Position numbers and translations under genes: made by a program
Notes under the pieces: generated by a model
The model's input: the letters and a program-made list of their open reading frames with translations, nothing else
Databases searched by the model: none
Told to the model about the DNA's origin: nothing
Shown here: positions 1 to 64,000 of the stretch, piece after piece
Layout: the number at the start of each line of letters is the position of its first letter
Position numbering within the stretch: position 1 is the first letter of the stretch
NCBI GenBank assembly: GCA_964547485.1
Contig: CAZJNU010000007.1
Span: 535-64,534, forward strand
Direction of reading: 5' to 3'
Source of the DNA: an uncultured Actinomycetes bacterium
GTDB taxonomy: Bacteria > Actinomycetota > Actinomycetes > S36-B12 > UBA10799
Length of the DNA stretch: 64,000 nucleotides

Positions 1-849
1 CAGGAACCGCCAGATGGCGTCCGCGGTCGCACCATCATTGCCCAGGAACGGCTGCCGACTCGCACTGAACCAGGCGAACAGGCCCACCGCGATGACCAGA
101 CCCAGCCACAGCCAGCGGAACCGGACCAGCGCAGCCCGATAGCCCAACGCTACCGGTCGACCGACCGGTAGCGAAGCCACGACAACGAAGATCAGCACGG
201 GTAGCAGAAGTCCCTTGGTTCCGGACAGGAAGGCTGCAGCAACCGCAACCAACATGAACAGCCAGTCGCGGGCGATACCGGTTTCCATCGCCCGGACGCA
301 GAAGTACAGCGCAACGCCCGCAGCCAACAGCAGCGGCGCCGCATAGATCGCGACCGACCACCAGGTGATCAATTCCACCGTGAAAAGGGACAGCCCAGCG
401 AAGGCAGCCAGGAACACCCCCAGCCAGCGCGGGCCGCTGAGCCGTTCGGAAATCGCCGCGCAGCTGATCTGGAAACCGGCCATGCAGGCGGCCGAAAAGA
501 GCACGAGGGCAAGGTAGGAGTCAGGAAACAGCCGCTGCAGCAGCCACTGGACGGCCGATCCGATGGGGTTCAGGTGTCCGTTGTGCCCGGCAAAGAGGTA
601 GTCGACACTCAACGGCTGGGTCGCGGCGTTGCGCAACAGGAAGTCGTCACCGACGAAGTACCCGCGTTGGCCGAACCACACCCGGAACAGGAACGTGGCC
701 GCGATCACCGCGCCGGCCAACAGCCAGAAACGACCGCGGCTCAGAGTGCCAGTCCGTAGAGCGGGCAACGAAGCGGCTGCCGACTCGACGTCTTCGGCTT
801 CGCCCAGCACCGCCTCGTCGGTCGTGTCAGCGGTCACGGCCGCGAGCAT
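1..849 (-). CDS. polytopic membrane protein, putative GT-C-type glycosyltransferase (N-terminal part only; 3' end lies beyond the window edge)
   Basis: Own minus-strand translation; absent from the ORF track because no stop lies in the window. ATG at 849-847 gives MLAAVTADTTDEAVLGEAEDVESAAASLPALRTGTLSRGRFWLLAGAVIAATFLFRVWFGQRGYFVGDDFLLRNAATQ... The frame stays open to position 1 through repeated hydrophobic helices. The GDD motif just after TM1 recalls the DDG loop of the Emb-like proteins. Alternative GTG starts at 837 and 810. Confidence 0.5.
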   Translation of the reverse strand, partial: MLAAVTADTTDEAVLGEAEDVESAAASLPALRTGTLSRGRFWLLAGAVIAATFLFRVWFGQRGYFVGDDFLLRNAATQPLSVDYLFAGHNGHLNPIGSAVQWLLQRLFPDSYLALVLFSAACMAGFQISCAAISERLSGPRWLGVFLAAFAGLSLFTVELITWWSVAIYAAPLLLAAGVALYFCVRAMETGIARDWLFMLVAVAAAFLSGTKGLLLPVLIFVVVASLPVGRPVALGYRAALVRFRWLWLGLVIAVGLFAWFSASRQPFLGNDGATADAIWRFL

Positions 850-1795
850 ACCCGTCCTGCTCGCTTGCGGACCGACGGGCGAGATGCCACCGAGCCTGCC
901 GCCGCAATCCATCCTCAGCCGACACCGAAGGTCGCCAGCCGAGCACCGCAGCGGCATGTTCAGCAATACCGGCAGTGACCCGCTGATCACCAGTTTGCGC
1001 AGGGGCCCAGTTGATCCGGGGTTCCGCCCCCAACTCGTCAGCGAGGACAGCCAGCGCGGTCAACAACTCGATCCGCTCGCCGCCCGCAATATTCATTACC
1101 TCACCTGGCAGGCCACGGTCCAACGCCGCCAGCGTCGCGGCGGCGACATCGTCGACGAAAGTATTGCTGCGCGACTGCCGACCGTCGCCGAACACTGTCA
1201 GGGTCTGGCCGTCCAGCATGGCCTCGCAGAAGAGGTGATAGGCCATGTCTGGACGCTGTCCGGGACCGTAGACCGAGAAGTAGCGCAGCACAACAGCATC
1301 CAGTTCGTATTCCCGCACATAGGCAGCCACGAGGTGTTCGGCAGCGGCCTTGGTCACGCCGTAGGGCGATACCGGCCGAATCGGCAGCGACTCATCCCCC
1401 ACTGCTTCCCGGCCGTAGACACTCGAAGTCGACACCTGCACCAACCGCGTGCCTGCGTCGGCGCAGGCGGCCGCCAGCCGCTGCACGACGTTGATGTTGC
1501 AGGAACTGTAGAGCGGGAAATCCGACCAGCTGACTGCCTGCCCCGGCATCGCAGCTTCATTGATGACCACATCGGCCCGCCCGATGAGCCCCACGATTTC
1601 GCACTCTCGAAGGTCGGCCTGCAGGCACTCGAGGCCGGTGGCCGCCAGTTCGTCGAACCGCTGGCGCTTAACCGCTGCTGGGTATGGGCCACCCAGTAGC
1701 GCGTCCACCGCGACGACGTCATGACCCTCGGCGGCCGCCCTCAGTGCGACGGTCGAGCCGATGAAGCCGGCGGCGCCGGTGACCACGATCCGCAT
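827..1795 (-). CDS. NAD-dependent epimerase/dehydratase (extended SDR, UDP-sugar 4-epimerase family)
   Basis: 322-aa ORF with Rossmann motif MRIVVTGAAGFIGS at the N-terminus and a catalytic YxxxK (SPYGVTKAAAE). ATG at 1795-1793. Confidence 0.9.
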   Translation of the reverse strand: MRIVVTGAAGFIGSTVALRAAAEGHDVVAVDALLGGPYPAAVKRQRFDELAATGLECLQADLRECEIVGLIGRADVVINEAAMPGQAVSWSDFPLYSSCNINVVQRLAAACADAGTRLVQVSTSSVYGREAVGDESLPIRPVSPYGVTKAAAEHLVAAYVREYELDAVVLRYFSVYGPGQRPDMAYHLFCEAMLDGQTLTVFGDGRQSRSNTFVDDVAAATLAALDRGLPGEVMNIAGGERIELLTALAVLADELGAEPRINWAPAQTGDQRVTAGIAEHAAAVLGWRPSVSAEDGLRRQARWHLARRSASEQDGYARGRDR

Positions 1796-1868
1796 GTGCG
1801 TACCTTAGGGGGTTGGTTCCGCGGGCCGGGCCGGCTGGCACGACGGCAGGGCGCCGGCTCCGCAGCGG

Positions 1869-1910
1869 TCAGGGTTTCCGGGCGATCAGGGTTTGCGGGC
1901 GATCAGGGTT
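1869..1910. repeat. 17-bp tandem duplication (2 copies plus an 8-nt partial) spanning the stop codon of the 1886-2935 gene
   Basis: tcagggtttccgggcga (1869-1885) and tcagggtttgcgggcga (1886-1902) differ at one base. They are followed by tcagggtt (1903-1910). The middle copy encodes the C-terminal IARKP plus stop on the minus strand. Confidence 0.8.
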
Positions 1911-2935
1911 ATCCCGGAGCCACACTCGTACAGTCGCTCGATCTCAAGGCCATCCTGCTCACACCAGGACCGGACCTCGTCGGGGGTGTGCCGATGTGCG
2001 TCGGTCGGGTGGTACCAGTCGAAATTGGTGATGACATTGGAGTCCCAGTCCATCGACTCGTTCCAGTAGGCCTTCATCATGTGGTAGTAGATGAACCGCT
2101 GGACATCGTAGGTTCCGGCCTTCATCTCCAACAGCGGAATGTCGACCGGCAGCGTGAACTCTGCCTTGAGTTCGGCTAGCGCTCTGCCTAACTCGGTGAT
2201 CTGGGTACTGACCGCCAGGCACTCCGCCGGCGACATAGAAGTCGTGGTGGCACGGATGAAGTCGTCGGTGAACTCTCGGATCGGGGCCTTCACCTTGTAG
2301 ACGTAGGTGGCGAGCCGGCCGCCCGGCTTCAGCACCGACACCAGCGATCGGAAGGCCTGGTGCGTGTCCGGGGTATGGTGCAGCGCTTGATCACAGGCGA
2401 CCAGGTCGAAGTGGTCAGCTGGAAAGGGGAGCCTCGTCATATCGGCCTGCACGAAGTCGAGGTTCGGGATCTGCCACAGATCTCGGTAGGCGTTCCGGAT
2501 GCCGTAGGAGAAGTCGAGCCCGATCACCTGCGCGGAACTGTTCTCCGCGTACAGCTGCGCGTCCCGGCCATGACCGGTGCCGCAGTCCAAGATCAGTTGG
2601 TCGTCCGCCAGGAATTGCGCCACCTCACCGACGTCGGCGAAGCCGTACCGCTCCAGATACCAGTTCCGGTAGTGGTCAAGGGTGGCCTGCCGATAGTCCG
2701 GCGCCAATTTCCACTTGGTTGAGAAGCTGTCCTGAGTGGCGCGCTGGTCGGGGCCCATCTGCTCCCCAGACACCAGGTCGGGCACTCCGTCGATGATCGG
2801 GAAAACCTCCCGCGACGCCGTGGACAGGCTGCCCAGCAACACCTCGCCACCGAACTCGTCCTCCACCTCGAGCACCATCGGCTCCCCGGATTCAGGTGAC
2901 CTCAGGTGCTCAACCAGACTGTGTTTCAACGACAT
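1886..2935 (-). CDS. class I SAM-dependent methyltransferase
   Basis: 349-aa ORF with motif I LILDCGTGHGRDA, acidic post-I residue (VIGLDFS) and LKPGGRLATYV. A short N-terminal extension resembles a Trm112-like module but lacks the cysteines. The start overlaps the upstream asnB-like stop by 26 nt. Confidence 0.8.
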   Translation of the reverse strand: MSLKHSLVEHLRSPESGEPMVLEVEDEFGGEVLLGSLSTASREVFPIIDGVPDLVSGEQMGPDQRATQDSFSTKWKLAPDYRQATLDHYRNWYLERYGFADVGEVAQFLADDQLILDCGTGHGRDAQLYAENSSAQVIGLDFSYGIRNAYRDLWQIPNLDFVQADMTRLPFPADHFDLVACDQALHHTPDTHQAFRSLVSVLKPGGRLATYVYKVKAPIREFTDDFIRATTTSMSPAECLAVSTQITELGRALAELKAEFTLPVDIPLLEMKAGTYDVQRFIYYHMMKAYWNESMDWDSNVITNFDWYHPTDAHRHTPDEVRSWCEQDGLEIERLYECGSGITLIARKP

Positions 2936-4583
2936 CTCCTGTCTGTGTTCCGGTAGGTAGCGTGAGTTGACGCAGGCATTCGCCGATCAGCAGATCGTTC
3001 CAGGCCCGCCGGTCCAGATCCCGGGCATTGAACACCCACTCATTCACCGGCGCCGGCAGACCATGTTTGACCTGCCGCCGGAGCACGCCGAGGTCGGCTT
3101 CCCCGAGCGACCTCTTCAGCGCCCTGCGCACGATCACCTTGCCGCGACCATTAGCGAACCGCAGCTCTGGTGCCAGCCTGGCCGAGAACTCCACCAGCCG
3201 ATGGTCGAGGAACGGATTGCGAACTTCCAGGCTGTTGGCCATGCTCATCCGGTCGGCCATGGTGAGCAACGGCTGCATGAAGATCTGGGTCTCAACTGCC
3301 GCCAGGTTGTGGGCCAGCGGCACCCCCGCGTCCCACAACGGCGAAATCACGGCCCGCAGGATCTCCTCATCCTCGCGACCATGCCGCGACGCCATCCGGA
3401 CGAATCGATCCAAACCGGTACCGAAATACCGATTGGCGAGCGAACTGTACTGGCTGCTGATGCTCGAGGCGATCCATTCATCTTCGCCGAGCAGGATCTC
3501 GTTTCGGTAGTAGCCGTTGAACAGTTCATCTGCGCCCTCGCCCGACAACACCACTTCGAATCCCGCTGCGCGGGCGGCTCGGCTGAGGCAAAACAGTGGG
3601 TAGATGGAGAAGCTTCCGACCGGAAACTCGATATGCCTGGCGAGTCGTGGCAGGACAGCTGCGAAGTCCTCCCGATCGGGTCTTACGACATGGTTCCGGA
3701 AACCCAACTCATCGGCGAGTTCAGCGGTCAGCGTCTCCTCGTCCAGGAAGCTGCGGAACTCTTCGAACTGCACGGTGAAACTGTCCGACAGCCGCATCAC
3801 CGACTGCACCAGGGAACTGTCAACGCCACCGGACAGGAAGACAGCCACCGGCACATCCGCGTGCCGTCGAAGTTCACACGACTGCGCGAAGATCTGCAGG
3901 AACTCATCGACCGCGTCGTCGAGGTCGACGAGGTCACCGACGTAGGCCGGAAAGTTCCACCATCGTGCCGATTCGGTCTCGCGACCGACGGAATCCCAGT
4001 AGAGCCACTCACCCGGTCGCAGGCTGTGCACTCCACGGAAGGGCGTGTGGGAGTCGAAGTAGAACTCCAACGCGTCACACACCTCCACCGGGGAGTAGGT
4101 CAGGTCGGCGAAGACCTTGAGTTCCGAACCGAACGCGAAACCATCGCCGTCGGTCCGGTAGAACAGCGGTTTCTTGCCGAGTCGGTCCCGTGCCAGGAAG
4201 AACCCCCGGCCGTCCCAGATGGCCAGCGCAAACATGCCGTTGAACCGCGGCAGGCAGTCCTTCCCCCACTCGCGGTACGCGGCCAACACCACCTCGGTGT
4301 CGGTGGAAGTGCTGAACACATGACCCAGTTCGACCAGCTCCCGCCGCAGCTGACGCCAGTTGTAGATCTCGCCGTTGAAGGCGATGGCGGCCGATTCGGC
4401 CTCCCACGGCACCGGCATCGGAGCGGTATCCACAATGCTCAGCCGCGTCATCCCCAGCAGTAGGTTTTCTCCCGCAGGGGTCTCAACCATTCTGCTGCCG
4501 ACCTGATCAGGCCCCCGGTGGGTGAGTGCTGCCAGCGGATTCGAGGTGAGCAGGTGCGGGCTACCCCCGACTATCCCGCACAT
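2910..4583 (-). CDS. asparagine synthase B-type glutamine amidotransferase (polysaccharide amidotransferase candidate)
   Basis: The track ORF starts at 4646. Class II amidotransferases need Cys as the first residue after Met removal, and the internal ATG at 4583-4581 gives MCGIVGG. The GATase-2 segment NGEIYN and the PP-loop FLSGGVDSS of the synthetase domain are present. Confidence 0.85.
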   Translation of the reverse strand: MCGIVGGSPHLLTSNPLAALTHRGPDQVGSRMVETPAGENLLLGMTRLSIVDTAPMPVPWEAESAAIAFNGEIYNWRQLRRELVELGHVFSTSTDTEVVLAAYREWGKDCLPRFNGMFALAIWDGRGFFLARDRLGKKPLFYRTDGDGFAFGSELKVFADLTYSPVEVCDALEFYFDSHTPFRGVHSLRPGEWLYWDSVGRETESARWWNFPAYVGDLVDLDDAVDEFLQIFAQSCELRRHADVPVAVFLSGGVDSSLVQSVMRLSDSFTVQFEEFRSFLDEETLTAELADELGFRNHVVRPDREDFAAVLPRLARHIEFPVGSFSIYPLFCLSRAARAAGFEVVLSGEGADELFNGYYRNEILLGEDEWIASSISSQYSSLANRYFGTGLDRFVRMASRHGREDEEILRAVISPLWDAGVPLAHNLAAVETQIFMQPLLTMADRMSMANSLEVRNPFLDHRLVEFSARLAPELRFANGRGKVIVRRALKRSLGEADLGVLRRQVKHGLPAPVNEWVFNARDLDRRAWNDLLIGECLRQLTLPTGTQTGDVVETQSG

Positions 4584-4657
4584 CGCTGACCTCTCTTCGC
4601 GTCCCGGCCCAGCGGCGGCACCGATACAGTGCTGGGGGCCTACCAACCGTACGACAA

Positions 4658-6835
4658 GTGGAGGGACATCGGGTCGTGGCAGCGAAAGTGGACGTGTCGG
4701 TGGTGGTCCCCTGCCTGAACGAGGAGGCCAACCTGCCGCCGCTGGCGTCGCGGCTGTTCGCTGCGCTGGCTCGGGCGGGTGTCAGTTGCGAGTTGGTGCC
4801 GGTGGACGACGGCAGCACCGACACCACCTGGGACGTGATCCAGACCCTCAGTCGCGCCCATCCGGACGCGATCACCGGCGTCCGGCATGACACCAACCTT
4901 GGGATCCCGGCCGCGTGGCGCAGCGGGATCGCGGCGGCCCGCGGCACTTATGTCTGCCTGATCGATGCCGATCTGCAGAACCCGCCGGAGCAGGTGGTGA
5001 CGCTCTACCGTCGGTTGCTGGAGTCCCGAGCCGACATCTGCCAGGGGGTCCGCTCGCAGATCGAACGAGAGAAGGACGGTCGACTCGCCTTCTCGAAGGG
5101 CCTCAACACCGTCCTGAACGTCGCTTTCGGGGATCGGGCCGCGGACTCAAAGTCGGGCTTTGTGCTCGGACCACGGCGGGTGATGGCGGACGTTGTCGAC
5201 TACCGGGGGGACTACCAGGTCTTCCAGGCCTTCATCCGCGTCGCGGCCCGGGCCAAGGGTTACACGATGGTGGAGGTCGAAACGCTGTTCCTGCCGCGTA
5301 ACGCCGGGGAGTCCTTCCTGGCCGGGTCGCGCGCGTGGAAGGTGTCGGCTGCGACCCTGACCGACTTCCCGACCGCCCTGCGGGAATTCGGCCGGGGACG
5401 CCGCGAGCCGATCGACGGTACGCTGGCCCCCCGATCCCGGCCGGTGCCGCGCGCCGGAACGCCCTACCGAGGTTGGCGACGGGCGCTGTTCGAGGCGTAC
5501 TTCGCCAGTGCACCGATCCACCATCGGCTGGCCCGGCGCCGGGTTCGCTCGCTCTACCTGGAACTCCGCGAGACGCAGTGGCTTCCGCGGCAGGAGTTGG
5601 CGGACCTGCAGTTGCGCAAGTTGCAGCGCCTCGTCCAACACGCGGCGGTCCACGTGCCCTACTACCGTGAGGCCCTCGCCGGAATCGGCCCGGACCCGAT
5701 CGCCGGCCTCGAGGATCTGCGTCGACTTCCGCAGTTGACCAAAGATGATATTCGCGAGCGCCTCTACTTCGACCTGTTCGCCGACACCCACCGAACTCGG
5801 GACATGGTCAAGATGACCACCAGCGGTGCCACCGGTGAGCCCCTCGTGACCTATGTCGACAGGTACCAACTGGAGGTCCGGCTCGCGGTTGCCCTGCGCG
5901 CCGCAGAGTGGTCCGGTTGGCGGTTTGGGGATCGACAACTGCGCATCAGTGATGACTCCGTCGGAATGACGAATTGGCAGCGAATGCGCGCGGGACTGGA
6001 CAATCTGCTGCTCCGACGAGACGAGTTCACCACGGCCGAAGTGGACGACGAGGGGTTGGCCACCATCCTGGACAGCCTCGAGCAGGGCCCACCGTCCCTG
6101 ATCGACGGAAGCGGTGGCACGTTGGATCAGATAGCGACCAGGGCGGCGGCCCATCCCGACCGATACCGCGCCCGCGGCATCATCTCGCGGGCTGCCGACA
6201 TCTCCGCTGAAACCCGGGAACTGGCGGGAAAGGCGCTGCAAGCGCCCGTCCATGACTCCTACGGCACCCGAGAGATCGGCGATATCGCCTTCGGATGTGA
6301 AGCCATGGACGCCGGTGAAGTGCACCATGTGATGGACGAGTCCGTGATCGTGGAGATCCTCGTCGACGGCCGCCCGGCCGAACCTGGCGAAACCGGCGAA
6401 ATAGTGGTGACCGATTTGAACAACTTCTCGGTGCCACTGATCCGTTACCGGGTCGGAGATCTGGCGACCGCGGTGGACGAGTCGCGACCGTGCAGCTGCG
6501 GGCGTGGTCTGAGCCGGATCGGCCGGATCGAGGGGCGCACCCAAGCGAGCGTCCAACTCGCCGACGGAAGCTGGTTGCCGGCGTCGTTCTTCGCACACTT
6601 CTTCCAGGACTACGACTTCCTGGTGCGCCAGTTCCAGGTGTCCCAGGACCAACCTGGACAGTTGCTGCTGCAGATCGTCAAGGGTCCGCAGTGGAGTTTG
6701 GTGGCCGAGGCCGAGGTGCTGACCGAACTTGGCGGGATCGTCTCGGGGACGCCGATAGCGGTGCTGCACGTCGACGCGATCCCGCTCGAGCGGCCCGGTG
6801 ACGACCACAACCTGCGCCCTGGAACGCAACCGTGA
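4658..6835 (+). CDS. fusion protein: N-terminal GT2 (Dpm1-like polyprenyl-phosphate glycosyltransferase) + C-terminal PaaK/CapK/F390-synthetase-like adenylate-forming domain
   Basis: 725 aa with a GTG start. The GT2 part has VSVVVPCLNEEANL, VPVDDGSTD and IDADLQNPPE (DxD). The C-terminal part has LRKLQRLVQHAAVHVPYYRE, MTTSGATGEPL and VVTDLNNFSVPLIRYRVGD, as in phenylacetate-CoA ligase-like enzymes. Confidence 0.8.
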   Translation: MEGHRVVAAKVDVSVVVPCLNEEANLPPLASRLFAALARAGVSCELVPVDDGSTDTTWDVIQTLSRAHPDAITGVRHDTNLGIPAAWRSGIAAARGTYVCLIDADLQNPPEQVVTLYRRLLESRADICQGVRSQIEREKDGRLAFSKGLNTVLNVAFGDRAADSKSGFVLGPRRVMADVVDYRGDYQVFQAFIRVAARAKGYTMVEVETLFLPRNAGESFLAGSRAWKVSAATLTDFPTALREFGRGRREPIDGTLAPRSRPVPRAGTPYRGWRRALFEAYFASAPIHHRLARRRVRSLYLELRETQWLPRQELADLQLRKLQRLVQHAAVHVPYYREALAGIGPDPIAGLEDLRRLPQLTKDDIRERLYFDLFADTHRTRDMVKMTTSGATGEPLVTYVDRYQLEVRLAVALRAAEWSGWRFGDRQLRISDDSVGMTNWQRMRAGLDNLLLRRDEFTTAEVDDEGLATILDSLEQGPPSLIDGSGGTLDQIATRAAAHPDRYRARGIISRAADISAETRELAGKALQAPVHDSYGTREIGDIAFGCEAMDAGEVHHVMDESVIVEILVDGRPAEPGETGEIVVTDLNNFSVPLIRYRVGDLATAVDESRPCSCGRGLSRIGRIEGRTQASVQLADGSWLPASFFAHFFQDYDFLVRQFQVSQDQPGQLLLQIVKGPQWSLVAEAEVLTELGGIVSGTPIAVLHVDAIPLERPGDDHNLRPGTQP

Positions 6836-7632
6836 CCGACGCCAAGTTCTCCCGTTACCACTCCTGGCAGCAACGACTGCGCGGCCGGTTGACCAGTGGC
6901 CCGAGGCTTGCCCCCGACTCCCCGGCGGTGGCGATTCGGGAGGCGGTACTGGCCGATCCCTACCTCGCCAGCGCCTACAGCGAGATGTACGGCGGCCTCC
7001 GCGGGATCATTCCGCCGGCAATCTCGGGTCCAATCGTGGAACTCGGGGCCGGGGCGGATATGGGCCGAGCCTGGATTCCTACGATGTTGACCACCGACGT
7101 GTTGGCCAACGAATCCCTCGACGCTGTGCTGAGCGCGGCCGCCATGCCCTTCCGCGACGCCGCAATTGGAGCATTCGTCGTCAACGACGCCCTGCACCAC
7201 TTCCCCGATGTGGACGGATTCCTGGACGAGGCGGTTCGCTGTCTGGAAGTGGGTGGCGCCATCGTTGCCTGTGAGCCCTACTGGGGCCCGCTCTCGGCGG
7301 CCATCTACCGCGCCTTCCACCCAGAGCCGTTCAACCGGAGAGCCCCGTCGTGGTCGTCCGGCTCAGCAGATCCCTGGGACTCCAACCAGGCGCTGCTGTG
7401 GATCATGTTGCGACGAGACCGCCGTCGACTCACCGCCCGCTGGCCAATGCTGCGGATCGAGGAATTCGGGTGCACGCTCGGCCCGAGCTACCTGCTGTCA
7501 GGCGGTGTATTCGGCAGGACGCCGATACCGGCCGACTGGCTGCTGTCGACCTGGCGCTGGGAGCAGCGGCAGGGCCGGCGGTTCGACCCACTCCGGTTCA
7601 AGTACCTGGTCAGGTTCACTAGGGTCGGGTAG
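6832..7632 (+). CDS. SAM-dependent methyltransferase (Methyltransf_11-like)
   Basis: 266 aa. The GTG start forms a GTGA overlap with the upstream stop. Motif I IVELGAGADMG, then VVNDALHHFPD and LEVGGAIVACEP. Confidence 0.7.
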   Translation: MTDAKFSRYHSWQQRLRGRLTSGPRLAPDSPAVAIREAVLADPYLASAYSEMYGGLRGIIPPAISGPIVELGAGADMGRAWIPTMLTTDVLANESLDAVLSAAAMPFRDAAIGAFVVNDALHHFPDVDGFLDEAVRCLEVGGAIVACEPYWGPLSAAIYRAFHPEPFNRRAPSWSSGSADPWDSNQALLWIMLRRDRRRLTARWPMLRIEEFGCTLGPSYLLSGGVFGRTPIPADWLLSTWRWEQRQGRRFDPLRFKYLVRFTRVG

Positions 7633-7649
7633 AACAATCGCGACTGTCT

Positions 7650-9155
7650 GTGCTGACCAGCGAGAATCGGGGCCTGGGTATGACCACGTTGACATCGGAC
7701 GCTCTGCACCGAGGTTCCCGCTTCCTCCGAGAGCACCTGGCCACCAGGGCCCGCTTCCTCTCCGCGAACAGCGCCTTCGTGGCCCGCCGCAGGCAGCGCA
7801 ACAGCTTCTTTCACGAGCAGGTGAATAGACTTGTGGCGTCCCAGACGGCCGGTGGCCGGACCATCATCGATGTCGGCTGCGCGGATGGACTCACCTTGGC
7901 GGCCTGCAATCACGAGCATCCAATCGGGATAGACGTCGACCAGGCCGCCATCGAGGAAGCCCGCAGACTCCTACCAGAGGCTGACTTCGTCGAGGCTGCG
8001 ATCGAGGATGTCGAGGCCAGCCCGGCGACCGCACCCGACCACATTGTGATGTCGTTGCTGTTGGACGAGGTGTACGACGCGGACCCAGTTCTTCGTAAGA
8101 TCCGCAGTTGGTGCGTGCCCGACACGCGGGTCGTGGTGGTGACCTACAACCGACTCTGGCGCCCCGCACTCCGCGTCGCGGAACGTCTAAGACTGAAGGT
8201 CCGCACGGACAACGAGAACTACATTCCGTGGGTGGAGTTGGAGAACCTGTTGGCGGTCACAGGTTTCGAAACCGCGAAACGACTGGACGGGATCCTGCTA
8301 CCAGTGCAGATACCGTTGGTCTCCCGGTTCACGAACAGGTGGATCGCGCCGCTGCCGGTCATCAGACAGCTGAGTATGGTCCGGGTGACGGTGGCCCGCC
8401 CCGTCACCCGGACCGTTACGCCGCCGACCTCCGTGAGCGTCGTGGTGGCGGCCCGGAACGAAGCAGGGAATATCGACCAGTTGATCGAGCGCGTGCCGAA
8501 GATGGCCGTCGACCAGGAGATCGTGTTCGTGGAAGGCGGCTCCACCGACGACACCTGGGAGGTGATCGGCGAGGCGGTAGCCAACGGACAGTCGTGGAAC
8601 GGCACCCGGCTGCGCGCGCTGCGCCAGCCGGGAACAGGGAAGGGGGACGCGGTGCGGGCCGGCTTCGATGCGGCCACCGGGGAAGTGCTGGTGATCCTCG
8701 ACGCCGACCTCTCGGTGCCGCCGGAGGAACTCCCGCGGTTCGTTGCGGCCGTGACGGAAGATGCCTGCGAGTTCGCCAACGGTTCCCGACTGGTGTACCC
8801 GATGGACAGCGAAGCCATGCGCTTCCTCAACCTGGTCGGCAACAAACTCTTCGGGAACCTCTTCACGTTTCTGCTGAGCCAACCCATCCGAGACACCTTG
8901 TGTGGCACAAAGGCTCTCCGGGCCGATGCGTACCGCCGGATCGCTGCGGGTAGATCCCAACTGGGCGAGTTCGACCCGTTCGGCGATTTCGACCTGCTAT
9001 TCGGCGCTTCCCGGCTAGGGCTTCGCATCCGCGATATCCCGGTGCACTACAAGGAGCGAACCTACGGGGCGACGAACATCTCGCGATTCAGTCATGGCGT
9101 CCTGCTGCTCCGAATGAGTCGGGTGGCAGCGCTGCGCCTGAAGTTCGTGGGATGA
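7650..9155 (+). CDS. fusion protein: N-terminal SAM methyltransferase + C-terminal GT2 glycosyltransferase
   Basis: 501 aa. The MTase part has IIDVGCADGLTLAA and DHIVMSLLLDEV. The GT2 part has VSVVVAARNEAGNI, VFVEGGSTDDT and ILDADLSVPPEE (DxD). GTG at 7650; alternative ATG at 7680. Confidence 0.8.
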   Translation: MLTSENRGLGMTTLTSDALHRGSRFLREHLATRARFLSANSAFVARRRQRNSFFHEQVNRLVASQTAGGRTIIDVGCADGLTLAACNHEHPIGIDVDQAAIEEARRLLPEADFVEAAIEDVEASPATAPDHIVMSLLLDEVYDADPVLRKIRSWCVPDTRVVVVTYNRLWRPALRVAERLRLKVRTDNENYIPWVELENLLAVTGFETAKRLDGILLPVQIPLVSRFTNRWIAPLPVIRQLSMVRVTVARPVTRTVTPPTSVSVVVAARNEAGNIDQLIERVPKMAVDQEIVFVEGGSTDDTWEVIGEAVANGQSWNGTRLRALRQPGTGKGDAVRAGFDAATGEVLVILDADLSVPPEELPRFVAAVTEDACEFANGSRLVYPMDSEAMRFLNLVGNKLFGNLFTFLLSQPIRDTLCGTKALRADAYRRIAAGRSQLGEFDPFGDFDLLFGASRLGLRIRDIPVHYKERTYGATNISRFSHGVLLLRMSRVAALRLKFVG

Positions 9156-11035
9156 CGTCGGACCAGGCCCGAGCCGAGAGCCTCCCGACGGGCCGCGCCG
9201 GGGGCCGCCGTCAGGGCCCGTGGGCCGCGCTACTCGCGGTGCTGACCTTCTCCCCGACCGTTCTGCTGGTGATCAGTCAAGCCCTCAATGTGGGCCATCC
9301 CTACACACTCGGTGGCAGTGTCGCGCTCAGTGACAGTGCCGGGTGGAATGCCTGCGCGAGCGCCCTGGCAACCGCGCACGAGTCCGCCCACAAGGCCGAC
9401 TGGTGCCTTCGCCGTCCGATGGCCTTCATCCTCGAGGCCGGCTACTTTCCGGTAGTTCCCGCCAGCACGGCGGCAGTTATGGTTGTTCAGACTTCGCTGC
9501 TGGGCCTGGCCGCGTGGGTGATGCTGGTCGTGACTCGTCGCCGATTGCGGGCCCCCTTCTGGGCGTTGGCGGTCGCGGCGGTCGCCCTGATCTGGCCGAT
9601 CTTCAGCTACGGGGGCTCTGTTGGGCCAGAGGGGGTGTGCCTGCTGCTGTCGCTGGTATCGGCCGCGATGTTGCTGCAGTTCCTGCACGATCGGCGCCCC
9701 TGGTGGGGTGCGGGCAGCGCTGCTTTGCTGATCCTTGCCTTGCAGGCACGCCCTGGGAACATCCCCCTCACAGCGGCCGTCTGCCTGGACGTCGTGGGCG
9801 TCGTCTACCTGTCGCTGCGACGACGCCGTCTGGCCGCCGGCATTGGCGTCGGACTTGTCGCACTCTGGGTTTTGCCGAATCAACTACTGCGGTTGGCCGG
9901 AATGAAGGAGGCCGGGAACGGCGGCAATTTCTGGTACACCCTCTACTCCGCAGCAACTCCCGAGTCGGACAAGTGGTCCGACGCAGCCAGCAAGTTCCGC
10001 GATCAGCTGCAATCGGGACAACCGGAGTCCGTCGCGTTCGAGCGAGCCAAGAGCGCGGCACTTGAACTGCTCGCGCAAGATCCCTCCTACTTCCTCACCC
10101 AGTTGCGCACCAACATCGACACCTTCCTCAGCCAAGGATTCGTCAACCTGGCACTGGGAAACCCGGTACGGCTGGCTTGGGACGCGGGCATCGTCCCCGC
10201 CACTCAGCCACTGCTCGGGCTCGTCAGCCTCGCCGGTTTCGCCGCATCCTGGCTATTTCTGTTGACATTGGTTGGGGCCCTGGCCGTGGCGATCGCACGG
10301 CGACACCGCGACCGACCATGGCCGATTGAGGACCGCGTCCGCACCCATCTGGTAGTCCTGGGCCTCATCTGTTTCGTCGGAGCAGCGGGGTTCTTCGCCG
10401 TCGCAGGTCACGACGAGGCGACTCGGCACTTGGTGCAGAACATCCCGTTCCTGCTGGTCTCCTGGATCGCCGGCCTGACCCTGCTGACCACCCTCCGCCG
10501 ACCCGTCCCAATCATCGATGAAGCAACCGACGGGGCCCCCGACGAGCGCCCGAGCCTTGCACTGTCAAGGCTCGGCGGGGTCTCCAGCACCGGGATCCGG
10601 ACCGTGGCGATCACTTATGGCGCCGTGGTGCTGGCGCTGGCGCTGGTGGCAGGGGCTGAAGGACGCGTTTCGCCGACGTCCCTGACGATCGCGAGCAGTT
10701 GTGATCCCGGCGCGTCGACGGGTCGCTGGACCGTCATCGGATCCGCGCCGGTCCACACGTCGCGGCGGGTCGCGGCTCCACTGGAGTGGCGTCGGCAGTC
10801 GGGACAGCCGGCTGACCTCTTCCTGGGTGAAGGCAGTTGGTTGAACCGAGAGATGCAACGACTGCCCGCCGGGGTAGTGCTAGCGCTCAGAGACCAGGAA
10901 AGTGGGAACGTCTTGCCCGCCTTCCTGGCCGACTCCGATGACAGTCCTTACTGCTTCCGGACGGCACCCGCGGATACGGCAGCGGGGATTCTAGGACTGC
11001 GGCTCCTCAACCCCGCACCTGCCGACGAACGCTGA
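9152..11035 (+). CDS. polytopic membrane protein with C-terminal soluble domain (possible GT-C-type transferase; function unproven)
   Basis: 627 aa with an ATGA overlap onto the upstream GT2 stop. Many hydrophobic helices fill the first ~450 aa, and the last ~150 aa are hydrophilic. I recognised no catalytic motif. Confidence 0.6.
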   Translation: MTSDQARAESLPTGRAGGRRQGPWAALLAVLTFSPTVLLVISQALNVGHPYTLGGSVALSDSAGWNACASALATAHESAHKADWCLRRPMAFILEAGYFPVVPASTAAVMVVQTSLLGLAAWVMLVVTRRRLRAPFWALAVAAVALIWPIFSYGGSVGPEGVCLLLSLVSAAMLLQFLHDRRPWWGAGSAALLILALQARPGNIPLTAAVCLDVVGVVYLSLRRRRLAAGIGVGLVALWVLPNQLLRLAGMKEAGNGGNFWYTLYSAATPESDKWSDAASKFRDQLQSGQPESVAFERAKSAALELLAQDPSYFLTQLRTNIDTFLSQGFVNLALGNPVRLAWDAGIVPATQPLLGLVSLAGFAASWLFLLTLVGALAVAIARRHRDRPWPIEDRVRTHLVVLGLICFVGAAGFFAVAGHDEATRHLVQNIPFLLVSWIAGLTLLTTLRRPVPIIDEATDGAPDERPSLALSRLGGVSSTGIRTVAITYGAVVLALALVAGAEGRVSPTSLTIASSCDPGASTGRWTVIGSAPVHTSRRVAAPLEWRRQSGQPADLFLGEGSWLNREMQRLPAGVVLALRDQESGNVLPAFLADSDDSPYCFRTAPADTAAGILGLRLLNPAPADER

Positions 11036-11088
11036 TTGGTGCCAGCGTCCTCGCGAACCATACTCACGACTGGCCTTAGTCTGTGGTC

Positions 11089-12210
11089 ATGAAACTGCGG
11101 CACCCACCAGCGGCTGCGCTGCAACTTCGGCTGTTGCACCGACGGTTCCCGGTCGTGGTGGCGATCATCGCCTTGATCCTGAGTGGCTGCGGGGCTCAAT
11201 CGGCCGCCTCGCTGCTGGCCCCACCGTCCATCGCCGCAGTGCCGTCCAGCCTTCCCCAGTCCCCCGCGCAAGCAGATCAACAGCGAGCCGAACTAGCCAT
11301 GGCCATGTTCGGCACTCGGGATCTTTCAGGCGCCAACTACGGCACCACCGCGGTGACGCCAGCGAACCAGGACACGATCCCGCTCAGTCTGCGTCCGCTG
11401 GTGGTGGGCAGCTACATGCTGACAGTTCCACTGAAGTTCGAACTCTCCTCGAATGTTCGGGTACTCATCCCGGCAGCTCCACGTCACTGCGTCCTGCTGT
11501 GGCACGGAGGTCATGCAGCCGATGCGTATATCTCCGGCGGCGAGAAGGTGGTGCATGATGCTCTCGTCGCCAACTGCCGCGTCGCTGTTCTCGATATGCC
11601 GCTACACGGCGCCAACGCCGGTATCCCTGCCAGGACCAACGATGGTCGAATCGTCGACCCACAGAGACCCGACCCATACTCCCTGCACAACGATCTGTCC
11701 TGGCTGGACCCGGATAACAGTGGAGCTGCCCTCAGCTTGTTCATAGCCCCGGTGGTAGCCACGGTCGACCACTTCCTGAAGGCCAACCCCGCCAGCGACA
11801 TCACTCTGGCCGGTTTCTCAGGTGGTGGCTGGACGACAACCGTCGCCGCGGCCGTTGATCCACGGATCAGACATTCGGTGGAGGTTGCCGGCAGCCAACC
11901 CTTCGCGGATCTCAGTTCCTGCGCGGGCGACTACGAGCAGTGCCATCCGGCTCTGTTCGGCAGAGTCTCGATGACGCAGATCTATGTGCTTGCCTCCCAA
12001 GGCCTGTTCCGTGAACACGTGCAGTTCCTGAACTACTACGACACCTGCTGCTACTCGCACATCGACGGCAAGGCCTACACCGAGGTGGTGCAGCAGTCCG
12101 TCTCTGCGTCAGGCGGTGGCCTCTTCTTGATGTTCCCCGACTACACCCTGCAGACGCATGCGATCCCGGCTGCCGCTCAAGGATGGATTGCGGCGTGGCT
12201 GGCGCGCTGA
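11089..12210 (+). CDS. exported lipoprotein, alpha/beta-hydrolase fold (esterase-like)
   Basis: Signal peptide with lipobox (VVVAIIALILSGCGAQS) and a nucleophile elbow GFSGGGW (GxSxG). ATG at 11089; the track ORF starts at the GTG at 11083. Confidence 0.65.
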   Translation: MKLRHPPAAALQLRLLHRRFPVVVAIIALILSGCGAQSAASLLAPPSIAAVPSSLPQSPAQADQQRAELAMAMFGTRDLSGANYGTTAVTPANQDTIPLSLRPLVVGSYMLTVPLKFELSSNVRVLIPAAPRHCVLLWHGGHAADAYISGGEKVVHDALVANCRVAVLDMPLHGANAGIPARTNDGRIVDPQRPDPYSLHNDLSWLDPDNSGAALSLFIAPVVATVDHFLKANPASDITLAGFSGGGWTTTVAAAVDPRIRHSVEVAGSQPFADLSSCAGDYEQCHPALFGRVSMTQIYVLASQGLFREHVQFLNYYDTCCYSHIDGKAYTEVVQQSVSASGGGLFLMFPDYTLQTHAIPAAAQGWIAAWLAR

Positions 12211-12213
12211 CCC

Positions 12214-15120
12214 TCACCACCGCGCGGTGCCGAACTGCAGGCTGGCTCCGACCGGCGAGGGTGACTCCGAACGGAGCACACACAGGCGGGTACCGGCCGA
12301 GCTCTCCTGGCACGATTGTTCGCTGAGCACCATCTCCCGCTGTAATCGCCAGTAGGCGATCTCCTTCGATGTGGCAATAATCCACTGGTAAGGCTCGACG
12401 ATTCCGGTGTCAATTCGTGGCGTCCGCAGACAGGAGGCCCACATCATCGTGTAGGGCGCCTGCCACACCGGACCGTTGCCGGCGACTTGTTTCAGGGCGC
12501 TGGTTTGCAGCACTCGAACCGGGGAGAGCACCGCGCGCGGACCGGTTGAGACCGCCCAGGACAACCGGACCCGCTGCGCCCCCACTGGCGGGGTGAGCTC
12601 CAGCAGCCGCCAGTAGTCGCCCACATCTTTGACCGATAGTTCAGTGCGGGATTGAGTCGATGGAGTGGACCCTGTCCACTCGGCCACGAGATCGAACTCG
12701 GCACTCCCGGCCAGCGCCCAGGTGCGTAGCTGGCCGTCCACCGGCAACTTGAACCATGGCGTGACCGCCGACAACGCCCCGTCGGGCGCGGTCCAGGTGG
12801 TGCTGTCGACCGGTCGTCGTGCGCCGATGCGTTCGATCAGATACGGCTGGGCTGTCGCCGCGGGCTGCCCGACTGGCTCCGGGTCTGCAAATGGGAGCAC
12901 CACCTGTTGGGTCGGAACTCGCAGGCCCGACGGACCGGCGAGGCCACAGGGATTACCGGAGACGGAGCCGACCACGATACCGGGCCAGGACTTGGCCGGG
13001 GTGTCGAGCGCGTCCATCAGTAGCGGCGCCAGCGACACCGATGCCAACGCGGTCACGGTGAGGCCGACCATGAATGTCAGCACAACCCCGGGGCGATGGT
13101 CCGCGGCTGACTGCTCACCGGGGGCTTCGGGTGCGGGTTCGACCCCCCGTCGCCGCGACCGGAGAAGAACGGCGAGGACAACTCCCGCCGGTACGACCAG
13201 CAGCAACCAGAACATCGGCGACCGAGCCGGAGTGAATTCATAGAGGTCCACGGTCCAGGAATCGAGTCGTCCCCATCGGGCCGGGTACCGGGCACTGAGC
13301 CAACCAGTGACGACCACGATCGCAGAGGCGGTCAAGCCTCGAGCCAGCCAGCTCCCGGACCTGGCCATCAGCCCGACCGCCGCCAGCGCGGCCAGGGAGG
13401 CCACAGCGGGCCACAGCGCCGCCAGGTGCCAGACCCACTTGCTGGAGGTGGGCGCCAACCCGACGCACGCCCAGATGCAGGCGTAACCGAGAACAGTCGC
13501 ACCTGAGGAGGGCGCGCGATCCCGTCGAACCAGGAATCCGCCGATGCAGAGTCCGATCAGCAGCAGGCAGAAGATTCGGATCGGAACCTGCCCACCGGCG
13601 AAGTTTTGGATCCGCAGCAACTCGTTGAACGACTGGTCGTGAGCACCCTCCGAGGTGAACGCCGCGCTACTCCACTCGAACACAGACAGGTTGCTATGCA
13701 GCATCAACAGCCCGACAACCAACGCCAAGGTCACACCTGCCGTCGCTGCAATGTAGACCGCCAGCGATAACCGGTTGGACGACTCCCGCCACCATCGGAA
13801 CAACTGCGGGAGCACCGCCAGCGATGCAGTGACGACAACCCAGCCGGATTGGTGGACCGCGAAAGCCGCGGCCGCGACCACGCCGACGGCCAGCAGCAGT
13901 GACATAAGCCCGGTAGCGCGCATCGACAGAATCAGCAGGAACTGGGCCACCAATAGCAGCGACACCACCACCTCGGGGCGCAGACTCGGTAGCCACGCCA
14001 GCACGAATGCGGCCACCACTGCAGCAGCGACGCCCCTTGCCATCGCCCTGGCGTAGGGCGGGGTGACTCTGTCGATCAAGTACCGACGCAGCACCCACCA
14101 ACCGCCAATGACCATCAGCAGCGAAGGCAGTCTCAGCACCAAAAGGGGGATGTCATTGTGCCGGAGCCACGACTGTTGGATCAGGGTCCACCAGAAACCC
14201 TGCGGTTGCGGCGCGGCCGAGGCGGTGAAGTAGTTCGAGAAGAATCCCAGCGAGGAGTAGTTGCGCGCGGTGGTGAGCACCCAGCCGTCATCGGACAGGG
14301 ACGGCACGAAGAAGAGTGCAACCAGGGCAGCGAGTACGACGCCGGTGTCTGACAGCGTCCAGCGGGCCCCAGCAGGTGTCTCCGTGATTTCACCTTTCGG
14401 ACCGATGAGACGCCTCGAGGAGCGCCAGATCACGACGACCGCGGCCCCGATCACCACCATCAGCAACCACCGCCAAGCGGGCCAGGCGATCGTCGCTGGG
14501 CGGGTCAGGATGCGCACCGAGGACCCCAGTCGGAGTTCCTTCGCGATGTGCACTCCATCGATCTGGAAACTAGGCCTCACCGCACCAGGGACCGTCGACT
14601 CGGGGGCAGCCACGCTGCTCGTTCGGCTCTCGCGCCCGGCGTTCAACGTGACCGAGTCGGACGCACCGTCGTAGTGCAACCTGACGGCACAGTCCCCCTC
14701 ACCGAGCGGTTGGGTGAGTCCGGCAATCCGCGTTCCGGACGAATCCACCCAGATCTCGGGACCCGTCGACCAGAGCCCCAACTCCCTCGAACCAGCGAAC
14801 CGGAGGATTTCCAGGTCTGCAGAGTTGGTAGCGCTCCGCTGCCGGATCGCCTGGCATGGGATCGATGCGTCGATCTCAGCCGGGGCACCGGCAGACAATT
14901 CAATGGCCGTCTCGGTCGTATCGGTGGACGTGGGGGTCCAAGTCCAGGTCGTCGTCCGCCCCGAGATCGGGAGCAAGGCCATCGTCAGTGCCGCCAACAG
15001 CGCAACGAAGGCCGCCGCCGCCATCGTCCAGCCGGGTCGTCGCCCGAGCCGGCTCCGTCCCTGCTGGCCGGCAGGCTGCACCTGCGTCGTTCGGCGCGGG
15101 GAGGCGACGTTCACAGCCAC
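12214..15120 (-). CDS. Emb-like arabinosyltransferase (GT53/GT-C), paralogue 2
   Basis: 968 aa with Emb-like architecture: TM1, a ~190-aa external segment, a multi-TM core and a ~300-aa C-terminal soluble domain. The loop motif SLSDDGWVLTTARNYSSLGFFSNYF matches the catalytic DDG(Y/W) loop of EmbA/B/C. It overlaps the upstream paralogue by 10 nt. Confidence 0.8.
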   Translation of the reverse strand: MAVNVASPRRTTQVQPAGQQGRSRLGRRPGWTMAAAAFVALLAALTMALLPISGRTTTWTWTPTSTDTTETAIELSAGAPAEIDASIPCQAIRQRSATNSADLEILRFAGSRELGLWSTGPEIWVDSSGTRIAGLTQPLGEGDCAVRLHYDGASDSVTLNAGRESRTSSVAAPESTVPGAVRPSFQIDGVHIAKELRLGSSVRILTRPATIAWPAWRWLLMVVIGAAVVVIWRSSRRLIGPKGEITETPAGARWTLSDTGVVLAALVALFFVPSLSDDGWVLTTARNYSSLGFFSNYFTASAAPQPQGFWWTLIQQSWLRHNDIPLLVLRLPSLLMVIGGWWVLRRYLIDRVTPPYARAMARGVAAAVVAAFVLAWLPSLRPEVVVSLLLVAQFLLILSMRATGLMSLLLAVGVVAAAAFAVHQSGWVVVTASLAVLPQLFRWWRESSNRLSLAVYIAATAGVTLALVVGLLMLHSNLSVFEWSSAAFTSEGAHDQSFNELLRIQNFAGGQVPIRIFCLLLIGLCIGGFLVRRDRAPSSGATVLGYACIWACVGLAPTSSKWVWHLAALWPAVASLAALAAVGLMARSGSWLARGLTASAIVVVTGWLSARYPARWGRLDSWTVDLYEFTPARSPMFWLLLVVPAGVVLAVLLRSRRRGVEPAPEAPGEQSAADHRPGVVLTFMVGLTVTALASVSLAPLLMDALDTPAKSWPGIVVGSVSGNPCGLAGPSGLRVPTQQVVLPFADPEPVGQPAATAQPYLIERIGARRPVDSTTWTAPDGALSAVTPWFKLPVDGQLRTWALAGSAEFDLVAEWTGSTPSTQSRTELSVKDVGDYWRLLELTPPVGAQRVRLSWAVSTGPRAVLSPVRVLQTSALKQVAGNGPVWQAPYTMMWASCLRTPRIDTGIVEPYQWIIATSKEIAYWRLQREMVLSEQSCQESSAGTRLCVLRSESPSPVGASLQFGTARW

Positions 15121-17975
15121 CCGACAGTCTCAGTCGCCGGCACCCGGTGGATGGCCGGCAGCAGTGCTGGGCCTAGTCGGTAGAGGCATCGACCCGCAGC
15201 AGCGCGGGACTCCACCGGACAGGCGAGTTGAGCGGTCCGCATCTGAGAAACGTATCCGGCCCCATTGAGATTGGGGCGACCGACCGAGTACTCGTACCGG
15301 GAGATCAGGCCATCGGCGATCGTCGGCATCGGCACGCAGGGCGCCTGCAGATGGGTCTGCGGGTTGTTCCAGACCGGTCCCCCGCTCGCCAATTGGGCGA
15401 CCGAGGAGGACGCGACGACCTGGACAGGTGCGGTCACTGCCGGCGGACCCGAATCGGTGGCCCAGCTAAAAGCGACTCTGGTGGTACCGGACGGGATTCG
15501 CGGCCGGAAGGCCAGCCAGATCGGAGCCGCTTCGCCGTCGCGAACGAGCTGCTCGCGGGCTATTTCGGCGCCGCTGTCGTCGCCGAACACCACCTCGAAC
15601 GTGATCCCAGTGAAACGAGACCGAGCCCAGATCGCGACGGTGTCAAGGCCGGCTGTCGAATACCACTCGGTGGCGACCCAGCCGGTCGGGGTCAACGGGT
15701 TGGCGAGCACCGGCGTGTCCGCAAAGGGCGGGGTATCGGCCGGGATCAGCGGGTTCGGGTTGGCCACCGGTGGCGTCGGCACCGCGACAGTGGCGAGTAC
15801 TGGGGCCCCGACGGCCAATGGCAGCGGACGAACCGCAGTCGGCACACCGCCAGCGGCCTCCCCAGCTAGCCCACACCCCTCCCCCCGGAGCGCGGCGGTG
15901 TTCTGCCCGACCCAGGAAGCCGGATCCCCCGCCTGCGCCGCGGCGGGGCCGAGCGTGGTCAGCACCGAAATGCCAGCCGCAATCGTTGCGGTGATGACTG
16001 CGGTCATCGAGGCCGCCCTGGCCCCCGCACCGACTCCGTCGGGCGGGGCGAGACGCTGTCGGTCGTCCTTCAGCAGCCGTCCAATGGCCAGCGCAGTCAC
16101 CAGCGCCACCGCCAACACCACCAACGCCAGCCAACCCCCCGCGAACCACGGCTGCGAGGTCTGACCGGCGCTCTCCTGGGTGCTGGGGGTCATCACCCGG
16201 ACGGTGACTGTGCCCAGGTAGGTCAGCACCGCGAGTCCACAGGCGGCGCCGACCAGCCGGGACCAAGGCCTGGCAGCCTCCGACACATCGCCCAGCGCCA
16301 TCGCCAGCAACACTGCGACCGCGGGCACGACCGCAGCTGCATGCACTGGATTCTTGCTGGCGCTCAGCGCGAGTCCAAGCGCGGCCAGGGCCGCTGCCAC
16401 CCCGGCACCTGTCGCGACCCTGCCCCGAAGAGGCGACGATCTGATGAGGAAGGCCAGCGCAGCAACGATCGCAACGCCGTAGAACATCACCCTGGAAGGT
16501 ACCGCTCCAAATCCCAGTCCCGCCCCGAGCGGATACAGGGTTGCAGCTTCGTCGAAGATCCCGCCGTAGCCCGGGTCGGCGGAGAACGCCTGTACCGACC
16601 GCCACCAAAGCCATGCGTTCGTGCCGAGCATCAATAGCAGAACGAGCAGGGCAGCGGCAGCCAGCAGTTGCGGCAGGATGGCAGCCGCGGGGCGGGTGGC
16701 GGCCCGCCACCAGCCAACCAAGGTCGGCAGCATCGCCACGCAGATCCCGGCAACCGCCCAGCCACCCTGGTGCACCCCAAGAGCCGCCGCGGCCACGAGA
16801 GCCAAGGCACCGACAACCCAGGGGTCGGGACGCCGTAGGTACCGGACCGCCAGTCCGAGGGCGACCGCCACCAGCACCGCCACGGCCGGCTCCGGTCGGA
16901 GTAACAGCGCAAGGCTCGGAACGGCGAGCACGACCGCGCAGGCGCCGCCGGCGCGGGCGGTCGGCAGCGACCGCGTCGGTACGACTTGGTCGATAACCCG
17001 GCGTCGGACGAACCACCAACTCCAGACCAGTATCAGCGCCGCTGGCAATCGCAGCAGAAATGCCGGTGTTCCGGTGCCTTCCAGCCAGAGCCGCTCGAGC
17101 GTGGTCCACCAGAACCCCTGCGGCTGGGCGGTGGCCTGAATCGTGTAGTAGTTCGAGAACACTCCCAGCGAGTCGAAGGACCGGACCGTCGTGAGCACCC
17201 AGCCGTCATCGAACTCTGGTAGCGACAGCAGCAGACCGGCAGACGCCACAAGAGCGACAACCGTGTCCGAACCGGTCCAGAACGGGGTGTGCCGGTCAAC
17301 TGACTCGTCGGCGGCGATTTCGGCGGGGCGACGCCGGACGAGCACCAGCAGCCCACCGATTGCCAGCACCGCAACAGCGGCGGCGGCGATCCGCCACCCG
17401 GGTGTCTGGTGCCCCAACGAGGCCGTGGTCACGGTGGCAGTCAGACTGCCGACCAGGGCCTTGTCGCAACTGAGCGCCGAAACCGTCGGTGTGATTGGTG
17501 ACGAGGTCCCCTGCGCAAGGCGCGCGGGCAGCGGCGTGCCCGCCGCGCGGGCCGACCCGGCAGTGAGGGTGACGACGTTGCTCACACCGTCATATTCGAG
17601 TTTCAGCCGGTCGGCGTCGGCAGGCAGGGTCAACACCGCACCGGGAATATCCGCTCCAGCAATCACCGCCCACACCCGAGAGTCCTGGCTCACCACGTTC
17701 AGCGCGCGTGGGTCGAACAGATCCGTCGAAGTCGACAGAACCGTGGTGCGCGCTGCCGCGGGTATGGCCCGCAATGCCGCGGCGTCAACCTCGACCGTGA
17801 TGGCGTCAGGTGTCGGAGCGGCCAGCACGGCCGACACCGCTGCAGGCTCGCCCGCCTTCGGGGACCACTGCAACAGCGAGTGCATCGCGACCACCTGGGC
17901 AGTCGCGAACACCCCTACGGCCAGCACCGCCACGACCGCCAGCAGCCACGAGAGCCGAGCCTGCCGTTGGGTCAC
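15111..17975 (-). CDS. Emb-like arabinosyltransferase (GT53/GT-C), paralogue 1
   Basis: 954 aa with the same architecture. Loop motif PEFDDGWVLTTVRSFDSLGVFSNYYTIQATAQPQGFWW. The GTG start at 17975 lies only 21 nt after the rpsA stop. Confidence 0.8.
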   Translation of the reverse strand: MTQRQARLSWLLAVVAVLAVGVFATAQVVAMHSLLQWSPKAGEPAAVSAVLAAPTPDAITVEVDAAALRAIPAAARTTVLSTSTDLFDPRALNVVSQDSRVWAVIAGADIPGAVLTLPADADRLKLEYDGVSNVVTLTAGSARAAGTPLPARLAQGTSSPITPTVSALSCDKALVGSLTATVTTASLGHQTPGWRIAAAAVAVLAIGGLLVLVRRRPAEIAADESVDRHTPFWTGSDTVVALVASAGLLLSLPEFDDGWVLTTVRSFDSLGVFSNYYTIQATAQPQGFWWTTLERLWLEGTGTPAFLLRLPAALILVWSWWFVRRRVIDQVVPTRSLPTARAGGACAVVLAVPSLALLLRPEPAVAVLVAVALGLAVRYLRRPDPWVVGALALVAAAALGVHQGGWAVAGICVAMLPTLVGWWRAATRPAAAILPQLLAAAALLVLLLMLGTNAWLWWRSVQAFSADPGYGGIFDEAATLYPLGAGLGFGAVPSRVMFYGVAIVAALAFLIRSSPLRGRVATGAGVAAALAALGLALSASKNPVHAAAVVPAVAVLLAMALGDVSEAARPWSRLVGAACGLAVLTYLGTVTVRVMTPSTQESAGQTSQPWFAGGWLALVVLAVALVTALAIGRLLKDDRQRLAPPDGVGAGARAASMTAVITATIAAGISVLTTLGPAAAQAGDPASWVGQNTAALRGEGCGLAGEAAGGVPTAVRPLPLAVGAPVLATVAVPTPPVANPNPLIPADTPPFADTPVLANPLTPTGWVATEWYSTAGLDTVAIWARSRFTGITFEVVFGDDSGAEIAREQLVRDGEAAPIWLAFRPRIPSGTTRVAFSWATDSGPPAVTAPVQVVASSSVAQLASGGPVWNNPQTHLQAPCVPMPTIADGLISRYEYSVGRPNLNGAGYVSQMRTAQLACPVESRAAAGRCLYRLGPALLPAIHRVPATETVGWL

Positions 17976-17996
17976 CTAGGAAGGTTACCGGCTAGC

Positions 17997-19469
17997 TCAG
18001 CCTTCGCCGGTGAGCTTCTCCCGGAGCGCCTGCAGTGCTTCGTTGGCATCCTCGTCGAGCGCACCGGCAGCCTCCGCCGGGGCAGCGGTGTAGCCGCCAC
18101 CGGTGGCAGCCGCGGTCTCGCCACTGGCAGCCTCGGCATCGGCCTTGCGGGCATCGGCGATCTGGCCCTTGTGGCTCTGCCACTTGGCGTAGGCCTCGTT
18201 GTACTGGCGCTCCCATTCGGTGCGCTGGTCGTCGAAGCCCTCTTTCCATTCGCCGGTCTCGGGGTCAAACCCCTCCGGGCCGATGTAGCCGCCGGCCTCG
18301 TCGTAGGAGACGGGCATGCCGTACAGGTAGGGATCGAACTCGTCGGTGTCATCGCCGACGCCACCCTCGTTGGCCTGCTTCAGGCTCAGCGAAATCCGGC
18401 GGCGTTCCAGGTCGATATCGATGACCTTGACGAAGATGTCGTCGTTGACCTGCACGACCTGTTCCGGGATCTCCACGTGGCGCTCGGCCAGTTCGGAGAT
18501 GTGCACCAGACCCTCGATACCCTCGTCCACTCGGACGAACGCACCGAACGGCACCAGCTTGGTGACCTTGCCGGGCACAACCTGACCGATGCCGTTGGTG
18601 CGGGCGAAGTGCTGCCAGGGATCCTCCTGGGTCGCCTTCAACGACAGCGACACGCGCTCCCGGTCCATATCGACGTCGAGCACCTCGACGGTCACCTTGT
18701 CGCCAACCTCGACGACCTCACCCGGGTGGTCGATGTGCTTCCAGGACAACTCCGAAACGTGCACCAGACCGTCCACACCGCCCAGATCGACGAACGCACC
18801 GAAGTTGACGATGGAGGACACGACGCCCTCTCGGACCTGACCCTTCTGCAACGTGTTGAGGAAGTTGTGACGGGTCTCGGACTGAGTCTGCTCCAACCAG
18901 GCGCGGCGGGACAGCACAACGTTGTTGCGGTTCTTGTCCAGTTCGATGATCTTCGCGTCGAGTTCCTTGCCGACGTAGGGCTGCAGGTCGCGCACGCGAC
19001 GCATCTCCACCAGCGACGCGGGCAGGAAGCCGCGCAGGCCGATATCGACGATCAGACCGCCCTTGACGACCTCGATGACCGTACCGGTCACCATCTCGTC
19101 GGCTTCCTTCTTCGCCTCGATATCGCCCCAGGCGCGCTCGTACTGGGCGCGCTTCTTGCTCAGGATGAGCCGACCGTCCTTGTCCTCCTTCTGGAGGACA
19201 AGGGCCTCGACCAGGTCACCAACCGCAACCACCTGGGTGGGATCGACATCGTGCTTGATCGACAGCTCACGCGAGGGGATGACGCCCTCGGTCTTGTAGC
19301 CGATATCCAGCAGTACCTCATCGCGATCCACCTTGACGATGATCCCGTCGACGATGTCTCCGTCGTTGAAGTACTTGATGGTCGAATCAATGGCTGCCAA
19401 CATGGCGGCTTCGTCGCCGATGTCGTTGATTGCGATAGAAGGAACAGAGGTGGTGAGGTCGGTCGACAT
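17997..19469 (-). CDS. rpsA: 30S ribosomal protein S1
   Basis: 490 aa with repeated S1 domains (GDIVDGIIVKVDRDEVLLDIGYKTEGVIP..., GTVIEVVKGGLIVDIGLRGFLPAS...) and an acidic C-terminal tail. ATG at 19469. Confidence 0.97.
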   Translation of the reverse strand: MSTDLTTSVPSIAINDIGDEAAMLAAIDSTIKYFNDGDIVDGIIVKVDRDEVLLDIGYKTEGVIPSRELSIKHDVDPTQVVAVGDLVEALVLQKEDKDGRLILSKKRAQYERAWGDIEAKKEADEMVTGTVIEVVKGGLIVDIGLRGFLPASLVEMRRVRDLQPYVGKELDAKIIELDKNRNNVVLSRRAWLEQTQSETRHNFLNTLQKGQVREGVVSSIVNFGAFVDLGGVDGLVHVSELSWKHIDHPGEVVEVGDKVTVEVLDVDMDRERVSLSLKATQEDPWQHFARTNGIGQVVPGKVTKLVPFGAFVRVDEGIEGLVHISELAERHVEIPEQVVQVNDDIFVKVIDIDLERRRISLSLKQANEGGVGDDTDEFDPYLYGMPVSYDEAGGYIGPEGFDPETGEWKEGFDDQRTEWERQYNEAYAKWQSHKGQIADARKADAEAASGETAAATGGGYTAAPAEAAGALDEDANEALQALREKLTGEG

Positions 19470-19586
19470 GTAGAGGTTGACTCCGGACGGCGGCTAGTGA
19501 GCGGTCGCGTGCGGCGGACTGGGCTTCACAGCGAAGACCCGGCACGGCCCCACCCATATGGAGGCGACCGACACACGCGGAGTAAA

Positions 19587-19630
19587 GCATAGCGGGGGCG
19601 GACCGATTATCGGTCGCGCCCCCGCTATGC
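19587..19630 (-). terminator. long GC-rich hairpin, likely intrinsic terminator of the DUF3068 gene
   Basis: gcatagcgggggcggaccgat / atcggtcgcgcccccgctatgc forms a ~20-bp stem with one bulge. On the minus strand it is followed by TTTAC. It lies 18 nt after the stop at 19648 and upstream of rpsA. Confidence 0.5.
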
Positions 19631-19647
19631 GGTTGCCGTGCTGATCC

Positions 19648-20853
19648 TCAGGCTGAGCCCGAGTCACCGCCCGTCGCCGGCGGCTTGAACTTGTCGGTGG
19701 CATCCGACGCCGCAGGCTTGCCCGCATCGCTCGCCGGCTTCGGTGCATCCGTCGCCGGCTTCGGTGCCGCCGGCTTCGGTGCCGCCGGGGTGGGAGTCGC
19801 AGGCTTGACCGCTGTGGCGGTGGCCGCACCGCCCGCTGCTGCCGCGGCCGGGGCCGCCGCTACCGGCGTCCCGCCGGACCCTGCTGCGCCGGCGGCCGCC
19901 TTCGGCCGCCGCACCATCAGGAAGCCGACGATGATCAGGATGATGCCGAGGATCGCCGAGACCAGCGGCACCGTGCCCTTGATCAGGGTGAGCATGTCAG
20001 CTGTCTCGAACGCCTTGTCAACCGAAGCCTTGGTGCTGTCGCCCTTCACGTCCGCATCGAACACCGTCGCGATGTCCTTGTCACTGCCCTTGACCCGCAG
20101 GGTGGCGGTGGAATGGCTGCCACCGCCCTGCAGTTCACCGGTGGCCGGAACTGCCAGCAGGATGTTGTCGTAGGCCTGGTACTGGTACAGGTCGATGTCA
20201 CCGGCGCCCGGCTGCCCGAGGGTCTTGGCCGGCAGCGAGATGAACGGCTTGTCGCCGGCGACCTGGGTCGGCGGCACCTTCGCCTGGAACTTGTAGACAG
20301 TGTGGCCGAAGAGCTGCTCCTCGCCCACGAACTCGTAGGGGATCGTGGTGCCGAGGGTGTCATCCCAGACGTTCTGGGTGGTCTTCTGGACGTTGAACGG
20401 GAACTTCAGCGGCATCGTGCCGGTGAAGTTGACCGTCTGGTCGGCAACGTTGGCGCCGCAGCAGTTGACCAGTTGACTGTTCACCCGGTTGAAGGCGTAC
20501 CGGGAGGTGGAGGCGGTCAGCAGCGTCTGCGCCCCGCCAGCCTCGTTGATCCGGCTGAAGGTGTCGTAGATGGCGACGTTGTCCTTCTTGGCCTGCTCCT
20601 GCTCGGAGGCCTGAACATCGCCACGGGTGTACCGGGTGGATTTCACCGGGATGTTCGTGTCATAGATGTTCGGGAAGTCTGCGATCTTGGCCGGGTTCAG
20701 CTTCTTGACCATGACTCCAGTGCCGGTTGTGACGCTGTCGACGTCCAACGGCGCGACGGCCAGTTTCGGTGCGACATAGAACATCAACATGGGCGCCAGG
20801 ACGAGCAGGAATACACCCAGTCCCAGAATGATTGACCCGAACACGCGCTTCAT
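19648..20853 (-). CDS. DUF3068-family membrane protein (Rv0227c-like) with Ala/Pro/Lys-rich C-terminal tail
   Basis: The internal ATG at 20853 is preceded by GGAGGAAG. It gives MKRVFGSIILGLGVFLLVLAPMLMFYVAPKLAVAPLDVD, a typical DUF3068 N-terminus. A second TM lies near the C-terminus, followed by a low-complexity tail (PAAPKPAAPKPATDAPKPASDAGKPA). The 51-codon upstream extension in the track is rejected. Confidence 0.7.
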   Translation of the reverse strand: MKRVFGSIILGLGVFLLVLAPMLMFYVAPKLAVAPLDVDSVTTGTGVMVKKLNPAKIADFPNIYDTNIPVKSTRYTRGDVQASEQEQAKKDNVAIYDTFSRINEAGGAQTLLTASTSRYAFNRVNSQLVNCCGANVADQTVNFTGTMPLKFPFNVQKTTQNVWDDTLGTTIPYEFVGEEQLFGHTVYKFQAKVPPTQVAGDKPFISLPAKTLGQPGAGDIDLYQYQAYDNILLAVPATGELQGGGSHSTATLRVKGSDKDIATVFDADVKGDSTKASVDKAFETADMLTLIKGTVPLVSAILGIILIIVGFLMVRRPKAAAGAAGSGGTPVAAAPAAAAAGGAATATAVKPATPTPAAPKPAAPKPATDAPKPASDAGKPAASDATDKFKPPATGGDSGSA

Positions 20854-21029
20854 GACTTCCTCCAAGTAAAGGAACGGCAACGTTCGGAAGGTACTGCATT
20901 TCGGGCCATGATGGCTGATCATCGCCATATTCGGCACCGTGTTCTGACTTGCCCGGACCAGGGGCACGCCGCAGGAGCCGCAGTTGGCCCTATCGTTGGG
21001 TCCCAATCGAAGCGATGCAGGAGGTGGCG

Positions 21030-22280
21030 GTGTCCGGGATTCTCGGCGGCGTGATGACCGAACCCGCGGGGGTACCGGCCCACAGCAGGTTCCCGTGCCT
21101 GGACGGCTACCGCGCGATCGCCTCCCTGATGGTGGTCTGCACGCACATCGCCTTCCACACCGCCCTGGTCGTCCGAGGCGCCCCTGGAGCCGTGTTCAGC
21201 AGGTTCGACTTCGGGGTCACCCTCTTCTTTTGTATCAGTGGATTCCTGCTCTACCGCCCCTGGGCCCGCAGCGCCATCCGCGGGTCTGCCCGGCCGCGGG
21301 TCAAGCCGTATTTCATCAGGCGTTTCGCCCGCATCCTGCCCGCCTACCTAGTGGTGGTGGTGGCCGTAATCCTGATCGTCCCGGGTATCTGGGAGGCGTC
21401 CCAGGCTGTCGGGGCGGCGAAGGTCTGGATCAGCCATCTGACCCTGACGCAGGTGTACGTTCCGGGGGCCCAGATCCGCGGGCTGACGCAGATGTGGTCA
21501 CTGGCCACCGAGATCTCGTTCTATCTAGCACTTCCTGTCATCGGTTGGATCGCCAGTCGGCGCAAATCCCGCACCGGCGCGGCGTCGGTGCAGTGGCAAT
21601 TCCGGCTGCTGCTGGTGTTGTTTGCGATCGGTCTGGCCGCCACCCTGCTCCGCGCGATCCTCGGCTTGGCGGCGCCGCAGTTCTCCGGCTTCTGGCTGCC
21701 CGCCTTCTTGGACTGGTTCAGCGTCGGCATGCTATTCGCCCTGCTGCATGAGGCACGCGCCGCCGGCGTCCCGCTGAAGCTAGGTTCCTGGGTCAACCGG
21801 CTGGCCGCAGATCCGATGATCCCGGTCGGGCTCGGAGTGGCTGTGCTGATAATTGCGATGACCCCGCTGGCCGGCCCGTACACGTTGGCACCGGCGACGC
21901 CGTTCTCGGTGGGCGTCCGGCACTACCTCTATCTAGCGGCGGGCGCGCTACTCATCATCCCCGCGATCGCTGGCGATCAACGGCAGGGTCGGTGGCGTGA
22001 GTTTCTGCAGACACCGCTGATGGTGTTCCTCGGAGAGATCTCCTACGGCATCTTCCTCTGGCACCTGTTCGTGCTGGAACTTGTCTACTGGGGTCTTGGC
22101 CTGGAGATCTTCAGCGGACCGCCACTGATCCTGTTCCCGGCCGTTCTACTGGGAAGTATCGTGATGGGCTGGCTCAGCTGGGTGGTGGTGGAGCGGCCTT
22201 CGATCGCCTGGTCGCATCGAAGGACGGCACGATCCAAGCGGCCAGCGCAGCCACCACAGCCAGCGACTGCACCCAACTGA
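21030..22280 (+). CDS. membrane O-acyltransferase, acyltransferase_3 family (Rv0228-like)
   Basis: RFPCLDGYRAIASLMVVCTHIAFHT is the family N-terminal motif, and the protein has ~10 TM helices. The start is uncertain: GTG at 21030 has AGGAGG 5 nt upstream, and ATG starts at 21015 and 21054 are alternatives. The track starts at TTG 20949. Confidence 0.8.
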   Translation: MSGILGGVMTEPAGVPAHSRFPCLDGYRAIASLMVVCTHIAFHTALVVRGAPGAVFSRFDFGVTLFFCISGFLLYRPWARSAIRGSARPRVKPYFIRRFARILPAYLVVVVAVILIVPGIWEASQAVGAAKVWISHLTLTQVYVPGAQIRGLTQMWSLATEISFYLALPVIGWIASRRKSRTGAASVQWQFRLLLVLFAIGLAATLLRAILGLAAPQFSGFWLPAFLDWFSVGMLFALLHEARAAGVPLKLGSWVNRLAADPMIPVGLGVAVLIIAMTPLAGPYTLAPATPFSVGVRHYLYLAAGALLIIPAIAGDQRQGRWREFLQTPLMVFLGEISYGIFLWHLFVLELVYWGLGLEIFSGPPLILFPAVLLGSIVMGWLSWVVVERPSIAWSHRRTARSKRPAQPPQPATAPN

Positions 22281-25200
22281 CCCAACTCGGTTGACTCAGG
22301 CTGCCCGGCCAGGGGAAGGCCAACTGCAGAGCGGTCGCGAGCAGCACCGTCACGCCCGCCACCAGCCAGGCAAACTGCTGCAGCCGGGTGCGCAGCAGCA
22401 CCGCAGCGACAACCCCGGCCAGAGCCAGACCGGCGATCCCAGTGGTCGCCGCCACGCACAACACCGCGACGCCCGTCAGCAGCCACCGACCCCGCCTATG
22501 ACTCCGCTGGGCTGGCGGAAGGGCGTTCGGTCGAGCCCGCAGCAGCGCCAGCCCCACCAGCAGCAGTGCCGCCAACAGCCCGAGTGCCAGCCCCCACCGG
22601 TAGCCCGCGTCCGGCGCGAAGGTCAGCTGCACCGCACCCGCGGTACCGGCAGGCACAACCCACGCCTGCCGCCAGCCATCCACCCGGACTGGCTCCAGCT
22701 CCCGACCGTCGACGGTGGCAACCCAACCGGCGTTGTAGTTCTCCGCCAATTCCAGCGTTCGGGTGGTCGGGGACGCGGCCACGTCGACCGTGCGGTTCGC
22801 TGGCTGCCACTCGGTCACTGTCGGCGCGGTCGTTTCCGCGACGCCCGGCCCGGGCCCTGTCGTGGGCAACAGGGACAGTGTGTCGGCAGCGAATTCGGCT
22901 GTGGACTTCAGCTGGATCCGGTGTCGACCGGCGGGAATCGTGACGGTATCCCCGTCGCAGGGGGTGAGCGTGACCGGCTGGCCGGCCAGCACTCGGCCGA
23001 CGACACCGCTGGCACCGGTGTCCTTGCGAATCTTGCCATCGATAAGCAGCGACGGTCCGAATCCGCATTCGACCGTGAAAGTGGCCGCGGCCGGAAGTGA
23101 CGCAACGACGCCCGGCGCACCCAAGATTTTCAGTTCGGAGATGCCCACCGGCAGCACCCGGTGGTCCACCGATCCGGTGGTGGCCTCGGTCTTGGGGTAG
23201 CGACTGTCGAAGGTGATCCGAAGTTTCGAGGTCGTCACCGGCTCGAACCGGAAGACACCCTGCTCATCGGTGTAACCGGACATCCTGCGTCCACCCGCGT
23301 CGACGGTCAGCCCAAGCGGGTTGGAGGCGTTCAGGTCGATCCGATTGTCGATCTTCAACCCCGAGATAGTGGCGGGCCGGCGTAGCGCTACCTCCAGCGT
23401 GGGAGCCTTGTCCAACGGGTTCGCGATCCAGGCAGTCGCCCCGGAACCATCCATCGCCGTCGCCGCGCGTGCACCCGGATCACCGACCAGAGTGGACGAC
23501 GCCGTCACCTTCGCCGGTGCATTGGCCACCGTTAACAGCCGGTCGACGGCTCCGGTATCGCGAGCCAGGGCCGTGGCCCGCACCCGAAACGTGGTCGCAG
23601 CCGTCAGATTGATGGTGCGATCGATCCCGGTGAGTTCCTCGCCTGGTCGACCGAGATCGGCGCTGCAACTGATGCGTTCACCGTTCATGACGCAGCCGCC
23701 TCGACCGCCGGGTGTTGCCTGGAACAGCCAACCGTCGACGTCGTCTTCCCCACCAATCGGCCCGACGGAACGGGCCACCGGGCCATCCGGCAATGTCAAT
23801 TCGGCAATTCCGAAGCCGGTGTCATTGCGCCCCGACTCCGCCGCACGCATTGTCAGCCGGAGCGTGGTCGTCGGTCCCGACGGCACCGCCAAGTCCACTG
23901 GGTCGTCTGTCGCGGCGAAATCGGTGCGGACCGTACCGGCGTCAGTGGTGACGTCGATCGCGGTGGGCCGGGCGGCACCCGGCGACCCGGCAGTGAGCAC
24001 GGCGGGTAGTTCGGTCCCGAGGTCGACCGACTTTCCGAGGTCCAGTTGCCACCACTGCCCCACCCCAGCCGCGTAGTCCCCGGTGAGCCAGCGCGTCTGG
24101 CCGTCGCCGTCAACTGCTGCCCAGGGTTGGTTGGCAGCCGAGCGGTTGCGGGCGGCGTTCGCCTGACTACCGCTGGAGGATGCCGACAGTTCCACCCCCG
24201 GGCCGTATTCAGCCACCGTGTTGCCGGCGTATGGGGTGGATAGGTAGTCATGCACTGGCCGGTCCATCGAGTAGTCGTCGCCGGCGGTCAGGGTGTTGGA
24301 CAGGTTGTTGCGGACCGCGCCGAAGTTGACCTCCTGTCGGCGGAGGCTATCCGTGCCGAGGACCGTCCCGGCAGGCAGTGCCGCAACACCTGGATCGCCG
24401 TCCACCACGACGGTGCCCAACGCCTGTCCCGCCGCGGCCGCAGTCAACACCGCTTCCGCGCCGCCGGCGATGATCGTCGGCCTGCTCGCGTCTCGAAGCG
24501 TCACCCGTGGCGAAATCCCACCTTGCTCGGCGGCACCGCCCTGCCCGGTCCGATCAACCTGCCCGGCGGGTGGAACAACCTCGAACACCTCGACCGCCGG
24601 GTAGGTGCCGTCGAGGCCCTCGTCGGCAATCAGAGTCGGCGAAACAAACGAGTTGAGCACCGGTCCGAAGTACGCGGTTCGCAGCAGGCCCGGGGAGTTC
24701 GCGATGGTCGAGTGGATGACTGACCGATAGGGGGACTTCGCCGCGTATCGGTCGAGATCATTGCGGACCACGACCTGCGTGAAACCTGACCGCCAGAGCA
24801 GTTCCGACAACCCCGCCGAGCCACGACCCGACTCGAGCTGAGCCTTGATCGAGTCGAGCACCCTGATATTGCCGGCGCTGCTCAGCGGCACGCTGTCGCG
24901 GACCGCCCACGGCACTGAACCGAAAGCCTGGAATGGCTCGTCGTTGGTCCGCCCCCACTGAAAGACTCCGAACGATGCCTCAGGTACCACCAGTGCCCGC
25001 CCCGGCGGCTGGTCGACAAGATAGTCAGCGGCTTCCCGCCAGTACTGGGGCACATCAATGTAGGACCGCCCGCGAGTTCCCAGGCCCTGCACGAGCGGCA
25101 GCGCAGAGGCCGCAATCACAGCCACCACAACGGCCACGAGCACGGTCCGCACCGGGACGCCACGCAGTCGTCGCTGACCCAGCCAGGAGAACGCCGCAGC

Positions 25201-26394
25201 GAGGGCCGCCATCAACCCGAGTGTCAGCGGCAGCCGCAGCACCGCATCGAATTTGTGGACGTTGCGCAGCGGTGCAAGCACGCCGTCCAACAGGCTCCGA
25301 ATTTCTTCGCTGCCGATCCCGGCGGGGATACCGACATGCCCGAGTGAGACCAGACCGAACCCGATGATCGCCGCACCCACCAGGAACGACCGCTGGGGCA
25401 GCCCCCGGATAGCCAACCCCGCCGCGCCGACTGCCGCCACCAATCCGGTCGCCAAAACCCCCCACCAGGAGGTGACCAACTCCCAGCCGGCAGGCAGCAA
25501 CGGACCGGTGTTGTCGACCAGGTAGGGCAGCCAGGCGTCCGCCCCGCGCATGACGTTGATACCGGAGGTCACCGAGGTGGTGACATTGGCCGACTCGATC
25601 CAGTCCAGGAACGGCGGTGAGTACTGTCCGAGGAGCAGCAGCGGCAGTAGCCACCACAGCGACGCCAACCCAATGCTCACCACCCACCACCCGCTGAGCG
25701 ACCAGAGCCGACGGCTCCGCTGCCGAGTCAGCAGCCACCACACCCCCAGCGGCAGCACGGCCATGGTGGCCACCGCGTTGACCCCGCCGATACATAGAAA
25801 CGCCACTCCGCTCAGCGCCGCCCACTTTCGGGGGCTGCCACCGAGGCTGCCTTTGACGAGCGGAATCAACACCCAGGGTGCCAGCGCCAACGGCCACGAT
25901 TCGATCGAGACCGCGCCCATGGTCGACACCACCCGCGGAGCCAATGCGAACGCCAGCGCCCCCACCACCCGGGTTCCCCGGGTGCCGATACCAAGCAGCG
26001 ACGCCAGTTTCACCATCCCCAGGAAAGCGACACACAGCAACAACGCCCACCAGAGCCGCTGCACCACCCAGGTCGGCAGGCCGATCGTCTGGCCGAGCCA
26101 GTAGAACGGCCCCATCGGCCAGAGGTAGCCGTATCCCTGATTCTGCAGCTGCCCCGAGAAACCCAGCGCGTCCCACAGGTGCAGCGCCCGCGACATCAAC
26201 CCGCCCGGGTTGATGTTCAGGTCAAGTTTGGTATCCGCCGCGATTCGACCTGGATCCTGAATGAATGCGAGCGCTGTCAGTCCTGCGCACACCAACACCA
26301 GCCGACCCCGCCACATCGGCACGATCGGCGCCGGCAGTTGCTGCTCCGGGTCCGGCGCCCCGACGGCGACAGACTCGCCTACCGTCGCGGTCAT
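22174..26394 (-). CDS. AftD-like alpha-(1->3)-arabinofuranosyltransferase family protein (DUF3367, GT-C)
   Basis: 1406 aa. The N-terminal signature is AADTKLDLNINPGGLMSRALHLWD...GQLQNQGYGYLWPMGPF. A multi-TM core is followed by a ~800-aa external region with discoidin-like segments and a C-terminal TM bundle. Size and layout match mycobacterial AftD (Rv0236c). Confidence 0.8.
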   Translation of the reverse strand: MTATVGESVAVGAPDPEQQLPAPIVPMWRGRLVLVCAGLTALAFIQDPGRIAADTKLDLNINPGGLMSRALHLWDALGFSGQLQNQGYGYLWPMGPFYWLGQTIGLPTWVVQRLWWALLLCVAFLGMVKLASLLGIGTRGTRVVGALAFALAPRVVSTMGAVSIESWPLALAPWVLIPLVKGSLGGSPRKWAALSGVAFLCIGGVNAVATMAVLPLGVWWLLTRQRSRRLWSLSGWWVVSIGLASLWWLLPLLLLGQYSPPFLDWIESANVTTSVTSGINVMRGADAWLPYLVDNTGPLLPAGWELVTSWWGVLATGLVAAVGAAGLAIRGLPQRSFLVGAAIIGFGLVSLGHVGIPAGIGSEEIRSLLDGVLAPLRNVHKFDAVLRLPLTLGLMAALAAAFSWLGQRRLRGVPVRTVLVAVVVAVIAASALPLVQGLGTRGRSYIDVPQYWREAADYLVDQPPGRALVVPEASFGVFQWGRTNDEPFQAFGSVPWAVRDSVPLSSAGNIRVLDSIKAQLESGRGSAGLSELLWRSGFTQVVVRNDLDRYAAKSPYRSVIHSTIANSPGLLRTAYFGPVLNSFVSPTLIADEGLDGTYPAVEVFEVVPPAGQVDRTGQGGAAEQGGISPRVTLRDASRPTIIAGGAEAVLTAAAAGQALGTVVVDGDPGVAALPAGTVLGTDSLRRQEVNFGAVRNNLSNTLTAGDDYSMDRPVHDYLSTPYAGNTVAEYGPGVELSASSSGSQANAARNRSAANQPWAAVDGDGQTRWLTGDYAAGVGQWWQLDLGKSVDLGTELPAVLTAGSPGAARPTAIDVTTDAGTVRTDFAATDDPVDLAVPSGPTTTLRLTMRAAESGRNDTGFGIAELTLPDGPVARSVGPIGGEDDVDGWLFQATPGGRGGCVMNGERISCSADLGRPGEELTGIDRTINLTAATTFRVRATALARDTGAVDRLLTVANAPAKVTASSTLVGDPGARAATAMDGSGATAWIANPLDKAPTLEVALRRPATISGLKIDNRIDLNASNPLGLTVDAGGRRMSGYTDEQGVFRFEPVTTSKLRITFDSRYPKTEATTGSVDHRVLPVGISELKILGAPGVVASLPAAATFTVECGFGPSLLIDGKIRKDTGASGVVGRVLAGQPVTLTPCDGDTVTIPAGRHRIQLKSTAEFAADTLSLLPTTGPGPGVAETTAPTVTEWQPANRTVDVAASPTTRTLELAENYNAGWVATVDGRELEPVRVDGWRQAWVVPAGTAGAVQLTFAPDAGYRWGLALGLLAALLLVGLALLRARPNALPPAQRSHRRGRWLLTGVAVLCVAATTGIAGLALAGVVAAVLLRTRLQQFAWLVAGVTVLLATALQLAFPWPGSLSQPSWVSWVQSLAVVAALAAWIVPSFDATRRSKAAPPPPS

Positions 26395-27167
26395 CCATCA
26401 TCCTTCCGCAGCACCAGCACCAGATTCCACATCGCCAGTTCCCGCAGTCCCGGCACTCGCGCGATACCGAAGGCCCAGCCGGGCAGGTACCGCGGGAAGG
26501 CAGTGATCAACTGCGCACCACAGGCATTCCGGGCCCAGCGGAGCCCGGCGCCAGCAGTGATGGGGAACAGACTTTCTCCGTAGACGTTCTTTGGTGCGTG
26601 CCCGTTCCGCTGCCTGTAGCGGTCCGCCGCCAGTCGACCGCCGAGGTAGTGCCAAGGGGCGGTCTCGTGACCGCCCCACGGCCCGTACCAGAGCGTGTAG
26701 GAGATGAAGACCAGTCCGCCGGGCCTGGTCACTCGCACCATCTCATCCGACATCCGCCACGGCCGGTCGACGTGCTCCAACACATTGCTCGAATAGCAGA
26801 TGTCCACCGCGCCGGTGCCGTACGGGAGGTCCATCCCGCTACCCATCACTGTGCCCGGATAGGGAGTCCGCCCGTGTAACCGCAATTCGCCGGCGTCAGC
26901 ATCCAACGGTCGATAGGTAGCACCCACGCGGGTGAACTCGTCCGCAAAGTACCCGGGACCGCCGCCGACATCCAGCACCGTCGCGCCGGCCACCTCGCAG
27001 AAATGGGCGACCTGGGCGACCGAGTCCCGCGCCAGCGTGGAGTAGAACCTGTCGGGGTCGGTCTGCTCGACCCGAAAGGCCTCGAACAGTCGCCGGGCCC
27101 TGCCGAAGGTGGCATCCGCTCGCAGACCCGCCAGGCCACTATCCATCTCCGCCTGGACTCCTCTCAC
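26391..27167 (-). CDS. class I SAM-dependent methyltransferase (Rv0224c-like)
   Basis: 258 aa with motif I VLDVGGGPGYFADEF, then CYSSNVLEHV and RPGGLVFISY. Its stop forms an ATGA overlap with the AftD-like start. Alternative ATG at 27146. Confidence 0.8.
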   Translation of the reverse strand: MRGVQAEMDSGLAGLRADATFGRARRLFEAFRVEQTDPDRFYSTLARDSVAQVAHFCEVAGATVLDVGGGPGYFADEFTRVGATYRPLDADAGELRLHGRTPYPGTVMGSGMDLPYGTGAVDICYSSNVLEHVDRPWRMSDEMVRVTRPGGLVFISYTLWYGPWGGHETAPWHYLGGRLAADRYRQRNGHAPKNVYGESLFPITAGAGLRWARNACGAQLITAFPRYLPGWAFGIARVPGLRELAMWNLVLVLRKDDG

Positions 27168-27288
27168 TGAAGCTCCCCCTGCGCCGGGTGTGACGGCAGC
27201 CGGACCGACGTCGTCGAGACGGACGAATCTCCGCCCGCTTCAGGTTAGTCTGGACCACCCCGGAAATTCGGCGTTGGGAAGGATCACG

Positions 27289-28455
27289 GTGCGCATCCTC
27301 TTTCTGACGTGGCGTGATACCCGCAACCCCGAGGGTGGCGGCTCTGAGGTCTATGTCGAGAACGTCGCATCGGCGCTCGCCGCGGCGGGCCACGAAGTCA
27401 CCATCTTCTGCGCCAGCTACCCCGATGCCGCCCCGCTGGAAATCATCGACGGCGTTCGCTTCGTCCGCCGGGGGACCAAACTCGGCGTCCATCTGGAGGC
27501 GGTGCGCTATCTGCGGTCACCCACCTTCGGCACTCCGGACGTCATCGTCGATGTCCAGAACGGGATTCCGTTCTTCGCCCGCCCGGTACGCCGGGACATT
27601 CCCACTGTGGTGCTGGTACACCACGTCCACCGGGAACAGTGGCCGGTTGTCTACGGACCGCTACGATCCCGGATCGGATGGGCACTGGAATCGCGGGTCA
27701 GCCCCCGGCTCTATCGGGAATGCCTCTACGTTGCCGTGAGTCGCCGAACCAAGGCGGAGCTGGAGGGCATCGGCGTCGCGGCCGACCGCGTTGAGGTCAT
27801 CTACAACGGAACCTCACCCGCCCCGGAAGTTGAGGATACGAAAGCAGAGCAGCCTACAGTGCTGGTGCTCGGCCGACTCGTCCCACACAAGCAAGTGGAA
27901 CATGTGCTCCGTGCGGCGCGGCACTTACGAGTACGCATACCGGACCTGCGGATTCGGATCATCGGTGACGGCTGGTGGTCGCAGAGCCTGCGGCAGGCCG
28001 CCGAGGATCTGGGCGTGGCGGACAGTGTGGAGTTCCTGGGATTCGTCGACGAACGCACCAAACATCAGGAGCTGGCCAAGTCCTGGGTGCTGGCGTTACC
28101 CAGCCTTAAGGAGGGGTGGGGGATCGTCGTGATGGAGGCCGCTCAACAGGGCGTGCCGACTATTGCCTACCGCGATGCGGGCGGAGTCACCGAATCCATC
28201 GTTGACACCGAAACAGGTTTGCTCGCCCGCGATGAAACCGAGTTCAGTACCCATTTGGAGGCACTGCTCGCCGACGAGACGTTACGCAAGCAGATGGGCG
28301 AAGGCGCCCGCGAACATGCCACCCGATACACCTGGCAAGAGACCTCGGCGGCATTCGCAGACACGCTCGCCCGAGCGGCCAACCGCGGCCGGCTGTCCGT
28401 GTCGCCGGTGCAACCGGTGCACCTCGGCCACCAACTGGAACGGGAACTTCACTAG
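27289..28455 (+). CDS. GT4 glycosyltransferase (Rv0225-like)
   Basis: GTG at 27289 is preceded by GGGAAGGA and gives VRILFLTWRDTRNPEGGGSEVYV. The C-terminal GT-B motif is PSLKEGWGIVVMEAAQQGVPTIA (E-x7-E region). The track extension to 27109 would overlap the divergent gene and is rejected. Confidence 0.85.
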   Translation: MRILFLTWRDTRNPEGGGSEVYVENVASALAAAGHEVTIFCASYPDAAPLEIIDGVRFVRRGTKLGVHLEAVRYLRSPTFGTPDVIVDVQNGIPFFARPVRRDIPTVVLVHHVHREQWPVVYGPLRSRIGWALESRVSPRLYRECLYVAVSRRTKAELEGIGVAADRVEVIYNGTSPAPEVEDTKAEQPTVLVLGRLVPHKQVEHVLRAARHLRVRIPDLRIRIIGDGWWSQSLRQAAEDLGVADSVEFLGFVDERTKHQELAKSWVLALPSLKEGWGIVVMEAAQQGVPTIAYRDAGGVTESIVDTETGLLARDETEFSTHLEALLADETLRKQMGEGAREHATRYTWQETSAAFADTLARAANRGRLSVSPVQPVHLGHQLERELH

Positions 28456-28505
28456 CGGCGCGGCGCTCGACAGCATCCGGCGGGGTCGGCCAGGCAACAC
28501 GAAAA

Positions 28506-28533
28506 CCCGGGCTGGACTTGTTGTCCGCCCGGG
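28506..28533 (-). terminator. hairpin between convergent genes (intrinsic terminator candidate)
   Basis: cccgggctggac ttgtt gtccgcccggg forms an 11-bp stem with one bulge. On the minus strand it is followed by TTTTC. Confidence 0.5.
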
Positions 28534-28547
28534 TACTTCGCTATCGA

Positions 28548-28709
28548 TCAGCTGTTGCCGTAGACGATGTACGGCTTGTCGATCGGCTTGGCGCTGCCGC
28601 CGACCGAGTTCACGACGCCGACTCCGGCCAGAACCGCCAGCACCACACCGACCACGATGCCGATGATTGGCCCAGCGCCCAGACCGCCTGCGCCTGCTTC
28701 TCCAGCCAT
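28548..28709 (-). CDS. small membrane/secreted protein (DUF2613-like, cf. Rv0236A next to aftD)
   Basis: ATG at 28709 lies directly behind GGAGGATCC. It gives a 53-aa product, MAGEAGAGGLGAGPIIGIVVGVVLAVLAGVGVVNSVGGSAKPIDKPYIVYGNS, with one TM helix. Confidence 0.55.
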   Translation of the reverse strand: MAGEAGAGGLGAGPIIGIVVGVVLAVLAGVGVVNSVGGSAKPIDKPYIVYGNS

Positions 28710-28835
28710 GGATCCTCCTAGTAAGGGTTGCACAACGCCCGTAACGTACCACGCCTCGGGCTTGGGTGGCACGTTCTCAGTTCATCCGACCTGGCACGTC
28801 CAGAGGTGATTGAAATCGGGTCCCGCTGCCCTTGT

Positions 28836-30677
28836 TCATTGGCGCCGTCTGTCGGCCCGCCGTCGCCGGATTCCGACCGCACCGGCGATCCCGGCGGCCG
28901 CGGCCGCCACCCCTGCTGCAAGCACAACTGTCGCCGCGATCAGGTTCGCGGCCAGGATCGGCAGGAACCCCTTCGAGACAGGAGGATCAGCGGGTGACTG
29001 ACCGGTCGACCAGACCTCCAATTCATCCTCACTCCAAGTCAGGGTCATCCCACCCAAGTCGACCGGACGGCCCAGTGTCGGTTGATCCAGCTGCACCACC
29101 ACCCGGTTGATGCCGAGCGCCGGTAGCACCCGCGCCAGCGGCGTGCCGTCATCGATCGCGGCCCCGACCTGAGCGGCCCGGGGATCGTCCCCGGCAACGC
29201 GCAGATACTTTCCGGAGGAACGCTGATAGACGACCAGACTGGTATCCGCGACCACGGTGCTGGTGAGATAGCGGGGCAACGGGTCCACCACCGTGCGGTC
29301 GGCATTCCAGCCGTAAACGCGAAAGGTGCTCCAGGGCAGCGCCAACACATCCCCTGGTTGCTGCGCGATGTGCTCGCGCAGTCGAGCCCACGAGGATGGA
29401 TAGGACACCGGCGACAGCCGACCACCGACTCCCCACCCGAGATCGGGTAGCAGCAGCAGCGGCCCGACGGCGACAGCCAGCACCACTGCCCGCCGACCTC
29501 CTCGGGTCGGGATCCGAGCGCGAAGTTCCTGTACCCCCAGCGGGGCCGCAATCGCCAGCCACAATGCGAGCAGGGCGAGCGGCTTCTGACTGTCCCGCAA
29601 CAATCCCGCACCGGGTACTGAGCCCACAATGGACCGACCCACACTGGACCCAACGCCCACGCTGGTCAGCGCAGCCAGCAGCGCCAGCCCCGTCAGGTAC
29701 CAACCCAATGGCCGCCCCAACAACTTCATCAGTGGTTTCGTACCGAAGATGGCCAGCGCGAGCAACCCGAGTCCGAGCAGCAGACCCAGCCCGAGTCGAC
29801 GACTGAGCGGAACCGCATCGGAATTCCAGGTTCCGCCGAGCGACAGCGCAGTCAGGATGGCACCCCAGGGACCGTCTTCCCGCAGCGCGAACGAGTCGAC
29901 ACCGGCGGCATTCGCAGCGCCGGACGACCTGTGTAGTAGCGCCGGTACGACCCACGGCAGGTTGATCGCGACGACACCGGCGAGGCCACCCAGCCGGACC
30001 CGCCAGGAACTCCTCGCGCCTGGCACCAGCAACCCAACGGACAGCGTCAATGCCAGAAGTCCCCCCGATGGCACCCAACTGGCCAATGCGGTCCACCCCC
30101 ACAGCGCTGGCCAACCCCACAGGTACTTCCGGCCGGTCAAGGTTGCCGGACGCGCGACCCCCGTCCTCACTCGGATCACGGCCAGCAGGATCCACGGCGC
30201 CGATGCATAGGCGAGCAGCAACGACCAGTTGCCCATCACGAGTCGTTCAGCCAGGTAGGCGTTCCACACGTAGACACTCGCTGCGACCAACTGCACTCCG
30301 ACGCCGAATCGCCTGAGCACCCTTGCTGCGCCCAGACCGGCCAGCCCCACGACGGCAACCAGCACCGCCTTCTGGAGCAATTGGCCGGGCACTGGACCGG
30401 CGAAGACGGAAACGATCAGGTCCTGTGGAACCGCCCGTGGCAGCCCACCCTCCAGCCCGAGCATCCACGGCAACAGCGTCTGCTGAGGCACGAAGACCAT
30501 GTCAAGGTTCAGCACATAGCCGGGCGCCAGTAGCGGGGCGAGAATCAAGGTCGCCATCACCACCACCCAGCCGGGCACAATCCACCCGCGCCAACCGCGA
30601 GGCCCGCCGGGAGGATCAGCCTGAAATTCGCCGGCTCGGTCGCTGGCGGGTTCCGCGGCTCGGTCACTGGCGTCCAT
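28836..30677 (-). CDS. polytopic membrane protein (Rv0226c-like by position; possible GT-C)
   Basis: 613 aa with ~12 hydrophobic helices, then a ~170-aa soluble segment and a terminal TM. The function is inferred only from topology and neighbourhood. Confidence 0.6.
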   Translation of the reverse strand: MDASDRAAEPASDRAGEFQADPPGGPRGWRGWIVPGWVVVMATLILAPLLAPGYVLNLDMVFVPQQTLLPWMLGLEGGLPRAVPQDLIVSVFAGPVPGQLLQKAVLVAVVGLAGLGAARVLRRFGVGVQLVAASVYVWNAYLAERLVMGNWSLLLAYASAPWILLAVIRVRTGVARPATLTGRKYLWGWPALWGWTALASWVPSGGLLALTLSVGLLVPGARSSWRVRLGGLAGVVAINLPWVVPALLHRSSGAANAAGVDSFALREDGPWGAILTALSLGGTWNSDAVPLSRRLGLGLLLGLGLLALAIFGTKPLMKLLGRPLGWYLTGLALLAALTSVGVGSSVGRSIVGSVPGAGLLRDSQKPLALLALWLAIAAPLGVQELRARIPTRGGRRAVVLAVAVGPLLLLPDLGWGVGGRLSPVSYPSSWARLREHIAQQPGDVLALPWSTFRVYGWNADRTVVDPLPRYLTSTVVADTSLVVYQRSSGKYLRVAGDDPRAAQVGAAIDDGTPLARVLPALGINRVVVQLDQPTLGRPVDLGGMTLTWSEDELEVWSTGQSPADPPVSKGFLPILAANLIAATVVLAAGVAAAAAGIAGAVGIRRRRADRRRQ

Positions 30678-30772
30678 CAGAACCCCATCTAATCGCGCCC
30701 ACCGGGCCGGCGGCGGTCAATCCGGCCAGCTTCGCGGACAATCCAGTCCGGGTCGCGGATTCCGCCTTTCAC

Positions 30773-30791
30773 GTCCGGCAGGCTGCCGGAC
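30773..30791. promoter_or_regulatory. perfect 19-nt palindrome upstream of the flippase gene
   Basis: GTCCGGCAG g CTGCCGGAC has 9-nt arms and ends 34 nt before the ATG at 30826. It could be an operator or a 5'-UTR hairpin. Confidence 0.25.
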
Positions 30792-30825
30792 ACCTACGCT
30801 GGAGCCAAAGGAGGATCACAACCGG

Positions 30826-32127
30826 ATGACAGCAGAGACGCCCGACCCGACGGCCGCGACGACGGCGGCCGCGCCGCCCGATCAGAGCGCAGCTGGCCCC
30901 TCCATCCTTCGTGGCGCGGGTATCGTGGCGATCTCCCTCGGCCTGGTCCAGGTGTTCGGCTATCTACTGAACGTGGCCGGCGCCCGACTGTTGACCCAGT
31001 CGGAATTCGGGGCCTTGGCGTCCCTACTGAACCTGGTGATCATCGGCAACGTTGTCGCCTTCGGTCTGCAGGCCGTGGCGGCCAGGTTGGTGGTCACCTC
31101 GGCGGCTGCCGATCGAGGTCCGGTCGGCGCGCGGATCCTGCGATTTGCCGTGTCGGCAGGAGCCTTGCTGGCGGTTGTTGGGCTCCTGAGTTCCCCGATC
31201 ATCAGTTCGTTGCTGCATCAATCGGGCGCCTTCGTGGTGGCCTGCGTCGCGTTGATGCTGGCTCCGCTGACGGTCGCCGGCGGCCAATACGGGCTCGCTC
31301 AGGGACGCGAGCAGCACCTACGGCTCGGCACGTTGCTGATCGTGACCGGTGTCGGGCGCCTGCTCGGCGGGCTGGTGGGACTGATCGCGTTCGGGACCGT
31401 GACGGGCACCATCGCACTGATGTGCCTGGGCACGTGGCTGGGCGCCACCATCGGGATGCTGCTGGTTCGACGCATCGCCACTGGCCCGCCGGCAATGATC
31501 AAAGACCTGCGGTGGCAGGTGATCCACGCCTCGCACGCGATGTTCGCATTGTTCGTCGCGACAAGTGTCGATCTGCTGCTCGCCCGGTTCTACCTCACCG
31601 GTCCGGAGTCCGGTGCCTACGCCGTTGGTGCCATTGTCACCAAGATCGCCTTCTGGCTGCCGGCCTTCATTGCCGTGGTCGCATTCCCGCGGATGGCCGA
31701 CGACCGACGGCAACAGACGACCGCCATTGCGGCCGGGGCAGTCGCAGCCATCGGTGCCGTGCTCGTGCTGGCCCTGGCCCTGCTGCCCGGCCTGGTCATC
31801 GCCGTGGTGGCCGGCGATGAGTACACCTCCCTCGCACCCGATCTGTGGATCTTCGGCCTGATCGGCGCGGCTTTCTCACTCGCCCAGTTCCTGCTCTACT
31901 CCCGCCTCGCCGTCGATGACCGCCGGGCAGTATTCGCACTGTGGGCTGCGGTGGTGTTCATCTTCGCGGGTGTCAGCGTGTGGCACGCGAGCGTGGCCCA
32001 AGTCGCCACCGTCGTCGCGGTCGTCGCGTTGGCACTCTCCGCAGTCGGGGTGGCGAGCCTCATCATCGATCGCCGCCACGGAGTCCCCCACCCCGGCGAA
32101 GCCCTCGATTCGCTCGAACGCGCGTAG
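30826..32127 (+). CDS. polysaccharide/oligosaccharide flippase (Wzx/MOP superfamily)
   Basis: 433 aa with ~12-14 TM helices. RBS AAAGGAGGA lies upstream. The N-terminus (ILRGAGIVAISLGLVQVFGYLLNVAGARLL) is typical of polysaccharide biosynthesis proteins. Confidence 0.7.
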   Translation: MTAETPDPTAATTAAAPPDQSAAGPSILRGAGIVAISLGLVQVFGYLLNVAGARLLTQSEFGALASLLNLVIIGNVVAFGLQAVAARLVVTSAAADRGPVGARILRFAVSAGALLAVVGLLSSPIISSLLHQSGAFVVACVALMLAPLTVAGGQYGLAQGREQHLRLGTLLIVTGVGRLLGGLVGLIAFGTVTGTIALMCLGTWLGATIGMLLVRRIATGPPAMIKDLRWQVIHASHAMFALFVATSVDLLLARFYLTGPESGAYAVGAIVTKIAFWLPAFIAVVAFPRMADDRRQQTTAIAAGAVAAIGAVLVLALALLPGLVIAVVAGDEYTSLAPDLWIFGLIGAAFSLAQFLLYSRLAVDDRRAVFALWAAVVFIFAGVSVWHASVAQVATVVAVVALALSAVGVASLIIDRRHGVPHPGEALDSLERA

Positions 32128-32165
32128 CGGGCGGCGGCGGCGGCGGGCTAGTCGCAGGAGTCCGT

Positions 32166-32630
32166 CTACCCGGAACCGTCCGCGGCCCGAGCCACCACTC
32201 GGTCCGACACCTCCGCGAACACCCGCAACTCCCCCGCATCCAGCAAGTCCACGAAGTACCGCCGAACGGCCGCTACGTGGTCCGGCGCGGCCGCAGCAAT
32301 GGCGACCCACCCAGCTTCCGTGAGACAGATGAACGACCCCCGCGCGTCGGCGGGACATTCTTGCCGAGAGACCAGCCCCCGCTGCTCCATCCGAGACACG
32401 TGCTTCGAGAGCCTGCTCTTCTCCCATTGCACGAGGTGCCCAAGGTCACGCGCCCGCATTCGACGATCAGCCGCCTCAGATAGTGGAACCAGCAACTCGT
32501 AATCAGCCATCGAGAGCCCGGAGTCGTCCAGGAGTCGGCGGCTGAGCGCGTGGTCGAGCGCGCGATTCAGCTGGTGTAGTCCGCGCCAGGCCCGGTCCTC
32601 GGACTCGGTCAGCCATCTCGGATCCGTCAC
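32166..32630 (-). CDS. MarR family transcriptional regulator
   Basis: 154 aa with a winged-HTH region LSMADYELLVPLSEAADRRMRARDLGHLVQWEKSRLSKHVSRMEQRGLVSR. GTG start at 32630. Confidence 0.85.
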   Translation of the reverse strand: MTDPRWLTESEDRAWRGLHQLNRALDHALSRRLLDDSGLSMADYELLVPLSEAADRRMRARDLGHLVQWEKSRLSKHVSRMEQRGLVSRQECPADARGSFICLTEAGWVAIAAAAPDHVAAVRRYFVDLLDAGELRVFAEVSDRVVARAADGSG

Positions 32631-32649
32631 GTAGATGACTATACGCCAG

Positions 32650-32680
32650 TTGTTGACATGTCTACAAACTCATATATAGT
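32650..32680 (+). promoter_or_regulatory. candidate yceI promoter (TTGACA-16-TATAGT) overlapping an 18-nt pseudo-palindrome (MarR operator candidate)
   Basis: TTGACA at 32653-32658 and TATAGT at 32675-32680. The pseudo-palindrome TTGTTGACATGTCTACAA (32650-32667) matches its reverse complement at 14 of 18 positions. It lies in the divergent MarR/YceI intergenic region. Confidence 0.4.
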
Positions 32681-32728
32681 TGAACCTGCAACCACATCCA
32701 GACAACCGCACCCACCCAAGGAGCCCTA

Positions 32729-33295
32729 ATGAGCACAGCAACCCTCGCACCCAGCGTCACCGGCAGCTACACCCTTGACCCGAGCCACAGCCGACTGGGC
32801 TTCGTCGCCCGCCACGCCATGGTCACCAAGGTCCGGGGCAGCTTCGACGAATTCACCGGGTCGATCACGCTCGACACCGACAACCCGGCCGCATCGAAGG
32901 CCGAGGTCACCATGCAGGTCGCCAGCGTCGACACCCGCAACGCGCAGCGGGACGAACACCTGCGCACCAATGACTTCTTCGATGCCCCGAACTACCCGGA
33001 GATCACTTTCGCCTCCACCGGAGTCAGCCAGACTGGCACCGATACCTTCGATGTGGTCGGTGACCTGACCATCAAGGGCGTCACCAAGTCCGTCACCGTG
33101 GCTTTCGAGTTCACCGGTGCGGCCACCGACCCTTACGGCAACGAGCGAGTGGGCTTCGAAGGTCAGACCACCATCAACCGAACCGAGTTCGGCGTGAACT
33201 TCAACGCCAAACTGGACGCCGGCGGTGTGCTGGTGGGCGAGAAGATCACGATCGAACTGGAGATCTCCGCGATCAAGGTGCCAGCAACCAGCTGA
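32729..33295 (+). CDS. YceI family polyisoprenoid-binding protein
   Basis: 188 aa with YTLDPSHSRLGFVARHAMVTKVRGSFDEF and VASVDTRNAQRDEHLRTNDFFD. RBS AAGGAG lies upstream. Confidence 0.9.
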   Translation: MSTATLAPSVTGSYTLDPSHSRLGFVARHAMVTKVRGSFDEFTGSITLDTDNPAASKAEVTMQVASVDTRNAQRDEHLRTNDFFDAPNYPEITFASTGVSQTGTDTFDVVGDLTIKGVTKSVTVAFEFTGAATDPYGNERVGFEGQTTINRTEFGVNFNAKLDAGGVLVGEKITIELEISAIKVPATS

Positions 33296-33346
33296 TCAGT
33301 TCCGCGACGCACCTGCCCGTCGTCGGCGGTACGAGTGGACCCCCAG

Positions 33347-36211
33347 CTACTCGAACACCTCCGGCGGCGGGCAATTGCATACCAGGTTGCGGTCGCCGTG
33401 AGCCCCGTCAATCCGGCGCACCGGCGGCCAATATTTGCCCGGGTCCGCACCGGCCGGATAGGCGGCCGACATCCGGTCGTAGCCCCTCCCCCACGGCCCC
33501 GCCAGACACAGCGCAGTGTGGGGCGCGTGGCGCAGTTCCGAGTCGGCGACGGCGACCCTGCCGTCCGCGATCCGGTCGATCTCCGCCTTGATCGCCGCCA
33601 TCGCAGCGACAAACCTGTCGAGTTCGGCCAAATCCTCGCTCTCGGTGGGTTCGATCATCAACGTGCCGGCCACCGGGAACGACATGGTCGGGGCATGGAA
33701 GCCGTAGTCGATGAGTCGCTTGGCGATATCGTCCACGGTCACCCCCGTCGCCTTGGTGATCGCCCGAATATCCACGATGCATTCGTGGGCTACTAGCCCT
33801 GTCTCACCGGAGTAGAGAATCGGGTAGTGCTCCCTTAACCGAGCGGCCAGATAGTTGGCCGACAGCACCGCGGTACGAGTCGCTTCCCGAAGTCCGTCGG
33901 CACCCATCAATCGGATGTAGGCGTACGGAATGGGAAGGACGCCAGCACTTCCCCACGGAGCACCACTGACAGGTCCGACGCCACCGTCCCGGAAGCCGCG
34001 ACCTGTCGGACCCGCGTCGGGCCGCAGCGGATGGCCGGGCAGATAAGGGGCCAGGTGAGCCCTGACTCCGACCGGGCCGACCCCCGGACCGCCGCCGCCA
34101 TGTGGAATGCAGAAGGTCTTGTGCAGGTTCAAATGCGACACATCGGCCCCGAACCTACCGGGCGGGGCCAATCCCACTAGGGCATTGAGGTTGGCGCCGT
34201 CCAGGTAGACCTGACCGCCAGCGTCGTGCACCAATCCGCAGATCCGTTGCACCTCCTGCTCGAAGACCCCATGGGTGGACGGGTAGGTGATCATCAGCGC
34301 AGCCAGTGACGTGGCGTGCAGGGCTATCTTCGCCTGCAGATCAGCCAGATCGACATTGCCGCGCTCGTCGCAGCCGACGACCACCACCCGCAGTCCGGCC
34401 ATCACCGCACTTGCCGCGTTCGTTCCGTGCGCGCTGGACGGGATCAGGCAGACGTCTCGCTCGGGCTGCCCCTGGTCGACCAAGTACGAGCGGATGGCGA
34501 GCAAGCCGGCGAACTCACCCTGACTGCCCGCGTTCGGTTGCACCGACACCGCGTCGTACCCCGTGATGGCTGCCAACCAGGACTCCAGCCGGCTGATCAA
34601 TTCGGCATATCCGGCGCTCTCCTCAGCTGGCGCGAACGGATGCAGTTCCGCGAACTCCGGCCAACTGATCGCCTCCATCTCCACAGCGGCGTTCAACTTC
34701 ATCGTGCACGATCCGAGCGGGATCATCGACCTATCCAGCGCCAGGTCGGCGTCGGAAAGTCGACGCAGGTACCGCATCATGGCGGTTTCGCTGTGAAAGT
34801 CGTTGAACCACTCGTGGTCCAGGTAATCCACCCCGCGGCGGAGTACTGCCGGTATAGATTCGCTCCCCAACTCGGCCAGCTCGACGCGCAATCCCAGCGC
34901 CTGGCCGATCGCGTCCGCCACTCGCGCCAGGTCCACGTCGCGGGTCGTCTCATCCACTGTCAGCCCGACCGTGTCGACGTCGATCGCGCGGAGGTCGATC
35001 CCGGCGGCGCGCGCGGTCGCCAGCACCTCCTCAGCTCTGCCAGGGACACGCAACCCGAGCGTGTCGAAGAACTCCGCAGAGGTCAGAACCAGCCCCGCCG
35101 CAGTGAATCCTGCGGCCAGTCGGCGAGTACGGTCGTTCACTGTCGTCGCGATCTCGCGGAGTCCCACCGGACCGTGATAGGCGGCGTACATGGCCGCCAC
35201 CACCGCCAGTAACACCTGTGCCGTGCAGATATTGCTGGTGGCGCGCTCCCGACGAATGTGCTGCTCCCGGGTCTGCAGCGCCAACCGGTAGGCGACACGC
35301 CCGTCCTCGTCCTTGCTCACCCCCACGAGCCGACCGGGCAGACTGCGTTCGAGGCCCTGTCGCACCGAAATGAAGCCCGCGTGTGGGCCGCCGAATCCCA
35401 TTGGCACCCCAAACCGTTGCGCGGATCCGACCACGATGTCCGCGCCCATCGCGCCCGGCGCCGCGATCAACGTCAGCGCCAACAGGTCAGTGGTCACCGC
35501 CACCGCAGCACCCACCGCCTGCAACTCGGCGATGACTGCCCGCGGATCCCAAAGACGACCACTCGACCCCGGATATGACAGCAGCGCCCCGAAGGCCTCC
35601 GGTGCGTCGACTGCCACCCGTGGGTCGAACTCAACAATCTCGATCCCCACGGGCGCGGCTCGAGTCCGCAACACGGCCAGCGTCTGCGGGTGGGTGTCAG
35701 CATCGACGAGAAACACCGGGGACGCGCTTCGCCCGCTGCGCCGGGCCAGCGCCATCGCTTCCGCTGCGGCCGTCGGTTCGTCAAGCAGGGAGGCATTGGC
35801 CACTGGTAGCCCGGTCAGGTCCGAAACCAACGTCTGGAACATCAGCAGCGCCTGCAGCCGACCCTGCGAAATCTCCGGCTGGTAGGGGGTATAGGCGGTG
35901 TACCAGGCCGGACTCTCGAGCAGGTTTCGACGGATGACGGCAGGTGTGATGGTGCCGTAGTAGCCCATTCCGATCATGGCGGTCCGCGGGTTGTTCGCCC
36001 CCGCCAGTCGCCGAAGGTCTGCCAGCACGTCGGCCTCCGACAGAGGCGCAGGAAGGTCCAGCACTTCGTCCCGAATCCCGGCCGGCACCGCAGCTTCGAT
36101 CAGGGAGTCGAGGCTGTCGTGACCGACGACCTTGAGCATCGTGTCGACATCGCCCTGATTCGGACCGATGTGGCGGGCAACAAAAGCGGGATCGCCGGTG
36201 AAGGAGGTCAC
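33347..36211 (-). CDS. gcvP: glycine dehydrogenase (aminomethyl-transferring), glycine cleavage P protein
   Basis: 954 aa with FVARHIGP at the N-terminus, [14 protein letters not shown] and the PLP region [16 protein letters not shown]. Confidence 0.97.
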
Positions 36212-36233
36212 CGGCTAAGGGTACGGGAGTCGG

Positions 36234-36803
36234 TCAGCCGGTCTTGCGGGACCGGCGGGCTGCGAGCTCGTCGGTGACCCCACGTGGAAGCACCACTTCC
36301 CCGTCCAGATTCTCCTGCGGGAACTTCGCCAACGTTCCTGCGACCTCGCTGCGAACCCGACCGATGGCGATTCCGAACACCCCTTGACCCCCGCGCATGA
36401 TGTCTATGACCTCATCTTCGGTGGTGCACTCGTAGATGGTCGCGCCGTCACTCATCAAGGTGATCTCTGAGAGGTCCTCAACCCCACGCTCACGGAGGTG
36501 CTCCACCGCTGACCGGACGTTCTGCAGCGAAACTCCGGTGTCCAACAACCGCTTGATGATCCGCAGCACCAGGATGTCCTTGAACGAGTAGAGCCGCTGA
36601 CTACCGGAACCGGCGGCAGTCCGGATACTCGGCACCAGCAGGTGTGTCCGCGCCCAGTAGTCGAGCTGGCGGTAGGTGATACCGGTCGCAGTGCAGGCCG
36701 TTGCACCTCGGTAGCCGATCTCGTCGTCCGAAGCGAACTCGTCGGCGAACAGCGCCTCCTGGTGTTCGGTCACACCAATACCCGCGCCGTCATCGACCAT
36801 CAT
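36234..36803 (-). CDS. MerR family transcriptional regulator (Rv1830-like)
   Basis: 189 aa with HTH ATGITYRQLDYWARTHLLVP and RLYSFKDILVLRIIKRLLDTGVSLQNV. The stop lies 22 nt before the gcvP start. Confidence 0.85.
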   Translation of the reverse strand: MMVDDGAGIGVTEHQEALFADEFASDDEIGYRGATACTATGITYRQLDYWARTHLLVPSIRTAAGSGSQRLYSFKDILVLRIIKRLLDTGVSLQNVRSAVEHLRERGVEDLSEITLMSDGATIYECTTEDEVIDIMRGGQGVFGIAIGRVRSEVAGTLAKFPQENLDGEVVLPRGVTDELAARRSRKTG

Positions 36804-36881
36804 CCGAACCTCCTACCGGGTCGCGAGTCCGTGCGCGTCAACTCATGCTGAGGACGAGAACTCTTCAACCGTCTGCCCTGA

Positions 36882-36910
36882 AGGCTATGGACCCCCTGAC
36901 GGGCAGTCAA
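36882..36910 (-). promoter_or_regulatory. candidate promoter for the MerR-gcvP unit (TTGACT-17-TAGCCT on the minus strand)
   Basis: Read on the minus strand, TTGACT is at 36910-36905 and TAGCCT at 36887-36882, with a 17-nt spacer. The element sits about 80 nt upstream of the ATG at 36803. Confidence 0.3.
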
Positions 36911-36990
36911 CGACATTGGCCGAACACGCCGCAAATAAATCGCATCCATGTAAGTCTATACCTCTAGTTCAGATTTTGACTTCGTCTGAT

Positions 36991-37470
36991 TCATGACTGA
37001 TTGTCCTCTTCTTCGAAGTCCTCCGGGCTCACCGTGTCGAGGAACTCCCGGAACGCCTCAACCTCCTGCTCCTCCTCTTCCGGCACCTCGATCCCGGCAG
37101 TGTCGAGCACTTCCGGAGCCCCGTACAGCGGCGAACCAGTCCGCAGCGCCACCGCAATCGCATCACTGGGGCGAGCGCTGACCTCCAGCCCGTCACCCAG
37201 ATCCAGGACAGCGTAGAAGACACCGTCCTTCAAATCCGTGATTCGGACGGCCACCACCTCGCGACCAACTGCAGTGAGTAGATCGCGAATCAAATCGTGG
37301 GTGAGCGGACGCGGCGGCACCACCCCCTGCTGAGCGAACGCGATGGCGGTTGCCTCCACCGCCCCGATCCAGATCGGCAGATACCTGTCGCCGTCGCGCT
37401 CCCGCAGCAGCACCAGCGGCTGGTTCGACGGCATCTCCACGCGCACGCCGATCACGTCCAGAGGCTTCAT
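36991..37470 (-). CDS. bifunctional nuclease family protein (DUF151, Rv1829-like)
   Basis: 159 aa with VIGVRVEMPSNQPLVLLRERDGDRYLPIWIGAVEATAIAFAQQGVVPPRPLTHDL and an acidic C-terminus. Confidence 0.8.
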   Translation of the reverse strand: MKPLDVIGVRVEMPSNQPLVLLRERDGDRYLPIWIGAVEATAIAFAQQGVVPPRPLTHDLIRDLLTAVGREVVAVRITDLKDGVFYAVLDLGDGLEVSARPSDAIAVALRTGSPLYGAPEVLDTAGIEVPEEEEQEVEAFREFLDTVSPEDFEEEDNQS

Positions 37471-37505
37471 AGCACGACTCTACGCGGGATCGGGGCCAGC
37501 GCAGG

Positions 37506-37907
37506 CTACGAGTGCAGGAAGTCCCAGGCGACCGTGCTTCCCCAGATCAAGATCGCCAGCACTACCGGCGGCGCGAAGGCAAACGTGACCAGCGTCGCTG
37601 CCCACTTGTTCCACCGCTTGACGAAGGCGATCCACGCGCCTGCGCTGAAGATCAGCGGCAACAGCGGATACGCCCAGATGCTGAGCACGAAGATCCAAGC
37701 ACCGGTCGTCTCACCACTGTCAAACGCCATCACCGACAAACCGGCCACAGGCGCCCAAATCACCAACGTCAGTACAGCCAGACACTGGGCGAGGATCATC
37801 CAGACGAGTAGCCCTGTTCGCTCACCCGAACCCGAGCCCGGACCCGCATCCGAACCCGGGCCAGGAGCAGGTCCGGCAAAGTCGGTGGCCCAGGGTCGCT
37901 CGGTCAC
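37506..37907 (-). CDS. small integral membrane protein (4 predicted TM helices), unknown function
   Basis: 133 aa with a Gly/Pro-rich N-terminus followed by four hydrophobic helices. It overlaps the upstream MerR stop by 4 nt. Confidence 0.5.
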   Translation of the reverse strand: MTERPWATDFAGPAPGPGSDAGPGSGSGERTGLLVWMILAQCLAVLTLVIWAPVAGLSVMAFDSGETTGAWIFVLSIWAYPLLPLIFSAGAWIAFVKRWNKWAATLVTFAFAPPVVLAILIWGSTVAWDFLHS

Positions 37908-38593
37908 GGCAGAACCTCGGCGAGGTGAGACCGGACCAGAGCCCCCTGCAGATCGGAAGAGAGGGTGGCGACGGCGATCGCCGCGGCACGCATTCGCTGC
38001 TGCGAGTCGGCCATTCCCTGCATCGGCGTCGTCACCGCCTCGATCAGGCCGATCTCGCGCTCAGCGGCCAGTCGAAGCGCCCGCAGATGTCGGGGTGTCA
38101 GCCCATACTCTGCTAAACCTGCCACCGCGCGAGCGATGTCAAGGGCGTTGCGATCGAACATTCCCAGCCGGCCGGAGGTGATCAGCCCCTGATCCTCCGC
38201 CTCCTTCAGTGCCGCGGCTGCCAGGCCTGTTTCCCGCAACACCTCCGACCGGGAAAGCTCCAACCCGTCGGATTCGTCAGCTTCGAACGGGGCCGACTGC
38301 GGCGCCGGTGGGCGGGGCGCCGGATCCGCCACCTCCGGTGGCTGCAGACCGCGCTCCATCGCATCCAAATGCTCGCGGATCACCTTCAACGGCAGGAAGT
38401 GGTCACGCTGCATGGACAACACATAACGAAGCCGATCCCGGTCCGCTGTCGTGTACCGCCGATAGCCGGAGGGCGTCCGCGCCGGAGTCACCAGACCTTG
38501 ACCTTCAAGGAATCGCACCTTGGAGATGGTCACCTCCGGAAACTCGTCCGAAAGCTCGGAGATCAACGCCCCGATCCCGACAACGTCGGTCAC
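37904..38593 (-). CDS. MerR family transcriptional regulator (Rv1828/FtsR-like by sequence and position)
   Basis: 229 aa with HTH TISKVRFLEGQGLVTPARTPSGYRRYTTADRDRLRYVLSMQRDHFLPLKVIRE. The GTG start forms a GTGA overlap with the garA-like stop. Confidence 0.85.
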   Translation of the reverse strand: MTDVVGIGALISELSDEFPEVTISKVRFLEGQGLVTPARTPSGYRRYTTADRDRLRYVLSMQRDHFLPLKVIREHLDAMERGLQPPEVADPAPRPPAPQSAPFEADESDGLELSRSEVLRETGLAAAALKEAEDQGLITSGRLGMFDRNALDIARAVAGLAEYGLTPRHLRALRLAAEREIGLIEAVTTPMQGMADSQQRMRAAAIAVATLSSDLQGALVRSHLAEVLP

Positions 38594-39060
38594 GACGGGA
38601 CGCCACCGCCGGTCATGTAGCGGAAGCGGTACTTGCCGATCTGGACTTCGTCACCGCTGGCCAGCACTACGTCCGTCACCGGCTGCCGATTCACATAGGT
38701 TCCGTTCAGCGATCCCAAGTCGACAACGCGCCAGCCGCCGTCAGTGGCGCGCAACTCGGCGTGCCGACGGGAGACTGTGATGTCGTCCAAGAAGATCTGC
38801 TGGTCGGCGGACCTGCCCACGCCAACGAGCTCCCCTTCCAGTTCGAAGGCGCTGCCTTCGTTGGGCCCTCGGTGCACGACCAGAACCGCAAACGGAGCGT
38901 CTCCGATCGGCCGCTGGGGGCCTGTGTCGGGGGACGTTCCGACCGGGGTCAGCGCCCCGGTGGCCTCCAGTTCCGGACCGCTGCCCACCGCGGTACCGCA
39001 CTGGGCACAAAACCGGGAATCGGCCGCCAACCGGCTGCCGCAGTTCCTGCAGATCACCAT
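38590..39060 (-). CDS. garA: FHA-domain protein, GarA/OdhI-like, with N-terminal zinc-ribbon
   Basis: 156 aa. The FHA core LVVHRGPNEGSAFELEG...GRSADQQIFLDDITVSRRHAELR...VVDLGSLNGTYVNRQPV...GDEVQIGKYRF is close to GarA. The N-terminus MVICRNCGSRLAADSRFCAQCG is a CxxC...CxxC ribbon. RBS AGGAGG lies upstream. Confidence 0.8.
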   Translation of the reverse strand: MVICRNCGSRLAADSRFCAQCGTAVGSGPELEATGALTPVGTSPDTGPQRPIGDAPFAVLVVHRGPNEGSAFELEGELVGVGRSADQQIFLDDITVSRRHAELRATDGGWRVVDLGSLNGTYVNRQPVTDVVLASGDEVQIGKYRFRYMTGGGVPS

Positions 39061-39082
39061 CGCCCCTCCTGAAAACCCAACC

Positions 39083-39460
39083 CTAACCCTGAACTAGGGC
39101 CTGATATCCGCCAGCGTCCAGCACTTCGCCGGTCAGTTGGCCGGTCGGAGTGATCTCGACCAACCACCCGTCGCCATAGGGATCAGTGTTGATCGTCTCC
39201 GGCGCCGTCTCCACTGCATCATTTCGGGCGCTGACAGTGCCAGCAACCGGGGCATAGATCTCGCTCACGCTCTTGGTGGACTCAACTTCGCCCATCGGCG
39301 CGCCAACTTCGACCTCGGCACCGAGCTCGGGCAGCGAAACGAAGACGATATCGCCCAGGGCATCCTGAGCGAACTCCGTAATGCCGATGCGCAGAACCCC
39401 ATCGGGCCGCTCACCGATCCATTCGTGCTGACGCGTGTAACGCAACTCCGCAGGAACCAT
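39083..39460 (-). CDS. gcvH: glycine cleavage system protein H
   Basis: 125 aa with the lipoyl-lysine motif EVESTKSVSEIYAPVAG and HEWI near the N-terminus. Confidence 0.95.
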   Translation of the reverse strand: MVPAELRYTRQHEWIGERPDGVLRIGITEFAQDALGDIVFVSLPELGAEVEVGAPMGEVESTKSVSEIYAPVAGTVSARNDAVETAPETINTDPYGDGWLVEITPTGQLTGEVLDAGGYQALVQG

Positions 39461-39469
39461 GGACCAACC

Positions 39470-41989
39470 CTAGCTGCCGTCGTCTTCCGGCGGCGGCTGG
39501 GACGCCGCCTCGACGATCTCCCGCCATTCAGCGAGGAGGGTGCGAGCGCGGCCCTCCGTTGGGGCCTCGACCCACAACCGGACGATGGCCTCGCCCGGGT
39601 CGGGAGCGACCAGCACCCAGGCATCGTCTTCGTAGAGGATGCGCAAGCCCTCCGTCTCGTCGGTACGTCGGTTCAGCGCCGCCAGACGCACCTGCCGCAT
39701 CACCGCGCCCTTACGTGCCCACGGCGTTCGGACAGCTTCCCGCAGCAGCGCCGTGGACGGGATCCTGGTGTCGATACCTCGCAGAGTCAGCCGAGTGCGT
39801 GCCACCAACCCAAGCAAGGCCATCAACGCCGCCATCGCGTCGCAGGACGAACCGACCGCAGGGAAGACGAATCCGCCGTTGGCGTCACCGGCCAGGATGA
39901 GGTCGGCGGTGGTCGTGGCCTGCGCCAGCGCCTGCGGACCCGTCGTCGTCCAGATGACGTTGACTCCGTGATAGGCGGCCACCTGCTCGGCCACTCGGGT
40001 CGTGGTGACCGGCAGTGCCACGAAGCCACCACGCCGCTCAGCTGCGAGCAGATCCAGTACCACCAGCAGCGCACGGTCGTCACTGAGAACTCGACCGGTC
40101 TCGTCGACGATTGACAGCCGTTCACCGGTGGGGTCAATCCGCAGCCCCAGAGCGGCTCTGCTCGAGGCCACCATCAGGCCCAGTCGCCGCAGCGCCTCCG
40201 TCCGTTGTTCCTCCGATTCCGTGGGATGGTTCGGCGTCAACCGGGCATTGACGCTGAGGGCCTCGACTTCCACCGCCGACAACAACGCAGGCAGCACGGT
40301 GGCACAGGTGCCGCCGGAGGTGTCGACGACGATTCGCAGATCGGCTTCGTCCACCCCGGTCAGGTCCGTGCCGGCCAGAACTTTGGCGCAATAGTCCTCA
40401 ATCGGGGCGATCGGAGCCGACACACTGCCCACCTCGCCAGGAAACGGTCGCCGGATATCGTGCCGATTCACGATGCGCTCCAACTGCTGGCGCTCGCGCA
40501 GGTCCAACTCGGTGCCCTGCGAGTCGAGCAGCAGAATATCGACGTGTTCCAGCGCCCCCGGAGTGGTGCGGATAACTACGCCACCGTCCGCGTGGGCCCG
40601 GACGAAGGAGCGGGCAACCGGAATCGGGCAGGTGCCCAGCACCCGGACTTCCGCCCCGGTAGCCATCAGTGCGCCCATGATCGTCAGGCTGAGCGCATGC
40701 GACACCGCCGCGTGGTCCCGCGCAATCGCCACTTTGCCACCCTGCGGGAGCATCGTCGCAAATGCCCCAGACAACCGGACTGCGAGTTCGGGTGTGACAT
40801 CGATATTCACCACGCCCCTGACCCGCTCGCCAGCGAACAGCCGCTGCGACGATCGCGACTCCCAGACGACGCTCTCGACCACCACCTCGCCGGCTTCGAT
40901 CGTCTTGTACGGATAGACATCCGCCCCTGCCGTGATAACCACCTCGGGCTCCAACCGGCAGTCGTCGCCGACGAAGGAACCCTCCTCGACTCGCGCCCCC
41001 CGAAGGATGTCGGTGTGGCGCCCGACGACGCAGCCTCGAAGCTCGACATCCTCCCCGACAAAGACGTTGTCCAACAAGGTCGCTCGCTCGACCAGCGCAC
41101 CTGCTCTGACGACCGCGTGCCGACCCACTACGCTGTACGGTTCGATCCGAGCCCCACCCTCGACCCGCGAATAATCCCCGATGAACAACGGACCGCTCAG
41201 GGTTGCGCCTTCGCCGATCTCGACACCCTGCCCGAGGTAGACCCCGGGCGTCGTCTCGAACCCGGGGATATCCAACCGAACCCGGCCGTCGAGCGCATCG
41301 GTCTGAGCCCGCTGGTAGGCCTCAAGGGTGCCGACATCCTGCCAATAGCCGTCGGCGATGAACCCGAACATCGGTGCCCCGCCCTCGAGCAGTCGCGGGA
41401 ACACATCCTTCGCCCAGTCGACCTCGACGCCCTCCGGAATTTCGTCGAGCACCTCGGGTTCCACCACGTAGATGCCTGTGTTGACCGTGTCTGTGAACAC
41501 CTGCCCCCAGGACGGCTTCTCGAGGAACCGCTCAATCCGACCTTCATCGTCGGTCACCACGATCCCGAAATCGAGCGGATTTGGGCGTCGCGCGAGGCAG
41601 ATGGTGACGGCGCCCCCCTTCGCCCGGTGGAATTCCTGCAATCCGGTGAGGTCGATATCGGTCAAGCCATCGCCGGAGATGACCAGAAAAGTATCGCCAC
41701 GCAGGGCCGAAGCGGCATGTTTGACGCTGCCGGCGGTGCCGACCTTGCGCTTGGCCGTGGCATAGGTGAGGTCGACGCCCAAATCTGAACCGTCACCGAA
41801 ATAGGTTCGCACCATCGACGCCAAGTACTGCAGGGTGACCACGGACTCAGTCATCCCGTGGTCCTTCAACAGCAGCAGCAGATGCTCCAACAGTGGCCGA
41901 CCCACGACCGGCAACAACGGTTTCGGGGCGGAGGCCGTCAACGGCCGGAGTCTCGTTCCCTCGCCACCAGCCATGATCACTGCGCGCAT
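39470..41989 (-). CDS. sugar-1-phosphate nucleotidyltransferase (ManC-like) fused to LbH repeats and a phosphohexomutase-like C-terminal domain
   Basis: 839 aa with N-terminus MRAVIMAGGEGTRLRPLT and KPLLPV, then central hexapeptide repeats. The C-terminal ~450 aa resemble PGM/PMM, but the TASHNP and DGDGDR motifs are not evident (IRTTPG and IDPTGER sit at the expected places). Confidence 0.8.
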   Translation of the reverse strand: MRAVIMAGGEGTRLRPLTASAPKPLLPVVGRPLLEHLLLLLKDHGMTESVVTLQYLASMVRTYFGDGSDLGVDLTYATAKRKVGTAGSVKHAASALRGDTFLVISGDGLTDIDLTGLQEFHRAKGGAVTICLARRPNPLDFGIVVTDDEGRIERFLEKPSWGQVFTDTVNTGIYVVEPEVLDEIPEGVEVDWAKDVFPRLLEGGAPMFGFIADGYWQDVGTLEAYQRAQTDALDGRVRLDIPGFETTPGVYLGQGVEIGEGATLSGPLFIGDYSRVEGGARIEPYSVVGRHAVVRAGALVERATLLDNVFVGEDVELRGCVVGRHTDILRGARVEEGSFVGDDCRLEPEVVITAGADVYPYKTIEAGEVVVESVVWESRSSQRLFAGERVRGVVNIDVTPELAVRLSGAFATMLPQGGKVAIARDHAAVSHALSLTIMGALMATGAEVRVLGTCPIPVARSFVRAHADGGVVIRTTPGALEHVDILLLDSQGTELDLRERQQLERIVNRHDIRRPFPGEVGSVSAPIAPIEDYCAKVLAGTDLTGVDEADLRIVVDTSGGTCATVLPALLSAVEVEALSVNARLTPNHPTESEEQRTEALRRLGLMVASSRAALGLRIDPTGERLSIVDETGRVLSDDRALLVVLDLLAAERRGGFVALPVTTTRVAEQVAAYHGVNVIWTTTGPQALAQATTTADLILAGDANGGFVFPAVGSSCDAMAALMALLGLVARTRLTLRGIDTRIPSTALLREAVRTPWARKGAVMRQVRLAALNRRTDETEGLRILYEDDAWVLVAPDPGEAIVRLWVEAPTEGRARTLLAEWREIVEAASQPPPEDDGS

Positions 41990-41990
41990 A

Positions 41991-42587
41991 TCAAGTCACC
42001 GTCCGTGTTCGCAAGGCGAGGATCCGACGAGCCTGCTCCAGGTAGAGCGCCCCTGCCCACCAATACAGGGCGGTGCCCCAGATTGCAAAGGCCCAACCGA
42101 ATATCCGGCAGATCTCTGCAATCGTCCCGCTGCCATCACCCAGCAACAACAGCGGGAAGGCGTACAGCAGGTTAAAGGTGGCGGCCTTGCCGATGAAGTG
42201 CACCGGGAGGCCGGTGATACCGCGCCGCTTCAGCACCGCAAGCACCACCGCCATCAGCAGATCGCGGGAAACGAGCAGGACGACAAGCCACAACGGGATT
42301 ATGTCCCGAAGTAGCAGTCCGAACAGAGTCGCAAGGATGTACAGGCGGTCAGCGATCGGGTCAAGTAACTGCCCAACCCGTGTTATCTGATTCCACCGAC
42401 GCGCCAGATAGCCATCCAGCCAGTCGGTGATGCCGGACACCACCAGTAGTGCGATCGCCCACCCGTCTGCCTGCGGAACCAGGATCAACCACAAGAATAC
42501 CGGCACGCCCAGCAGCCGAGCGAAACTCAGGACGTTGGGAAGCGTGAGCACCCGATCAGAGGTGACCTGGGTCTCCTGCACTTCCAC
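41991..42587 (-). CDS. pgsA: CDP-alcohol phosphatidyltransferase (PgsA family)
   Basis: 198 aa with the motif DWLDGYLARRWNQITRVGQLLDPIADRL, which fits D-x2-DG-x2-AR...G-x3-D-x3-D. It is syntenic with pgsA2 near gcvH/garA in mycobacteria. Confidence 0.85.
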   Translation of the reverse strand: MEVQETQVTSDRVLTLPNVLSFARLLGVPVFLWLILVPQADGWAIALLVVSGITDWLDGYLARRWNQITRVGQLLDPIADRLYILATLFGLLLRDIIPLWLVVLLVSRDLLMAVVLAVLKRRGITGLPVHFIGKAATFNLLYAFPLLLLGDGSGTIAEICRIFGWAFAIWGTALYWWAGALYLEQARRILALRTRTVT

Positions 42588-42592
42588 AGGGA

Positions 42593-43312
42593 CTACTTGT
42601 TGGACTCGGCTGAGGTGTGTGCCGGTTGATTCCGAGTGGAGTTGCCCGCTGAGAGATCAACAGCTGACCCTGAGCCACCGGAGGGCTGAGAATCAACCCG
42701 TCGTCGGCGGACGATCAGATAGATGCCGAGCAGCATCAGCACCCCGCCCAGCAGAACGATCCCGATGGAGATCGGGAAGATGGAGGTTGAACTCGCGCTG
42801 AGCGTCAGATCTGTCTTCACACCACGAGTGCCGTCGGCATTCATCACGACCAATACTTGGCCAGCGTCTTGACTTCCCCAACTGATCGTCGGGGTGTTGC
42901 CCTGGTCCTGCAGAACCCAGAAGGTCTGACTTGCGGGCGGGGCGGCGACCTCCTTGCCCGGCACCTCGCTCACCTGCAGTTGACCGCCAACGATGTCTGA
43001 GACGGCACTGTAGGGCACCCCCGACAGGTAGTCCTGCACCTTGCTCGGCGGTCCCGCACCGAGGAACAGCGGTTTGCCGGTGTTGCTGACTGCCTCAACC
43101 TTGATTCCGGTCACGGCCGACATCATCGAATTGGCACTGACCTGGAACCCACTGACGTAAATGGCAGCGCCGTCAGACGAACCCGACCCGACATTCATGG
43201 AGTACCTACCGGCCGTTCCGAACACCGCAATTCCGACCGCTCCGAGGACTACGGAGCCAATCCCCAGTAGCAGCGCGACGATCGCCACGACCAGCACAAT
43301 GGTGCGCTTCAT
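42593..43312 (-). CDS. membrane-anchored protein of unknown function (N- and C-terminal TM helices, external middle domain)
   Basis: 239 aa, starting MKRTIVLVVAIVALLLGIGSVVLGAV and ending with IFPISIGIVLLGGVLMLLGIYLIVRRRR and a Ser/Gly tail. Confidence 0.55.
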   Translation of the reverse strand: MKRTIVLVVAIVALLLGIGSVVLGAVGIAVFGTAGRYSMNVGSGSSDGAAIYVSGFQVSANSMMSAVTGIKVEAVSNTGKPLFLGAGPPSKVQDYLSGVPYSAVSDIVGGQLQVSEVPGKEVAAPPASQTFWVLQDQGNTPTISWGSQDAGQVLVVMNADGTRGVKTDLTLSASSTSIFPISIGIVLLGGVLMLLGIYLIVRRRRVDSQPSGGSGSAVDLSAGNSTRNQPAHTSAESNK

Positions 43313-43337
43313 GACCCTCCCTGGGTGAACTCTCAGG

Positions 43338-44537
43338 CTACACAGTGACCGTTGCAGGTCCTGGCAGGACCACGCCGGACTTGACGACCGTCACAAGTTC
43401 GGCGTGGTCGGTGAGCAGCACCAGGTCTGCCGCCGAGCCCACCTCGATCGCGCCGACGCCTACCAGACCCATCGCCCGGGCAGCATTTCCTGCAGCCACG
43501 TTGGACAGGTCCTGCCAGCCCATCCCCAGCACTCTGCGGGCGCGCCCGACTGCTTCATCCATGGTTAGGGTGCTGCCGGCAATGGCGCCGGTGGCAACAA
43601 CTCGAGCCACCCGGTCGGTGACCATCACGTCGAGGCCGCCGAGCAGGTATGGCCCGTCCGAAGCGTCGGCGGCACCCATCGCGTCCGTCATAAGCACAAC
43701 CCGGGTCCCACCCGCGGCGTCCAATGTGACTCGCAGCACCGCCGGATCCACATGGACGCCATCGTTGACGACTTCCAGATAGACCTCCGGTGCGGTCAGC
43801 AGGGCGGCAATTGGCCCCGGCTGCCGGTGACCCAGCGGCGGCATCGCGTTCCAGAGGTGGGTGGCCACGGTCGCGCCACAGGCAATCGCCTCTTGCGCGA
43901 TATCGAGCGAACACTCGGTGTGCCCAATCGCCACTCGGACGCCTGCGCCGACGAGCTGTTCGATAGCAGGCATCGCGCCGGGTAGTTCCGGGGCCAATGT
44001 GACCTGCCGGATGAAGCCGCGGCCAGCGGCCAACAGGTTGGCTATCTCCAGGTGGGTGGGTGGCCGCAGTACTTCTGGATCGTGCGCCCCGCACTTACCC
44101 CGGGCGATCCAGGGGCCCTCAAGGTGGATCCCGGCGACAATTCCCCGGTCGGCGGCCTCGGCCAGCGCCTCGACCTGCGCGAGCAGCGTAGCGACCGCCT
44201 CAGATACCAGGCTCGCGACCAGCGTTGTCGTGCCATGGCGGAGGTGAACGTCGGCCACCCGGCGGATCTGGTCGGGTTCGGCCGAGGAGAAGGATGCCCC
44301 ACCGCCGCCGTGGCAGTGCTGATCGACAAACCCCGGCAGCAACACGTCGGCGTGTGCGACGGGGGTCTGCGGCGGTGCGCCGGTCCCGATACCTGTCAGG
44401 ATTCCAGCCTCGAACGACACCCAACCCTGCCGGACTTCCTGGCCACCGCCGGGAACCACCAGGTCGGCCGAGACAACGCCACTGCCGACAGCTGCGCCCA
44501 GCCGTTCCCTCGGATCGACTGCTGAGACCACCATCAC
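43338..44537 (-). CDS. nagA: N-acetylglucosamine-6-phosphate deacetylase
   Basis: 399 aa with LPGFVDQHCHGGGG, GIHLEGPW and HLWNAM motifs. Confidence 0.9.
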   Translation of the reverse strand: MMVVSAVDPRERLGAAVGSGVVSADLVVPGGGQEVRQGWVSFEAGILTGIGTGAPPQTPVAHADVLLPGFVDQHCHGGGGASFSSAEPDQIRRVADVHLRHGTTTLVASLVSEAVATLLAQVEALAEAADRGIVAGIHLEGPWIARGKCGAHDPEVLRPPTHLEIANLLAAGRGFIRQVTLAPELPGAMPAIEQLVGAGVRVAIGHTECSLDIAQEAIACGATVATHLWNAMPPLGHRQPGPIAALLTAPEVYLEVVNDGVHVDPAVLRVTLDAAGGTRVVLMTDAMGAADASDGPYLLGGLDVMVTDRVARVVATGAIAGSTLTMDEAVGRARRVLGMGWQDLSNVAAGNAARAMGLVGVGAIEVGSAADLVLLTDHAELVTVVKSGVVLPGPATVTV

Positions 44538-44539
44538 GG

Positions 44540-45583
44540 TTACCAGGTCTCGGTGACTTTGCGCAGCCCGCGCGGCGCGTCGGGATCGTAGCCGCGGGCG
44601 ACAGACATAGCGTGCGCCAGCTGCTGCAGCGGGATGATCTGCAGGATCGGGCTCACCTCTTCTGCGATCCCTCGGGGCAGCGCAATCGTCACGGTAGCGT
44701 CGGGCGCGTTCGCGGGGTCCCCGATGGCCAGCACATCTGCGCCGCGCTCCGCCAACCGATTCATCACCGGCCGCATCGCCTCGCCTCCCAAACCCTCCGG
44801 AACGATGGCGACGACCGGTCGATCCTCATCGATCATTGCAAACGGACCGTGCAGCAGATCCGCGCCCGAGAAGGAGTGGGCGGCCACATAGGAGGTCTCC
44901 ATCAGTTTCAGGGCGCCCTCTCGCGCAGTTGGGTAGGCGTACCCCCGGCCAGTCGTCACGATCCGCTCTACAAACCGGTAGCGGGGGGCCACCTCGGCCC
45001 CCGGATTGATGTCCACGATGGCCTGGGCTGCCTCTGGTAGCGCGTCCGCGGCCCGACCGTCGCCGCCACGGAGCCGGTCGATCAGCAGGTACAGGGCGAG
45101 CAACTGGTTGGAATAGGACTTCGTCGCAGCCACCGCCCGCTCCGGACCAGCGTGGACATCGATATGGAACTCGCAGGCTGATGCCAACGGCGAGGCGGAC
45201 GCATTGGTGACACCGAGGGTGATGGCCCCGCCCCGACGGGCGACAGTGGTGGAATCGACCAGATCGGGACTGCCGCCGGACTGACTGACGGCGATCCAGA
45301 GCACCTCCGAGAGATCAGGTTCCGAGCCGAAGACAGTCAACGTCGACGGCGACGCCAAACCGACCGGCAGCCCCGCGAGGATCTCCAGCAGGTACTTCGC
45401 GTACAGCGCCGCATGATCGGACGTGCCCCGCGCGGCGAGGATCGCGAACCGCGGACGGCGCGCGCGGATGGCGTCGGCAATCGGCGCAATCTGATCTGCG
45501 GCCGTCGCCAACAAGCGCGCCAGCGCGGCCGGTTGCTCGGCGATCTCGGCAGCCATCAGCTGCCCTCGCAGTACCTCGTTCAT
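44540..45583 (-). CDS. SIS-domain sugar-phosphate isomerase/deaminase (GlmS C-terminal-like; putative GlcN-6-P deaminase)
   Basis: The real start is the ATG at 45583: MNEVLRGQLMAAEIAEQPAAL...FAILAARGTSDHAALYAKYLLE, followed by VSQSGGSPD. The 228-codon upstream extension in the track (to 46267) is Arg/Gly-rich filler. Confidence 0.85.
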   Translation of the reverse strand: MNEVLRGQLMAAEIAEQPAALARLLATAADQIAPIADAIRARRPRFAILAARGTSDHAALYAKYLLEILAGLPVGLASPSTLTVFGSEPDLSEVLWIAVSQSGGSPDLVDSTTVARRGGAITLGVTNASASPLASACEFHIDVHAGPERAVAATKSYSNQLLALYLLIDRLRGGDGRAADALPEAAQAIVDINPGAEVAPRYRFVERIVTTGRGYAYPTAREGALKLMETSYVAAHSFSGADLLHGPFAMIDEDRPVVAIVPEGLGGEAMRPVMNRLAERGADVLAIGDPANAPDATVTIALPRGIAEEVSPILQIIPLQQLAHAMSVARGYDPDAPRGLRKVTETW

Positions 45584-45859
45584 CCTCGACCGCCTTGCGA
45601 TGCGGCCCCTGCGACCATCCCTGCAGACATGGATTCCTCCAACTCGACCTGGCCGACCACCCCCGACACCGGGGTCGACTCCTACCCGCCACTCTGCACC
45701 CAACGGACCGCACCTCGCTCGCCGAAGCTGCTGCTGGGGCTGCCGCCGCGGGATGCTTCGGCACGCTCCGCCCACTGCTTCGGCACTGTCCGCCCACAGA
45801 ACTGGGGTGCCTCCGCGGCGTCTGGAGTCGCGGCCGCAGTTGTGCCACAGTGTGGCCCC

Positions 45860-46405
45860 ATGAGCATCGAACGCGCACGACCGCCGGACCCCTTCGACTT
45901 CATGCCGCCCAGGCCGACGTTGGTGGTGACGAGCACCGACCTCGTGGACGGCGGCCAGCTCCCGCTGGCACACGGCTGGGACTCCGGCGGAGTTGGCGGC
46001 GACAACCTTTCCCCTCAGCTGGCATGGTCCGGAGCGCCGGCCGGAACGTCTGGTTTCGCGGTCACCTGCTTCGACCCGGACGCGCCGACAGCATCCGGTT
46101 GGTGGCACTGGCTGGTTCTGGGGTTGCCGGCAGCCTGTTCCGCGCTTGCCACGGGTGCCGGTGCGGCCGGGGATGGTGGCCTGCCGACCGGCGCCTTTCA
46201 GGTACGCAACGACTACGGAGCGGAGGGTTTCGGTGGCGCCGGTCCGCCGGTGGGGGACCACCCGCACCGCTACATCTTCACCGTGTACGCACTGGACACC
46301 GACGATCTCGGCCTGACGGCTGAGGTGACCCCTGCGGTCGCCTCAGCCACGATCGCCCACCACACCCTGGCGCGCGGTCACCTCACAGTCCAGTTCGCCC
46401 GCTGA
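45860..46405 (+). CDS. YbhB/YbcL family Raf-kinase-inhibitor-like (PEBP) protein
   Basis: ATG at 45860 gives MSIERARPPDPFDFMPP.... The motifs CFDPDAPTASGWWHW and GDHPHRYIFTVYALD are present. The upstream track extension from 45413 is rejected. Confidence 0.85.
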   Translation: MSIERARPPDPFDFMPPRPTLVVTSTDLVDGGQLPLAHGWDSGGVGGDNLSPQLAWSGAPAGTSGFAVTCFDPDAPTASGWWHWLVLGLPAACSALATGAGAAGDGGLPTGAFQVRNDYGAEGFGGAGPPVGDHPHRYIFTVYALDTDDLGLTAEVTPAVASATIAHHTLARGHLTVQFAR

Positions 46406-46426
46406 GCCGACCCAGCTGACCTCGGC

Positions 46427-48028
46427 ATGAGCATCGAGCTGGGGAACGTCGCGGCGACGGTGTTGGTCGCGGTCGCGGTCGCGATGCTCGCCCGTCGCCG
46501 TGGCTGGGGAATCGCGTTACCCCTGATCGGGGTCGGCGCCCTGATGAGCGTCCTGCCAGTGGGGCCCAATGCGCCTGATTCGCCGGAGATCTTCCAAATC
46601 ATCGTGCTGGCCCCGCTGGTCTTCGGCGAGGCGCTGGGCTCGTCCTACATCGACATTCGCAAGGTGCGTCGACCGGTGATGGCGCTGGCGATCGGACTGG
46701 TGGCCGCCACCACCCTGGTGGTCGGCGGCGTCATGGCAGTGGCGGCGGTCGCCATTCCAGCGGCCATGTGCTTCGCGTTGGGCGCGGTGGTGGCGCCGAC
46801 CGATGCCGTCGCCGTCGCCACGGCCGCCCGGCGGGCGAACCTGCCGCAGCGGCTGGTGCTGATCCTCGAGGGCGAGAGTTTGGTCAACGACGGCACCGGA
46901 CTGACCGCGCTCCGGGTCGCAATCACGGCAGCCGTGGCCGGCAGCGTGACGCTGGCCGAAGCCGGCGGGATTCTGGCGCAATCGGTGCTGGTGGGCGTCG
47001 GAGTCGGGGTGGTCACCGGCTTCGTGCTGGTCTGGGTGCTGCGCCGAAGTTCGGATCTGGTGGGTTCGGGTGGCCTGCTGTTGGTGGCGCCGTTCGTGAT
47101 CTATGTGCTCGCCGAGGAATTGGGCGGATCGGAGATCCTGGCCATCGTGGTGGCCGGACTGATGGCCTCCCACTCGACCCACTCGGACCCCAGCTACCGG
47201 GGGCGGCTGCAGGTAGCCATCGTCTGGAAGCAGATCACTTTCCTGCTGCAGGCCGTGGCTTTCCTGCTGCTCGGACTCGATCTGCCGGTGGTCCTGGCTG
47301 CGCTGACCGAGTCGGAACAGACTTCGCTGCTACTGGTCGTGCCACTGGTGGTGGTGGCACTGATCGCGACCCGGCTTCTGTTCGTCACGGCCATGATCGC
47401 AACCTCAAAATGGGGACCCGGCACCCAGAAGTCGGATTGGCGGCACGGGACCGTGATGGGCTGGGCGGGCGCCCGCGGGCCAGTCTCGGCCCTCGCAGCC
47501 TTTTCGATCCCGTTCGTCGACGACGCCGGAAACCCGCTGTCGGGCCGCAACGAGATCGTCGCGGTGGCCCTGTGCACCATCGTGATCACGTTGCTGCTGG
47601 CTCCGACGCTGGGCCCGCTCGCCCGCCGGCTGGGTGTCTGCGACCCAGGCGACCCGGCGACCACCGATCGTGTTCGGATAGCGATGGCCCGTGCGGCCCT
47701 GAAGGCGCTGGACGAGGCCGAGACCGACGCCGAGGAGGACGGTCGACCGCTGCCGGATTCGATGGTCTCGCTGCTGCGAGCCAAGGAGGAGAACCGACTG
47801 GCGCGGACAACGTCTGCCGACGCCGGCCCCCAGGTTGCCGGTGCCAATCGCTCGGTACTGGTCGCGATCGCGATGGCACAGGCCGAGCAGTCCGAGATCA
47901 TCCGGCTTCGGACCGAGGAGGGGGTACCCGACTCCGTGGCCCGACCGCTGCTGGCGGAGCTGGATCGCCGAATTGCCCTGCTCCGGCAATCTCCGGCAGC
48001 GGTCAACGAACCGCCGACCGCCGCCTGA
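46427..48028 (+). CDS. Na+/H+ antiporter (CPA1 family)
   Basis: 533 aa with VVAPTDAVAV and LEGESLVNDGTGL motifs, ~12 TM helices and a C-terminal cytoplasmic tail. Confidence 0.8.
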   Translation: MSIELGNVAATVLVAVAVAMLARRRGWGIALPLIGVGALMSVLPVGPNAPDSPEIFQIIVLAPLVFGEALGSSYIDIRKVRRPVMALAIGLVAATTLVVGGVMAVAAVAIPAAMCFALGAVVAPTDAVAVATAARRANLPQRLVLILEGESLVNDGTGLTALRVAITAAVAGSVTLAEAGGILAQSVLVGVGVGVVTGFVLVWVLRRSSDLVGSGGLLLVAPFVIYVLAEELGGSEILAIVVAGLMASHSTHSDPSYRGRLQVAIVWKQITFLLQAVAFLLLGLDLPVVLAALTESEQTSLLLVVPLVVVALIATRLLFVTAMIATSKWGPGTQKSDWRHGTVMGWAGARGPVSALAAFSIPFVDDAGNPLSGRNEIVAVALCTIVITLLLAPTLGPLARRLGVCDPGDPATTDRVRIAMARAALKALDEAETDAEEDGRPLPDSMVSLLRAKEENRLARTTSADAGPQVAGANRSVLVAIAMAQAEQSEIIRLRTEEGVPDSVARPLLAELDRRIALLRQSPAAVNEPPTAA

Positions 48029-48054
48029 GGCTGGAGCCGATTCGATCGAGGAAC

Positions 48055-48076
48055 CAGGTCGTGTGCTGACGACCTG
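48055..48076 (+). terminator. perfect 8-bp hairpin after the antiporter gene
   Basis: caggtcgt gtgctg acgacctg. No U-tract follows, which is common in high-GC actinobacteria. Confidence 0.3.
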
Positions 48077-48083
48077 AATCGCG

Positions 48084-49610
48084 ATGCCCTCGCGGTCTAT
48101 GGTGTCGAACATGGCAACCGACACCGCGCCAGCTCCGGAGGCGAAGCCGAAGTCCTTCATGGGTCAACCCCGCGGGTTGAGCACCCTGTTCTTCACCGAG
48201 ATGTGGGAGCGATTCTCCTACTACGGGATGCGCGCACTGCTGGTGCTGTACCTGACCGCGCCGCTACTGTCGGACAGCCCCTCCGGACCCGGCCTAGGTA
48301 TCGACAACGGCACGGCACTGGCGATCTACGGCGCCTACTCGGGGCTCGTGTACCTGACTCCGGTTGCTGGTGGCTGGATTGCGGACCGGATGCTCGGGGC
48401 GCGGCGAACCGTGCTCTGGGGCGGCATCGTCATCGCACTTGGCCACTATTGCATGGCCGCCCCGATCGAAATCTCGTTCTGGATCGGGCTGCTGCTGATC
48501 GCGCTCGGCACCGGTCTGCTGAAGCCGAACATCTCGGCGATGGTGGGTGATCTCTACACAGAGGAGGACACCCGCCGCGACGCCGGCTTCTCGATCTTCT
48601 ACATGGGCATCAACATCGGATCCCTGTTGGCACCCCTGATCACCGGCTGGGCGGCCGCCCGGCACGGCTATCACTGGGGTTTCGCAATCGCCGGCATCGG
48701 CATGACGTTCGCGGTCATCCAGTACATCGTCGGTCGCAAGCACCTTCAAGGTGTGGGCGAGACTGCGCCCGACCCAGCCAACACCAAGCAGCGACAACGA
48801 TTTGGGCTGATGCTGGTCGGCGTAGTGATCTTCATCGGCCTGCTCACGGTGTTGCTGGGCTTCATCACCCAGGGCGGCACCGTCGACAATATGGCCTCGT
48901 CGATCACGATCTTTATCCTTATCGTGCCGTTCGTGTACTTCACCCAGCTGTTCCGGCGAAAGGACTATTCCGCTGTCGAGCGCGACCACGTCAAGGCCTT
49001 CGTCTGGGTCTTCTTGGGTGCCGCCGCCTTCTGGATGGTGTTTGAGCAGTCCGGTTCCACTCTCACGCTGTTTGCCGAGAATGTCACCAACCTGAACGTC
49101 GGGACGTTCGCAGTCCCCGCCGGTTGGCTGCAGTCCGTGAACCCCGCCTTCATCATCATCTTCGCCCCGATCTTCGCCGCCCTCTGGACGAAGTTGGCCG
49201 ACCGGGCGCCGCGCACCCCGACGAAGTTTGCGATCGCACTGTTCGGGGTCGGGATCTCCTTCGCAATCCTGATCATCCCGATGTCGGCCTACCAGAACGA
49301 CGGCACCAAGGCAGCCTTGTGGTGGTTGATCGCCACCTACCTGCTGCAGACCTGGGCCGAGCTGCTGTTGTCGCCGACGGGCCTCTCAGCCACGACCAAA
49401 CTCGCACCAGAAGGAGCCAACGGTCAGATGCTTGCACTCTGGTTCGTCGCGACCTCGGTCGGCACCAGTGTCGGCGGCCAGATCGGTAAGTTCACTGCCG
49501 ACAATCCGACGAATACCTTCATCGTGTGTGCGGTGATCACAATCGCGATCGGGGCCGTGCTGGCGATCTTCTCCAAGCGGATAGCCAAGCTCATGCACCA
49601 CGTGCACTGA
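48084..49610 (+). CDS. dtpT: POT/PTR2 family di-/tripeptide:proton symporter
   Basis: 508 aa with the signature FFTEMWERFSYYGMRALLVLYL and GGWIADR. Alternative ATG at 48111. Confidence 0.9.
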   Translation: MPSRSMVSNMATDTAPAPEAKPKSFMGQPRGLSTLFFTEMWERFSYYGMRALLVLYLTAPLLSDSPSGPGLGIDNGTALAIYGAYSGLVYLTPVAGGWIADRMLGARRTVLWGGIVIALGHYCMAAPIEISFWIGLLLIALGTGLLKPNISAMVGDLYTEEDTRRDAGFSIFYMGINIGSLLAPLITGWAAARHGYHWGFAIAGIGMTFAVIQYIVGRKHLQGVGETAPDPANTKQRQRFGLMLVGVVIFIGLLTVLLGFITQGGTVDNMASSITIFILIVPFVYFTQLFRRKDYSAVERDHVKAFVWVFLGAAAFWMVFEQSGSTLTLFAENVTNLNVGTFAVPAGWLQSVNPAFIIIFAPIFAALWTKLADRAPRTPTKFAIALFGVGISFAILIIPMSAYQNDGTKAALWWLIATYLLQTWAELLLSPTGLSATTKLAPEGANGQMLALWFVATSVGTSVGGQIGKFTADNPTNTFIVCAVITIAIGAVLAIFSKRIAKLMHHVH

Positions 49611-49615
49611 GCTTT

Positions 49616-49632
49616 CCGAGGGTCGTCCTCGG
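49616..49632 (+). terminator. short hairpin after the peptide transporter gene
   Basis: ccgagg gtcgt cctcgg begins 6 nt after the stop. Confidence 0.3.
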
Positions 49633-49680
49633 GGGTTGGTCGGAGTGCTTGCATGTATCGAAAGCGCTACACTTGGGAGT

Positions 49681-49986
49681 ATGGAACCTAGCAAGATGCT
49701 CCCGTCGATGCGCAGCCACCGCGACTTGAGTCAGGCTGAACTCGCCCGGCGCTCGGGCATCCCGCGCACTGCCATAAACGCGTACGAACGTGGTTCCCGC
49801 ACGCCAACAGCCACGACGCTTATGCGACTCGCGGAGGCCTGCGGCCTAGCGATCACCGCCACGGCCCCACCTGCCATCGACTTGACCGCGAACGCGACAA
49901 CCTTTGAACAACTCCTGGATCTCGCGGAACTGCTGCCTACGCGGCCGCGGAAGCGACTCGAGTTCCCTCCGTTGTCGAAGAGATGA
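49681..49986 (+). CDS. XRE-family helix-turn-helix protein (antitoxin-like)
   Basis: HTH LSQAELARRSGIPRTAINAYERGSRTPTATTLMRLAEACG. The start is uncertain (ATG 49681 or 49696; the track begins at TTG 49636). The stop forms an ATGA overlap with the next gene. Confidence 0.7.
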   Translation: MEPSKMLPSMRSHRDLSQAELARRSGIPRTAINAYERGSRTPTATTLMRLAEACGLAITATAPPAIDLTANATTFEQLLDLAELLPTRPRKRLEFPPLSKR

Positions 49987-50513
49987 GCGTTCTCGCCCAG
50001 CGACTGTTATCGATCGACGCGGCGCTGGACACGGCTGGTATTGCCCACGCTTTTGGCGGGGCGATTGCGCTGGCGTACTGCACCAAGGAACCGCGCGCGA
50101 CCATCGATTTGGACATCAACATCTTCATCGCCCACGAGATTGCTGATGGCGCGCTGATTGCGCTGCCACCACCTGTCCGGATCAGCGCGGCCAACCGCAG
50201 AGAGTTGGCTTCGACCGGCCAGACGCGCGCATGGTGGGACACCACTCCCCTCGATCTCTTCTTCGACACGCACCCCTTTCATCACATCGTCGCCAGTCGC
50301 GTGCGTCGGGTGCCGTTCGCCGACAGTTCCATCCCCGTGCTCGATTGCACATCTCTGGCCGTCTTCAAAGCCATGGGCAATCGGACGAAGGACTGGGCCG
50401 ATCTCGAGGCAATGGCACACGCGGGCCAACTCGAAGTGGTGGCCGTAACCGCGATGCTGAAGGACATCCTCGGCGACGATCCTCGACTGGAGCGGCTGGC
50501 CACGCTGGACTAG
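49983..50513 (+). CDS. minimal nucleotidyltransferase-fold protein (pol-beta superfamily), possible toxin/effector partner of the XRE gene
   Basis: 176 aa. AFGGAIALAYCTKEPRATIDLDINIF fits the NTase pattern hG[GS]-x9-13-Dh[DE]h. A helical C-terminal region follows. Confidence 0.55.
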   Translation: MSVLAQRLLSIDAALDTAGIAHAFGGAIALAYCTKEPRATIDLDINIFIAHEIADGALIALPPPVRISAANRRELASTGQTRAWWDTTPLDLFFDTHPFHHIVASRVRRVPFADSSIPVLDCTSLAVFKAMGNRTKDWADLEAMAHAGQLEVVAVTAMLKDILGDDPRLERLATLD

Positions 50514-50660
50514 CGAACGAGGCCGCTTGGGCAGTCCATCAGCGGTGACTCCTTAACTGCATCAGGCGGCCGGCCGAGCCAAGCTAAACAGGCGCCAGTC
50601 AATCTCTGGACAGACCGCAGCACTCCTTGTGGCTCCAACGGAGGTCAGCATGACTGCCGC

Positions 50661-50694
50661 TTAGATGTCGTGTAATATATGTCGTAGCATCTAA
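50661..50694 (+). promoter_or_regulatory. AT-rich inverted repeat upstream of the MBL-hydrolase/MarR pair (operator candidate)
   Basis: TTAGATG-n20-CATCTAA encloses the direct repeat ATGTCGT...ATGTCGT. It ends 2 nt before the RBS GGAGGA (50697-50702) and 11 nt before the ATG at 50706. Confidence 0.35.
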
Positions 50695-50705
50695 ATGGAG
50701 GATCA

Positions 50706-51569
50706 ATGAGCCCAGTTGACGCAATTGAGCGTGTGAGTGTGTTGAGTACTGGAACGGTCAGGATCAGACCCGACCACGCCGCGGCCACCTGGAAGCCTCA
50801 GATGCTGTGGATGGCCACGTCGCGGTCGTGGACTTCCCCGATGCCGATCAATGCTTTCGTGGTCGAACATCGTGACGGGGTCGTGCTCTTCGATACAGGT
50901 CAGGATCGAGCGTCAGTGACTGATCCTGGCTACTTCCCTGGCGGCATCATTGGGGCGTTCTACCGTCGCACCGCTCAAGCAGATATCGCCGAGGATGAAA
51001 CGCTTGAAGGAGGACTCGGCCGGCTTGGATACCGAATTTCCGACGTCAGCAACGTCGTGATCTCGCACCTGCACCAGGACCACATCGGCGGTCTTGCCCA
51101 ACTCGCAGGCGCGAGCATTCATGTGAGCCAAGACGAGTGGGACACTCTCGACGAGTCTGGCGCGGAACTGAAAGGTCTGATGCGCAGACACATCGACCTG
51201 CCTGGTCTGTCGTGGGTCCGGGTTCAACCGTCACCAACCAAAGATCGTGCCCTGGAACCCTTCACGCTGGCCCACGACTTGTTCGGCGACGGGAGCTTGG
51301 TGATTCTTCCCACGCCCGGTCACACGCCTGGTTCGATATCCATGCTCATCCGCAGACCTGGCCAACCGCCGCTGATCTTGGTCGGCGATCTGACCTACTC
51401 GACGCACCTCCTCGACTGCGGGCACGTCCCAGGTGCGGGCTCAAAAACGCAACTTCGGCACACAACCGCGATGGTCAATCAACTGCGCGCCAATCTCCCG
51501 GCCACAGTCGTTCTGGCTGCGCACGACCCCAACGCCGCTGAGGCGCTCGCGCAGGTCGCGCCCTCATGA
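50706..51569 (+). CDS. MBL-fold metallo-hydrolase (N-acyl-homoserine-lactonase-like)
   Basis: 287 aa with the HxHxDH motif ISHLHQDHIGG, a later PTPGHTPGS and AAHD near the C-terminus. Confidence 0.85.
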   Translation: MSPVDAIERVSVLSTGTVRIRPDHAAATWKPQMLWMATSRSWTSPMPINAFVVEHRDGVVLFDTGQDRASVTDPGYFPGGIIGAFYRRTAQADIAEDETLEGGLGRLGYRISDVSNVVISHLHQDHIGGLAQLAGASIHVSQDEWDTLDESGAELKGLMRRHIDLPGLSWVRVQPSPTKDRALEPFTLAHDLFGDGSLVILPTPGHTPGSISMLIRRPGQPPLILVGDLTYSTHLLDCGHVPGAGSKTQLRHTTAMVNQLRANLPATVVLAAHDPNAAEALAQVAPS

Positions 51570-51701
51570 CTCCCCGCCGATAGTGGCGAGTTCCGCGAGG
51601 GGGTTCGCGCCCCGCGGGTGCTTCGCTACGCTGGCAATTCGGCCGACTGATCGCCACTTTGGGCCAGTCTCCGAGGGCTACCGGCGGCGGAGGAGACGGA
51701 C

Positions 51702-52178
51702 ATGCGTTTCGCGGAGGAAGTTCGCTATCTCGTCCTGGCCGCCCAGCTCGAGGGCCGACGCCAACTGGCCCGGCAACTGCGCCCTCTCGGACTTACGCCG
51801 TCTCAAGCCGAGGTCCTGCGGGTGCTGGCCGACTATGCACCATTGACCCTCAACGGTTTAGGCCAGCTTCTGGTGTGCGAGAGCGGATCGAGCCCCAGCC
51901 GCTTGGTTGACAGAATGGTGATACGTGAGCTGGTCCACCGACAGCCGAGTGCGGCTGACGGGCGTCAAGTGGAGTTGACACTCACCCCCGCTGGGTCCGA
52001 CCTCGCCGCCCGGGTAGCGGAGGTCGAAGATGCGATGTACGCCGTCATAGATGCGGCTGCCACCCAAGATGCCAGCGCCGGCCTCGATTTCCTCCGCGCG
52101 TTTGTCTCAGGGTCGCCAGCCGGGGACGCGTTGGCCCGTCGCCAGGAGACAGCGCCGGTGGCACGCGGCGGGTCGTGA
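51702..52178 (+). CDS. MarR family transcriptional regulator
   Basis: 158 aa with LTPSQAEVLRVLADYAPLTLNGLGQLLVCESGSPSRLVDRMVIRELVHR. RBS GGAGGAG lies upstream. Confidence 0.85.
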   Translation: MRFAEEVRYLVLAAQLEGRRQLARQLRPLGLTPSQAEVLRVLADYAPLTLNGLGQLLVCESGSSPSRLVDRMVIRELVHRQPSAADGRQVELTLTPAGSDLAARVAEVEDAMYAVIDAAATQDASAGLDFLRAFVSGSPAGDALARRQETAPVARGGS

Positions 52179-52200
52179 CTGTCGTTAGGTAGTTCACGGT

Positions 52201-52216
52201 CCGGCGGCGACGCCGG
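52201..52216. terminator. short GC hairpin between convergent genes
   Basis: ccggcg gcga cgccgg. Confidence 0.25.
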
Positions 52217-52233
52217 CTTGGGTCGCGGCGGCG

Positions 52234-52929
52234 CTATGGAGCGGGAGGCGGCTCGACGTCTAGCCGGTAGCCGACGCCGGGGATGGTGATCAGATATCGG
52301 GGGTGGGCGGGATCCGGCTCTATCTTCTTGCGCAACTGTGCGGCGTAGACGCGCAGGTAGTTGGTCTGCTTGCCGTATCCCGGTCCCCACACTTCACGCA
52401 GGATGTCCGGGCCCGCCACGACCATCCCCTGCGCCCGGGCCAACACCTCCAGACAACCCCATTCGGTGGGTGTCAACCTCACCTGCTCGCCCGAGATCAG
52501 GGTCAACTCCTTGCGCGAGAGGTCGAGCGTGAAGTGCGCAGTACACAGAGTCGGGGCGCCGTGGGCGGGTTCCGCCCGCCGCAGGGCCGCGCGCACCCGG
52601 GCGAGCAGTTCCTCGAAGTCGAACGGTTTCGTCACGTAGTCATCAGCACCGGAATCCAGTGCGGTGATCTTGTCGTAGCGGTCGGCGCGGGCCGAGAGGA
52701 CCAGCACCGGTGTGGTGCTGACGGCCCGGATACTACGCAGCACCTCGATCCCGTCGATATCCGGCAGGCCGAGGTCAAGAATGACGATGTCGGTTGGGGC
52801 CGACATGAATCCCGCTATCGCCGCAGCTCCCGTGGCCGCCTCCACCACCTGGTAGCCACGTGCGGCCAGCGTGATCTGCAGGGCCCGCCGGACTTGCGGA
52901 TCATCCTCGACGAGCAGAAGTTCAGTCAC
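52234..52929 (-). CDS. kdpE: OmpR-family response regulator, KdpE-like
   Basis: 231 aa with receiver motifs LLVEDD, ILDLGLPDIDG and DDYVTKPF. The output domain EVWGPGYGKQTNYLRVYAAQLRKKIEPDPAHPRYLITIPGVGYRL matches the KdpE pattern. The GTG start forms a GTGA overlap with the kinase stop. Confidence 0.85.
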   Translation of the reverse strand: MTELLLVEDDPQVRRALQITLAARGYQVVEAATGAAAIAGFMSAPTDIVILDLGLPDIDGIEVLRSIRAVSTTPVLVLSARADRYDKITALDSGADDYVTKPFDFEELLARVRAALRRAEPAHGAPTLCTAHFTLDLSRKELTLISGEQVRLTPTEWGCLEVLARAQGMVVAGPDILREVWGPGYGKQTNYLRVYAAQLRKKIEPDPAHPRYLITIPGVGYRLDVEPPPAP

Positions 52930-54359
52930 GACGCCACCGGCAATCCGACCACCATGGTCAGGCCGCCCCGCGGTGTCGGAAGGGCGACCAAGGTGGCAGC
53001 CATCGCATCGCAGAAGCCCTTCGCGATTGCCAATCCCAGCCCGAGACCGGCGCCGCCGGTCTCACCGGAGGCGGCGAACGGCTCGAACGGGTTGGCCAGC
53101 CGTTCGGACGAAAGCCCGGGGCCGTGATCCATAACGGCCACCTCGACGCGGTCGCCGACCAACGTCGCCGAACAGATCACCGGGGTCAATGCTGGACTGT
53201 GACGAACTGCGTTGGACATCAGGTTCGCCAGCACCCGCTCCAACAGCCCGGCGTCGGCCTGCACCAGCGGCAGGTCATCGTCAATCCTCAGCAGGATCCG
53301 GTCCGAGGGGACCGACACGGCTGCACTCGCAGCGGCGCCGTCGACTGCGACCGGCGCCAGATTCGCGATCAACTGCCCCGCCTCCAACCGACTCATATCG
53401 AGCAGGTTGGCGATGAGCTCCTCGAGCCGCTTCGCCGAGGCCGCGATGGTCCCCACCAGGGCCCCCCGATCGGCCTCGTCGATACCGGCGTCCACCTCCA
53501 GTGCGGCGGCGGAGATGGAAATCGCAGCCAGCGGCGTCCGAAGATCATGACCGACCGCGGCCAGCAGTGCGGAACGCGCGCGATCCGTTGCCTCCAGTTG
53601 GCCGGCCCGGGAGGCGACTTGGCTGATGCGCCGTGACTGGTGGCTGCGCACCGCGGCCAAAGCCAGTGAATTGAAACCACGGCGGTCCTCGCCGATGACA
53701 TCCGGACCCCAGCCCTGGATCCGGAAACCGTCCACCAATGCCACCTCCACCCTGGGTGCGGAGCCACCACCAGCTGCGGTTCGGTCACCAGCTTCGGACC
53801 ACACCGCAACAGCCGCGCCCTCCGAATCCTGCAACAACAGTCGAGTGAAGGAGTACAACCGCGCTATCTGGTCCAACACCGCGGTCGGGTCCGACGCCCC
53901 CGAGGGCTCGGTGAGAGTCTCCCGAAGCACCGCCGCCTCTACCGATGCCCGCTCGGCGTCGATCCGGAGTCGAATTGCGAGAGTGACGGTGAGACTCGAC
54001 GCGACTGCTGCCACCACGAAGACCACCAACAGGATGATGTCGTCGGTGTTTTGCACGAAGAAGGTGTGGGTGGGGGGGATCAGGTACCAGTTGGCGACCC
54101 CGACCGCAACTACGGCCACCGCGATCGCGATCGCCACGTTGGTCAACGCAGCGACCAACACGACTTCCAGCATCATCAGCAGTAGACCCGAGGTGAGGGT
54201 GACCTCGGGTAGCGCCACCACCAGCCAGGTGGTGAGCCAGAGCGACAGGCCGGCGACCAGCAGCACCACCGCGACCCGGGCGTAGGCCCGATTGTCGCGC
54301 GGCGGCACGAAGACACGCGCCAGCGTCGTCCTAGCTTCGCTCACACCCGAGTATCCCAT
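52926..54359 (-). CDS. sensor histidine kinase, KdpD C-terminal type (DUF4118 membrane domain + HisKA + HATPase) lacking the KdpD N-terminal/Usp domains
   Basis: The TM block ...VANWYLIPPTHTFFVQNTDDIILLVVFVV... is DUF4118-like. The H-box is LLAAVGHDLRTPLAAI and the ATPase G-box is GGAGLGLGLAIAKG. The start is ATG 54359 or GTG 54344 (GTGA overlap with the transporter stop). The track start at 54467 would overlap the transporter by 127 nt. Confidence 0.8.
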   Translation of the reverse strand: MGYSGVSEARTTLARVFVPPRDNRAYARVAVVLLVAGLSLWLTTWLVVALPEVTLTSGLLLMMLEVVLVAALTNVAIAIAVAVVAVGVANWYLIPPTHTFFVQNTDDIILLVVFVVAAVASSLTVTLAIRLRIDAERASVEAAVLRETLTEPSGASDPTAVLDQIARLYSFTRLLLQDSEGAAVAVWSEAGDRTAAGGGSAPRVEVALVDGFRIQGWGPDVIGEDRRGFNSLALAAVRSHQSRRISQVASRAGQLEATDRARSALLAAVGHDLRTPLAAISISAAALEVDAGIDEADRGALVGTIAASAKRLEELIANLLDMSRLEAGQLIANLAPVAVDGAAASAAVSVPSDRILLRIDDDLPLVQADAGLLERVLANLMSNAVRHSPALTPVICSATLVGDRVEVAVMDHGPGLSSERLANPFEPFAASGETGGAGLGLGLAIAKGFCDAMAATLVALPTPRGGLTMVVGLPVAS

Positions 54360-56251
54360 TCGTCGGCAACCACAGTCGGGACACTGGTGACCATCACCCC
54401 GGGCAGGAACAGCAGTCGCGCCTTGAGTCGCAAGGCACTCTGGTTGTGCAGCATCTGCTGCCACCAATGAACGACGACGTACTCCGGCACATACACGGCG
54501 ACGACGTCGCGGGGGGAATCCCGGCGGAGCTGGTTGATGTAGTCGATGACCGGACGTGTGATATCCCGAAACGGGGAGTCAACCAGGGTCAACGACACCG
54601 GAATGTCACGGGCCTCCCACTCTTGGGCCAGCGCCCTGGCCTCCTCCGGATCTGCCGAAGCGTGCAGCGCGACCAAAGTCGACGGTCGGGTGGCCCGGGC
54701 GTAGGCGACGGCGTGCATCACGGGATAGTTCACCCTGGAGACGAGGACCACCGCGTGGACGCGGCTGGGCAACATCACGCCACGATCCGGTGCGGCAAGG
54801 GCCGCATCCACCCGGCCGTAGTGACGTCGGATAGCGATCATCATCAGGACCAGCACGGGGATCGCGATACAGACCATCCAAGCCCCGTGGGTGAATTTCG
54901 AGAACATCACTATCACCAGCACGAGTAGCGTCATCGAGGCACCAACTGCGTTGGCCACCCGAGACCTGCGCATCTTGGCCAGTCCCTCCGCGCCCGGCTG
55001 TCGCATCAGCCGATTCCAGTGGATGACCATGCCCGCCTGGGACAACGTGAACGAGACAAAGACGCCGATGATGTACAGCTGAATCAACCGGGTGGTACTG
55101 CCGTCGAAGACGTACACCAGCGCCACCGCCACCAGGGTCAGCATGATGATGCCGTTGCTGTAGACCAGGCGGTCCCCGCGGCGCCCCAGTTGCCGGGGCA
55201 GGTAGCCGTCGCGACCGAGGATGGAAGCGAGCACCGGGAAACCATTGAAGGCGGTGTTGGCCGCGAGGATGAGAATGGCAGCGGTGAAGGCCTGCAGCAG
55301 ATAGAAGCCGATCCCGTTGGCGCCGAAGACAGCCATCCCGAGTTGGGCGATGATGGTCGGCTGGATGGCATCCGGGGGCAGTCCCAGTTCCGCCGGGTCC
55401 TCCGCGATCTTCGCGCCCGACGATACGGCCAGCCAGGTCACGCCGGCGAACATGACGATCGCGATCGAACCCATCGTCAACAGCGTCAACGATGCGTTGC
55501 GAGACTTCGGCCTGCGAAAGAACGGCACTCCGTTGCTGACCGCCTCGACACCTGTCAGCGCCGTGCAACCCGAGGCGAAAGCCCGCAAGATCAGGAAGAC
55601 GAGTGCCATCCCGGTCAGGGTCGGCGTTGACACCGGCAAATCCGCCGACTCCGCCCGGACAGGATCCCCGAGCACGGTGCTGACGAACGCCGAGATGAGC
55701 AGAAACGCCACCGCCGCGATGAACCCGTAGGTGGGAATCGCGAACGTCGTGCCGGATTCCTTGACCCCTCGCAGGTTCATCAGGGCGAGTCCGATGATGA
55801 GCACTCCGCTGACCAGCACCAGATGCTCATTGACCACCGGGAAAGCGGAGGCGATGTTGGCGACCCCGGCGGTGACGGAAACGGCCACCGTCAGCACGTA
55901 GTCGACCAGCAGCGCACTGGCCGCAACCAACGCCGGCATCGCGCCGAGATTGTCCTTGCTCACGGCGTAGGCGCCGCCGCCGTTGGGGTACGCATAGACA
56001 GTCTGTCGGTAGGACCACACAACTAGCGCCAACAGCGCAATAACCGCCAGCGCAACCGCGGGGGTAAACAGAAGCGCTGAGGCACCGCCGACGACGAGTA
56101 CCAGCAGGATCTGCTCAGTCGCGTAGGCGACCGACGAGAGCGGGTCACTGCAGAAGACCGGTAGCGCCAACCGCTTCGGCAGCAGCGTCTCCCCCAGCGA
56201 ACCTGTGTTCATCGCACGGCCGAGCAACATGCGCTTGATCGGATTGGCCAT
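54341..56251 (-). CDS. APC-superfamily transporter resembling KimA (YdaO) K+/H+ symporters
   Basis: 636 aa: 12 TM helices plus a ~170-aa cytoplasmic C-terminal domain. The motifs IKRMLLGRA, FCSDPLSSVAYATEQIL, SYRQTVYAYPNGGGAYAVSKDNLG, LLVDYVLTVAVSVTAG, LRAFASGCTALTGVEAVSNGVP, LAANTAFNGFP, RGDRLVYSNGII and MLHNQSALRLKARL match my recollection of B. subtilis KimA. Confidence 0.7.
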   Translation of the reverse strand: MANPIKRMLLGRAMNTGSLGETLLPKRLALPVFCSDPLSSVAYATEQILLVLVVGGASALLFTPAVALAVIALLALVVWSYRQTVYAYPNGGGAYAVSKDNLGAMPALVAASALLVDYVLTVAVSVTAGVANIASAFPVVNEHLVLVSGVLIIGLALMNLRGVKESGTTFAIPTYGFIAAVAFLLISAFVSTVLGDPVRAESADLPVSTPTLTGMALVFLILRAFASGCTALTGVEAVSNGVPFFRRPKSRNASLTLLTMGSIAIVMFAGVTWLAVSSGAKIAEDPAELGLPPDAIQPTIIAQLGMAVFGANGIGFYLLQAFTAAILILAANTAFNGFPVLASILGRDGYLPRQLGRRGDRLVYSNGIIMLTLVAVALVYVFDGSTTRLIQLYIIGVFVSFTLSQAGMVIHWNRLMRQPGAEGLAKMRRSRVANAVGASMTLLVLVIVMFSKFTHGAWMVCIAIPVLVLMMIAIRRHYGRVDAALAAPDRGVMLPSRVHAVVLVSRVNYPVMHAVAYARATRPSTLVALHASADPEEARALAQEWEARDIPVSLTLVDSPFRDITRPVIDYINQLRRDSPRDVVAVYVPEYVVVHWWQQMLHNQSALRLKARLLFLPGVMVTSVPTVVADEWDTRV

Positions 56252-56440
56252 ACAGCCAGCAAATCCTCGCGCAGACGTGCGGGCCAGCGGCGCTAACGCA
56301 GCCTTGACGGATCGGCTGACGTCTTCACGCGTTCTTTACGCGGACCTTGGCAGAGACAGTCAGGTGGAACCATGGAGCCGGGGCCGCCCCTGCACCCACG
56401 CCAGTCGTCCGCGGCACAGCGAACCGAGGCCAACCTGAGC

Positions 56441-58075
56441 TTACTGCTCGGCCTTCTTCGGTGAACCCTTCGTCCTTTTGGTCGCCGTCGTCTTCTTCAC
56501 GCCAGCACTCTTGGCGCCTGCCTTTCTGGCTGGCGCCTTCTTCACGCCTGCCTTCTTTGCGGGCGCCTTTTTCACGCCTGCCTTCTTTGCGGGCGCCTTT
56601 TTCACGCCTGCCTTCTTTGCGGGCGCCTTCTTGGCTGGCGCCTTCCTGGCCGACTTCTTCTTCGCGGGCGGACCCAACGGATCCCACTGGGGTACGTCGA
56701 CTTGGCTGAGTTTCGCGAATCCGTGGCGCATGCACTCCATCAGCAGCGCATGGTCGGTCACGGCCGCATCATCCATCGCGACGCCGATGGTGGCATCCCC
56801 GTGATAGGTCAGCAAAGCCACGAACACTGCCGCGCCGATCGGCGGCGGCAGCGGGATCATCTGCTCCACAGCTGCTCCGGCCAGGAATACCGGCACCGGT
56901 GGACCCGGCACGTTCGACGCGGTCACGTCACTGGCGGTGGCCGCCGCCGAGATGACCTCGAACGGGATGAACCGGCTGATTTCGGCCAACTGGTCGGCGA
57001 ATCCGAGGGCAGGTTCGGCTCGCCAGGCAGTCACCGTCCTGCTGATCTCATCCATCAAGGCGACTGGATCACCCTCGGACGTGTTGACCGTGAAGTGCGC
57101 GATAGTGACAGCGTTCTGGGCGTGGTCGTCGGATTTGCGGAGGCTGATGGGCATGTTCAGATTCAATTCAGCCACCGGAGTGCCCTGCCGCCGGTGGTAC
57201 TCCCCCATCGCTTCGGCAACTGCCGCCAGGTAGGCGTCATTCAGCGAATGGCCAGTGGCTTTGGATGCCCCACGCAGATCAGAGAACTTCAACTGGAAAG
57301 CGCCGTAATGGTAGTTGATACTGCGCGCGGTCATGATCGGTGACAGTCGCACGGTCGGGGGCCGGGCGAACCGCACCAGCGAACCGGCCACCTCAGAGAG
57401 TTGCGCGATCGCATCGCTGGGATCCTGCAGGAACCGCATCGCTGCCGGCACGGCCAGGCCGGCCACACCTTTAGCCGTCTTGACCACCCAGTCGACATTG
57501 TCCCGAATCATCAGTTCCGCGAACGACAACGAAGAAATCGACTCCCCCCGCGGCGCCCGCGGCATGGGGCCGAGCTCGACACCCTCCGGCGAGAGGTCGA
57601 CCAAAGCAGCGCCGAGCTGCAACGCACCCTGGCCATCAGCCACCGCGTGATGAAGTTTGGTGATGACGGCAGACTTACCGCCGGGCAAGCCCTCCAGCAC
57701 GGTCACCTTCCACAGCGGACGGTCCCGGTCGAAGTCGGTCATGCTCTGCCGGCGGCACTCGTCCAGCACATCTGTGAAGTCCGAACCTTCCGCCATCCGG
57801 AACCGCCGCAGGTGAAACGAGAGGTCGAAGTCGGGGTCGACCACCAGCCTCGGGTTTGCAATCCGGACAGGGCCCTCGACGACCTTCTGCCGCAAGATGG
57901 GGACGACTCGGCTAGCCCGCTCATAGCGGTCGACCAACCGCTGCCAATCCGGTTCCCCGTCAAGGATCAGCAGGCCGATCATGGTCGAACGCATGATCGG
58001 GTCCTCGCTGGCCGCTCGCCAGGTTGCGAAGTCCCAGCCCGAGAGCCGTATTGGGTCGAGCCGTTCCTGAGTCAT
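56441..58075 (-). CDS. wax ester synthase/diacylglycerol acyltransferase (WS/DGAT) with lysine-rich AKKA-repeat C-terminal tail
   Basis: 544 aa with the catalytic motif HHAVADGQG (HHxxxDG) and DRPLW upstream. The last ~75 aa are KKKSARKAPAKKAPAKKAGVKKAPAKKAGVKKAPAKKAGVKKAPARKAGAKSAGVKK... Confidence 0.85.
   Translation of the reverse strand: MTQERLDPIRLSGWDFATWRAASEDPIMRSTMIGLLILDGEPDWQRLVDRYERASRVVPILRQKVVEGPVRIANPRLVVDPDFDLSFHLRRFRMAEGSDFTDVLDECRRQSMTDFDRDRPLWKVTVLEGLPGGKSAVITKLHHAVADGQGALQLGAALVDLSPEGVELGPMPRAPRGESISSLSFAELMIRDNVDWVVKTAKGVAGLAVPAAMRFLQDPSDAIAQLSEVAGSLVRFARPPTVRLSPIMTARSINYHYGAFQLKFSDLRGASKATGHSLNDAYLAAVAEAMGEYHRRQGTPVAELNLNMPISLRKSDDHAQNAVTIAHFTVNTSEGDPVALMDEISRTVTAWRAEPALGFADQLAEISRFIPFEVISAAATASDVTASNVPGPPVPVFLAGAAVEQMIPLPPPIGAAVFVALLTYHGDATIGVAMDDAAVTDHALLMECMRHGFAKLSQVDVPQWDPLGPPAKKKSARKAPAKKAPAKKAGVKKAPAKKAGVKKAPAKKAGVKKAPARKAGAKSAGVKKTTATKRTKGSPKKAEQ
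56541..56630. repeat. 3 x 30-bp near-perfect tandem repeat inside the WS/DGAT 3' end (degenerate copies flank it, ~56511-56660)
   Basis: The unit ttcacgcctgccttctttgcgggcgccttt occurs at 56541, 56571 and 56601 (last base c in copy 3). On the minus strand it encodes (KKAPAKKAGV)x3. Confidence 0.9.
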
Positions 58076-58199
58076 GCGGCAGCCTCTCCTCTAGCGTCGG
58101 GGCGTCGACACCACCGCCCACGTTCTTCTCCGCCGCCGATTCTGCCCCATTCGAGCGGCGCAACGTCCGCTGGGCAGATCCCTGCTGGTGGGCAACCGG

Positions 58200-59887
<1,688 letters not shown>

Positions 59888-59945
59888 GACAGTCCTCCAT
59901 CGGGGCAGGCGGGGTTGAGGTTCCGCCGTAGGGTTTCGGACGGGA

Positions 59946-59983
59946 GTGACACTGCTGTTTCCGTCATGTTTCGAGCATGTGAA
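59946..59983 (-). promoter_or_regulatory. GlnR-type box: four 5-nt elements at 11-nt spacing upstream of amtB-glnK
   Basis: The minus strand reads TTCAC-n6-GAAAC-n6-GAAAC-n6-GTCAC. The plus strand reads GTGAC actgct GTTTC cgtcat GTTTC gagcat GTGAA. The box lies 59-96 nt upstream of the proposed amt start. It fits the actinobacterial GlnR pattern gTnAc-n6-GaAAc. Confidence 0.5.
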
Positions 59984-60002
59984 CGACGCTAGGCTGCCGG
60001 GC

Positions 60003-61607
60003 ATGCCCGATCTGCTGCTCACTGGTGCCCGGGTAGTTCGCCGCTGGGACCGGCCAGCCGAACAACTCGACCTTCTGATTGGCGGCGGTCGGCTGCTGGG
60101 TGTGGCGACGCCAGGCACGCGGGCAACGAGCACTGCGTCCGCTCAGGTGGTCGACCTGGACGGAGCTGTGATCGGGCCCGGATTCGCCGATGGCCACGTG
60201 CACCCGGTGTGGGCAGGTCTGGAGCAACGTGGGGCTGCGGTCCGTGCGGCGGTCGACATTGCCGGCGTGCAGGCCGCCGTTTTCGACTTTGCCGCTCGAA
60301 ACCCACAGCTCAGCTGGATCGAAGGCGGCTCCTATGACCCGGCCCTGGCAGCGGATGGACTTTTCGACGCCCGCTGGCTCGACCAGGCGTGCTCCGATCG
60401 TCCGGTGGTGCTGACCTCCAGCGATCACCACTGTCTGTGGGTCAACTCCCGCGCCCTCGAATTGGCCGGGATCCAGCCGGGGACGAAGGTTCCGAGTGGC
60501 GCGGAGATTCCGTTGACGGTCGACGGTCGGGTGCTCGGCACCCTCCGAGAGTGGGGCGCCATGTCGCTGGTCACGCGGTTGGTCCCGAAACCGACCGGGG
60601 CCGACCGCAGCTCGGCACTGGAGTGGGCCACATCGGAATTGGCCGCCTCCGGCGTGACCTGGCTGCTCGACGCCGCCGCCGGACCAGCAGATGCGGATGC
60701 CTACCTCCAAGCCGCGGCCGCGGGCAGGCTCAAGGTTCGCGCCGGGCTGGCCTTACGGGCTGACCCCGATCGGTTCGATCTCGAGGTTCTCTCGGAGCAG
60801 GCGACCGCCATCGCCGTTGACTCACCGCGGGACGCGGCCGGCGACCCCTGGGTTCGCGCCGGCACCGTGAAGTTCTTCGCCGATGGTGTGCTGGAGGCCG
60901 GGACGGCCGCCATGCTCGAGCCGTACCTCGATCAGTCCGACAACTGCGGTCAACCGGTGTGGGCCGCCAGCGAACTCCAGGCGGCCGTCGCCGCGGTGGA
61001 GGGTGTGGGCTTGGACGTCCACATCCATGCCATCGGCGACGCCGGTATCCGCACCGCCCTAGCTGCGATCGCCGCGTCCCCGGGCCGCCGCGATCCACAC
61101 CGGCGCCCCACCATCGCGCATGTGCAGGTGCTGCACCCCAAAGATTTGGGCCGGTTCGCCGAACTCGGCGTGACCGCCAATATCGAGCCGTTGTGGGCCT
61201 GCTGGGATGCCTGTCAACGCGACCTCACCGCACCGAGGCTCGGGCCCGAGCGGACCGGCCGGCAATATCCGATCCGGAGCCTGTTGGACGTCGGCGCACA
61301 GGTCAGTTTCGGCACCGACTGGCCGGTCTCGGACTTCCACCCGCTCGCCTGTGCCGCGACAGCCGTCACTCGGGCCGAGCCGGGTGGCGACCCGTTGGTT
61401 GCCGAGCAGCGGATCACTCCAGCCGAGGCCCTGCTGGCCGCCACCCTCGGGGTGGCCCGACAGGTCGGGGATTCGGACTGGGGTCAGCTGGCACCCGGCA
61501 CCCGGGCGGACCTGGTGGTGTTGTCGGCGGATCCGCGCGAAACCGCACCGGAGCGCTGGTCGCAGATCGAAGTCCTGACCCGATTCCTCGCGGGCGACGG
61601 CGAGTAG
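60003..61607 (+). CDS. amidohydrolase family protein (Amidohydro_3 / YtcJ-like metal-dependent hydrolase)
   Basis: ATG at 60003 gives MPDLLLTGARVV.... The motifs GFADGHVHPVWAG (HxH) and HIHAIGDAG are present, and a later AHVQ. The track start at 59946 lies inside the GlnR-type box. Confidence 0.8.
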   Translation: MPDLLLTGARVVRRWDRPAEQLDLLIGGGRLLGVATPGTRATSTASAQVVDLDGAVIGPGFADGHVHPVWAGLEQRGAAVRAAVDIAGVQAAVFDFAARNPQLSWIEGGSYDPALAADGLFDARWLDQACSDRPVVLTSSDHHCLWVNSRALELAGIQPGTKVPSGAEIPLTVDGRVLGTLREWGAMSLVTRLVPKPTGADRSSALEWATSELAASGVTWLLDAAAGPADADAYLQAAAAGRLKVRAGLALRADPDRFDLEVLSEQATAIAVDSPRDAAGDPWVRAGTVKFFADGVLEAGTAAMLEPYLDQSDNCGQPVWAASELQAAVAAVEGVGLDVHIHAIGDAGIRTALAAIAASPGRRDPHRRPTIAHVQVLHPKDLGRFAELGVTANIEPLWACWDACQRDLTAPRLGPERTGRQYPIRSLLDVGAQVSFGTDWPVSDFHPLACAATAVTRAEPGGDPLVAEQRITPAEALLAATLGVARQVGDSDWGQLAPGTRADLVVLSADPRETAPERWSQIEVLTRFLAGDGE

Positions 61608-61616
61608 CCCCCGCAC

Positions 61617-62633
61617 TCAGACTCTGTCGTCGTGGCCGGTCTCCGCCTGCGGATCGCGCGACATCAAGTTGCCGATCATCTCCCGCGGATTCATCCCTTC
61701 ATGAACCACCTTGACGACTTCGGCAGTAATCGGCATCTCCACCCCGTTGCGAGTGGCCAGGTCGAGGATCGACTGGCAACTCTTGACTCCCTCGCACGTC
61801 TGATTCGTCCGCTCGATCGTCTGCTGCACCGTCAGCCCCTTGCCGAGGTTCTCGCCGAAGGTTCGGTTGCGCGATAGCGACGAGGAACACGTGGCGATCA
61901 AATCGCCGATTCCCGCCAGCCCCTGGAAGGTCATCGGGTTCGCACCCAACGCCACACCCAACCGGGTCATCTCAGCGAGCCCACGAGTGATCAGGCTGGC
62001 TTGGGCGTTCTCGCCCAGACCCAATCCGACGGCCATCCCATTGGCCAACGCGATCACGTTCTTCACCGACCCGCCAATCTCGGCGCCGACCACATCGGTG
62101 GTGTAGTACGGCCGGAAGTAGTTGGTGGTGGCGGCTTCGGCCAGTCGCAGCGCGGACGCCTCGCTGCTGCACGCGACGGTGGTGGCGGCCGGCTGCCGTT
62201 GGGCGATCTCCCGAGCCAGGTTAGGTCCGGAGATGATCGCCACCCGCGAATCCGGGACGCCGGCGACATCTGCGATCACCTGCGACATCCGCATCACGGT
62301 TCCGATTTCGATGCCCTTCATCAGGCTGACAATGACCGCGTCCGGATCCAGGAACCCCTTCCAGTTCGACAGGTTCTCGCGCAGTGTCTGGGAGGGGATT
62401 GCCAACACCACGATTTTGGCGCCGGCGAGCACCTCGGCCGGGTCCAGGCTGGACCACATATTGACTGGCAGTTCGAGTCCGGGGTGATAGCGCTCGTTGA
62501 CGTGGCCGTGGTTGATGGAATCAACCACGTCCTGCTCCCGTGCCCACATCCCGACGTCGCCGCCGGCATCGGCCATCACCATTCCCAGGGCGGTGCCCCA
62601 GGAGCCGCTTCCCATAATCGCGATCTTGCTCAC
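61617..62633 (-). CDS. gpsA: NAD(P)H-dependent glycerol-3-phosphate dehydrogenase
   Basis: GTG at 62633 lies 7 nt after AGGAGGA and gives VSKIAIMGSGSWGTALG.... The motifs GPNLAREIA and GSVKNVIALA are present. The track extension to 62972 is rejected. Confidence 0.9.
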   Translation of the reverse strand: MSKIAIMGSGSWGTALGMVMADAGGDVGMWAREQDVVDSINHGHVNERYHPGLELPVNMWSSLDPAEVLAGAKIVVLAIPSQTLRENLSNWKGFLDPDAVIVSLMKGIEIGTVMRMSQVIADVAGVPDSRVAIISGPNLAREIAQRQPAATTVACSSEASALRLAEAATTNYFRPYYTTDVVGAEIGGSVKNVIALANGMAVGLGLGENAQASLITRGLAEMTRLGVALGANPMTFQGLAGIGDLIATCSSSLSRNRTFGENLGKGLTVQQTIERTNQTCEGVKSCQSILDLATRNGVEMPITAEVVKVVHEGMNPREMIGNLMSRDPQAETGHDDRV

Positions 62634-63391
62634 GTCAAATCCTCCTGCTTGTTGGCTGCTTTCCAGGTCTTGAAATCGATCCGCTCGGCCGGTGCCGACT
62701 CGCCACGCAATTCCGCCAGCAACACCGTGATGTCCGTGATGATCCGCTCGGTCGCCTCGGCCAGTACCTCTGCGGTGATCGGTAACGCTCGCAGGTCGTC
62801 GAGATCCGTCGGCTCGCCGATGCTCACGTGCATCGTCTTCCGTGGCAGGATCCGGAACTCCTTGACGTACGGGCCCATCACCTGTTGCGGTCCCCACATG
62901 GCGAGCGGGATCACCGGGGCACCCGACATCAACGCGATCCTGGCGGCGCCGGTTCTGCCGACCATCGGCCACAACTGCGGATCACGAGTGATCGTTCCCT
63001 CCGGATACATCACCACCGTTTCGCCGTCCCGAATTGCGGCCACCGCAGCGGACACCGCCCGGGCCGCGTCGTTCGTGTGACGCAACACTGGTATCTGGCC
63101 GGTGCCGCGCAACACGAATCCCAGCCCGCGGGTCTTGAACAGGGTGTGCTTGGCCATCACACGCGGATTGCGCCCGTTGTCCCACAGCACATGCACCAGC
63201 GCCATCGGATCGAACCAGCTCAAGTGGTTGGCTGCCACCACGATGCCGTCGTCGGGTGGATAGTCCCGTCGCAGCACCTCCGTACCGCGCCAATCGCGCC
63301 GAGTCAGACTCATCAAGGTCGGCCACAGCGTGGCGACGGCACCCCAGTAAACCGGCGATAACGGGCGAGTGCCATGTCGTTTCAACGCCAT
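62630..63391 (-). CDS. plsC: 1-acyl-sn-glycerol-3-phosphate acyltransferase (lysophospholipid acyltransferase family)
   Basis: ATG at 63391 follows GAGGAGAGGG and gives MALKRHG.... The motifs VVAANHLSWFDP (HxxxxD) and YPEGTITRD (EGT) are present. The stop overlaps the gpsA start (GTGA). Confidence 0.8.
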   Translation of the reverse strand: MALKRHGTRPLSPVYWGAVATLWPTLMSLTRRDWRGTEVLRRDYPPDDGIVVAANHLSWFDPMALVHVLWDNGRNPRVMAKHTLFKTRGLGFVLRGTGQIPVLRHTNDAARAVSAAVAAIRDGETVVMYPEGTITRDPQLWPMVGRTGAARIALMSGAPVIPLAMWGPQQVMGPYVKEFRILPRKTMHVSIGEPTDLDDLRALPITAEVLAEATERIITDITVLLAELRGESAPAERIDFKTWKAANKQEDLT

Positions 63392-63477
63392 CCACCCTCT
63401 CCTCGACTGCGGGCCATCATTGCCGCTCCACCTCCCCGTGTCCTGCCGGTCCCCCGCCCGATGGCAGACTCGCGCAG

Positions 63478-64000
63478 ATGACACACCACGGCGGCAGTGG
63501 CCTGCGACCGGTGGCCAACCCACCAACATCGTGGTGTGCAATCCTGCCCGTTCGAAGCTTCTCCGGCGCGAAGTCACGCCTCGGCGCGGAATTGCCTGAC
63601 CCACCGAACCTACGCGCGGAACTGGCTCGCGCCTTCGCGCTGGATGTCCTTGCCGCCGTCGCGACCTGTCCCAGCGTCGAGTGCATTCTGATCGTCGGCG
63701 ACGGGGGCCCCGAGTTACTGTCGCTCAGGATCGACGCGGCGGGCGAGCCGGCGGCCGAGCAGGTGTCGGCTATCTCTGCACCGGCCGGACTCAACTTGGC
63801 GGTTGAGTACGGCGAGGCTTGGGCTCGAGCACGTGACCACCTTCGGATAGCCGTCATCGCGGCCGACCTTCCCTGTTTGACCGCCGACGACGTGCGGACG
63901 GTACTGGCCGGGGCGGCTCTCATTCCCCGTGGCTTCGTGATCGACGAGGGGCGGTCAGGAACGACCATGTTGACAACGACTGGTCCGAGCCTGCTCCCCA
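63478..64000 (+). CDS. cofC: 2-phospho-L-lactate/phosphoenolpyruvate guanylyltransferase CofC/FbiD (5' part; continues past the window end)
   Basis: Own translation; absent from the track because no stop lies in the window. It reads MTHHGGSGLRPVANPPTSWCAILPVRSFSGAKSRLG...RAELARAFALDVLAAV...IAVIAADLPCLTADDV...GFVIDEGRSGTTML. The W-x-I-P-V...KSRL and ADLP motifs fit CofC. Adjacency to gpsA matches Rv2982c/Rv2983. Confidence 0.7.
   Translation, partial: MTHHGGSGLRPVANPPTSWCAILPVRSFSGAKSRLGAELPDPPNLRAELARAFALDVLAAVATCPSVECILIVGDGGPELLSLRIDAAGEPAAEQVSAISAPAGLNLAVEYGEAWARARDHLRIAVIAADLPCLTADDVRTVLAGAALIPRGFVIDEGRSGTTMLTTTGPSLLP

Follow-up and report, generated by a model that had tools for sequence, protein, structure and literature searches.

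The first 32 kb of the 64,000-nucleotide stretch analysed here (the window) is composed of three cell-envelope gene sets lying side by side, a mosaic and not a single pathway. Set A (1-12.2 kb, together with ~10 kb beyond the left edge of the window, into which the same gene set runs on) is a variable island, Set B (12.2-18 kb) holds two Emb-family paralogs, and Set C (19.6-32.1 kb) is an AftD/MmpA/GT4/AT3/PgfA cluster (Table 1). The nearest named relatives of the source organism, an uncultured bacterium of the class Actinomycetes, are labelled Candidatus Nanopelagicales. We give somewhat better than even odds (about 0.55) to the reading as a whole, in which Sets A and B form a relay from lipid-linked donors to GT-C transferases and Set C is a pan-actinobacterial AftD cluster next to them. 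The most interesting part is the Emb-type pair, whose relatives adjoin a widespread gene cassette.

Gene content of the span

Six of the 19 genes encode membrane proteins of the GT-C type, a number that we would expect to lie far above chance. They are a PMT_2-like fragment, a member of a new GT-C family, the two paralogs with an Emb fold, AftD and an MmpA-like protein. The original prediction had listed the same six; its count holds, with the MmpA-like protein being GT-C-like only via the published partial homology of MmpA to the AftD N-terminus (PMC8698533). The span is indeed dominated by extracytoplasmic GT-C transferases and GT2 polyprenyl-phosphate-sugar synthases, and nearly the whole earlier gene list was borne out. 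GT2, GT4, methyltransferase, AsnB, PaaK/CapK, SDR and AT3 domains are all present as domain matches, including two Dpm1/ArnC-like GT2 domains (N-terminus of 4658-6835, C-terminus of 7650-9155), one GT4 and four SAM-methyltransferase domains (1886-2935, 6832-7632, N-terminus of 7650-9155, 26391-27167). The calls "Wzx" and "alpha/beta-hydrolase" found no HMM support. The supposed Wzx-like flippase (30826-32127) matches no sequence in Pfam or the PDB even when E values up to 5 are allowed, and no flippase was identified by homology in the span; the supposed hydrolase lipoprotein (11083-12210) has a lipobox (LSGC) and a GFSGG motif as its sole basis, with no significant HMM or PDB match. Two genes had been overlooked, rpsA and the PgfA/LmcA-like gene.

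Table 1. Genes of the 32-kb span, with coordinates in the window.
Feature	Position	Strand	Basis or remark
PMT_2-like GT-C, N-terminal 283 codons of 632 aa	1..849	-	remainder left of window
SDR, probable UDP-glucuronate 4-epimerase	827..1795	-	PDB matches, conserved residues
SAM-dependent methyltransferase, 347-349 aa, Trm112-like N-terminus	1886..2935	-	Methyltransf_11/25, E 5e-21
AsnB-type glutamine-dependent amidotransferase, 557 aa	2910..4583	-	Asn_synthase and GATase_7 domains
GT2 polyprenyl-phosphate glycosyltransferase (N) fused to PaaK/CapK adenylate-forming domain (C)	4658..6835	+	called start 4676
Small SAM-methyltransferase, 266 aa	6832..7632	+	Methyltransf_11, 1.6e-7
SAM-methyltransferase (N) fused to Dpm1/AglJ-like GT2 (C)	7650..9155	+	PF13489, PF00535
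Member of rare unclassified GT-C-fold family, 627 aa	9152..11035	+	AF2 model, Foldseek
Putative exported lipoprotein, GxSxG motif (possible esterase)	11083..12210	+	lipobox LILSGC, GFSGGG
Emb-family GT-C, 968-type paralog, 968 aa	12214..15120	-	start uncertain, 15024-15120
Emb-family GT-C, 954-type paralog, 954 aa	15111..17975	-	paralogy, AF2 model
rpsA, ribosomal protein S1	17997..19469	-	four S1 domains, E 2e-81
PgfA/LmcA-like DUF3068 (PorA-family) envelope protein, 401 aa called	19648..20853	-	NF053601
Acyl_transf_3 (AT3) membrane acyltransferase	21030..22280	+	PF01757, 2e-26
AftD-family GT-C, 1406 aa, carbohydrate-binding modules	22174..26394	-	PF11847
SAM-methyltransferase, 258 aa	26391..27167	-	Methyltransf_11, 8e-15
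GT4 glycosyltransferase	27289..28455	+	Glycos_transf_1, 6e-37
MmpA-family polytopic membrane protein	28836..30677	-	NF053599
433-aa protein, ~11 predicted TM segments, candidate flippase	30826..32127	+	TM prediction

At the left edge, the PMT_2-like GT-C fragment matches PF13231 (29.9 bits); this protein has a GDDF motif in its first loop and ~11 TM segments, and its complete 632-aa gene is seen in L091. The best PDB matches of the neighbouring SDR are the Bacillus cereus UDP-GlcA 4-epimerase 6zl6 (8e-59) and MoeE5 (8e-53). The SDR retains T126/S127, Y149, K153 and R185 (YGPGQRPDMA motif) and the Arg motif by which UDP-GlcA 4-epimerases bind the carboxylate, and is thus probably such an enzyme; its homologs in related loci share 53-67% identity. 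The AsnB-type amidotransferase scores 365 bits against TIGR01536 (cut-off 267) and has an intact Cys nucleophile at its N-terminus, the true start being MCGIVGG at 4583. AsnB and the methyltransferases 1886-2935 (whose Trm112 match is weak) and 6832-7632 (whose start overlaps the stop of the GT2-CapK fusion) were not found in related loci. We know of no counterpart of this tailoring set in the mycobacterial AG/LAM pathway.

The fused methyltransferase-GT2 protein matches the AglJ model TIGR04182 with 90 bits, under the model cut-off, and its stop overlaps the start of the 627-aa protein. The latter has 10 TM segments and no Pfam match. Its AF2 model (pLDDT 88, pTM 0.90) retrieves only GT-C enzymes as top Foldseek matches (PglB at 2e-4, STT3, ArnT, Emb, Pmt4). 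The family has 62 representatives in 1.84 billion proteins, a PMT_2 match in 4 of 31 members and an invariant D61 inside SDxxGW.

The Emb-like pair and the GT2-CapK cassette

The 968-aa protein matches PF04602 (76 bits) and EmbA/B/C in the PDB (E ~1e-11), and its DDGW aligns with the Emb DDGY motif. The 954-aa protein has no direct Pfam match, while PF04602 is present in its homologs; at 30% identity (E 3e-56) it is paralogous to the 968-aa protein, and its AF2 model superposes on EmbC 7bve (E 3e-34, TM 0.70). The Emb DDG(W) loop occurs in both, as predicted (EFDDGWVLTT and SLSDDGWVLTT). By Pfam, PDB matches and superposition, both proteins thus lie within the Emb fold and superfamily and not outside the Emb family, a point that the original prediction had singled out for checking. 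The 968-type proteins form a separate orthologous clade, and the paralogs represent two old orthologous clades kept as neighbours: the pair is an ancient duplication of distant Emb-type membrane glycosyltransferases. rpsA sits 21 nt upstream, and the gap contains no terminator-like site; this adjacency recurs in L004, and the pair is probably co-transcribed with rpsA.

In relatives, the Emb-like pair travels only with an SDR, the GT2-CapK fusion and the lipoprotein. The GT2 part of the fusion (PF00535) has DPMS, ArnC and GtrB as its nearest known relatives (PDB matches over residues 11-225), and the C-terminal part matches PaaK (residues 304-629). At least 418 homologs share ~50-64% identity. 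A partner SDR (SDR'), different from the SDR at 827-1795, is the immediate upstream neighbour of the fusion in 66 of 85 loci. Emb-like genes adjoin the SDR and GT2-CapK cassette in related Actinomycetota, including the cultured Nocardioides piscis, where the fusion is followed by a 901-aa Arabinose_trans gene whose start overlaps the fusion stop. The full neighbourhood (Emb-like, lipoprotein, GT2-CapK, SDR', SDR) is conserved in L004, L005, L007 and L012, and lipoprotein homologs adjoin Emb-like genes in L004, L005, L006, L012, L013 and L029. Of the 57 loci whose flanks are long enough, 45 have a protein of ≥450 aa with ≥7 TM segments within 5 kb of the cassette; 17% of the genes inside this 5-kb range encode such proteins, versus 5% of those farther away. 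Five of nine such neighbours scanned from other loci matched Pfam, namely YfhO (two, one accompanied by DUF6541), PMT or PMT_2 (two) and DUF6077 (one). Across phyla, the place beside the cassette is taken instead by YfhO, PMT or further large polytopic proteins. This adjacency, which is correlative, suggests that an uncharacterised widespread cassette makes a lipid-linked sugar donor for Emb-like GT-Cs, and hence GT2-made polyprenyl-phosphate donors and not the UbiA/DprE arabinose route.

In the proposed relay, the Set A island would supply and use lipid-linked donors. The SDR at 827-1795 would convert UDP-glucuronate to UDP-galacturonate, the best candidate for the nucleotide sugar, and the GT2 domain of the fusion would place the sugar onto polyprenyl phosphate. 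Cytoplasmic tailoring might follow by methylation and by ATP-dependent carboxyl activation (through CapK, or here through AsnB to give an amide). The donor would then be flipped across the membrane and transferred outside it by the Emb-like GT-Cs onto a wall polymer or lipoglycan, the exported lipoprotein possibly serving as an accessory esterase. The methyltransferase-GT2 protein, the new 627-aa GT-C and the PMT_2-like GT-Cs may add further side groups. Systems with three components, a synthase, a flippase and a GT-C, assisted by auxiliary SDR epimerases, provide a precedent (PMC11127046). The donor may be galacturonate-derived, since the local SDR carries UDP-GlcA 4-epimerase residues. Against a uronate donor, only 2 of 85 loci have a UDP-glucose dehydrogenase gene linked to the cassette, and SDR', the near-universal partner of the fusion, has no uronate motif. 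Against the relay, the fusion in the window is 5 kb from the Emb-like genes and encoded on the other strand. The PaaK/CapK domain of this fusion does not have the near-invariant C-terminal TGKRSPVVS (Lys) motif and SDR' was not found in the window; the cassette may thus be crippled here.

The right-hand cluster

The 1406-aa protein is AftD, as predicted (PF11847 747 bits, CBM_AftD, F5_F8_type_C). The methyltransferase 26391-27167 overlaps the AftD start by 4 nt, and a 47%-identical homolog stands beside an Emb-like gene in L005. The PgfA/LmcA-like protein passes NF053601 (193 bits, cut-off 160; PF11271 3e-52) and the MmpA-like protein NF053599 (417 bits, cut-off 210). The AftD/MmpA/GT4/AT3/PorA cluster is syntenic in Micromonospora tulbaghiae, with 39% identity for AftD, 47% for GT4 and 36% for AT3, and a 35%-identical homolog of the 433-aa protein adjoins AftD in Micromonospora. 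Set C is thus a pan-actinobacterial AftD cluster; AftD homologs are found across 12 actinobacterial orders (bioRxiv 10.1101/2019.12.22.885152). Among the best 120 MmpA-like homologs are proteins from Ca. Nanopelagicales MAGs, Micromonospora, Blastococcus and Jiangellaceae. MmpA-like homologs therefore occur in lineages not known as mycolic acid makers.

Alternative readings and known systems

The original prediction took the 32 kb as one dedicated locus, in which an arabinan-like polymer is built from decaprenyl-phospho-arabinose and decorated by the tailoring enzymes. All genes indeed lie inside 32 kb, the Emb fold with its DDGW loop is accompanied by a bona fide AftD with CBMs, and the segment aligned to the Emb ethambutol-resistance region is conserved (DDGW...SNYF). 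However, rpsA splits the span, the right 12 kb is an independent conserved unit in Micromonospora, and the Emb-like loci of relatives lack counterparts of AsnB and of the methyltransferases in the first 12 kb. No UbiA, DprE1 or DprE2 domain occurs among the ORFs scanned across the 64 kb, and at other loci it is a GT2 synthase, not UbiA/DprE genes, to which Emb-like genes are coupled, leaving "arabinan-like" unproven. Together with the SDR signature residues, the GT2-type synthase beside Emb-like genes points to a donor other than decaprenyl-phospho-arabinose. We therefore regard the single locus as unlikely, while decaprenyl-phospho-arabinose made through UbiA, DprE1 and DprE2 might still supply AftD and the Emb-like pair alike. 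Quite unlikely, too, is an accidental proximity of the left island to the Emb-like pair. Its Dpm1-like GT2s would then make polyprenyl-phospho-mannose or -hexose for PMT_2-type GT-Cs that glycosylate proteins or extend a lipomannan-like lipoglycan, with methyltransferases giving O-methyl sugars. This would fit the four paralogous copies of PMT_2-like GT-Cs (in and left of the window, one split), the coupling of the methyltransferase-GT2 gene to its own GT-C, the variable island content among relatives and a nucleotidyltransferase-phosphohexomutase fusion at 39470-41995. Yet lineages only 45% identical share the linkage of Emb-like genes with the fusion, the lipoprotein and the SDR of UDP-GlcA-epimerase type, and this SDR has uronate-specific residues, not features expected for a mannose pathway.

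The right half might also work as in Corynebacterineae, with MmpA, the methyltransferase and AT3 acetylating and exporting trehalose monomycolate and the PgfA homolog trafficking it, which would make the organism a mycolate producer. To our knowledge, Micromonospora, in which the cluster is syntenic, does not make mycolic acids. The MmpA-like and PgfA-like proteins both pass their NCBIfam equivalog models and the gene set matches the tmaT locus (PMC8698533, PMC9678360), but Mycobacterium, Corynebacterium, Nocardia and Rhodococcus are missing from the best 120 MmpA-like homologs, and pks13, fadD32 and mmpL3 are not in the window. We consider mycolate work very improbable; here Set C very probably serves lipoglycans or the wall glycan in a general way.

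Compared with known systems, the Emb-like pair may act as an EmbA/EmbB-like heterodimer, and both paralogs keep the catalytic DDG(W) loop. Set C is homologous to the corynebacterial tmaT/mmpA locus, and the AT3 gene holds the place of TmaT next to PgfA, a likeness of position. The Corynebacterineae homologs serve trehalose-mycolate acetylation and transport and LM/LAM maturation (PMC8698533, PMC9678360), and the methyltransferase and acyltransferase of Set C are thus not obviously polymer decorations.

Gene content of the left-hand 32 kb

Genes were called from open reading frames and codon-position G+C in the window (66% G+C), and the encoded proteins were then scanned against Pfam and NCBIfam. 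Nearly every domain named in the original prediction was recovered in these scans. That observation is thus essentially right, but the conclusion drawn from it, namely a single locus building one decorated arabinan, is only partly supported. What the data support best is a mosaic of three adjoining envelope gene sets, consisting of an island in the first 12.2 kb, an Emb-like pair at 12.2-18 kb and an AftD cluster at 19.6-32.1 kb. The genes for ribosomal protein S1 (rpsA) and a PgfA-like protein had gone unmentioned, and two labels were lost: neither the supposed Wzx-like flippase (433 aa) nor the supposed alpha/beta-hydrolase (lipobox protein) has an HMM or PDB sequence match. PDB sequence searches and relaxed-threshold Pfam returned nothing significant for these two or for the 627-aa protein.

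Features of the three gene sets and of the left flank
Feature	Position	Strand	Remark
Split paralog, 373 aa + 243 aa	left of window		same contig
Split paralog, 373 aa + 243 aa	left of window		same contig
Two tandem paralogs, 632 and 624 aa	left of window		same contig; 61% identical overall
Rest of the 632-aa PMT_2-like gene	left of window		full gene seen on same contig
PMT_2-like GT-C, 632 aa (start portion in window)	1-849	-	
SDR	827-1795	-	closest: B. cereus UDP-glucuronate 4-epimerase, MoeE5
SAM-methyltransferase (MT349)	1886-2935	-	
AsnB amidotransferase	2910-4583	-	TIGR01536 365 bits vs cut-off 267; real start MCGIVGG
GT2 + PaaK/CapK-type domain, fused	4658-6835	+	
Methyltransferase (MT266)	6832-7632	+	
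Methyltransferase + Dpm1/AglJ-like GT2, fused (MT-GT2)	7650-9155	+	
Polytopic protein, 627 aa	9152-11035	+	
Lipobox + GFSGG motif protein	11083-12210	+	
Large Emb-like protein, 968 aa	12214-15120	-	PF04602 76.3 bits vs cut-off 25
Large Emb-like protein, 954 aa	15111-17975	-	paralogy to 968-aa protein and Emb fold
Ribosomal protein S1 (rpsA)	17997-19469	-	
PgfA-model protein	19648-20853	-	NF053601 192.9 bits vs 160
Acyl_transf_3 protein	21030-22280	+	
AftD	22174-26394	-	PF11847 747 bits
Methyltransferase	26391-27167	-	
GT4	27289-28455	+	
MmpA-model protein, 613 aa	28836-30677	-	NF053599 416.6 bits vs 210
Multi-TM protein, 433 aa	30826-32127	+	~11 predicted TM segments

The GT-C island runs on for ~10 kb to the left of window position 1 (L091:10947-20706, the same contig with its left flank). 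The C-terminal ~140 residues of the two tandem paralogs found there are almost identical by eye. In alignments, the 373-aa and 243-aa proteins together match N- and C-terminal portions of the 632-aa protein and thus represent a split gene or a pseudogene.

To the right of the three sets, a block at 33347-39093(-) encodes gcvP, MerR, a bifunctional-nuclease domain protein, a second MerR and an FHA/zinc-ribbon protein, in the order that is also found around gcvB-garA in mycobacteria. Rfam and tRNA scans revealed no structured RNA in the window, with neither a glycine riboswitch nor any other Rfam family reaching threshold. An 841-aa fusion of sugar-1-phosphate nucleotidyltransferase and phosphogluco/phosphomannomutase (39470-41995(-)) overlaps a CDP-alcohol phosphatidyltransferase gene (41991-42656(-)) at the latter's end and might provide activated hexose for membrane glycolipids. 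A WS/DGAT wax-ester/triacylglycerol synthase (56441-58075(-)) carries a ~70-residue C-terminal tail with weak matches to histone-H1-like and extensin-like low-complexity models.

The AftD, MmpA and PgfA cluster

AftD (1406 aa) matches PF11847 over residues 39-713, also matches CBM_AftD and F5_F8_type_C, and has seven predicted TM segments in its N-terminal part and four at its C-terminus. Together with the PgfA/LmcA-like, AT3, methyltransferase, GT4 and MmpA-like genes it forms a set that corresponds to the Corynebacterineae tmaT locus (TmaT, LmcA/PgfA, MmpA, MtrP; NCgl2759-2765 / Rv0224c-Rv0228) plus AftD. The MmpA and PgfA equivalog HMMs are passed, and the AT3 acyltransferase, methyltransferase, GT4 and AftD lie in one cluster here too, but the gene order is rearranged in the window and the counterparts of TmaT and MtrP are only putative orthologs. 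TmaT, MtrP and MmpA are needed for synthesis and export of acetyl-trehalose-monocorynomycolate (PMC8698533), and NCgl2760/PgfA has a role in LM/LAM maturation or TMM trafficking (PMC8698533; PMC9678360). MmpA shares partial homology with the N-terminal GT-C region of AftD (PMC8698533). It is through this homology that the GT-C-like build originally predicted for the MmpA-model protein is justified.

AftD homologs are known from 12 actinobacterial orders (bioRxiv 10.1101/2019.12.22.885152). Ca. Nanopelagicales MAGs, Micromonospora, Blastococcus and Jiangellaceae are represented among the 120 top homologs of the MmpA-like protein, and none of these 120 comes from Mycobacterium or Corynebacterium. 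The closest named homologs belong to lineages not known as mycolic acid makers. In Micromonospora tulbaghiae, AftD, a 627-aa membrane protein, the MmpA-like protein, GT4, AT3 and PorA form one block, and a homolog of the 433-aa protein (L094:1942-3231; 35% identical) adjoins AftD. The cluster is not restricted to mycolate producers. Since the window host is probably no mycolate producer and the cluster is equally found in Micromonospora, the published functions in acetyl-TMCM synthesis and export may not apply, and a mycolate role of the MmpA and PgfA homologs is doubtful here. Nor are the methyltransferase and acyltransferase of the right half simply to be read as arabinan decorations, as had been proposed. 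The 433-aa protein matches no Pfam family and belongs to the AftD cluster by synteny, which points to a conserved but unnamed partner of AftD that may be a transporter. MmpA, PgfA and AftD owe their names to roles with mycolate and arabinan, yet form a conserved unit in actinobacteria not known as mycolic acid makers. This mismatch bears on automatic annotation and on the primary function of the cluster.

The Emb-like pair and the GT2-CapK cassette

In addition to its PF04602 match, the 968-aa protein hits EmbA/B/C PDB chains at E ~1e-11, with SLSDDGWVLTTAR...SNYF aligned to DDGY...NYY of EmbC. Direct HMM and PDB matches are lacking for the 954-aa protein. All 22 of its listed homologs (near-identical copies left out) carry PF04602, and it aligns to the 968-aa protein with 30% identity across 921 residues (E 3e-56). 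It contains the motif EFDDGWVLTT, of which DDGW is present in both proteins, and D256 and D257 are invariant among 14 relatives. An AlphaFold2 model of the 954-aa protein, built from an alignment of 14 relatives (pLDDT 75, pTM 0.77), superposes over its full length on EmbC, EmbA and EmbB (Foldseek E 3e-34 to 2e-26, TM 0.62-0.70); the next family, ArnT, follows at 2.5e-4. The model shows the Emb architecture of an N-terminal periplasmic beta-domain, a core of 13-15 TM segments and a beta-rich C-terminal domain. Arabino_trans_C (PF14896) has no HMM match in either protein, and the C-terminal domain of the model weakly matches the C. diphtheriae Emb extracellular domain 3byw (E 5e-3). HMM and fold evidence hence place both proteins inside the Emb family, in agreement with the original prediction. 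With lengths of 850-1000 aa and 15-18% identity to solved Embs, they form a deep subfamily of short proteins.

The 954-type and 968-type form two old orthologous groups in a neighbour-joining tree and stay side by side in relatives of just 45% identity (L004, L006), an arrangement that recalls the EmbA-EmbB heterodimer. The gap between the rpsA stop and the start of the 954-aa gene is 21 nt (window 17975-17999) and contains no terminator-like site, and the same adjacency is repeated in L004 (45% identical). Thus, the pair is probably co-transcribed with rpsA, a housekeeping ribosomal protein gene. A related MAG encodes a 1503-aa protein (L007:12600-17111) with an N-terminal extension of ~600 residues ahead of an Emb-like module (Arabino_trans_N + Arabinose_trans) that starts at ~residue 640.

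Relatives were found by scanning species-representative genomes with the Emb-like subfamily alignment, and their loci were compared locally to all window proteins. Conserved with the Emb-like protein(s) are the lipoprotein, the GT2-CapK fusion (60-63% identical), the SDR of 827-1795 (53-67% identical) and a second SDR (SDR'). For AsnB, MT349, MT266, MT-GT2 and the 627-aa protein, the related loci compared contain no counterpart. The fusion family is large and unusually conserved, with at least 418 homologs, a mean column identity of 69% in a cross-phylum alignment and members in Ca. Nanopelagicales, Acidimicrobiia, Protaetiibacter and Nocardioides as well as Gemmatimonas. The cultured Nocardioides piscis has SDR, SDR' and the fusion in this succession and then a 901-aa Arabinose_trans protein, with its start overlapping the fusion stop. 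In a survey of 85 neighbourhoods (80 metagenomic, 5 genomic), SDR' immediately precedes the fusion in 66 and Emb-like proteins adjoin it in 15, the latter being the closer, actinobacterial relatives. A protein of at least 450 aa with at least 7 TM segments occurs within 5 kb of the fusion in 45 of the 57 loci having enough flank, and such proteins account for 17% of genes near the fusion as compared to 5% farther off. When nine polytopic neighbours from other loci were scanned, five matched Pfam (YfhO, PMT or PMT_2, DUF6077, DUF6541). Given these varied neighbours, the cassette resembles a module for donor synthesis that is combined with the GT-C in use in each lineage.

The closest solved relatives of the GT2 domain of the fusion are the polyprenyl-phosphate glycosyltransferases DPMS, ArnC and GtrB, and both GT2 domains of the window are, by homology, predicted polyprenyl-phosphate sugar synthases. 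The second of them belongs to MT-GT2, the stop of which overlaps the start of the 627-aa gene. The 627-aa family counts 62 representatives among 1.84 billion proteins, and four of 31 members touch PMT_2. The top Foldseek hits of its model (pLDDT 88, pTM 0.90) are all GT-C enzymes, at a low TM of ~0.35. As hhalign gives a probability of 2.5% against the Emb-like alignment, the family is not linked to the Emb-like proteins, and it is the fold search that places it among GT-Cs. The 627-aa protein is a GT-C whose family is unclassified, and its gene is coupled to MT-GT2.

The literature was searched for four subjects, namely a GT2-CapK/PaaK fusion that has been characterised, CapK or F390-synthetase-like enzymes with a part in polysaccharide synthesis, Emb-like enzymes from outside Mycobacteriales, and uronic polymers in Nocardioides walls, and yielded no relevant paper. 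The cassette defined here would be a new, uncharacterised one. Cultured carriers exist in Nocardioides piscis, Protaetiibacter intestinalis and Micromonospora, which makes the questions raised by the Emb-like pair, the cassette and the AftD cluster directly testable.

Probable lipid-linked donors and comparison with known systems

The CapK domain of the window fusion has its P-loop (TSGATGEP; pattern (T/S)SG(T/A)TG). The near-invariant C-terminal TGKRSPVVS, kept by 14 of 14 other aligned homologs, is replaced at window 6780-6835 by RPGDDHNLRPGTQP and a stop, such that the protein ends in ...IPLERPGDDHNLRPGTQP as opposed to ...IPLLRTGKRSPVVS elsewhere. With this tail, the Lys equivalent to the catalytic A10 of ANL enzymes is gone. 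A frameshift was ruled out, because no other reading frame at the fusion end encodes TGKRSPVVS and the identical protein was obtained from five contigs. The break coincides exactly with the start of the co-directional genes 6832-11035, and SDR' is found nowhere in the 64 kb. Beside the fusion, a divergent operon encodes AsnB, a methyltransferase, the epimerase-type SDR and a PMT_2-like GT-C; speculatively, AsnB would take over from the adenylation step.

The SDR matches the B. cereus UDP-glucuronate 4-epimerase 6zl6 (8e-59) ahead of MoeE5 (8e-53) and keeps the equivalents of T126/S127, Y149, K153 and R185, including the Arg of YGPxQRPDMA; from work on BcUGAepi we take these to be the catalytic Thr/Ser-Tyr-Lys and the carboxylate-binding Arg. 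A uronate donor would make a carboxyl group available to the adenylate-forming CapK domain and to AsnB, which has its N-terminal Cys nucleophile in the MCGIVGG start. As a general hypothesis this is weakened by the rarity of a linked UDP-glucose dehydrogenase (2/85 loci) and by SDR', whose motif differs from that of the SDR and has no RPDM. We keep it just for the actinobacterial subset carrying the second SDR.

Emb proteins are the targets of ethambutol and count as Corynebacteriales enzymes specific for arabinan. A decaprenyl-phospho-arabinose route via UbiA, DprE1 and DprE2 may also be the donor source of the Emb-like pair. As in the original prediction, no domain of these three was found among the proteins scanned across the 64 kb; relatives of the pair in other Actinomycetota are, unlike mycobacterial Emb, coupled to the GT2-CapK synthase. 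For the pair, lipid-linked donors made by GT2 enzymes are the probable supply. A wider reading is tentative, and we put its probability at about 0.3: outside mycolate-bearing actinobacteria, Emb GT-Cs would use not decaprenyl-phospho-arabinose but a polyprenyl-phosphate sugar of the SDR and GT2-CapK cassette, maybe a carboxyl-modified galacturonate. The cassette would represent a fourth general type of lipid-donor system, one with ATP-dependent adenylation, serving Emb-like, YfhO, PMT or unclassified GT-Cs by phylum, and the window a remodelled version with AsnB in place of the truncated CapK. If true, a deep-branching Emb subfamily working with a GT2-type donor synthase would widen the donor range of a drug-target family and inform its evolutionary history.

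Compared to mycobacterial EmbA/EmbB/EmbC (GT53; 7bvc, 7bve, 7bvf), the pair shares the full-length fold (TM 0.70, E 3e-34), the succession of beta-domain, TM core and C-terminal beta-domain, and the DDG(Y/W) loop followed by ...SNY(F/Y). The genes are adjacent paralogs like embA-embB. However, mycobacterial Embs measure ~1100 aa against ~950 aa here, the identity is just 15-18%, and they are encoded in the aftA-embCAB/ubiA/dprE region, whereas the Emb-like pair follows rpsA.

In moenomycin biosynthesis, the AsnB-like MoeF5 makes galacturonamide, and the MoeE5-type SDR in one operon with an AsnB-type amidotransferase thus has a chemical precedent for a uronamide. A moenomycin-like cluster, considered because of this pairing, was rejected: the window has no prenyl-phosphoglycerate synthase, other prenyltransferase or further moe gene, and the context is a GT-C-rich wall-glycan region and no secondary-metabolite cluster.

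Rhizobium RgtE with RgtA-D is a galacturonate system of the three-component type. Further examples are GtrA/GtrB/GtrV, ArnC/ArnE-F/ArnT, PpgS/Rv3779 and PPPRS/MATE/GT136, and the three-component system with auxiliary SDR epimerases is the closest conceptual precedent (PMC11127046). A cytoplasmic polyprenyl-phosphate-sugar synthase, an extracytoplasmic GT-C and auxiliary SDR epimerases make up the shared logic. We know of no synthase fused to a PaaK/CapK adenylate-forming domain described in these systems, and the partner here is an Emb-family GT-C. As for a flippase, none of the GtrA, SMR or MATE type was recognised in the window, where the sole candidate is the 433-aa protein. The lipid-linked sugar is modified transiently or permanently in the Arn (formyl) and PpgS (acetyl) pathways, which might also be the case here. 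The GT-C lies beside its synthase, as seen from the overlap of MT-GT2 with the 627-aa gene and from the fusion homologs, which adjoin Emb-like or YfhO/PMT/DUF6077/DUF6541 proteins.

What the first reader, a model, noticed from the sequence alone, without database searches (positions are those of the whole stretch)
1886..11035. Divergent tailoring operons consistent with synthesis of a modified lipid-linked sugar donor
Seen: a 74-bp divergent region (4584-4657) separates two gene runs. On the minus strand lie asnB-like, methyltransferase and epimerase genes with a start/stop overlap at 2910-2935. On the plus strand lie the GT2-PaaK fusion, a methyltransferase, the MT-GT2 fusion and a 627-aa polytopic membrane protein, joined by GTGA (6832) and ATGA (9152) overlaps. 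Established: the pattern of a cytoplasmic GT2 followed by a membrane GT-C partner underlies mycobacterial arabinan decorations, such as GalN via PpgS/Rv3779 and methylthioxylose via Rv0539-Rv0541c. AsnB-like enzymes amidate uronic acids in O-antigen and capsule loci. Inference: these genes make a polyprenyl-phosphate sugar that is amidated or acylated and methylated. The 627-aa membrane protein would then transfer it to the polymer.
Basis: partly seen in the sequence, partly recalled or inferred. Interest (0 to 1): 0.7.

Follow-up and report, generated by a model that had tools for sequence, protein, structure and literature searches.

The report
Two lipid-linked sugar donor modules, joined
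In an uncultured actinobacterium, two separate gene sets that each load a sugar onto a membrane lipid and pass it to a membrane transferase outside the cell have been joined into one locus; one set belongs to a widespread, unstudied enzyme-fusion family that in actinobacteria sits next to relatives of the ethambutol-target Emb enzymes.

Summary
The genes, domains, the 74-bp divergent gap and the GTGA/ATGA overlaps are at the stated coordinates. All genes are under purifying selection against a sister genome (dN/dS 0.06-0.21). The "lipid-linked sugar donor plus GT-C transferase" reading is supported in kind. Both GT2 domains best match DPMS, ArnC and GtrB. The 627-aa protein models confidently (pLDDT 91) and resembles only GT-C enzymes, not transporters. 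However, this is not one linear pathway. Comparative contexts split it into two modules. Module A is ancestral: a UDP-GlcA-4-epimerase-like SDR, the GT2-CapK/PaaK fusion, a lipoprotein and two Emb-family GT-Cs. Module B is inserted: MT, MT-GT2 and the 627-aa GT-C, and it occurs alone in other lineages. The fusion family spans at least seven phyla. Its recurrent neighbours are SDR epimerases, a methyltransferase and a GT-C, which is Emb-like in Actinobacteria and PMT_2 in Acidobacteria. In this lineage alone the CapK half departs at 32% of family-conserved positions and has lost the A10 catalytic lysine, yet it remains constrained. Sugar identity (galacturonate-type, amidated or methylated) is inference. 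Verdict: a new variant of a known kind, moderately interesting.

The parts
1..849 (-). N-terminal 282 residues of a 632-aa polytopic membrane protein ('U3'). It has about 11 TM helices and a GDDF motif after TM1. It is the last gene of the minus-strand run, and its start overlaps the SDR stop by 23 nt. It may be a glycosyltransferase, but its fold was not established.
   Evidence: Profile-profile comparison with the 627-aa family was negative (probability 1.9%). No Pfam hit on record.
827..1795 (-). Extended SDR, UDP-glucuronate 4-epimerase-like. Proposed to make UDP-GalA.
   Evidence: Pfam Epimerase E=1e-50. Best PDB matches are 6zl6, a B. cereus UDP-GlcA 4-epimerase series (203 bits), and MoeE5 (183 bits). 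The alignment keeps T126/S127/S128, Y149, K153 and the carboxylate-binding R185 (residue roles from PMC12338863). Orthologue present in L006 and L086.
1886..2935 (-). Class I SAM methyltransferase (MT1) with an N-terminal Trm112-like zinc-ribbon region. Translationally coupled to AsnB.
   Evidence: Methyltransf_11 E=5e-21. Top NCBIfam hit is the DVU_1556 family, below cut-off; Trm112 hit at residues 4-55. dN/dS 0.063.
2910..4583 (-). Glutamine-dependent AsnB-type amidotransferase (557 aa from MCGIVGG).
   Evidence: GATase_7 plus Asn_synthase. TIGR01536 scores 365 bits against a cut-off of 267. N-terminal Cys2 and the SGGVDS PP-loop are visible in the sequence. dN/dS 0.065.
4584..4657 (.). Divergent intergenic region between the two gene runs (74 bp; 92 bp with the annotated GTG at 4676).
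   Evidence: No sigma-70 consensus match was found, which is uninformative for a 65% GC actinobacterium.
4658..5407 (+). GT2 domain of the fusion protein, of the polyprenyl-phosphate sugar synthase type (DAD motif).
   Evidence: Glycos_transf_2 E=2e-23. The family profile best matches DPMS 5mlz, ArnC and GtrB. It keeps 75 of 76 family-conserved positions. dN/dS 0.057.
5558..6835 (+). CapK/PaaK-like (ANL) domain of the fusion. It is atypical in this lineage: the A10 lysine motif is lost and 69 of 216 family-conserved positions are changed, yet the domain is still under purifying selection.
   Evidence: NCBIfam DVU_1553 and PaaK hits, below cut-offs. PF27533 CapK_C in relatives. PaaK structures 4r1l and 2y4o match. 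Divergence statistics. 118 of 120 relatives keep TGK. dN/dS 0.09 overall, 0.16 for the C-terminal subdomain.
6832..7632 (+). 266-aa methyltransferase-like protein (MT2). It is the conserved partner of the MT-GT2 fusion.
   Evidence: Weak Methyltransf_11 hit. Homologue sits directly upstream of MT-GT2 in L093 (47% identity) and next to it in L091 (37%).
7650..9155 (+). MT-GT2 fusion: an N-terminal SAM methyltransferase plus a DPMS/ArnC/AglJ-like polyprenyl-phosphate sugar synthase. This is the second donor synthase.
   Evidence: It belongs to a very large family with the same architecture. DAD motif seen in the sequence.
9152..11035 (+). 627-aa membrane protein of a small, unclassified GT-C-like family, with a C-terminal beta-rich outside domain. 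Proposed transferase for the MT-GT2 product.
   Evidence: No Pfam, NCBIfam or PDB sequence hit. 91 representatives among 1.84 billion proteins. 7 of 58 relatives weakly hit PMT_2. AF2 model pLDDT 91, pTM 0.93. Foldseek top hits are all GT-C. D61, R200 and R425 are conserved. Adjacent to MT-GT2 in L091 and L096.
11083..12210 (+). 375-aa predicted lipoprotein (LSGC lipobox) with a GFSGG serine-hydrolase-like motif. Conserved next to the Emb-like genes in relatives.
   Evidence: Sequence. No family hit. Homologues in L006 (340 bits) and L086 (110 bits).
12214..15120 (-). Emb-family GT-C (Emb1).
   Evidence: PF04602 E=3e-21. EmbC and EmbA match by sequence, and SDDGWVLTTAR aligns with EmbC ADDGYILTMAR.
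15111..17975 (-). Emb-family paralogue (Emb2). Its stop overlaps the Emb1 start.
   Evidence: Paralogous to Emb1 (197-211 bits). FDDGWVLTTVR motif seen in the sequence. No Pfam hit of its own.

Best explanation
The region is a composite cell-envelope glycan-decoration locus of an uncultured actinobacterium (GCA_964269095.1). It holds two polyprenyl-phosphate-sugar donor modules that feed extracytoplasmic GT-C transferases.

Module A is ancestral and shared with relatives.
- A UDP-GlcA-4-epimerase-like SDR (827-1795) supplies a nucleotide sugar, probably UDP-GalA.
- The GT2 half of the GT2-CapK protein (4658-6835) puts that sugar on polyprenyl phosphate.
- The fused CapK/PaaK-like half, in relatives, presumably uses ATP to activate a carboxylate on the lipid-linked sugar.
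- Emb-family GT-Cs (12214-17975) are the conserved transferases.
- A conserved lipoprotein with a serine-hydrolase motif (11083-12210) goes with them.

Module B was inserted between the fusion and the lipoprotein, and is translationally coupled to the fusion.
- MT2 (6832-7632) and the MT-GT2 fusion (7650-9155) make a second, probably methylated, polyprenyl-P-sugar.
- The 627-aa protein (9152-11035), which founds a small new GT-C-like family, transfers it.

In this lineage the second SDR found in relatives is replaced by a divergent AsnB-MT1 pair. The CapK half has lost its A10 lysine but stays constrained. The chemistry done on the module A sugar has therefore most likely shifted, with amidation by AsnB and/or methylation by MT1.

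Shown: domain types, GT-C fold, modularity, conservation, and loss of the lysine motif.
Inferred: lipid carrier use, sugar identity, what is amidated or methylated, and which GT-C uses which donor.
For: Domains.

Both GT2 domains best match DPMS, ArnC and GtrB.

The SDR keeps the UGAepi carboxylate-binding residues.

Fusion family contexts:
- SDR directly upstream with an Emb-like GT-C directly downstream in Nocardioides piscis, Nanopelagicales and another MAG.
- A PMT_2 GT-C in an Acidobacteriaceae locus, and polytopic proteins with no family hit in others.

The closest relative, L006, has SDR(-), SDR(+), the fusion, the lipoprotein, Emb1 and Emb2, but none of AsnB, MT1, MT2, MT-GT2 or the 627-aa gene.

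Module B occurs alone: MT2 + MT-GT2 in L093, and MTs + MT-GT2 + a 627-family GT-C in L091 and L096.

627-aa fold. Conserved Asp in loop 1.

CapK divergence: 69 of 216 against 1 of 76 for the GT2 domain, and 1-16 of about 185 in 20 other members. A10 TGK is present in 118 of 120 relatives and absent here and in the sister genome.

Purifying selection on every gene and on both halves of the fusion.
Against: - No biochemical data exist for any of these families; nothing was found in the literature searches.
- Neither GT2 domain reaches the curated cut-off of any named polyprenyl-P synthase family, and no TM or interface helices were predicted in them.
- Foldseek TM-scores for the 627-aa model are low (0.26-0.37, E 2e-4 to 1e-2), and the protein itself has no Pfam hit.
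- Translational coupling of the fusion to MT2 (GTGA) would also fit one joint pathway.
- In Polyangiaceae/Sorangium loci the gene after the fusion is a DUF362 protein, and no GT-C was seen nearby.
- Loci with fusion + MT + AsnB (L023, L026) keep the A10 lysine, so AsnB is not simply a replacement for CapK.
- No flippase gene lies within 1-18 kb.
- GC3 is uniform, so the 'insertion' rests on synteny comparison only.
Confidence: 0.6

Rival explanations
1. All genes from AsnB to the 627-aa protein build one amidated or acylated and methylated polyprenyl-P-sugar, and the 627-aa GT-C transfers it.
For: The plus-strand genes are translationally coupled: GTGA at 6832, a 17-nt gap, then ATGA at 9152. 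The whole arrangement is kept in the sister genome. Both runs diverge from one 74-bp region.
Against: - There are two separate synthase-type GT2 domains.
- MT2 + MT-GT2 + the 627-family GT-C occur without the fusion or AsnB elsewhere.
- The fusion occurs with Emb-like or PMT_2 GT-Cs and without module B in all other loci examined.
- The CapK A10 lysine is lost.
Confidence: 0.15
2. AsnB (with MT1) is not part of the glycan chemistry. It would be a housekeeping asparagine synthetase or a peptidoglycan-amidating LtsA/AsnB-type enzyme that merely lies next to the locus.
For: It exceeds the generic asparagine synthase equivalog cut-off (365 against 267 bits). It is absent from the homologous locus of the closest relative. 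From my own knowledge, actinobacterial AsnB/LtsA enzymes amidate peptidoglycan.
Against: - It overlaps MT1 by 20-26 nt. The run continues into the sugar epimerase and a polytopic membrane protein on the same strand.
- Fusion-MT-AsnB operons are found in a gammaproteobacterial MAG and a Patescibacteria MAG.
- AsnB-like genes (WbpS type) are listed in polysaccharide clusters (PMC3684757).
Confidence: 0.2
3. The GT2 enzymes are ordinary cytoplasmic polymer- or repeat-unit-building glycosyltransferases of a capsule-, teichuronic-acid- or O-antigen-like pathway. The big membrane proteins would be polymerases, ligases or exporters rather than GT-C sugar transferases.
For: GT2 is a broad family, and no curated polyprenyl-P synthase cut-off is reached. 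In Protaetiibacter the fusion lies in a classic polysaccharide cluster with UDP-sugar dehydrogenase, aminotransferase and GT61 genes.
Against: - The best structural relatives of both GT2 domains are the three solved polyprenyl-P synthase types.
- No Wzx/Wzy, ABC exporter or priming phosphoglycosyltransferase lies within 1-18 kb.
- The 627-aa model matches GT-C enzymes; MFS and other transporters score at probability 0.4 or below.
- Emb1 carries the Emb catalytic DDG motif.
Confidence: 0.1

Closest known systems
Mycobacterial/corynebacterial arabinogalactan GalN decoration (PpgS GT2 + Rv3779/Cgp_0658 GT-C)
   Same: A cytoplasmic GT2 loads a sugar on polyprenyl phosphate. The sugar is modified at the lipid-linked stage, and a GT-C adds it to a wall polymer (PMC9671496). 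The window also encodes Emb-like and AftD-like GT-Cs.
   Different: There is no orthology: the PpgS model scores 33 bits against a cut-off of 370. The synthases here are fused to a CapK-like domain or to a methyltransferase. The 627-aa GT-C belongs to no described family.
Rhizobium RgtE + RgtA-D/F (bactoprenyl-phosphate-GalA synthase plus ArnT-like GalA transferases)
   Same: This is a precedent for a uronic acid carried on polyprenyl phosphate and transferred by GT-C enzymes (PMC7663294). It fits the UDP-GlcA-4-epimerase-like SDR in module A.
   Different: The acceptor there is LPS lipid A/core in Gram-negative bacteria. There is no fused adenylating domain and no AsnB or MT partners. GalA as the sugar here is an inference.
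ArnA-ArnC-ArnD-ArnT (L-Ara4N modification of lipid A)
   Same: The logic is the same: SDR chemistry on UDP-GlcA, a GT2 synthase (ArnC is among the best structural matches), transient chemical masking of the lipid-linked sugar, and a GT-C transferase (ArnT is the top Foldseek hit for the 627-aa model).
   Different: The tailoring enzymes differ (formyltransferase and deformylase there; CapK, AsnB and MT here). The ArnC NCBIfam model scores 65 and 57 bits against a cut-off of 529. The cell envelope type also differs.
CapK/VpsH-type PaaK-like proteins of capsule and VPS loci
   Same: The CapK_C domain is the same (PF27533). VpsH has been suggested to activate a uronate carboxylate with ATP for amino-acid amide formation (PMC13463779).
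   Different: Those are stand-alone proteins in Wzx/Wzy-type pathways, and their chemistry is itself unproven. Here the domain is fused to a polyprenyl-P synthase, and in this window it lacks the A10 lysine.
Mycobacterial EmbA/B/C arabinofuranosyltransferases
   Same: Emb1 reaches the PF04602 gathering score. It aligns its DDGWVLTTAR with the EmbC DDGYILTMAR catalytic loop.
   Different: The match is only about 46 bits to solved Emb proteins, and these proteins are about 960 aa against about 1100. In relatives they are operon partners of a GT2-CapK synthase. No UbiA/DprE-type decaprenyl-phospho-arabinose genes were seen among the window ORFs scanned. The donor sugar may therefore not be arabinofuranose.

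Membership tests
GT-C glycosyltransferase superfamily (627-aa protein) | Polytopic N-terminal membrane domain with a conserved acidic residue in the first extracytoplasmic loop | tested here: met
   About 11 TM helices. D61, just after TM1, is conserved in at least 90% of 58 family members. R200 and R425 are invariant.
GT-C glycosyltransferase superfamily (627-aa protein) | Fold similarity to solved GT-C structures | tested here: met
   The model has pLDDT 91 and pTM 0.93. The top 15 Foldseek hits (all probability 1.0) are all GT-C (ArnT, STT3, PglB, EmbA/B/C, Pmt4); ALG9 and ALG12 follow lower at probability 0.97-1.0; transporters score at 0.4 or below. Caveat: TM-scores are only 0.26-0.37 and the best E-value is 2.4e-4.
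GT-C glycosyltransferase superfamily (627-aa protein) | Sequence membership of a described GT-C family (Pfam/CAZy) | tested here: not met
   No Pfam, NCBIfam or PDB sequence hit for the protein or its family profile. Only 7 of 58 distant relatives hit PMT_2 weakly.
GT-C glycosyltransferase superfamily (627-aa protein) | Transfer from a polyprenyl-phosphate-linked sugar | not testable with these tools
   Needs biochemistry.
Polyprenyl-phosphate glycosyl synthases of GT2 (DPMS/ArnC/GtrB/PpgS type), both GT2 domains | GT-A Glycos_transf_2 domain with a DxD motif | tested here: met
   PF00535 E=2e-23 and 5e-24. IDADLQ and LDADLS motifs are visible in the sequence.
Polyprenyl-phosphate glycosyl synthases of GT2 (DPMS/ArnC/GtrB/PpgS type), both GT2 domains | Closest solved relatives are polyprenyl-P synthases | tested here: met
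   5mlz DPMS, 9hwj/9bhc/8vxh ArnC and 5ekp GtrB rank above all other GT2 structures.
Polyprenyl-phosphate glycosyl synthases of GT2 (DPMS/ArnC/GtrB/PpgS type), both GT2 domains | Reaches the curated cut-off of a named synthase family | tested here: not met
   ArnC 65 and 57 bits against 529; PpgS 33 against 370; AglJ 90 against 325.
ANL / PaaK-like adenylate-forming enzymes (CapK half of the fusion) | Nucleotide-binding core motifs (A3 P-loop, A5, A7, A8) | tested here: met
   TSGATGEP, YGTRE, TDLNN and RYRVGD are retained. PaaK structures match the family profile.
ANL / PaaK-like adenylate-forming enzymes (CapK half of the fusion) | A10 catalytic lysine (PxxxxGK) | tested here: not met
   The family has IPLLRTGKRSPVVS; the window has IPLERPGDDHNL. 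118 of 120 relatives keep TGK. The sister genome's tail is also unconserved. The role of the A10 lysine rests on my general knowledge of ANL enzymes.
AsnB-type glutamine-dependent amidotransferases | N-terminal catalytic Cys, GATase plus Asn_synthase domains, SGGxDS PP-loop, curated cut-off | tested here: met
   MCGIVGG start and SGGVDS motif. Pfam domains. TIGR01536 scores 365 against 267 bits. The substrate (a sugar carboxylate, aspartate or peptidoglycan) was not testable.
UDP-glucuronate 4-epimerase (827-1795) | Extended SDR with YxxxK, plus the carboxylate-holding Thr/Ser cluster and Arg185 of BcUGAepi | tested here: met
   The alignment to 6zl6 keeps T126, S127, S128, Y149, K153 and R185. 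Residue roles come from PMC12338863. Activity was not testable.
Emb arabinosyltransferase family (12214-15120, 15111-17975) | PF04602 above the gathering score and the DDG(Y/W)xLTxAR catalytic loop | tested here: met
   Emb1 scores 76 bits against 25. The motif aligns to EmbC. Emb2 has the motif but no Pfam hit of its own.
Emb arabinosyltransferase family (12214-15120, 15111-17975) | Use of decaprenyl-phospho-D-arabinofuranose made by the UbiA/DprE1/DprE2 route | tested here: inconclusive
   No such genes were found among the window ORFs scanned. The rest of the genome was not examined.
Mycobacterial PpgS/Rv3779 and MtxS/MtxT systems | Orthology of the GT2 and GT-C components | tested here: not met
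   The PpgS model scores 33 bits against 370. The 627-aa protein has no detectable sequence relative among named families.

The most novel reading that the evidence does not exclude
The GT2-CapK fusion, together with SDR epimerases, a methyltransferase and a GT-C, would define a widespread and so far unstudied class of lipid-linked sugar donor system. In it, the synthase itself carries an ATP-dependent domain that chemically edits the sugar, probably at a uronate carboxylate, while it is on polyprenyl phosphate. In Actinobacteria outside the mycolic-acid group this system, rather than the PRPP/UbiA/DprE route, would supply the donor used by Emb-family GT-Cs. Emb enzymes would then have begun as transferases of a GT2-made sugar. 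The conserved extracytoplasmic lipoprotein with a serine-hydrolase motif could unmask the sugar after flipping, as ArnD does. The window's lineage would be a natural experiment: the editing domain lost its catalytic lysine, and AsnB/MT1 plus a second donor module with a new GT-C family were recruited.
Probability: 0.25. Interest if true: 0.75.

Novelty: new variant of a known kind. Interest (0 to 1): 0.55.

Why it matters
Emb proteins are the targets of ethambutol, and their evolutionary origin and ancestral donor substrate are unknown. In Nocardioides, Nanopelagicales-type freshwater actinobacteria and this MAG, Emb-family genes are operon partners of a GT2-CapK synthase and sugar epimerases. 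This gives a concrete hypothesis that can be tested in culture, because Nocardioides piscis and Protaetiibacter intestinalis carry the fusion. It would show what Emb-like enzymes do outside mycobacteria. The fusion family has hundreds of members across at least seven phyla and no assigned function. It would also add a new way of tailoring sugars on the lipid carrier. The 627-aa protein adds a small new GT-C-like family whose conserved partner is a methyltransferase-synthase fusion. If these ideas fail, the locus is still a well-resolved example of modular assembly of envelope-decoration genes.

Tried and rejected
1. CapK half as a decaying pseudo-domain: rejected. dN/dS against the sister genome is 0.09 (0.06 for the N-subdomain), similar to the GT2 half. 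Only the extreme C-terminus drifts.
2. Loss of the A10 motif through a frameshift: rejected. No other frame encodes GKRSPVVS.
3. AsnB as a simple functional replacement for the dead CapK step: weakened. L023 and L026 have AsnB and MT beside fusions that keep the lysine.
4. Recent horizontal insertion of module B or of AsnB-MT1, judged from composition: no signal. GC3 is 0.74-0.86 throughout.
5. The 632-aa upstream membrane proteins as members of the 627-aa family: not supported (hhalign probability 1.9%).
6. The first AlphaFold run, with a 5-sequence alignment, was unusable (pLDDT 42). It was rescued with 58 sequences from the exhaustive search.
7. Sequence searches of the 627-aa protein and of the 375-aa lipoprotein against PDB, Pfam and NCBIfam gave nothing.
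8. Literature searches for the GT2-CapK fusion, DVU_1553/1556 and Emb-like proteins outside mycolata found nothing relevant.
9. The sigma-70 promoter and terminator scan was uninformative.
10. My greedy ORF calling in high-GC loci was noisy. Neighbour counts from it are lower bounds, so I relied on the precomputed gene calls where available.

Full report
**1. Observation**

The window is a 65% GC actinobacterial chromosome segment. It is identical to a contig of MAG GCA_964269095.1, labelled Actinomycetota.

| Coordinates | Strand | Assignment |
|---|---|---|
| 827-1795 | - | Extended SDR epimerase/dehydratase |
| 1886-2935 | - | Class I methyltransferase with a Trm112-like N-terminus |
| 2910-4583 | - | Glutamine-dependent AsnB-type amidotransferase (MCGIVGG start, SGGVDS loop, TIGR01536 365 bits against 267) |
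| 4658-6835 | + | GT2 fused to a PaaK/CapK-like ANL domain |
| 6832-7632 | + | Weak methyltransferase-like protein |
| 7650-9155 | + | Methyltransferase fused to a second GT2 |
| 9152-11035 | + | 627-aa, roughly 11-TM protein with no family hit |

The GTGA and ATGA overlaps, the 20-26-nt AsnB/MT overlap and the 74-bp divergent gap were read directly.

A sister genome (L089) keeps the same order. Every gene there has dS 0.30-0.63 and dN/dS 0.06-0.21. These are therefore real, expressed-protein genes and not chance ORFs.

The minus-strand run continues, overlapping the SDR stop by 23 nt, into a 632-aa polytopic protein whose N-terminus fills window 1-849. Two Emb-family GT-Cs and a lipoprotein lie directly downstream.

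**2. What the parts are**

*GT2 domains.* Both carry a DAD motif. Among all solved structures they best match the three known polyprenyl-phosphate sugar synthase types: Pyrococcus DPMS, ArnC and GtrB. Neither reaches a curated family cut-off.

*SDR.* Its best solved relatives are the B. cereus UDP-glucuronate 4-epimerase series (6zl6, 203 bits) and MoeE5. The alignment preserves the Thr-Ser-Ser cluster, Tyr149, Lys153 and Arg185. These residues hold the substrate carboxylate (PMC12338863).

*The 627-aa protein.* It had only five close relatives in the indexed search. An exhaustive profile search found 91 representatives among 1.84 billion proteins. Seven of 58 distant members weakly hit PMT_2. 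With that deeper alignment AlphaFold gave pLDDT 91 and pTM 0.93. A first attempt with five sequences had failed. The top 15 Foldseek hits, all at probability 1.0, are all GT-C enzymes: ArnT, STT3, PglB, EmbA/B/C and Pmt4; ALG9 and ALG12 follow lower at probability 0.97-1.0. Transporters score at probability 0.4 or below. TM-scores are modest, at 0.26-0.37. Asp61, just after TM1, is conserved in at least 90% of the family, and two arginines are invariant. It is GT-C-like but belongs to no described family.

**3. The fusion family and its partners**

The GT2-CapK architecture is not peculiar to this genome.
- 460 proteins scored in the indexed search. The best 120 are mostly full-length (82-99% of the query covered) at 47-64% identity.
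- Named members come from Nanopelagicales, Acidimicrobiia, Protaetiibacter, Nocardioides and Gemmatimonas.
- A scan of species-representative genomes found 268 relatives. Full-length fusions occur in Polyangiaceae/Sorangium, Vicinamibacteria, Terriglobia, Bdellovibrionota, Alpha- and Gammaproteobacteria and Patescibacteria.

Reading the neighbourhoods gave these recurrent partners:
- An SDR epimerase lies directly upstream, often overlapping, in at least 12 of 28 loci.
- A class I methyltransferase is often present.
- A large polytopic protein lies directly downstream.
  - It is an Emb-family (PF04602) protein in Nocardioides piscis, a Nocardioides MAG, a Nanopelagicales MAG and two further actinobacterial MAGs.
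  - It is a PMT_2 GT-C in an Acidobacteriaceae MAG.
  - It is an unclassified 10-TM or 595-aa protein elsewhere.
- LPG_synthase_TM, a possible flippase, appears twice.
- AsnB-like genes follow fusion + MT in a gammaproteobacterial and a Patescibacteria MAG.
- In Polyangiaceae the next gene is a DUF362 protein, and no GT-C was seen nearby.

**4. Two modules**

*Module A.* The closest relative's locus (L006, 63% identity) reads SDR(-), SDR(+), fusion, lipoprotein homologue, Emb1, Emb2. It has no detectable AsnB, MT1, MT2, MT-GT2 or 627-aa gene. The Nanopelagicales locus is similar.

*Module B.* MT2 + MT-GT2 occur together without the fusion in L093 (47% and 63% identity). MTs + MT-GT2 + a 627-family GT-C occur together in L091 and L096, where the GT-C is 35-36% identical.

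The window is therefore the ancestral module A, into which module B has been inserted and translationally coupled. The second SDR has been replaced by a divergent AsnB-MT1 pair. GC3 is uniform, so the event is not recent.

**5. An atypical CapK half**

| Measure | GT2 half (window) | CapK half (window) | CapK half, 20 other members |
|---|---|---|---|
| Departures from positions at least 90% conserved | 1 of 76 | 69 of 216 | 1-16 of about 185 |

The A10 motif IPLLRTGKRSPVVS has become IPLERPGDDHNL. 118 of 120 relatives keep TGK. The sister genome's tail differs again. No frameshift explains the change.

Even so, dN/dS is 0.09 for the domain and 0.06 for its N-subdomain. The domain is retained for some function, but canonical adenylation is doubtful. 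That last point rests on my general knowledge of ANL enzymes.

Because L023 and L026 combine AsnB with lysine-bearing fusions, AsnB is not simply a substitute.

**6. Mechanism proposed**

*Shown:* the domain types, the fold, the modularity and the conservation.

*Inferred:*
- In module A the SDR makes UDP-GalA, and the GT2 half makes polyprenyl-P-GalA.
- Carboxylate-directed enzymes then tailor it. These are the CapK half in relatives, and AsnB and perhaps MT1 here.
- Emb-family GT-Cs place it on a wall polymer.
- The lipoprotein with a GFSGG motif may act outside the membrane.
- In module B the MT-GT2 protein with MT2 makes a methylated polyprenyl-P-sugar, which the 627-aa GT-C transfers.

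*Precedents:*
- PpgS/Rv3779 (PMC9671496).
- RgtE with the Rgt GT-Cs for lipid-linked GalA (PMC7663294).
- The Arn pathway (from my own knowledge).
- The suggestion that CapK-like VpsH activates a uronate carboxylate for amide formation (PMC13463779).

**7. Comparison and novelty**

The logic is the known scheme of polyprenyl-P-sugar synthase plus GT-C periplasmic decoration. Four things are not described in anything I could find:
- the fusion of the synthase to a CapK-like domain;
- its operon linkage to Emb-family proteins outside mycolic-acid bacteria;
- the methyltransferase-synthase fusion paired with a new GT-C-like family;
- the lineage-specific loss of the A10 lysine.

I classify it as a new variant of a known kind. 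It is right about the type of system and about the 627-aa protein. It is wrong in treating everything as one pathway and in tying it specifically to mycobacterial-type decorations.

**8. Limits**

- There is no biochemistry, and sugar identity rests on one SDR's similarity.
- Neighbour statistics come from 28 loci.
- Foldseek TM-scores are low.
- No flippase lies in the region.
- The rest of the genome was not examined.

Noticed in passing
window 22174-26394 (-), with 26391-27167 (-) and 27109-28455 (+): A 1406-aa AftD homologue (GT-C_AftD E=1e-224, with CBM_AftD and F5/8 type C domains). A Methyltransf_11 gene overlaps it upstream, and a GT4 glycosyltransferase diverges from that pair. The organism therefore has AftD-type as well as Emb-type GT-Cs.
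   Followed up: partly
window 19648-21006 (-): A 452-aa protein with a strong PorA porin domain (PF11271, E=3e-52), next to rpsA (17997-19469). This may hint at an outer-membrane-like layer in this actinobacterium.
   Followed up: no
L002 361-2235 (+), 2287-4185 (+), 4276-6174 (-); the last one is window 1-849 (-): Three paralogous proteins of about 630 aa with 10-11 TM helices, no family hit and a DD motif after TM1. The two tandem copies are about 59% identical overall, but their C-terminal ~150 residues are nearly identical. That suggests gene conversion or an assembly artefact. They are unrelated by profile to the 627-aa family.
   Followed up: partly
window 11083-12210 (+): A 375-aa predicted lipoprotein (LSGC lipobox) with a GFSGG serine-hydrolase-like motif and no database family. 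It is conserved beside Emb-like genes in L006, and forms the C-terminal part of a 765-aa protein in the Nanopelagicales locus L086.
   Followed up: partly
window 28836-30677 (-) and 30826-32127 (+): A 613-aa protein with about 11 TM helices and a 433-aa protein with about 14 TM helices, neither with any Pfam hit, next to the AftD/GT4 genes. They are candidates for a further glycosyltransferase and a flippase.
   Followed up: no
window 39470-41989 (-): An 839-aa fusion of a sugar-1-phosphate nucleotidylyltransferase (NTP_transferase plus hexapeptide domains) with a full phosphoglucomutase/phosphomannomutase.
   Followed up: no
window 4658-6835 and 1886-2935: The best NCBIfam hit of the CapK half is the DVU_1553 family ligase. 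The best hit of MT1 is the DVU_1556 family methyltransferase. Both are below cut-off. By their names, the two families come from neighbouring genes of one Desulfovibrio locus, which hints at a wider ligase-methyltransferase partnership. No literature was found.
   Followed up: partly
window 629-1699 (+), 2967-4463 (+), 5147-6829 (-), 8108-9028 (both strands): Long antisense or shadow ORFs (269-560 aa) lie opposite the real genes. This is typical of high-GC DNA. They have no family hits in the gene calls of the source record, and I treat them as spurious.
   Followed up: partly

Follow-up and report, generated by a model that had tools for sequence, protein, structure and literature searches.

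Our analysis of DNA from an uncultured Actinomycetes bacterium argues that a KdpDE-like switch probably controls a KimA-type potassium importer here instead of the Kdp pump, as suggested by the operon that they share and by the KdpE-type boxes in its promoter. KdpD/KdpE, the textbook two-component system responding to K+, is regarded as dedicated to the control of the Kdp pump, while KimA has been known as an importer of Firmicutes under c-di-AMP control. In the locus described here, the sensing and signaling core of KdpD, the regulator, and the DNA box appear to be attached to KimA in place of the pump. Since all of these parts belong to known families, this would be a rewiring and not a new mechanism. 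Our literature search found no publication describing such KdpDE-KimA wiring.

The operon and its three products

The module lies on the minus strand of the window, i.e., the whole 64-kb stretch of DNA analysed (Table 1). The kimA stop codon TGA overlaps the GTG start codon of the kinase gene in a GTGA motif at 54344-54341 (-), and a second GTGA (52929-52926) forms the kinase/regulator junction; open reading frames and junction letters place the three minus-strand genes and their GTGA overlaps exactly where an earlier note on this DNA had put them. The longest kinase reading frame spans 52926-54467 (-), and an in-frame ATG at 54359 offers an alternative start giving a 19-nt overlap with kimA. 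The kinase entry in the public protein collection has 472 aa, corresponding to the GTG start at 54344, and the kimA/kinase overlap is also 4 nt in the closest relative (L018). An amt-glnK operon is located ~2 kb upstream, with no functional tie to the module seen.

Table 1. Features of the kimA operon and its promoter region (window positions)
Feature	Position	Strand	Remarks
kimA-like K+/H+ symporter gene, first in operon	54341-56251	-	636 aa, P0001
Short KdpD-like histidine kinase gene	52926-54344	-	472 aa from GTG 54344, P0004
KdpE-like OmpR-family response regulator gene	52234-52929	-	231 aa, P0003
Putative core promoter with very short or absent leader	56252-56288	-	
Putative -10-like hexamer TTTGCT	56263-56258	-	6 nt before kimA ATG
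Distal direct-repeat pair, KdpE-type, GCGTAAAGAAC GCGTGAAGACG	56320-56341	-	half-sites begin 89 and 78 nt before kimA ATG
Proximal direct-repeat pair, weaker, CCGTCAAGGCT GCGTTAGCGCC	56289-56310	-	half-sites begin 58 and 47 nt before kimA ATG

Judged from its sequence, the transporter is KimA-type (KUP/APC superfamily), full-length including the cytoplasmic C-terminal domain, and with an intact K+ site. Its residues 3 to 625 aligned by phmmer with residues 3 to 602 of Bacillus subtilis KimA (YdaO; a K+/H+ symporter of the KUP family; PDB 6S3K) at an E value of 7e-126, and the KimA structures (6S3K, 8B70, and 8B71) were its sole PDB sequence matches at E ≤ 0.01. The published K+-coordinating residues of KimA (D36, Y43, D117, T121, S125, T230, E233, and Y377) are identical at all eight positions of the transporter (D36, Y43, D117, T121, S125, T233, E236, and Y393) and invariant among four actinobacterial homologues. 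The likeness to KimA that had first been noticed through shared motifs thus extends over the full length and to the eight K+-site residues. Pfam returned AA_permease_2 (91 bits) and a weak K_trans match; we rejected a generic amino-acid permease as the identity of the transporter, since KimA alone was matched in the PDB (E 7e-126).

The regulator carries the Pfam domains Response_reg and Trans_reg_C, with D52 and K101 in place in the sequence. Its best PDB matches were the Escherichia coli KdpE structures 4KFC and 4KNY (E 2e-53, full length), with a conserved recognition helix. KdpE (NF007820) was also its best NCBIfam match, at 199 bits versus a cut-off of 325 bits, a value that neither the canonical actinobacterial KdpE encoded beside kdpCD (232.6) nor the module regulator (263) reached in one carrier genome. 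In the phylogenetic tree, module regulators and canonical KdpEs formed one clade (support 99, starred branch of length 1.26), outside which fell 10 further OmpR-type regulators encoded by the genome under study. The regulator is thus KdpE-like by phylogeny, and its identification as KdpE in the earlier note stands.

The kinase corresponds to the C-terminal half of KdpD, comprising four transmembrane (TM) helices (DUF4118), a small GAF-like domain, DHp, and CA. Pfam identified only DUF4118 (49 bits), HisKA, and HATPase_c, and the KdpD-N (PF02702) and Usp domains were not found in the protein. It aligned co-linearly with residues 387 to 834 of a canonical 859-aa actinobacterial KdpD (35% identity, E 4e-44), so that its start corresponds to residue ~387 and the first ~380 residues are missing. 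Its top PDB sequence match was the KdpD kinase core 6lgq_C, and its AF2 model (mean pLDDT of 80) displayed four TM helices, a small alpha/beta domain (153-212), DHp, and CA. The GAF assignment is the weakest element of this architecture, as it rests on the KdpD alignment and on a phytochrome-type Foldseek match. On NCBIfam NF007793, the kinase scored 111.7 bits, with the kinase core alone covered, below a cut-off of 1123 bits that is uninformative for this phylum since a genuine actinobacterial 859-aa KdpD also fails it (485 bits). Compared to a full-length E. coli-type KdpD, the DUF4118-GAF-DHp-CA order is present, while KdpD-N/Usp and the association with kdpFABC are not. Hence, the kinase does begin at the DUF4118 block without the N-terminal and Usp part, as proposed earlier, but calling it a truncated KdpD was misleading, the protein belonging to a large, intact, and conserved family. 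This family counts 7200 database proteins at E ≤ 1e-10, the top matches all having 410 to 500 aa and the same three domains, and 46 homologues show no variation in the H-box (HDLRTP), N, G1, F, and G2 motifs.

KdpE-type boxes in the kimA promoter

The two repeat pairs upstream of kimA share their half-site form and 11-bp period with the footprinted KdpE site of Mycobacterium smegmatis, CCGTAAAGAAACCATCAAGGCC (PMC5401905). We scored them with a box matrix built from other genomes only, leaving the window site out. The source loci were chosen for carrying the module, so matrix scores on these loci are circular; independent tests are provided only by the window site and by loci lacking the pair. 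The distal pair reached 25.4 bits and was the top site of the whole 3.2-Mb genome (next site, 18.5; shuffled maximum, 19), and it was the single match to a degenerate box pattern in the 64-kb window, where 0.04 were expected; the proximal pair scored just 12.0 bits on the same matrix. KimA genes without the pair had a median best box score of -3.9, with 5 of 61 reaching 15 bits, and the second KimA gene of this genome (contig C53) is box-less, in agreement with box specificity for pair-linked kimA. The layout of four half-sites at about -89/-78/-57/-46 is also present in the relatives L018, L021, L045, L110, and L113 and recurs in distant genomes. This wiring is not uniform, since no box was found upstream of kimA in five convergent-pair loci (L024, L028, L030, L060, and L085). 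Moreover, the repeats of divergent loci are directed away from kimA, so box orientation alone cannot tell which gene is driven. In the present genome, predicted KdpE-type boxes are present at the kimA promoter and unique to it, and together with the conserved linkage described below they lend support to the suggestion of the earlier note that the KdpDE-like pair may regulate kimA.

Downstream of the boxes, a scan of the kimA promoter for the sigma-70 consensus gave no match; a T-rich or TANNNT-like hexamer lies 6 to 7 nt before the start codon at many co-directional loci. The kimA gene of B. subtilis is controlled by a c-di-AMP (ydaO-type) riboswitch, and c-di-AMP also binds the KimA protein. 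That precedent would favor a riboswitch of this type in the 189-nt upstream region controlling kimA here, the two-component system being irrelevant, a possibility that we consider extremely improbable. Indeed, Rfam searches over 52000-57000 at E ≤ 1 returned neither ydaO nor any other family in the upstream region, with a chance IRES match inside kimA only, and the assembly (91% complete) yielded no diadenylate cyclase domain. In addition, the upstream region is taken up by the four half-sites, whose distance to the start codon is fixed, leaving about 40 nt before kimA and hence no room for a riboswitch of ~120 nt. As far as sequence allows, control by a riboswitch is refuted; unlike its B. 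subtilis counterpart, this kimA has KdpE-type boxes and a dedicated two-component system.

Conservation of the module and potassium genes of the genome

Of 300 genomes sampled from the class, 48 carry the module, about one in six; cultured bacteria such as Cellulomonas soli, Kribbella, and Dactylosporangium vinaceum are among the carriers. A KimA-family gene lies within about 3 kb of every one of the 48 short kinase/regulator pairs (in one case a C-terminal fragment only), and this linkage is kept through changes of orientation (co-directional, divergent, and convergent). The KimA, kinase, and regulator trees agree in assigning the window to one 7-member clade, each time with starred support. 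Thus, the three genes are co-inherited and their linkage is conserved.

These data bear on whether the pair could be a decaying remnant of kdpFABCDE that has lost the pump and the kinase N terminus, its adjacency to kimA being accidental and without regulatory meaning. Such decay agrees with the missing ~380 residues, with the failure to find kdpFABC in this genome, and with the same-genus and same-family reference genomes, in which the pair was not found. It is at odds with the size and homogeneity of the short-kinase family, with the invariant catalytic motifs, with the KimA-family neighbor of every sampled pair, and with the tree position common to all three genes. Moreover, 20 of the 48 carriers have a full-length KdpD in addition to the short kinase, in some cases directly adjacent (L016, L138, L147, and L148), which makes the short kinase a paralogue, not a remnant. 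We regard decay as very improbable, and the survey already largely refutes it.

The assembly consists of 3.2 Mb in 214 contigs and is 91% complete. The absence of kdpFABC from the 64-kb window, already pointed out in the earlier note, extends to the whole assembly, in which KdpA, KdpC, the KdpD N-domain (PF02702), and any P-type ATPase above the KdpB cut-off were not found, and thus neither kdpFABC nor a full-length kdpD. Given this completeness, unassembled DNA may still contain a kdp operon or encode a KdpD-N/Usp chain apart from the kinase. The other K+ importers of the genome are Kup, TrkH, and the second, box-less KimA. The pair could then be functional with its main target elsewhere (e.g., kup, trkH, or an unassembled kdp operon), kimA being merely co-transcribed. 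Besides the incomplete assembly, this is suggested by the second-ranked box site, near the end of contig C5, with three phased half-sites (18.5 and 12.9 bits), and by the resemblance of kimA and kdpFABC boxes in genomes holding both systems, which makes cross talk plausible. Nevertheless, shuffled sequence yields a site scoring at least as high as the one on C5, no box above 12 bits is listed for kup (C5:14651) or trkH (C109), and the kimA promoter is the only site in the genome clearly over background; KdpA is also missing in 28 of the 48 carrier genomes. A main target other than kimA therefore seems quite unlikely.

Proposed regulation and its significance

We propose, as the likely working of this locus, that kimA and the kinase and regulator genes form a self-contained, autoregulated K+-uptake operon in which a KdpDE paralogue sensing K+ limitation activates its own operon. 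When K+ is limiting, and perhaps also under ionic or osmotic stress, the kinase would be autophosphorylated on its H-box histidine, and the phosphate would be passed to D52 of the regulator. The phosphorylated regulator would dimerise head-to-tail on the two 11-bp-spaced repeat pairs, between 89 and 40 nt ahead of the kimA start codon, and would activate a weak promoter yielding a transcript that is probably leaderless or nearly so. This single transcript would encode the symporter and, via the two GTGA overlaps, the kinase and the regulator, resulting in positive feedback. The operon could thus provide an inducible K+ importer beside Kup, TrkH, and the second KimA in a genome with no Kdp pump detected.

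The signal in this model is borrowed from E. coli KdpD, and the actual one may be different. The pair might control the operon while sensing osmolarity or ionic strength, pH, ammonium, or membrane state, or it might act as a repressor. The kinase is just 35% identical to canonical KdpD, whose K+-binding residues are not defined for comparison; in M. smegmatis, kdp is responsive to Na+ and NH4+ as well (PMC5401905), and the amt-glnK operon lies nearby, though with no functional link. Against a different signal, the regulated gene is a K+ importer, and the short kinase retains the TM/GAF part, to which the proposed K+-sensing sites of E. coli KdpD were assigned (PMC11018627). Against repression, the boxes end about 40 nt before the start codon, where OmpR-family activators act, and not over the -10 element or the start. 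Both variants together appear unlikely, and activation in response to K+ limitation remains our preferred model.

Like KdpD/KdpE-kdpFABC of E. coli and M. smegmatis (PMC5401905), the locus combines a TM (DUF4118), GAF-like, DHp, and CA core, a KdpE-clade regulator, boxes with the half-site form and 11-bp spacing of the mycobacterial site, and sensor genes co-transcribed with the presumed target transporter. It differs by a kinase devoid of the N-terminal serine kinase and Usp, by a target that would be the KimA symporter and not a P-type pump, by the lack of kdpFABC in the assembly, and by sensor genes located downstream of the transporter with 4-nt overlaps. Split KdpDs, made of a KdpD/Usp chain and a separate TM/GAF/DHpCA kinase chain, have been described by Silberberg et al. 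in 2024 in a survey covering only species with an annotated Kdp pump (PMC11018627). Their kinase chain has the same architecture as ours, which has kimA as its neighbor and no KdpD-N (PF02702) partner chain found in the 91%-complete genome. In E. coli, the KdpD N-domain is a serine kinase for the pump subunit KdpB (PMC11018627); such a module would therefore have no target in this genome.

In an unrooted kinase tree, canonical KdpDs nest among the short KimA-linked forms. A possible, though rather unlikely, evolutionary scenario is that the TM/GAF/DHpCA kinase and its KdpE partner are an old free-standing sensor of K+ limitation, with KimA as original or parallel client, and that full-length KdpD arose by later fusion to the KdpB-directed serine-kinase/Usp module. 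Lacking an outgroup, the tree is compatible with such an origin but does not demonstrate it. Were this scenario correct, the operons would represent minimal KdpD sensors found in nature, and they would show that K+ can be sensed by the membrane/GAF core on its own and any K+ importer placed under its control.

The module is widespread in the class, and most of its carriers have no Kdp pump; it thus offers an explanation of how K+ uptake may be induced in Actinomycetota without Kdp. As a natural minimal KdpD, the short kinase makes it possible to ask which signal the membrane/GAF core perceives when the N-terminal domain is missing, and it constitutes a natural test of the recent proposal that this N-terminal domain exists for the phosphorylation of KdpB.

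Operon layout and gene products

The three minus-strand genes are chained by GTGA overlaps, as the earlier note had read them, and both junctions were recovered. An in-frame ATG at 54359 offers the kinase an alternative start with a 19-nt overlap with kimA; the GTG start matches the entry in the public protein collection, and the closest relative (L018, a Nanopelagicales locus) also has a 4-nt overlap at its kimA/kinase junction. The WS/DGAT acyltransferase gene next to the operon is also found near the kimA operon in L018, and its product ends in a Lys/Ala/Pro-rich tail with weak Pfam HC2 and Extensin-like matches (residues 469-534).

Features of the kimA operon and its upstream region, in window positions
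Feature	Coordinates	Strand	Details
kimA-like transporter gene (P0001, 636 aa)	54341-56251	minus	first gene; TGA stop within GTGA 54344-54341
kinase gene (P0004, 472 aa)	52926-54344	minus	second gene; GTG start in GTGA 54344-54341
regulator gene (P0003, 231 aa)	52234-52929	minus	third gene; joined to the kinase gene via GTGA 52929-52926
proximal pair of half-sites	56310-56289	minus	starts 58 and 47 nt before the kimA ATG; the one at 47 degenerate
distal pair of half-sites	56341-56320	minus	starts 89 and 78 nt before the kimA ATG
WS/DGAT acyltransferase gene	56441-58075	minus	directly upstream of the kimA operon

Pfam assigns the transporter P0001 to AA_permease_2, with a weak K_trans match. Against all PDB sequences, its sole match was Bacillus subtilis KimA (6S3K/8B70/8B71; E 7e-126), over residues 3-625 and thus including the cytoplasmic C-terminal domain. 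The eight residues listed as K+-coordinating in KimA in a Caulobacter preprint (D36, Y43, D117, T121, S125, T230, E233, and Y377) have identical counterparts in P0001 (D36, Y43, D117, T121, S125, T233, E236, and Y393), which are invariant among four actinobacterial homologues. With KimA matched over its full length and the K+-site residues kept, the alternative that P0001 groups with amino-acid permeases fails and, as judged from its sequence, P0001 is a KimA-type protein, as had been proposed.

The kinase P0004 carries solely DUF4118, HisKA, and HATPase_c domains and is colinear with residues 387-834 (membrane block, GAF region, and kinase core) of the 859-aa canonical KdpD of Dactylosporangium (35% identity, E 4e-44), in agreement with the suggestion of a KdpD devoid of its N terminus. 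Across 46 homologues, no variation was seen in the H-box or in the N, G1, F, and G2 motifs. In an AlphaFold2 model (mean pLDDT 80), the membrane part consists of four TM helices, residues 153-212 fold into a small alpha/beta domain, and a DHp hairpin and a CA domain are also visible. Foldseek matched this model solely to generic histidine-kinase cores, the KdpD core 6lgq_C (target-normalised TM-score 0.77), and a phytochrome kinase; among these matches, no solved full-length KdpD offered a comparison for the TM/GAF part.

The regulator P0003 combines a REC domain, with D52 and K101 in place, and an OmpR-type output domain, and aligns over its full length with Escherichia coli KdpE (E 2e-53), recognition helix included. 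In a tree of 24 canonical KdpEs, 62 module regulators (those paired with a short kinase), and 10 other OmpR-family regulators of the same genome, KdpEs and module regulators, P0003 among them, formed one clade set off by a branch of length 1.26 with support of 99, which bears out the KdpE signature attributed to it. NCBIfam equivalog cut-offs were dropped as membership tests and were not used to exclude membership, because genuine actinobacterial KdpD and KdpE miss them too: P0003 scores 199 bits against the KdpE cut-off of 325, which is uninformative here since a canonical actinobacterial KdpE, at 232.6, likewise falls below it.

KdpE-type boxes upstream of kimA

The 189-nt region upstream of kimA contains four half-sites CGT(C/A/G)AAG(A/G) with an 11-bp period. 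This layout is common to most co-directional operons among 62 module loci of other genomes (for example, L018, L021, L045, L110, and L113), whose consensus half-site pair, GCGTCAAGAACGCGTCAAGATC, shares half-sites and spacing with the footprinted KdpE site of Mycobacterium smegmatis, CCGTAAAGAAACCATCAAGGCC (PMC5401905). A position matrix was built from the module loci of other genomes only, its scores being circular for those loci, and both strands of the 3.2-Mb genome were scanned: the distal pair of the window ranked first with 25.4 bits, ahead of 18.5 bits for the next site and 19.0 bits for the shuffled best. A degenerate box pattern likewise matched the distal pair alone in the 64-kb window, with 0.04 matches expected. 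The second-ranked site, made up of three phased KdpE-like half-sites outside the window at C5:81713-81745 (18.5 and 12.9 bits), was rejected, as its score equals the shuffled maximum without exceeding it; it lies 330 nt from a contig end.

KimA genes without an adjoining pair of short kinase and regulator are largely free of such boxes: the median best box score was -3.9, and 15 bits or more were reached in 5 of 61. Five KimA genes (L080, L057, L038, L077, and L046) have neither a kinase nor a regulator gene within 6 kb and yet bear an upstream box of 18 to 26 bits, which suggests that a distant KdpE-family regulator controls kimA there. The repeats of divergent loci point to the kinase operon. 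Where the pair converges on kimA (L024, L028, L030, L060, and L085), the KdpE-type box is missing upstream of kimA; the upstream context is different yet conserved, ending in GTGGCCATG, and these loci may be wired differently.

A ydaO/c-di-AMP riboswitch was rejected, as Rfam returned no family for the 189 nt at E<=1. A sigma-70 consensus scan found no promoter, and a scan for intrinsic terminators gave four terminator-like matches, not above the shuffled expectation; both scans are uninformative in a high-GC actinobacterium. The boxes lie at a constant spacing from the start codon, which in many loci is preceded by a -10-like hexamer at 6 to 7 nt; both features suggest a leaderless or near-leaderless kimA transcript.

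Distribution and ancestry of the module

Among 80 actinobacterial KimA loci, a short kinase and regulator lie within 6 kb of KimA in 15 and canonical kdpDE adjoin kimA in 4, in co-directional, divergent, or convergent arrangement. From the kinase side, a survey of 300 genomes spread evenly over the class gave 54 loci with the match in an open frame below ~760 residues; these were examined together with two longer-frame matches that were among the best-ranked. Long and short kinases were told apart by a KdpD-N tblastn match; the length of the upstream open frame was abandoned as the mark of a long kinase, as it mislabelled several short forms owing to chance open frames in high-GC DNA. All 48 true short pairs had a KimA-family gene within ~3 kb, one of these being a C-terminal fragment only, and six loci without KimA proved to be canonical KdpDs or contig stubs. 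KdpA (E<=1e-20) was missing in 28 of the 48 carrier genomes, and both systems occurred in the other 20.

The KdpD-N criterion identified L022, L032, L047, and L097 as canonical kdpDE followed by kimA; their hosts are Actinoallomurus, Actinomadura, Kitasatospora, and one Streptomyces. In L022 and L032, kimA bears its own strong box (25 to 28 bits), and hence canonical KdpE may also drive KimA in some genomes. In six other loci the module stands side by side with a canonical kdp locus; in three of these, from one genus (L138, L147, and L148), the ~4.7-kb gap contains KdpA, and the intergenic region common to both has KdpE-type boxes that face the kdp side. The two regulators probably engage in cross-talk in these potassium-uptake superclusters, L130, L142, and L016 included. 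In one family (L109, L114, L117, L118, L122, and L124), the locus contains two KimA paralogues, 47 to 52% and 56 to 58% identical to P0001, which mostly adjoin in tandem; in L114 and L117 they lie on either side of the pair of short kinase and regulator.

In the kinase tree, the window belongs to a seven-member clade with support of 99, its companions being Nanopelagicales-type and same-order genomes. These seven also group in the regulator and KimA trees, so that the KimA, kinase, and regulator genes travel together. The kinase tree is unrooted, no outgroup sharing the TM/GAF part, and short kinases fall in at least two groups with canonical KdpDs nested among them, a topology compatible with either loss of the N terminus or its gain by fusion.

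Potassium uptake in the genome and proposed wiring

A search of the 91%-complete assembly, 3.2 Mb in 214 contigs, found no KdpA, KdpC, or KdpD N-domain and no P-type ATPase above the KdpB cut-off, extending to the assembly the absence of kdpFABC that the earlier note had read from the window. Other K+ importers are Kup (C5), TrkH (C109), and a second KimA (C53:8812-10686, outside the window), which is 58% identical to P0001, stands without adjoining kinase or regulator, and lacks any KdpE-type box scoring above 12 bits. In the reference genomes of the same genus and family, this pair-less type, with 57% and 56% identity to P0001, was the only KimA, and short kinases were not found; thus, the pair-linked kimA operon is an additional module with a patchy distribution. 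The diadenylate cyclase domain (PF02457) was not found, only a hint at 91% completeness; in the control set of 14 reference genomes it was recovered from 11, Corynebacterium among them. Should this absence be real, the genome would lack c-di-AMP control of K+ uptake.

Of the rewired KdpDE-KimA module put forward earlier, the linkage stands, KdpE-type boxes are added to it, and regulation by the pair is the best-supported reading: we propose that a KdpDE paralogue would activate its own kimA operon through these boxes, with scarcity of K+ as the most likely signal, borrowed from E. coli. The missing kinase N terminus makes sense, because the N-domain of KdpD acts on the pump subunit KdpB, which it switches off as a serine kinase, and the suggested K+-sensing sites of KdpD lie in the TM/GAF part (Silberberg et al., PMC11018627). 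A sensor serving KimA would require the TM/GAF part and have no use for the N-domain. The separate TM/GAF/DHpCA kinase chains described in that paper (PMC11018627) all come from species whose Kdp pump is annotated and are paired with a KdpD/Usp chain, whereas neither was found in our genome. A full-text literature search found no paper linking a KdpD/KdpE-type pair to KimA, and a review on Streptomyces names KimA-like genes and KdpDE apart from each other, unconnected. All parts of the operon come from known families; what is new is their wiring and the free-standing short kinase.
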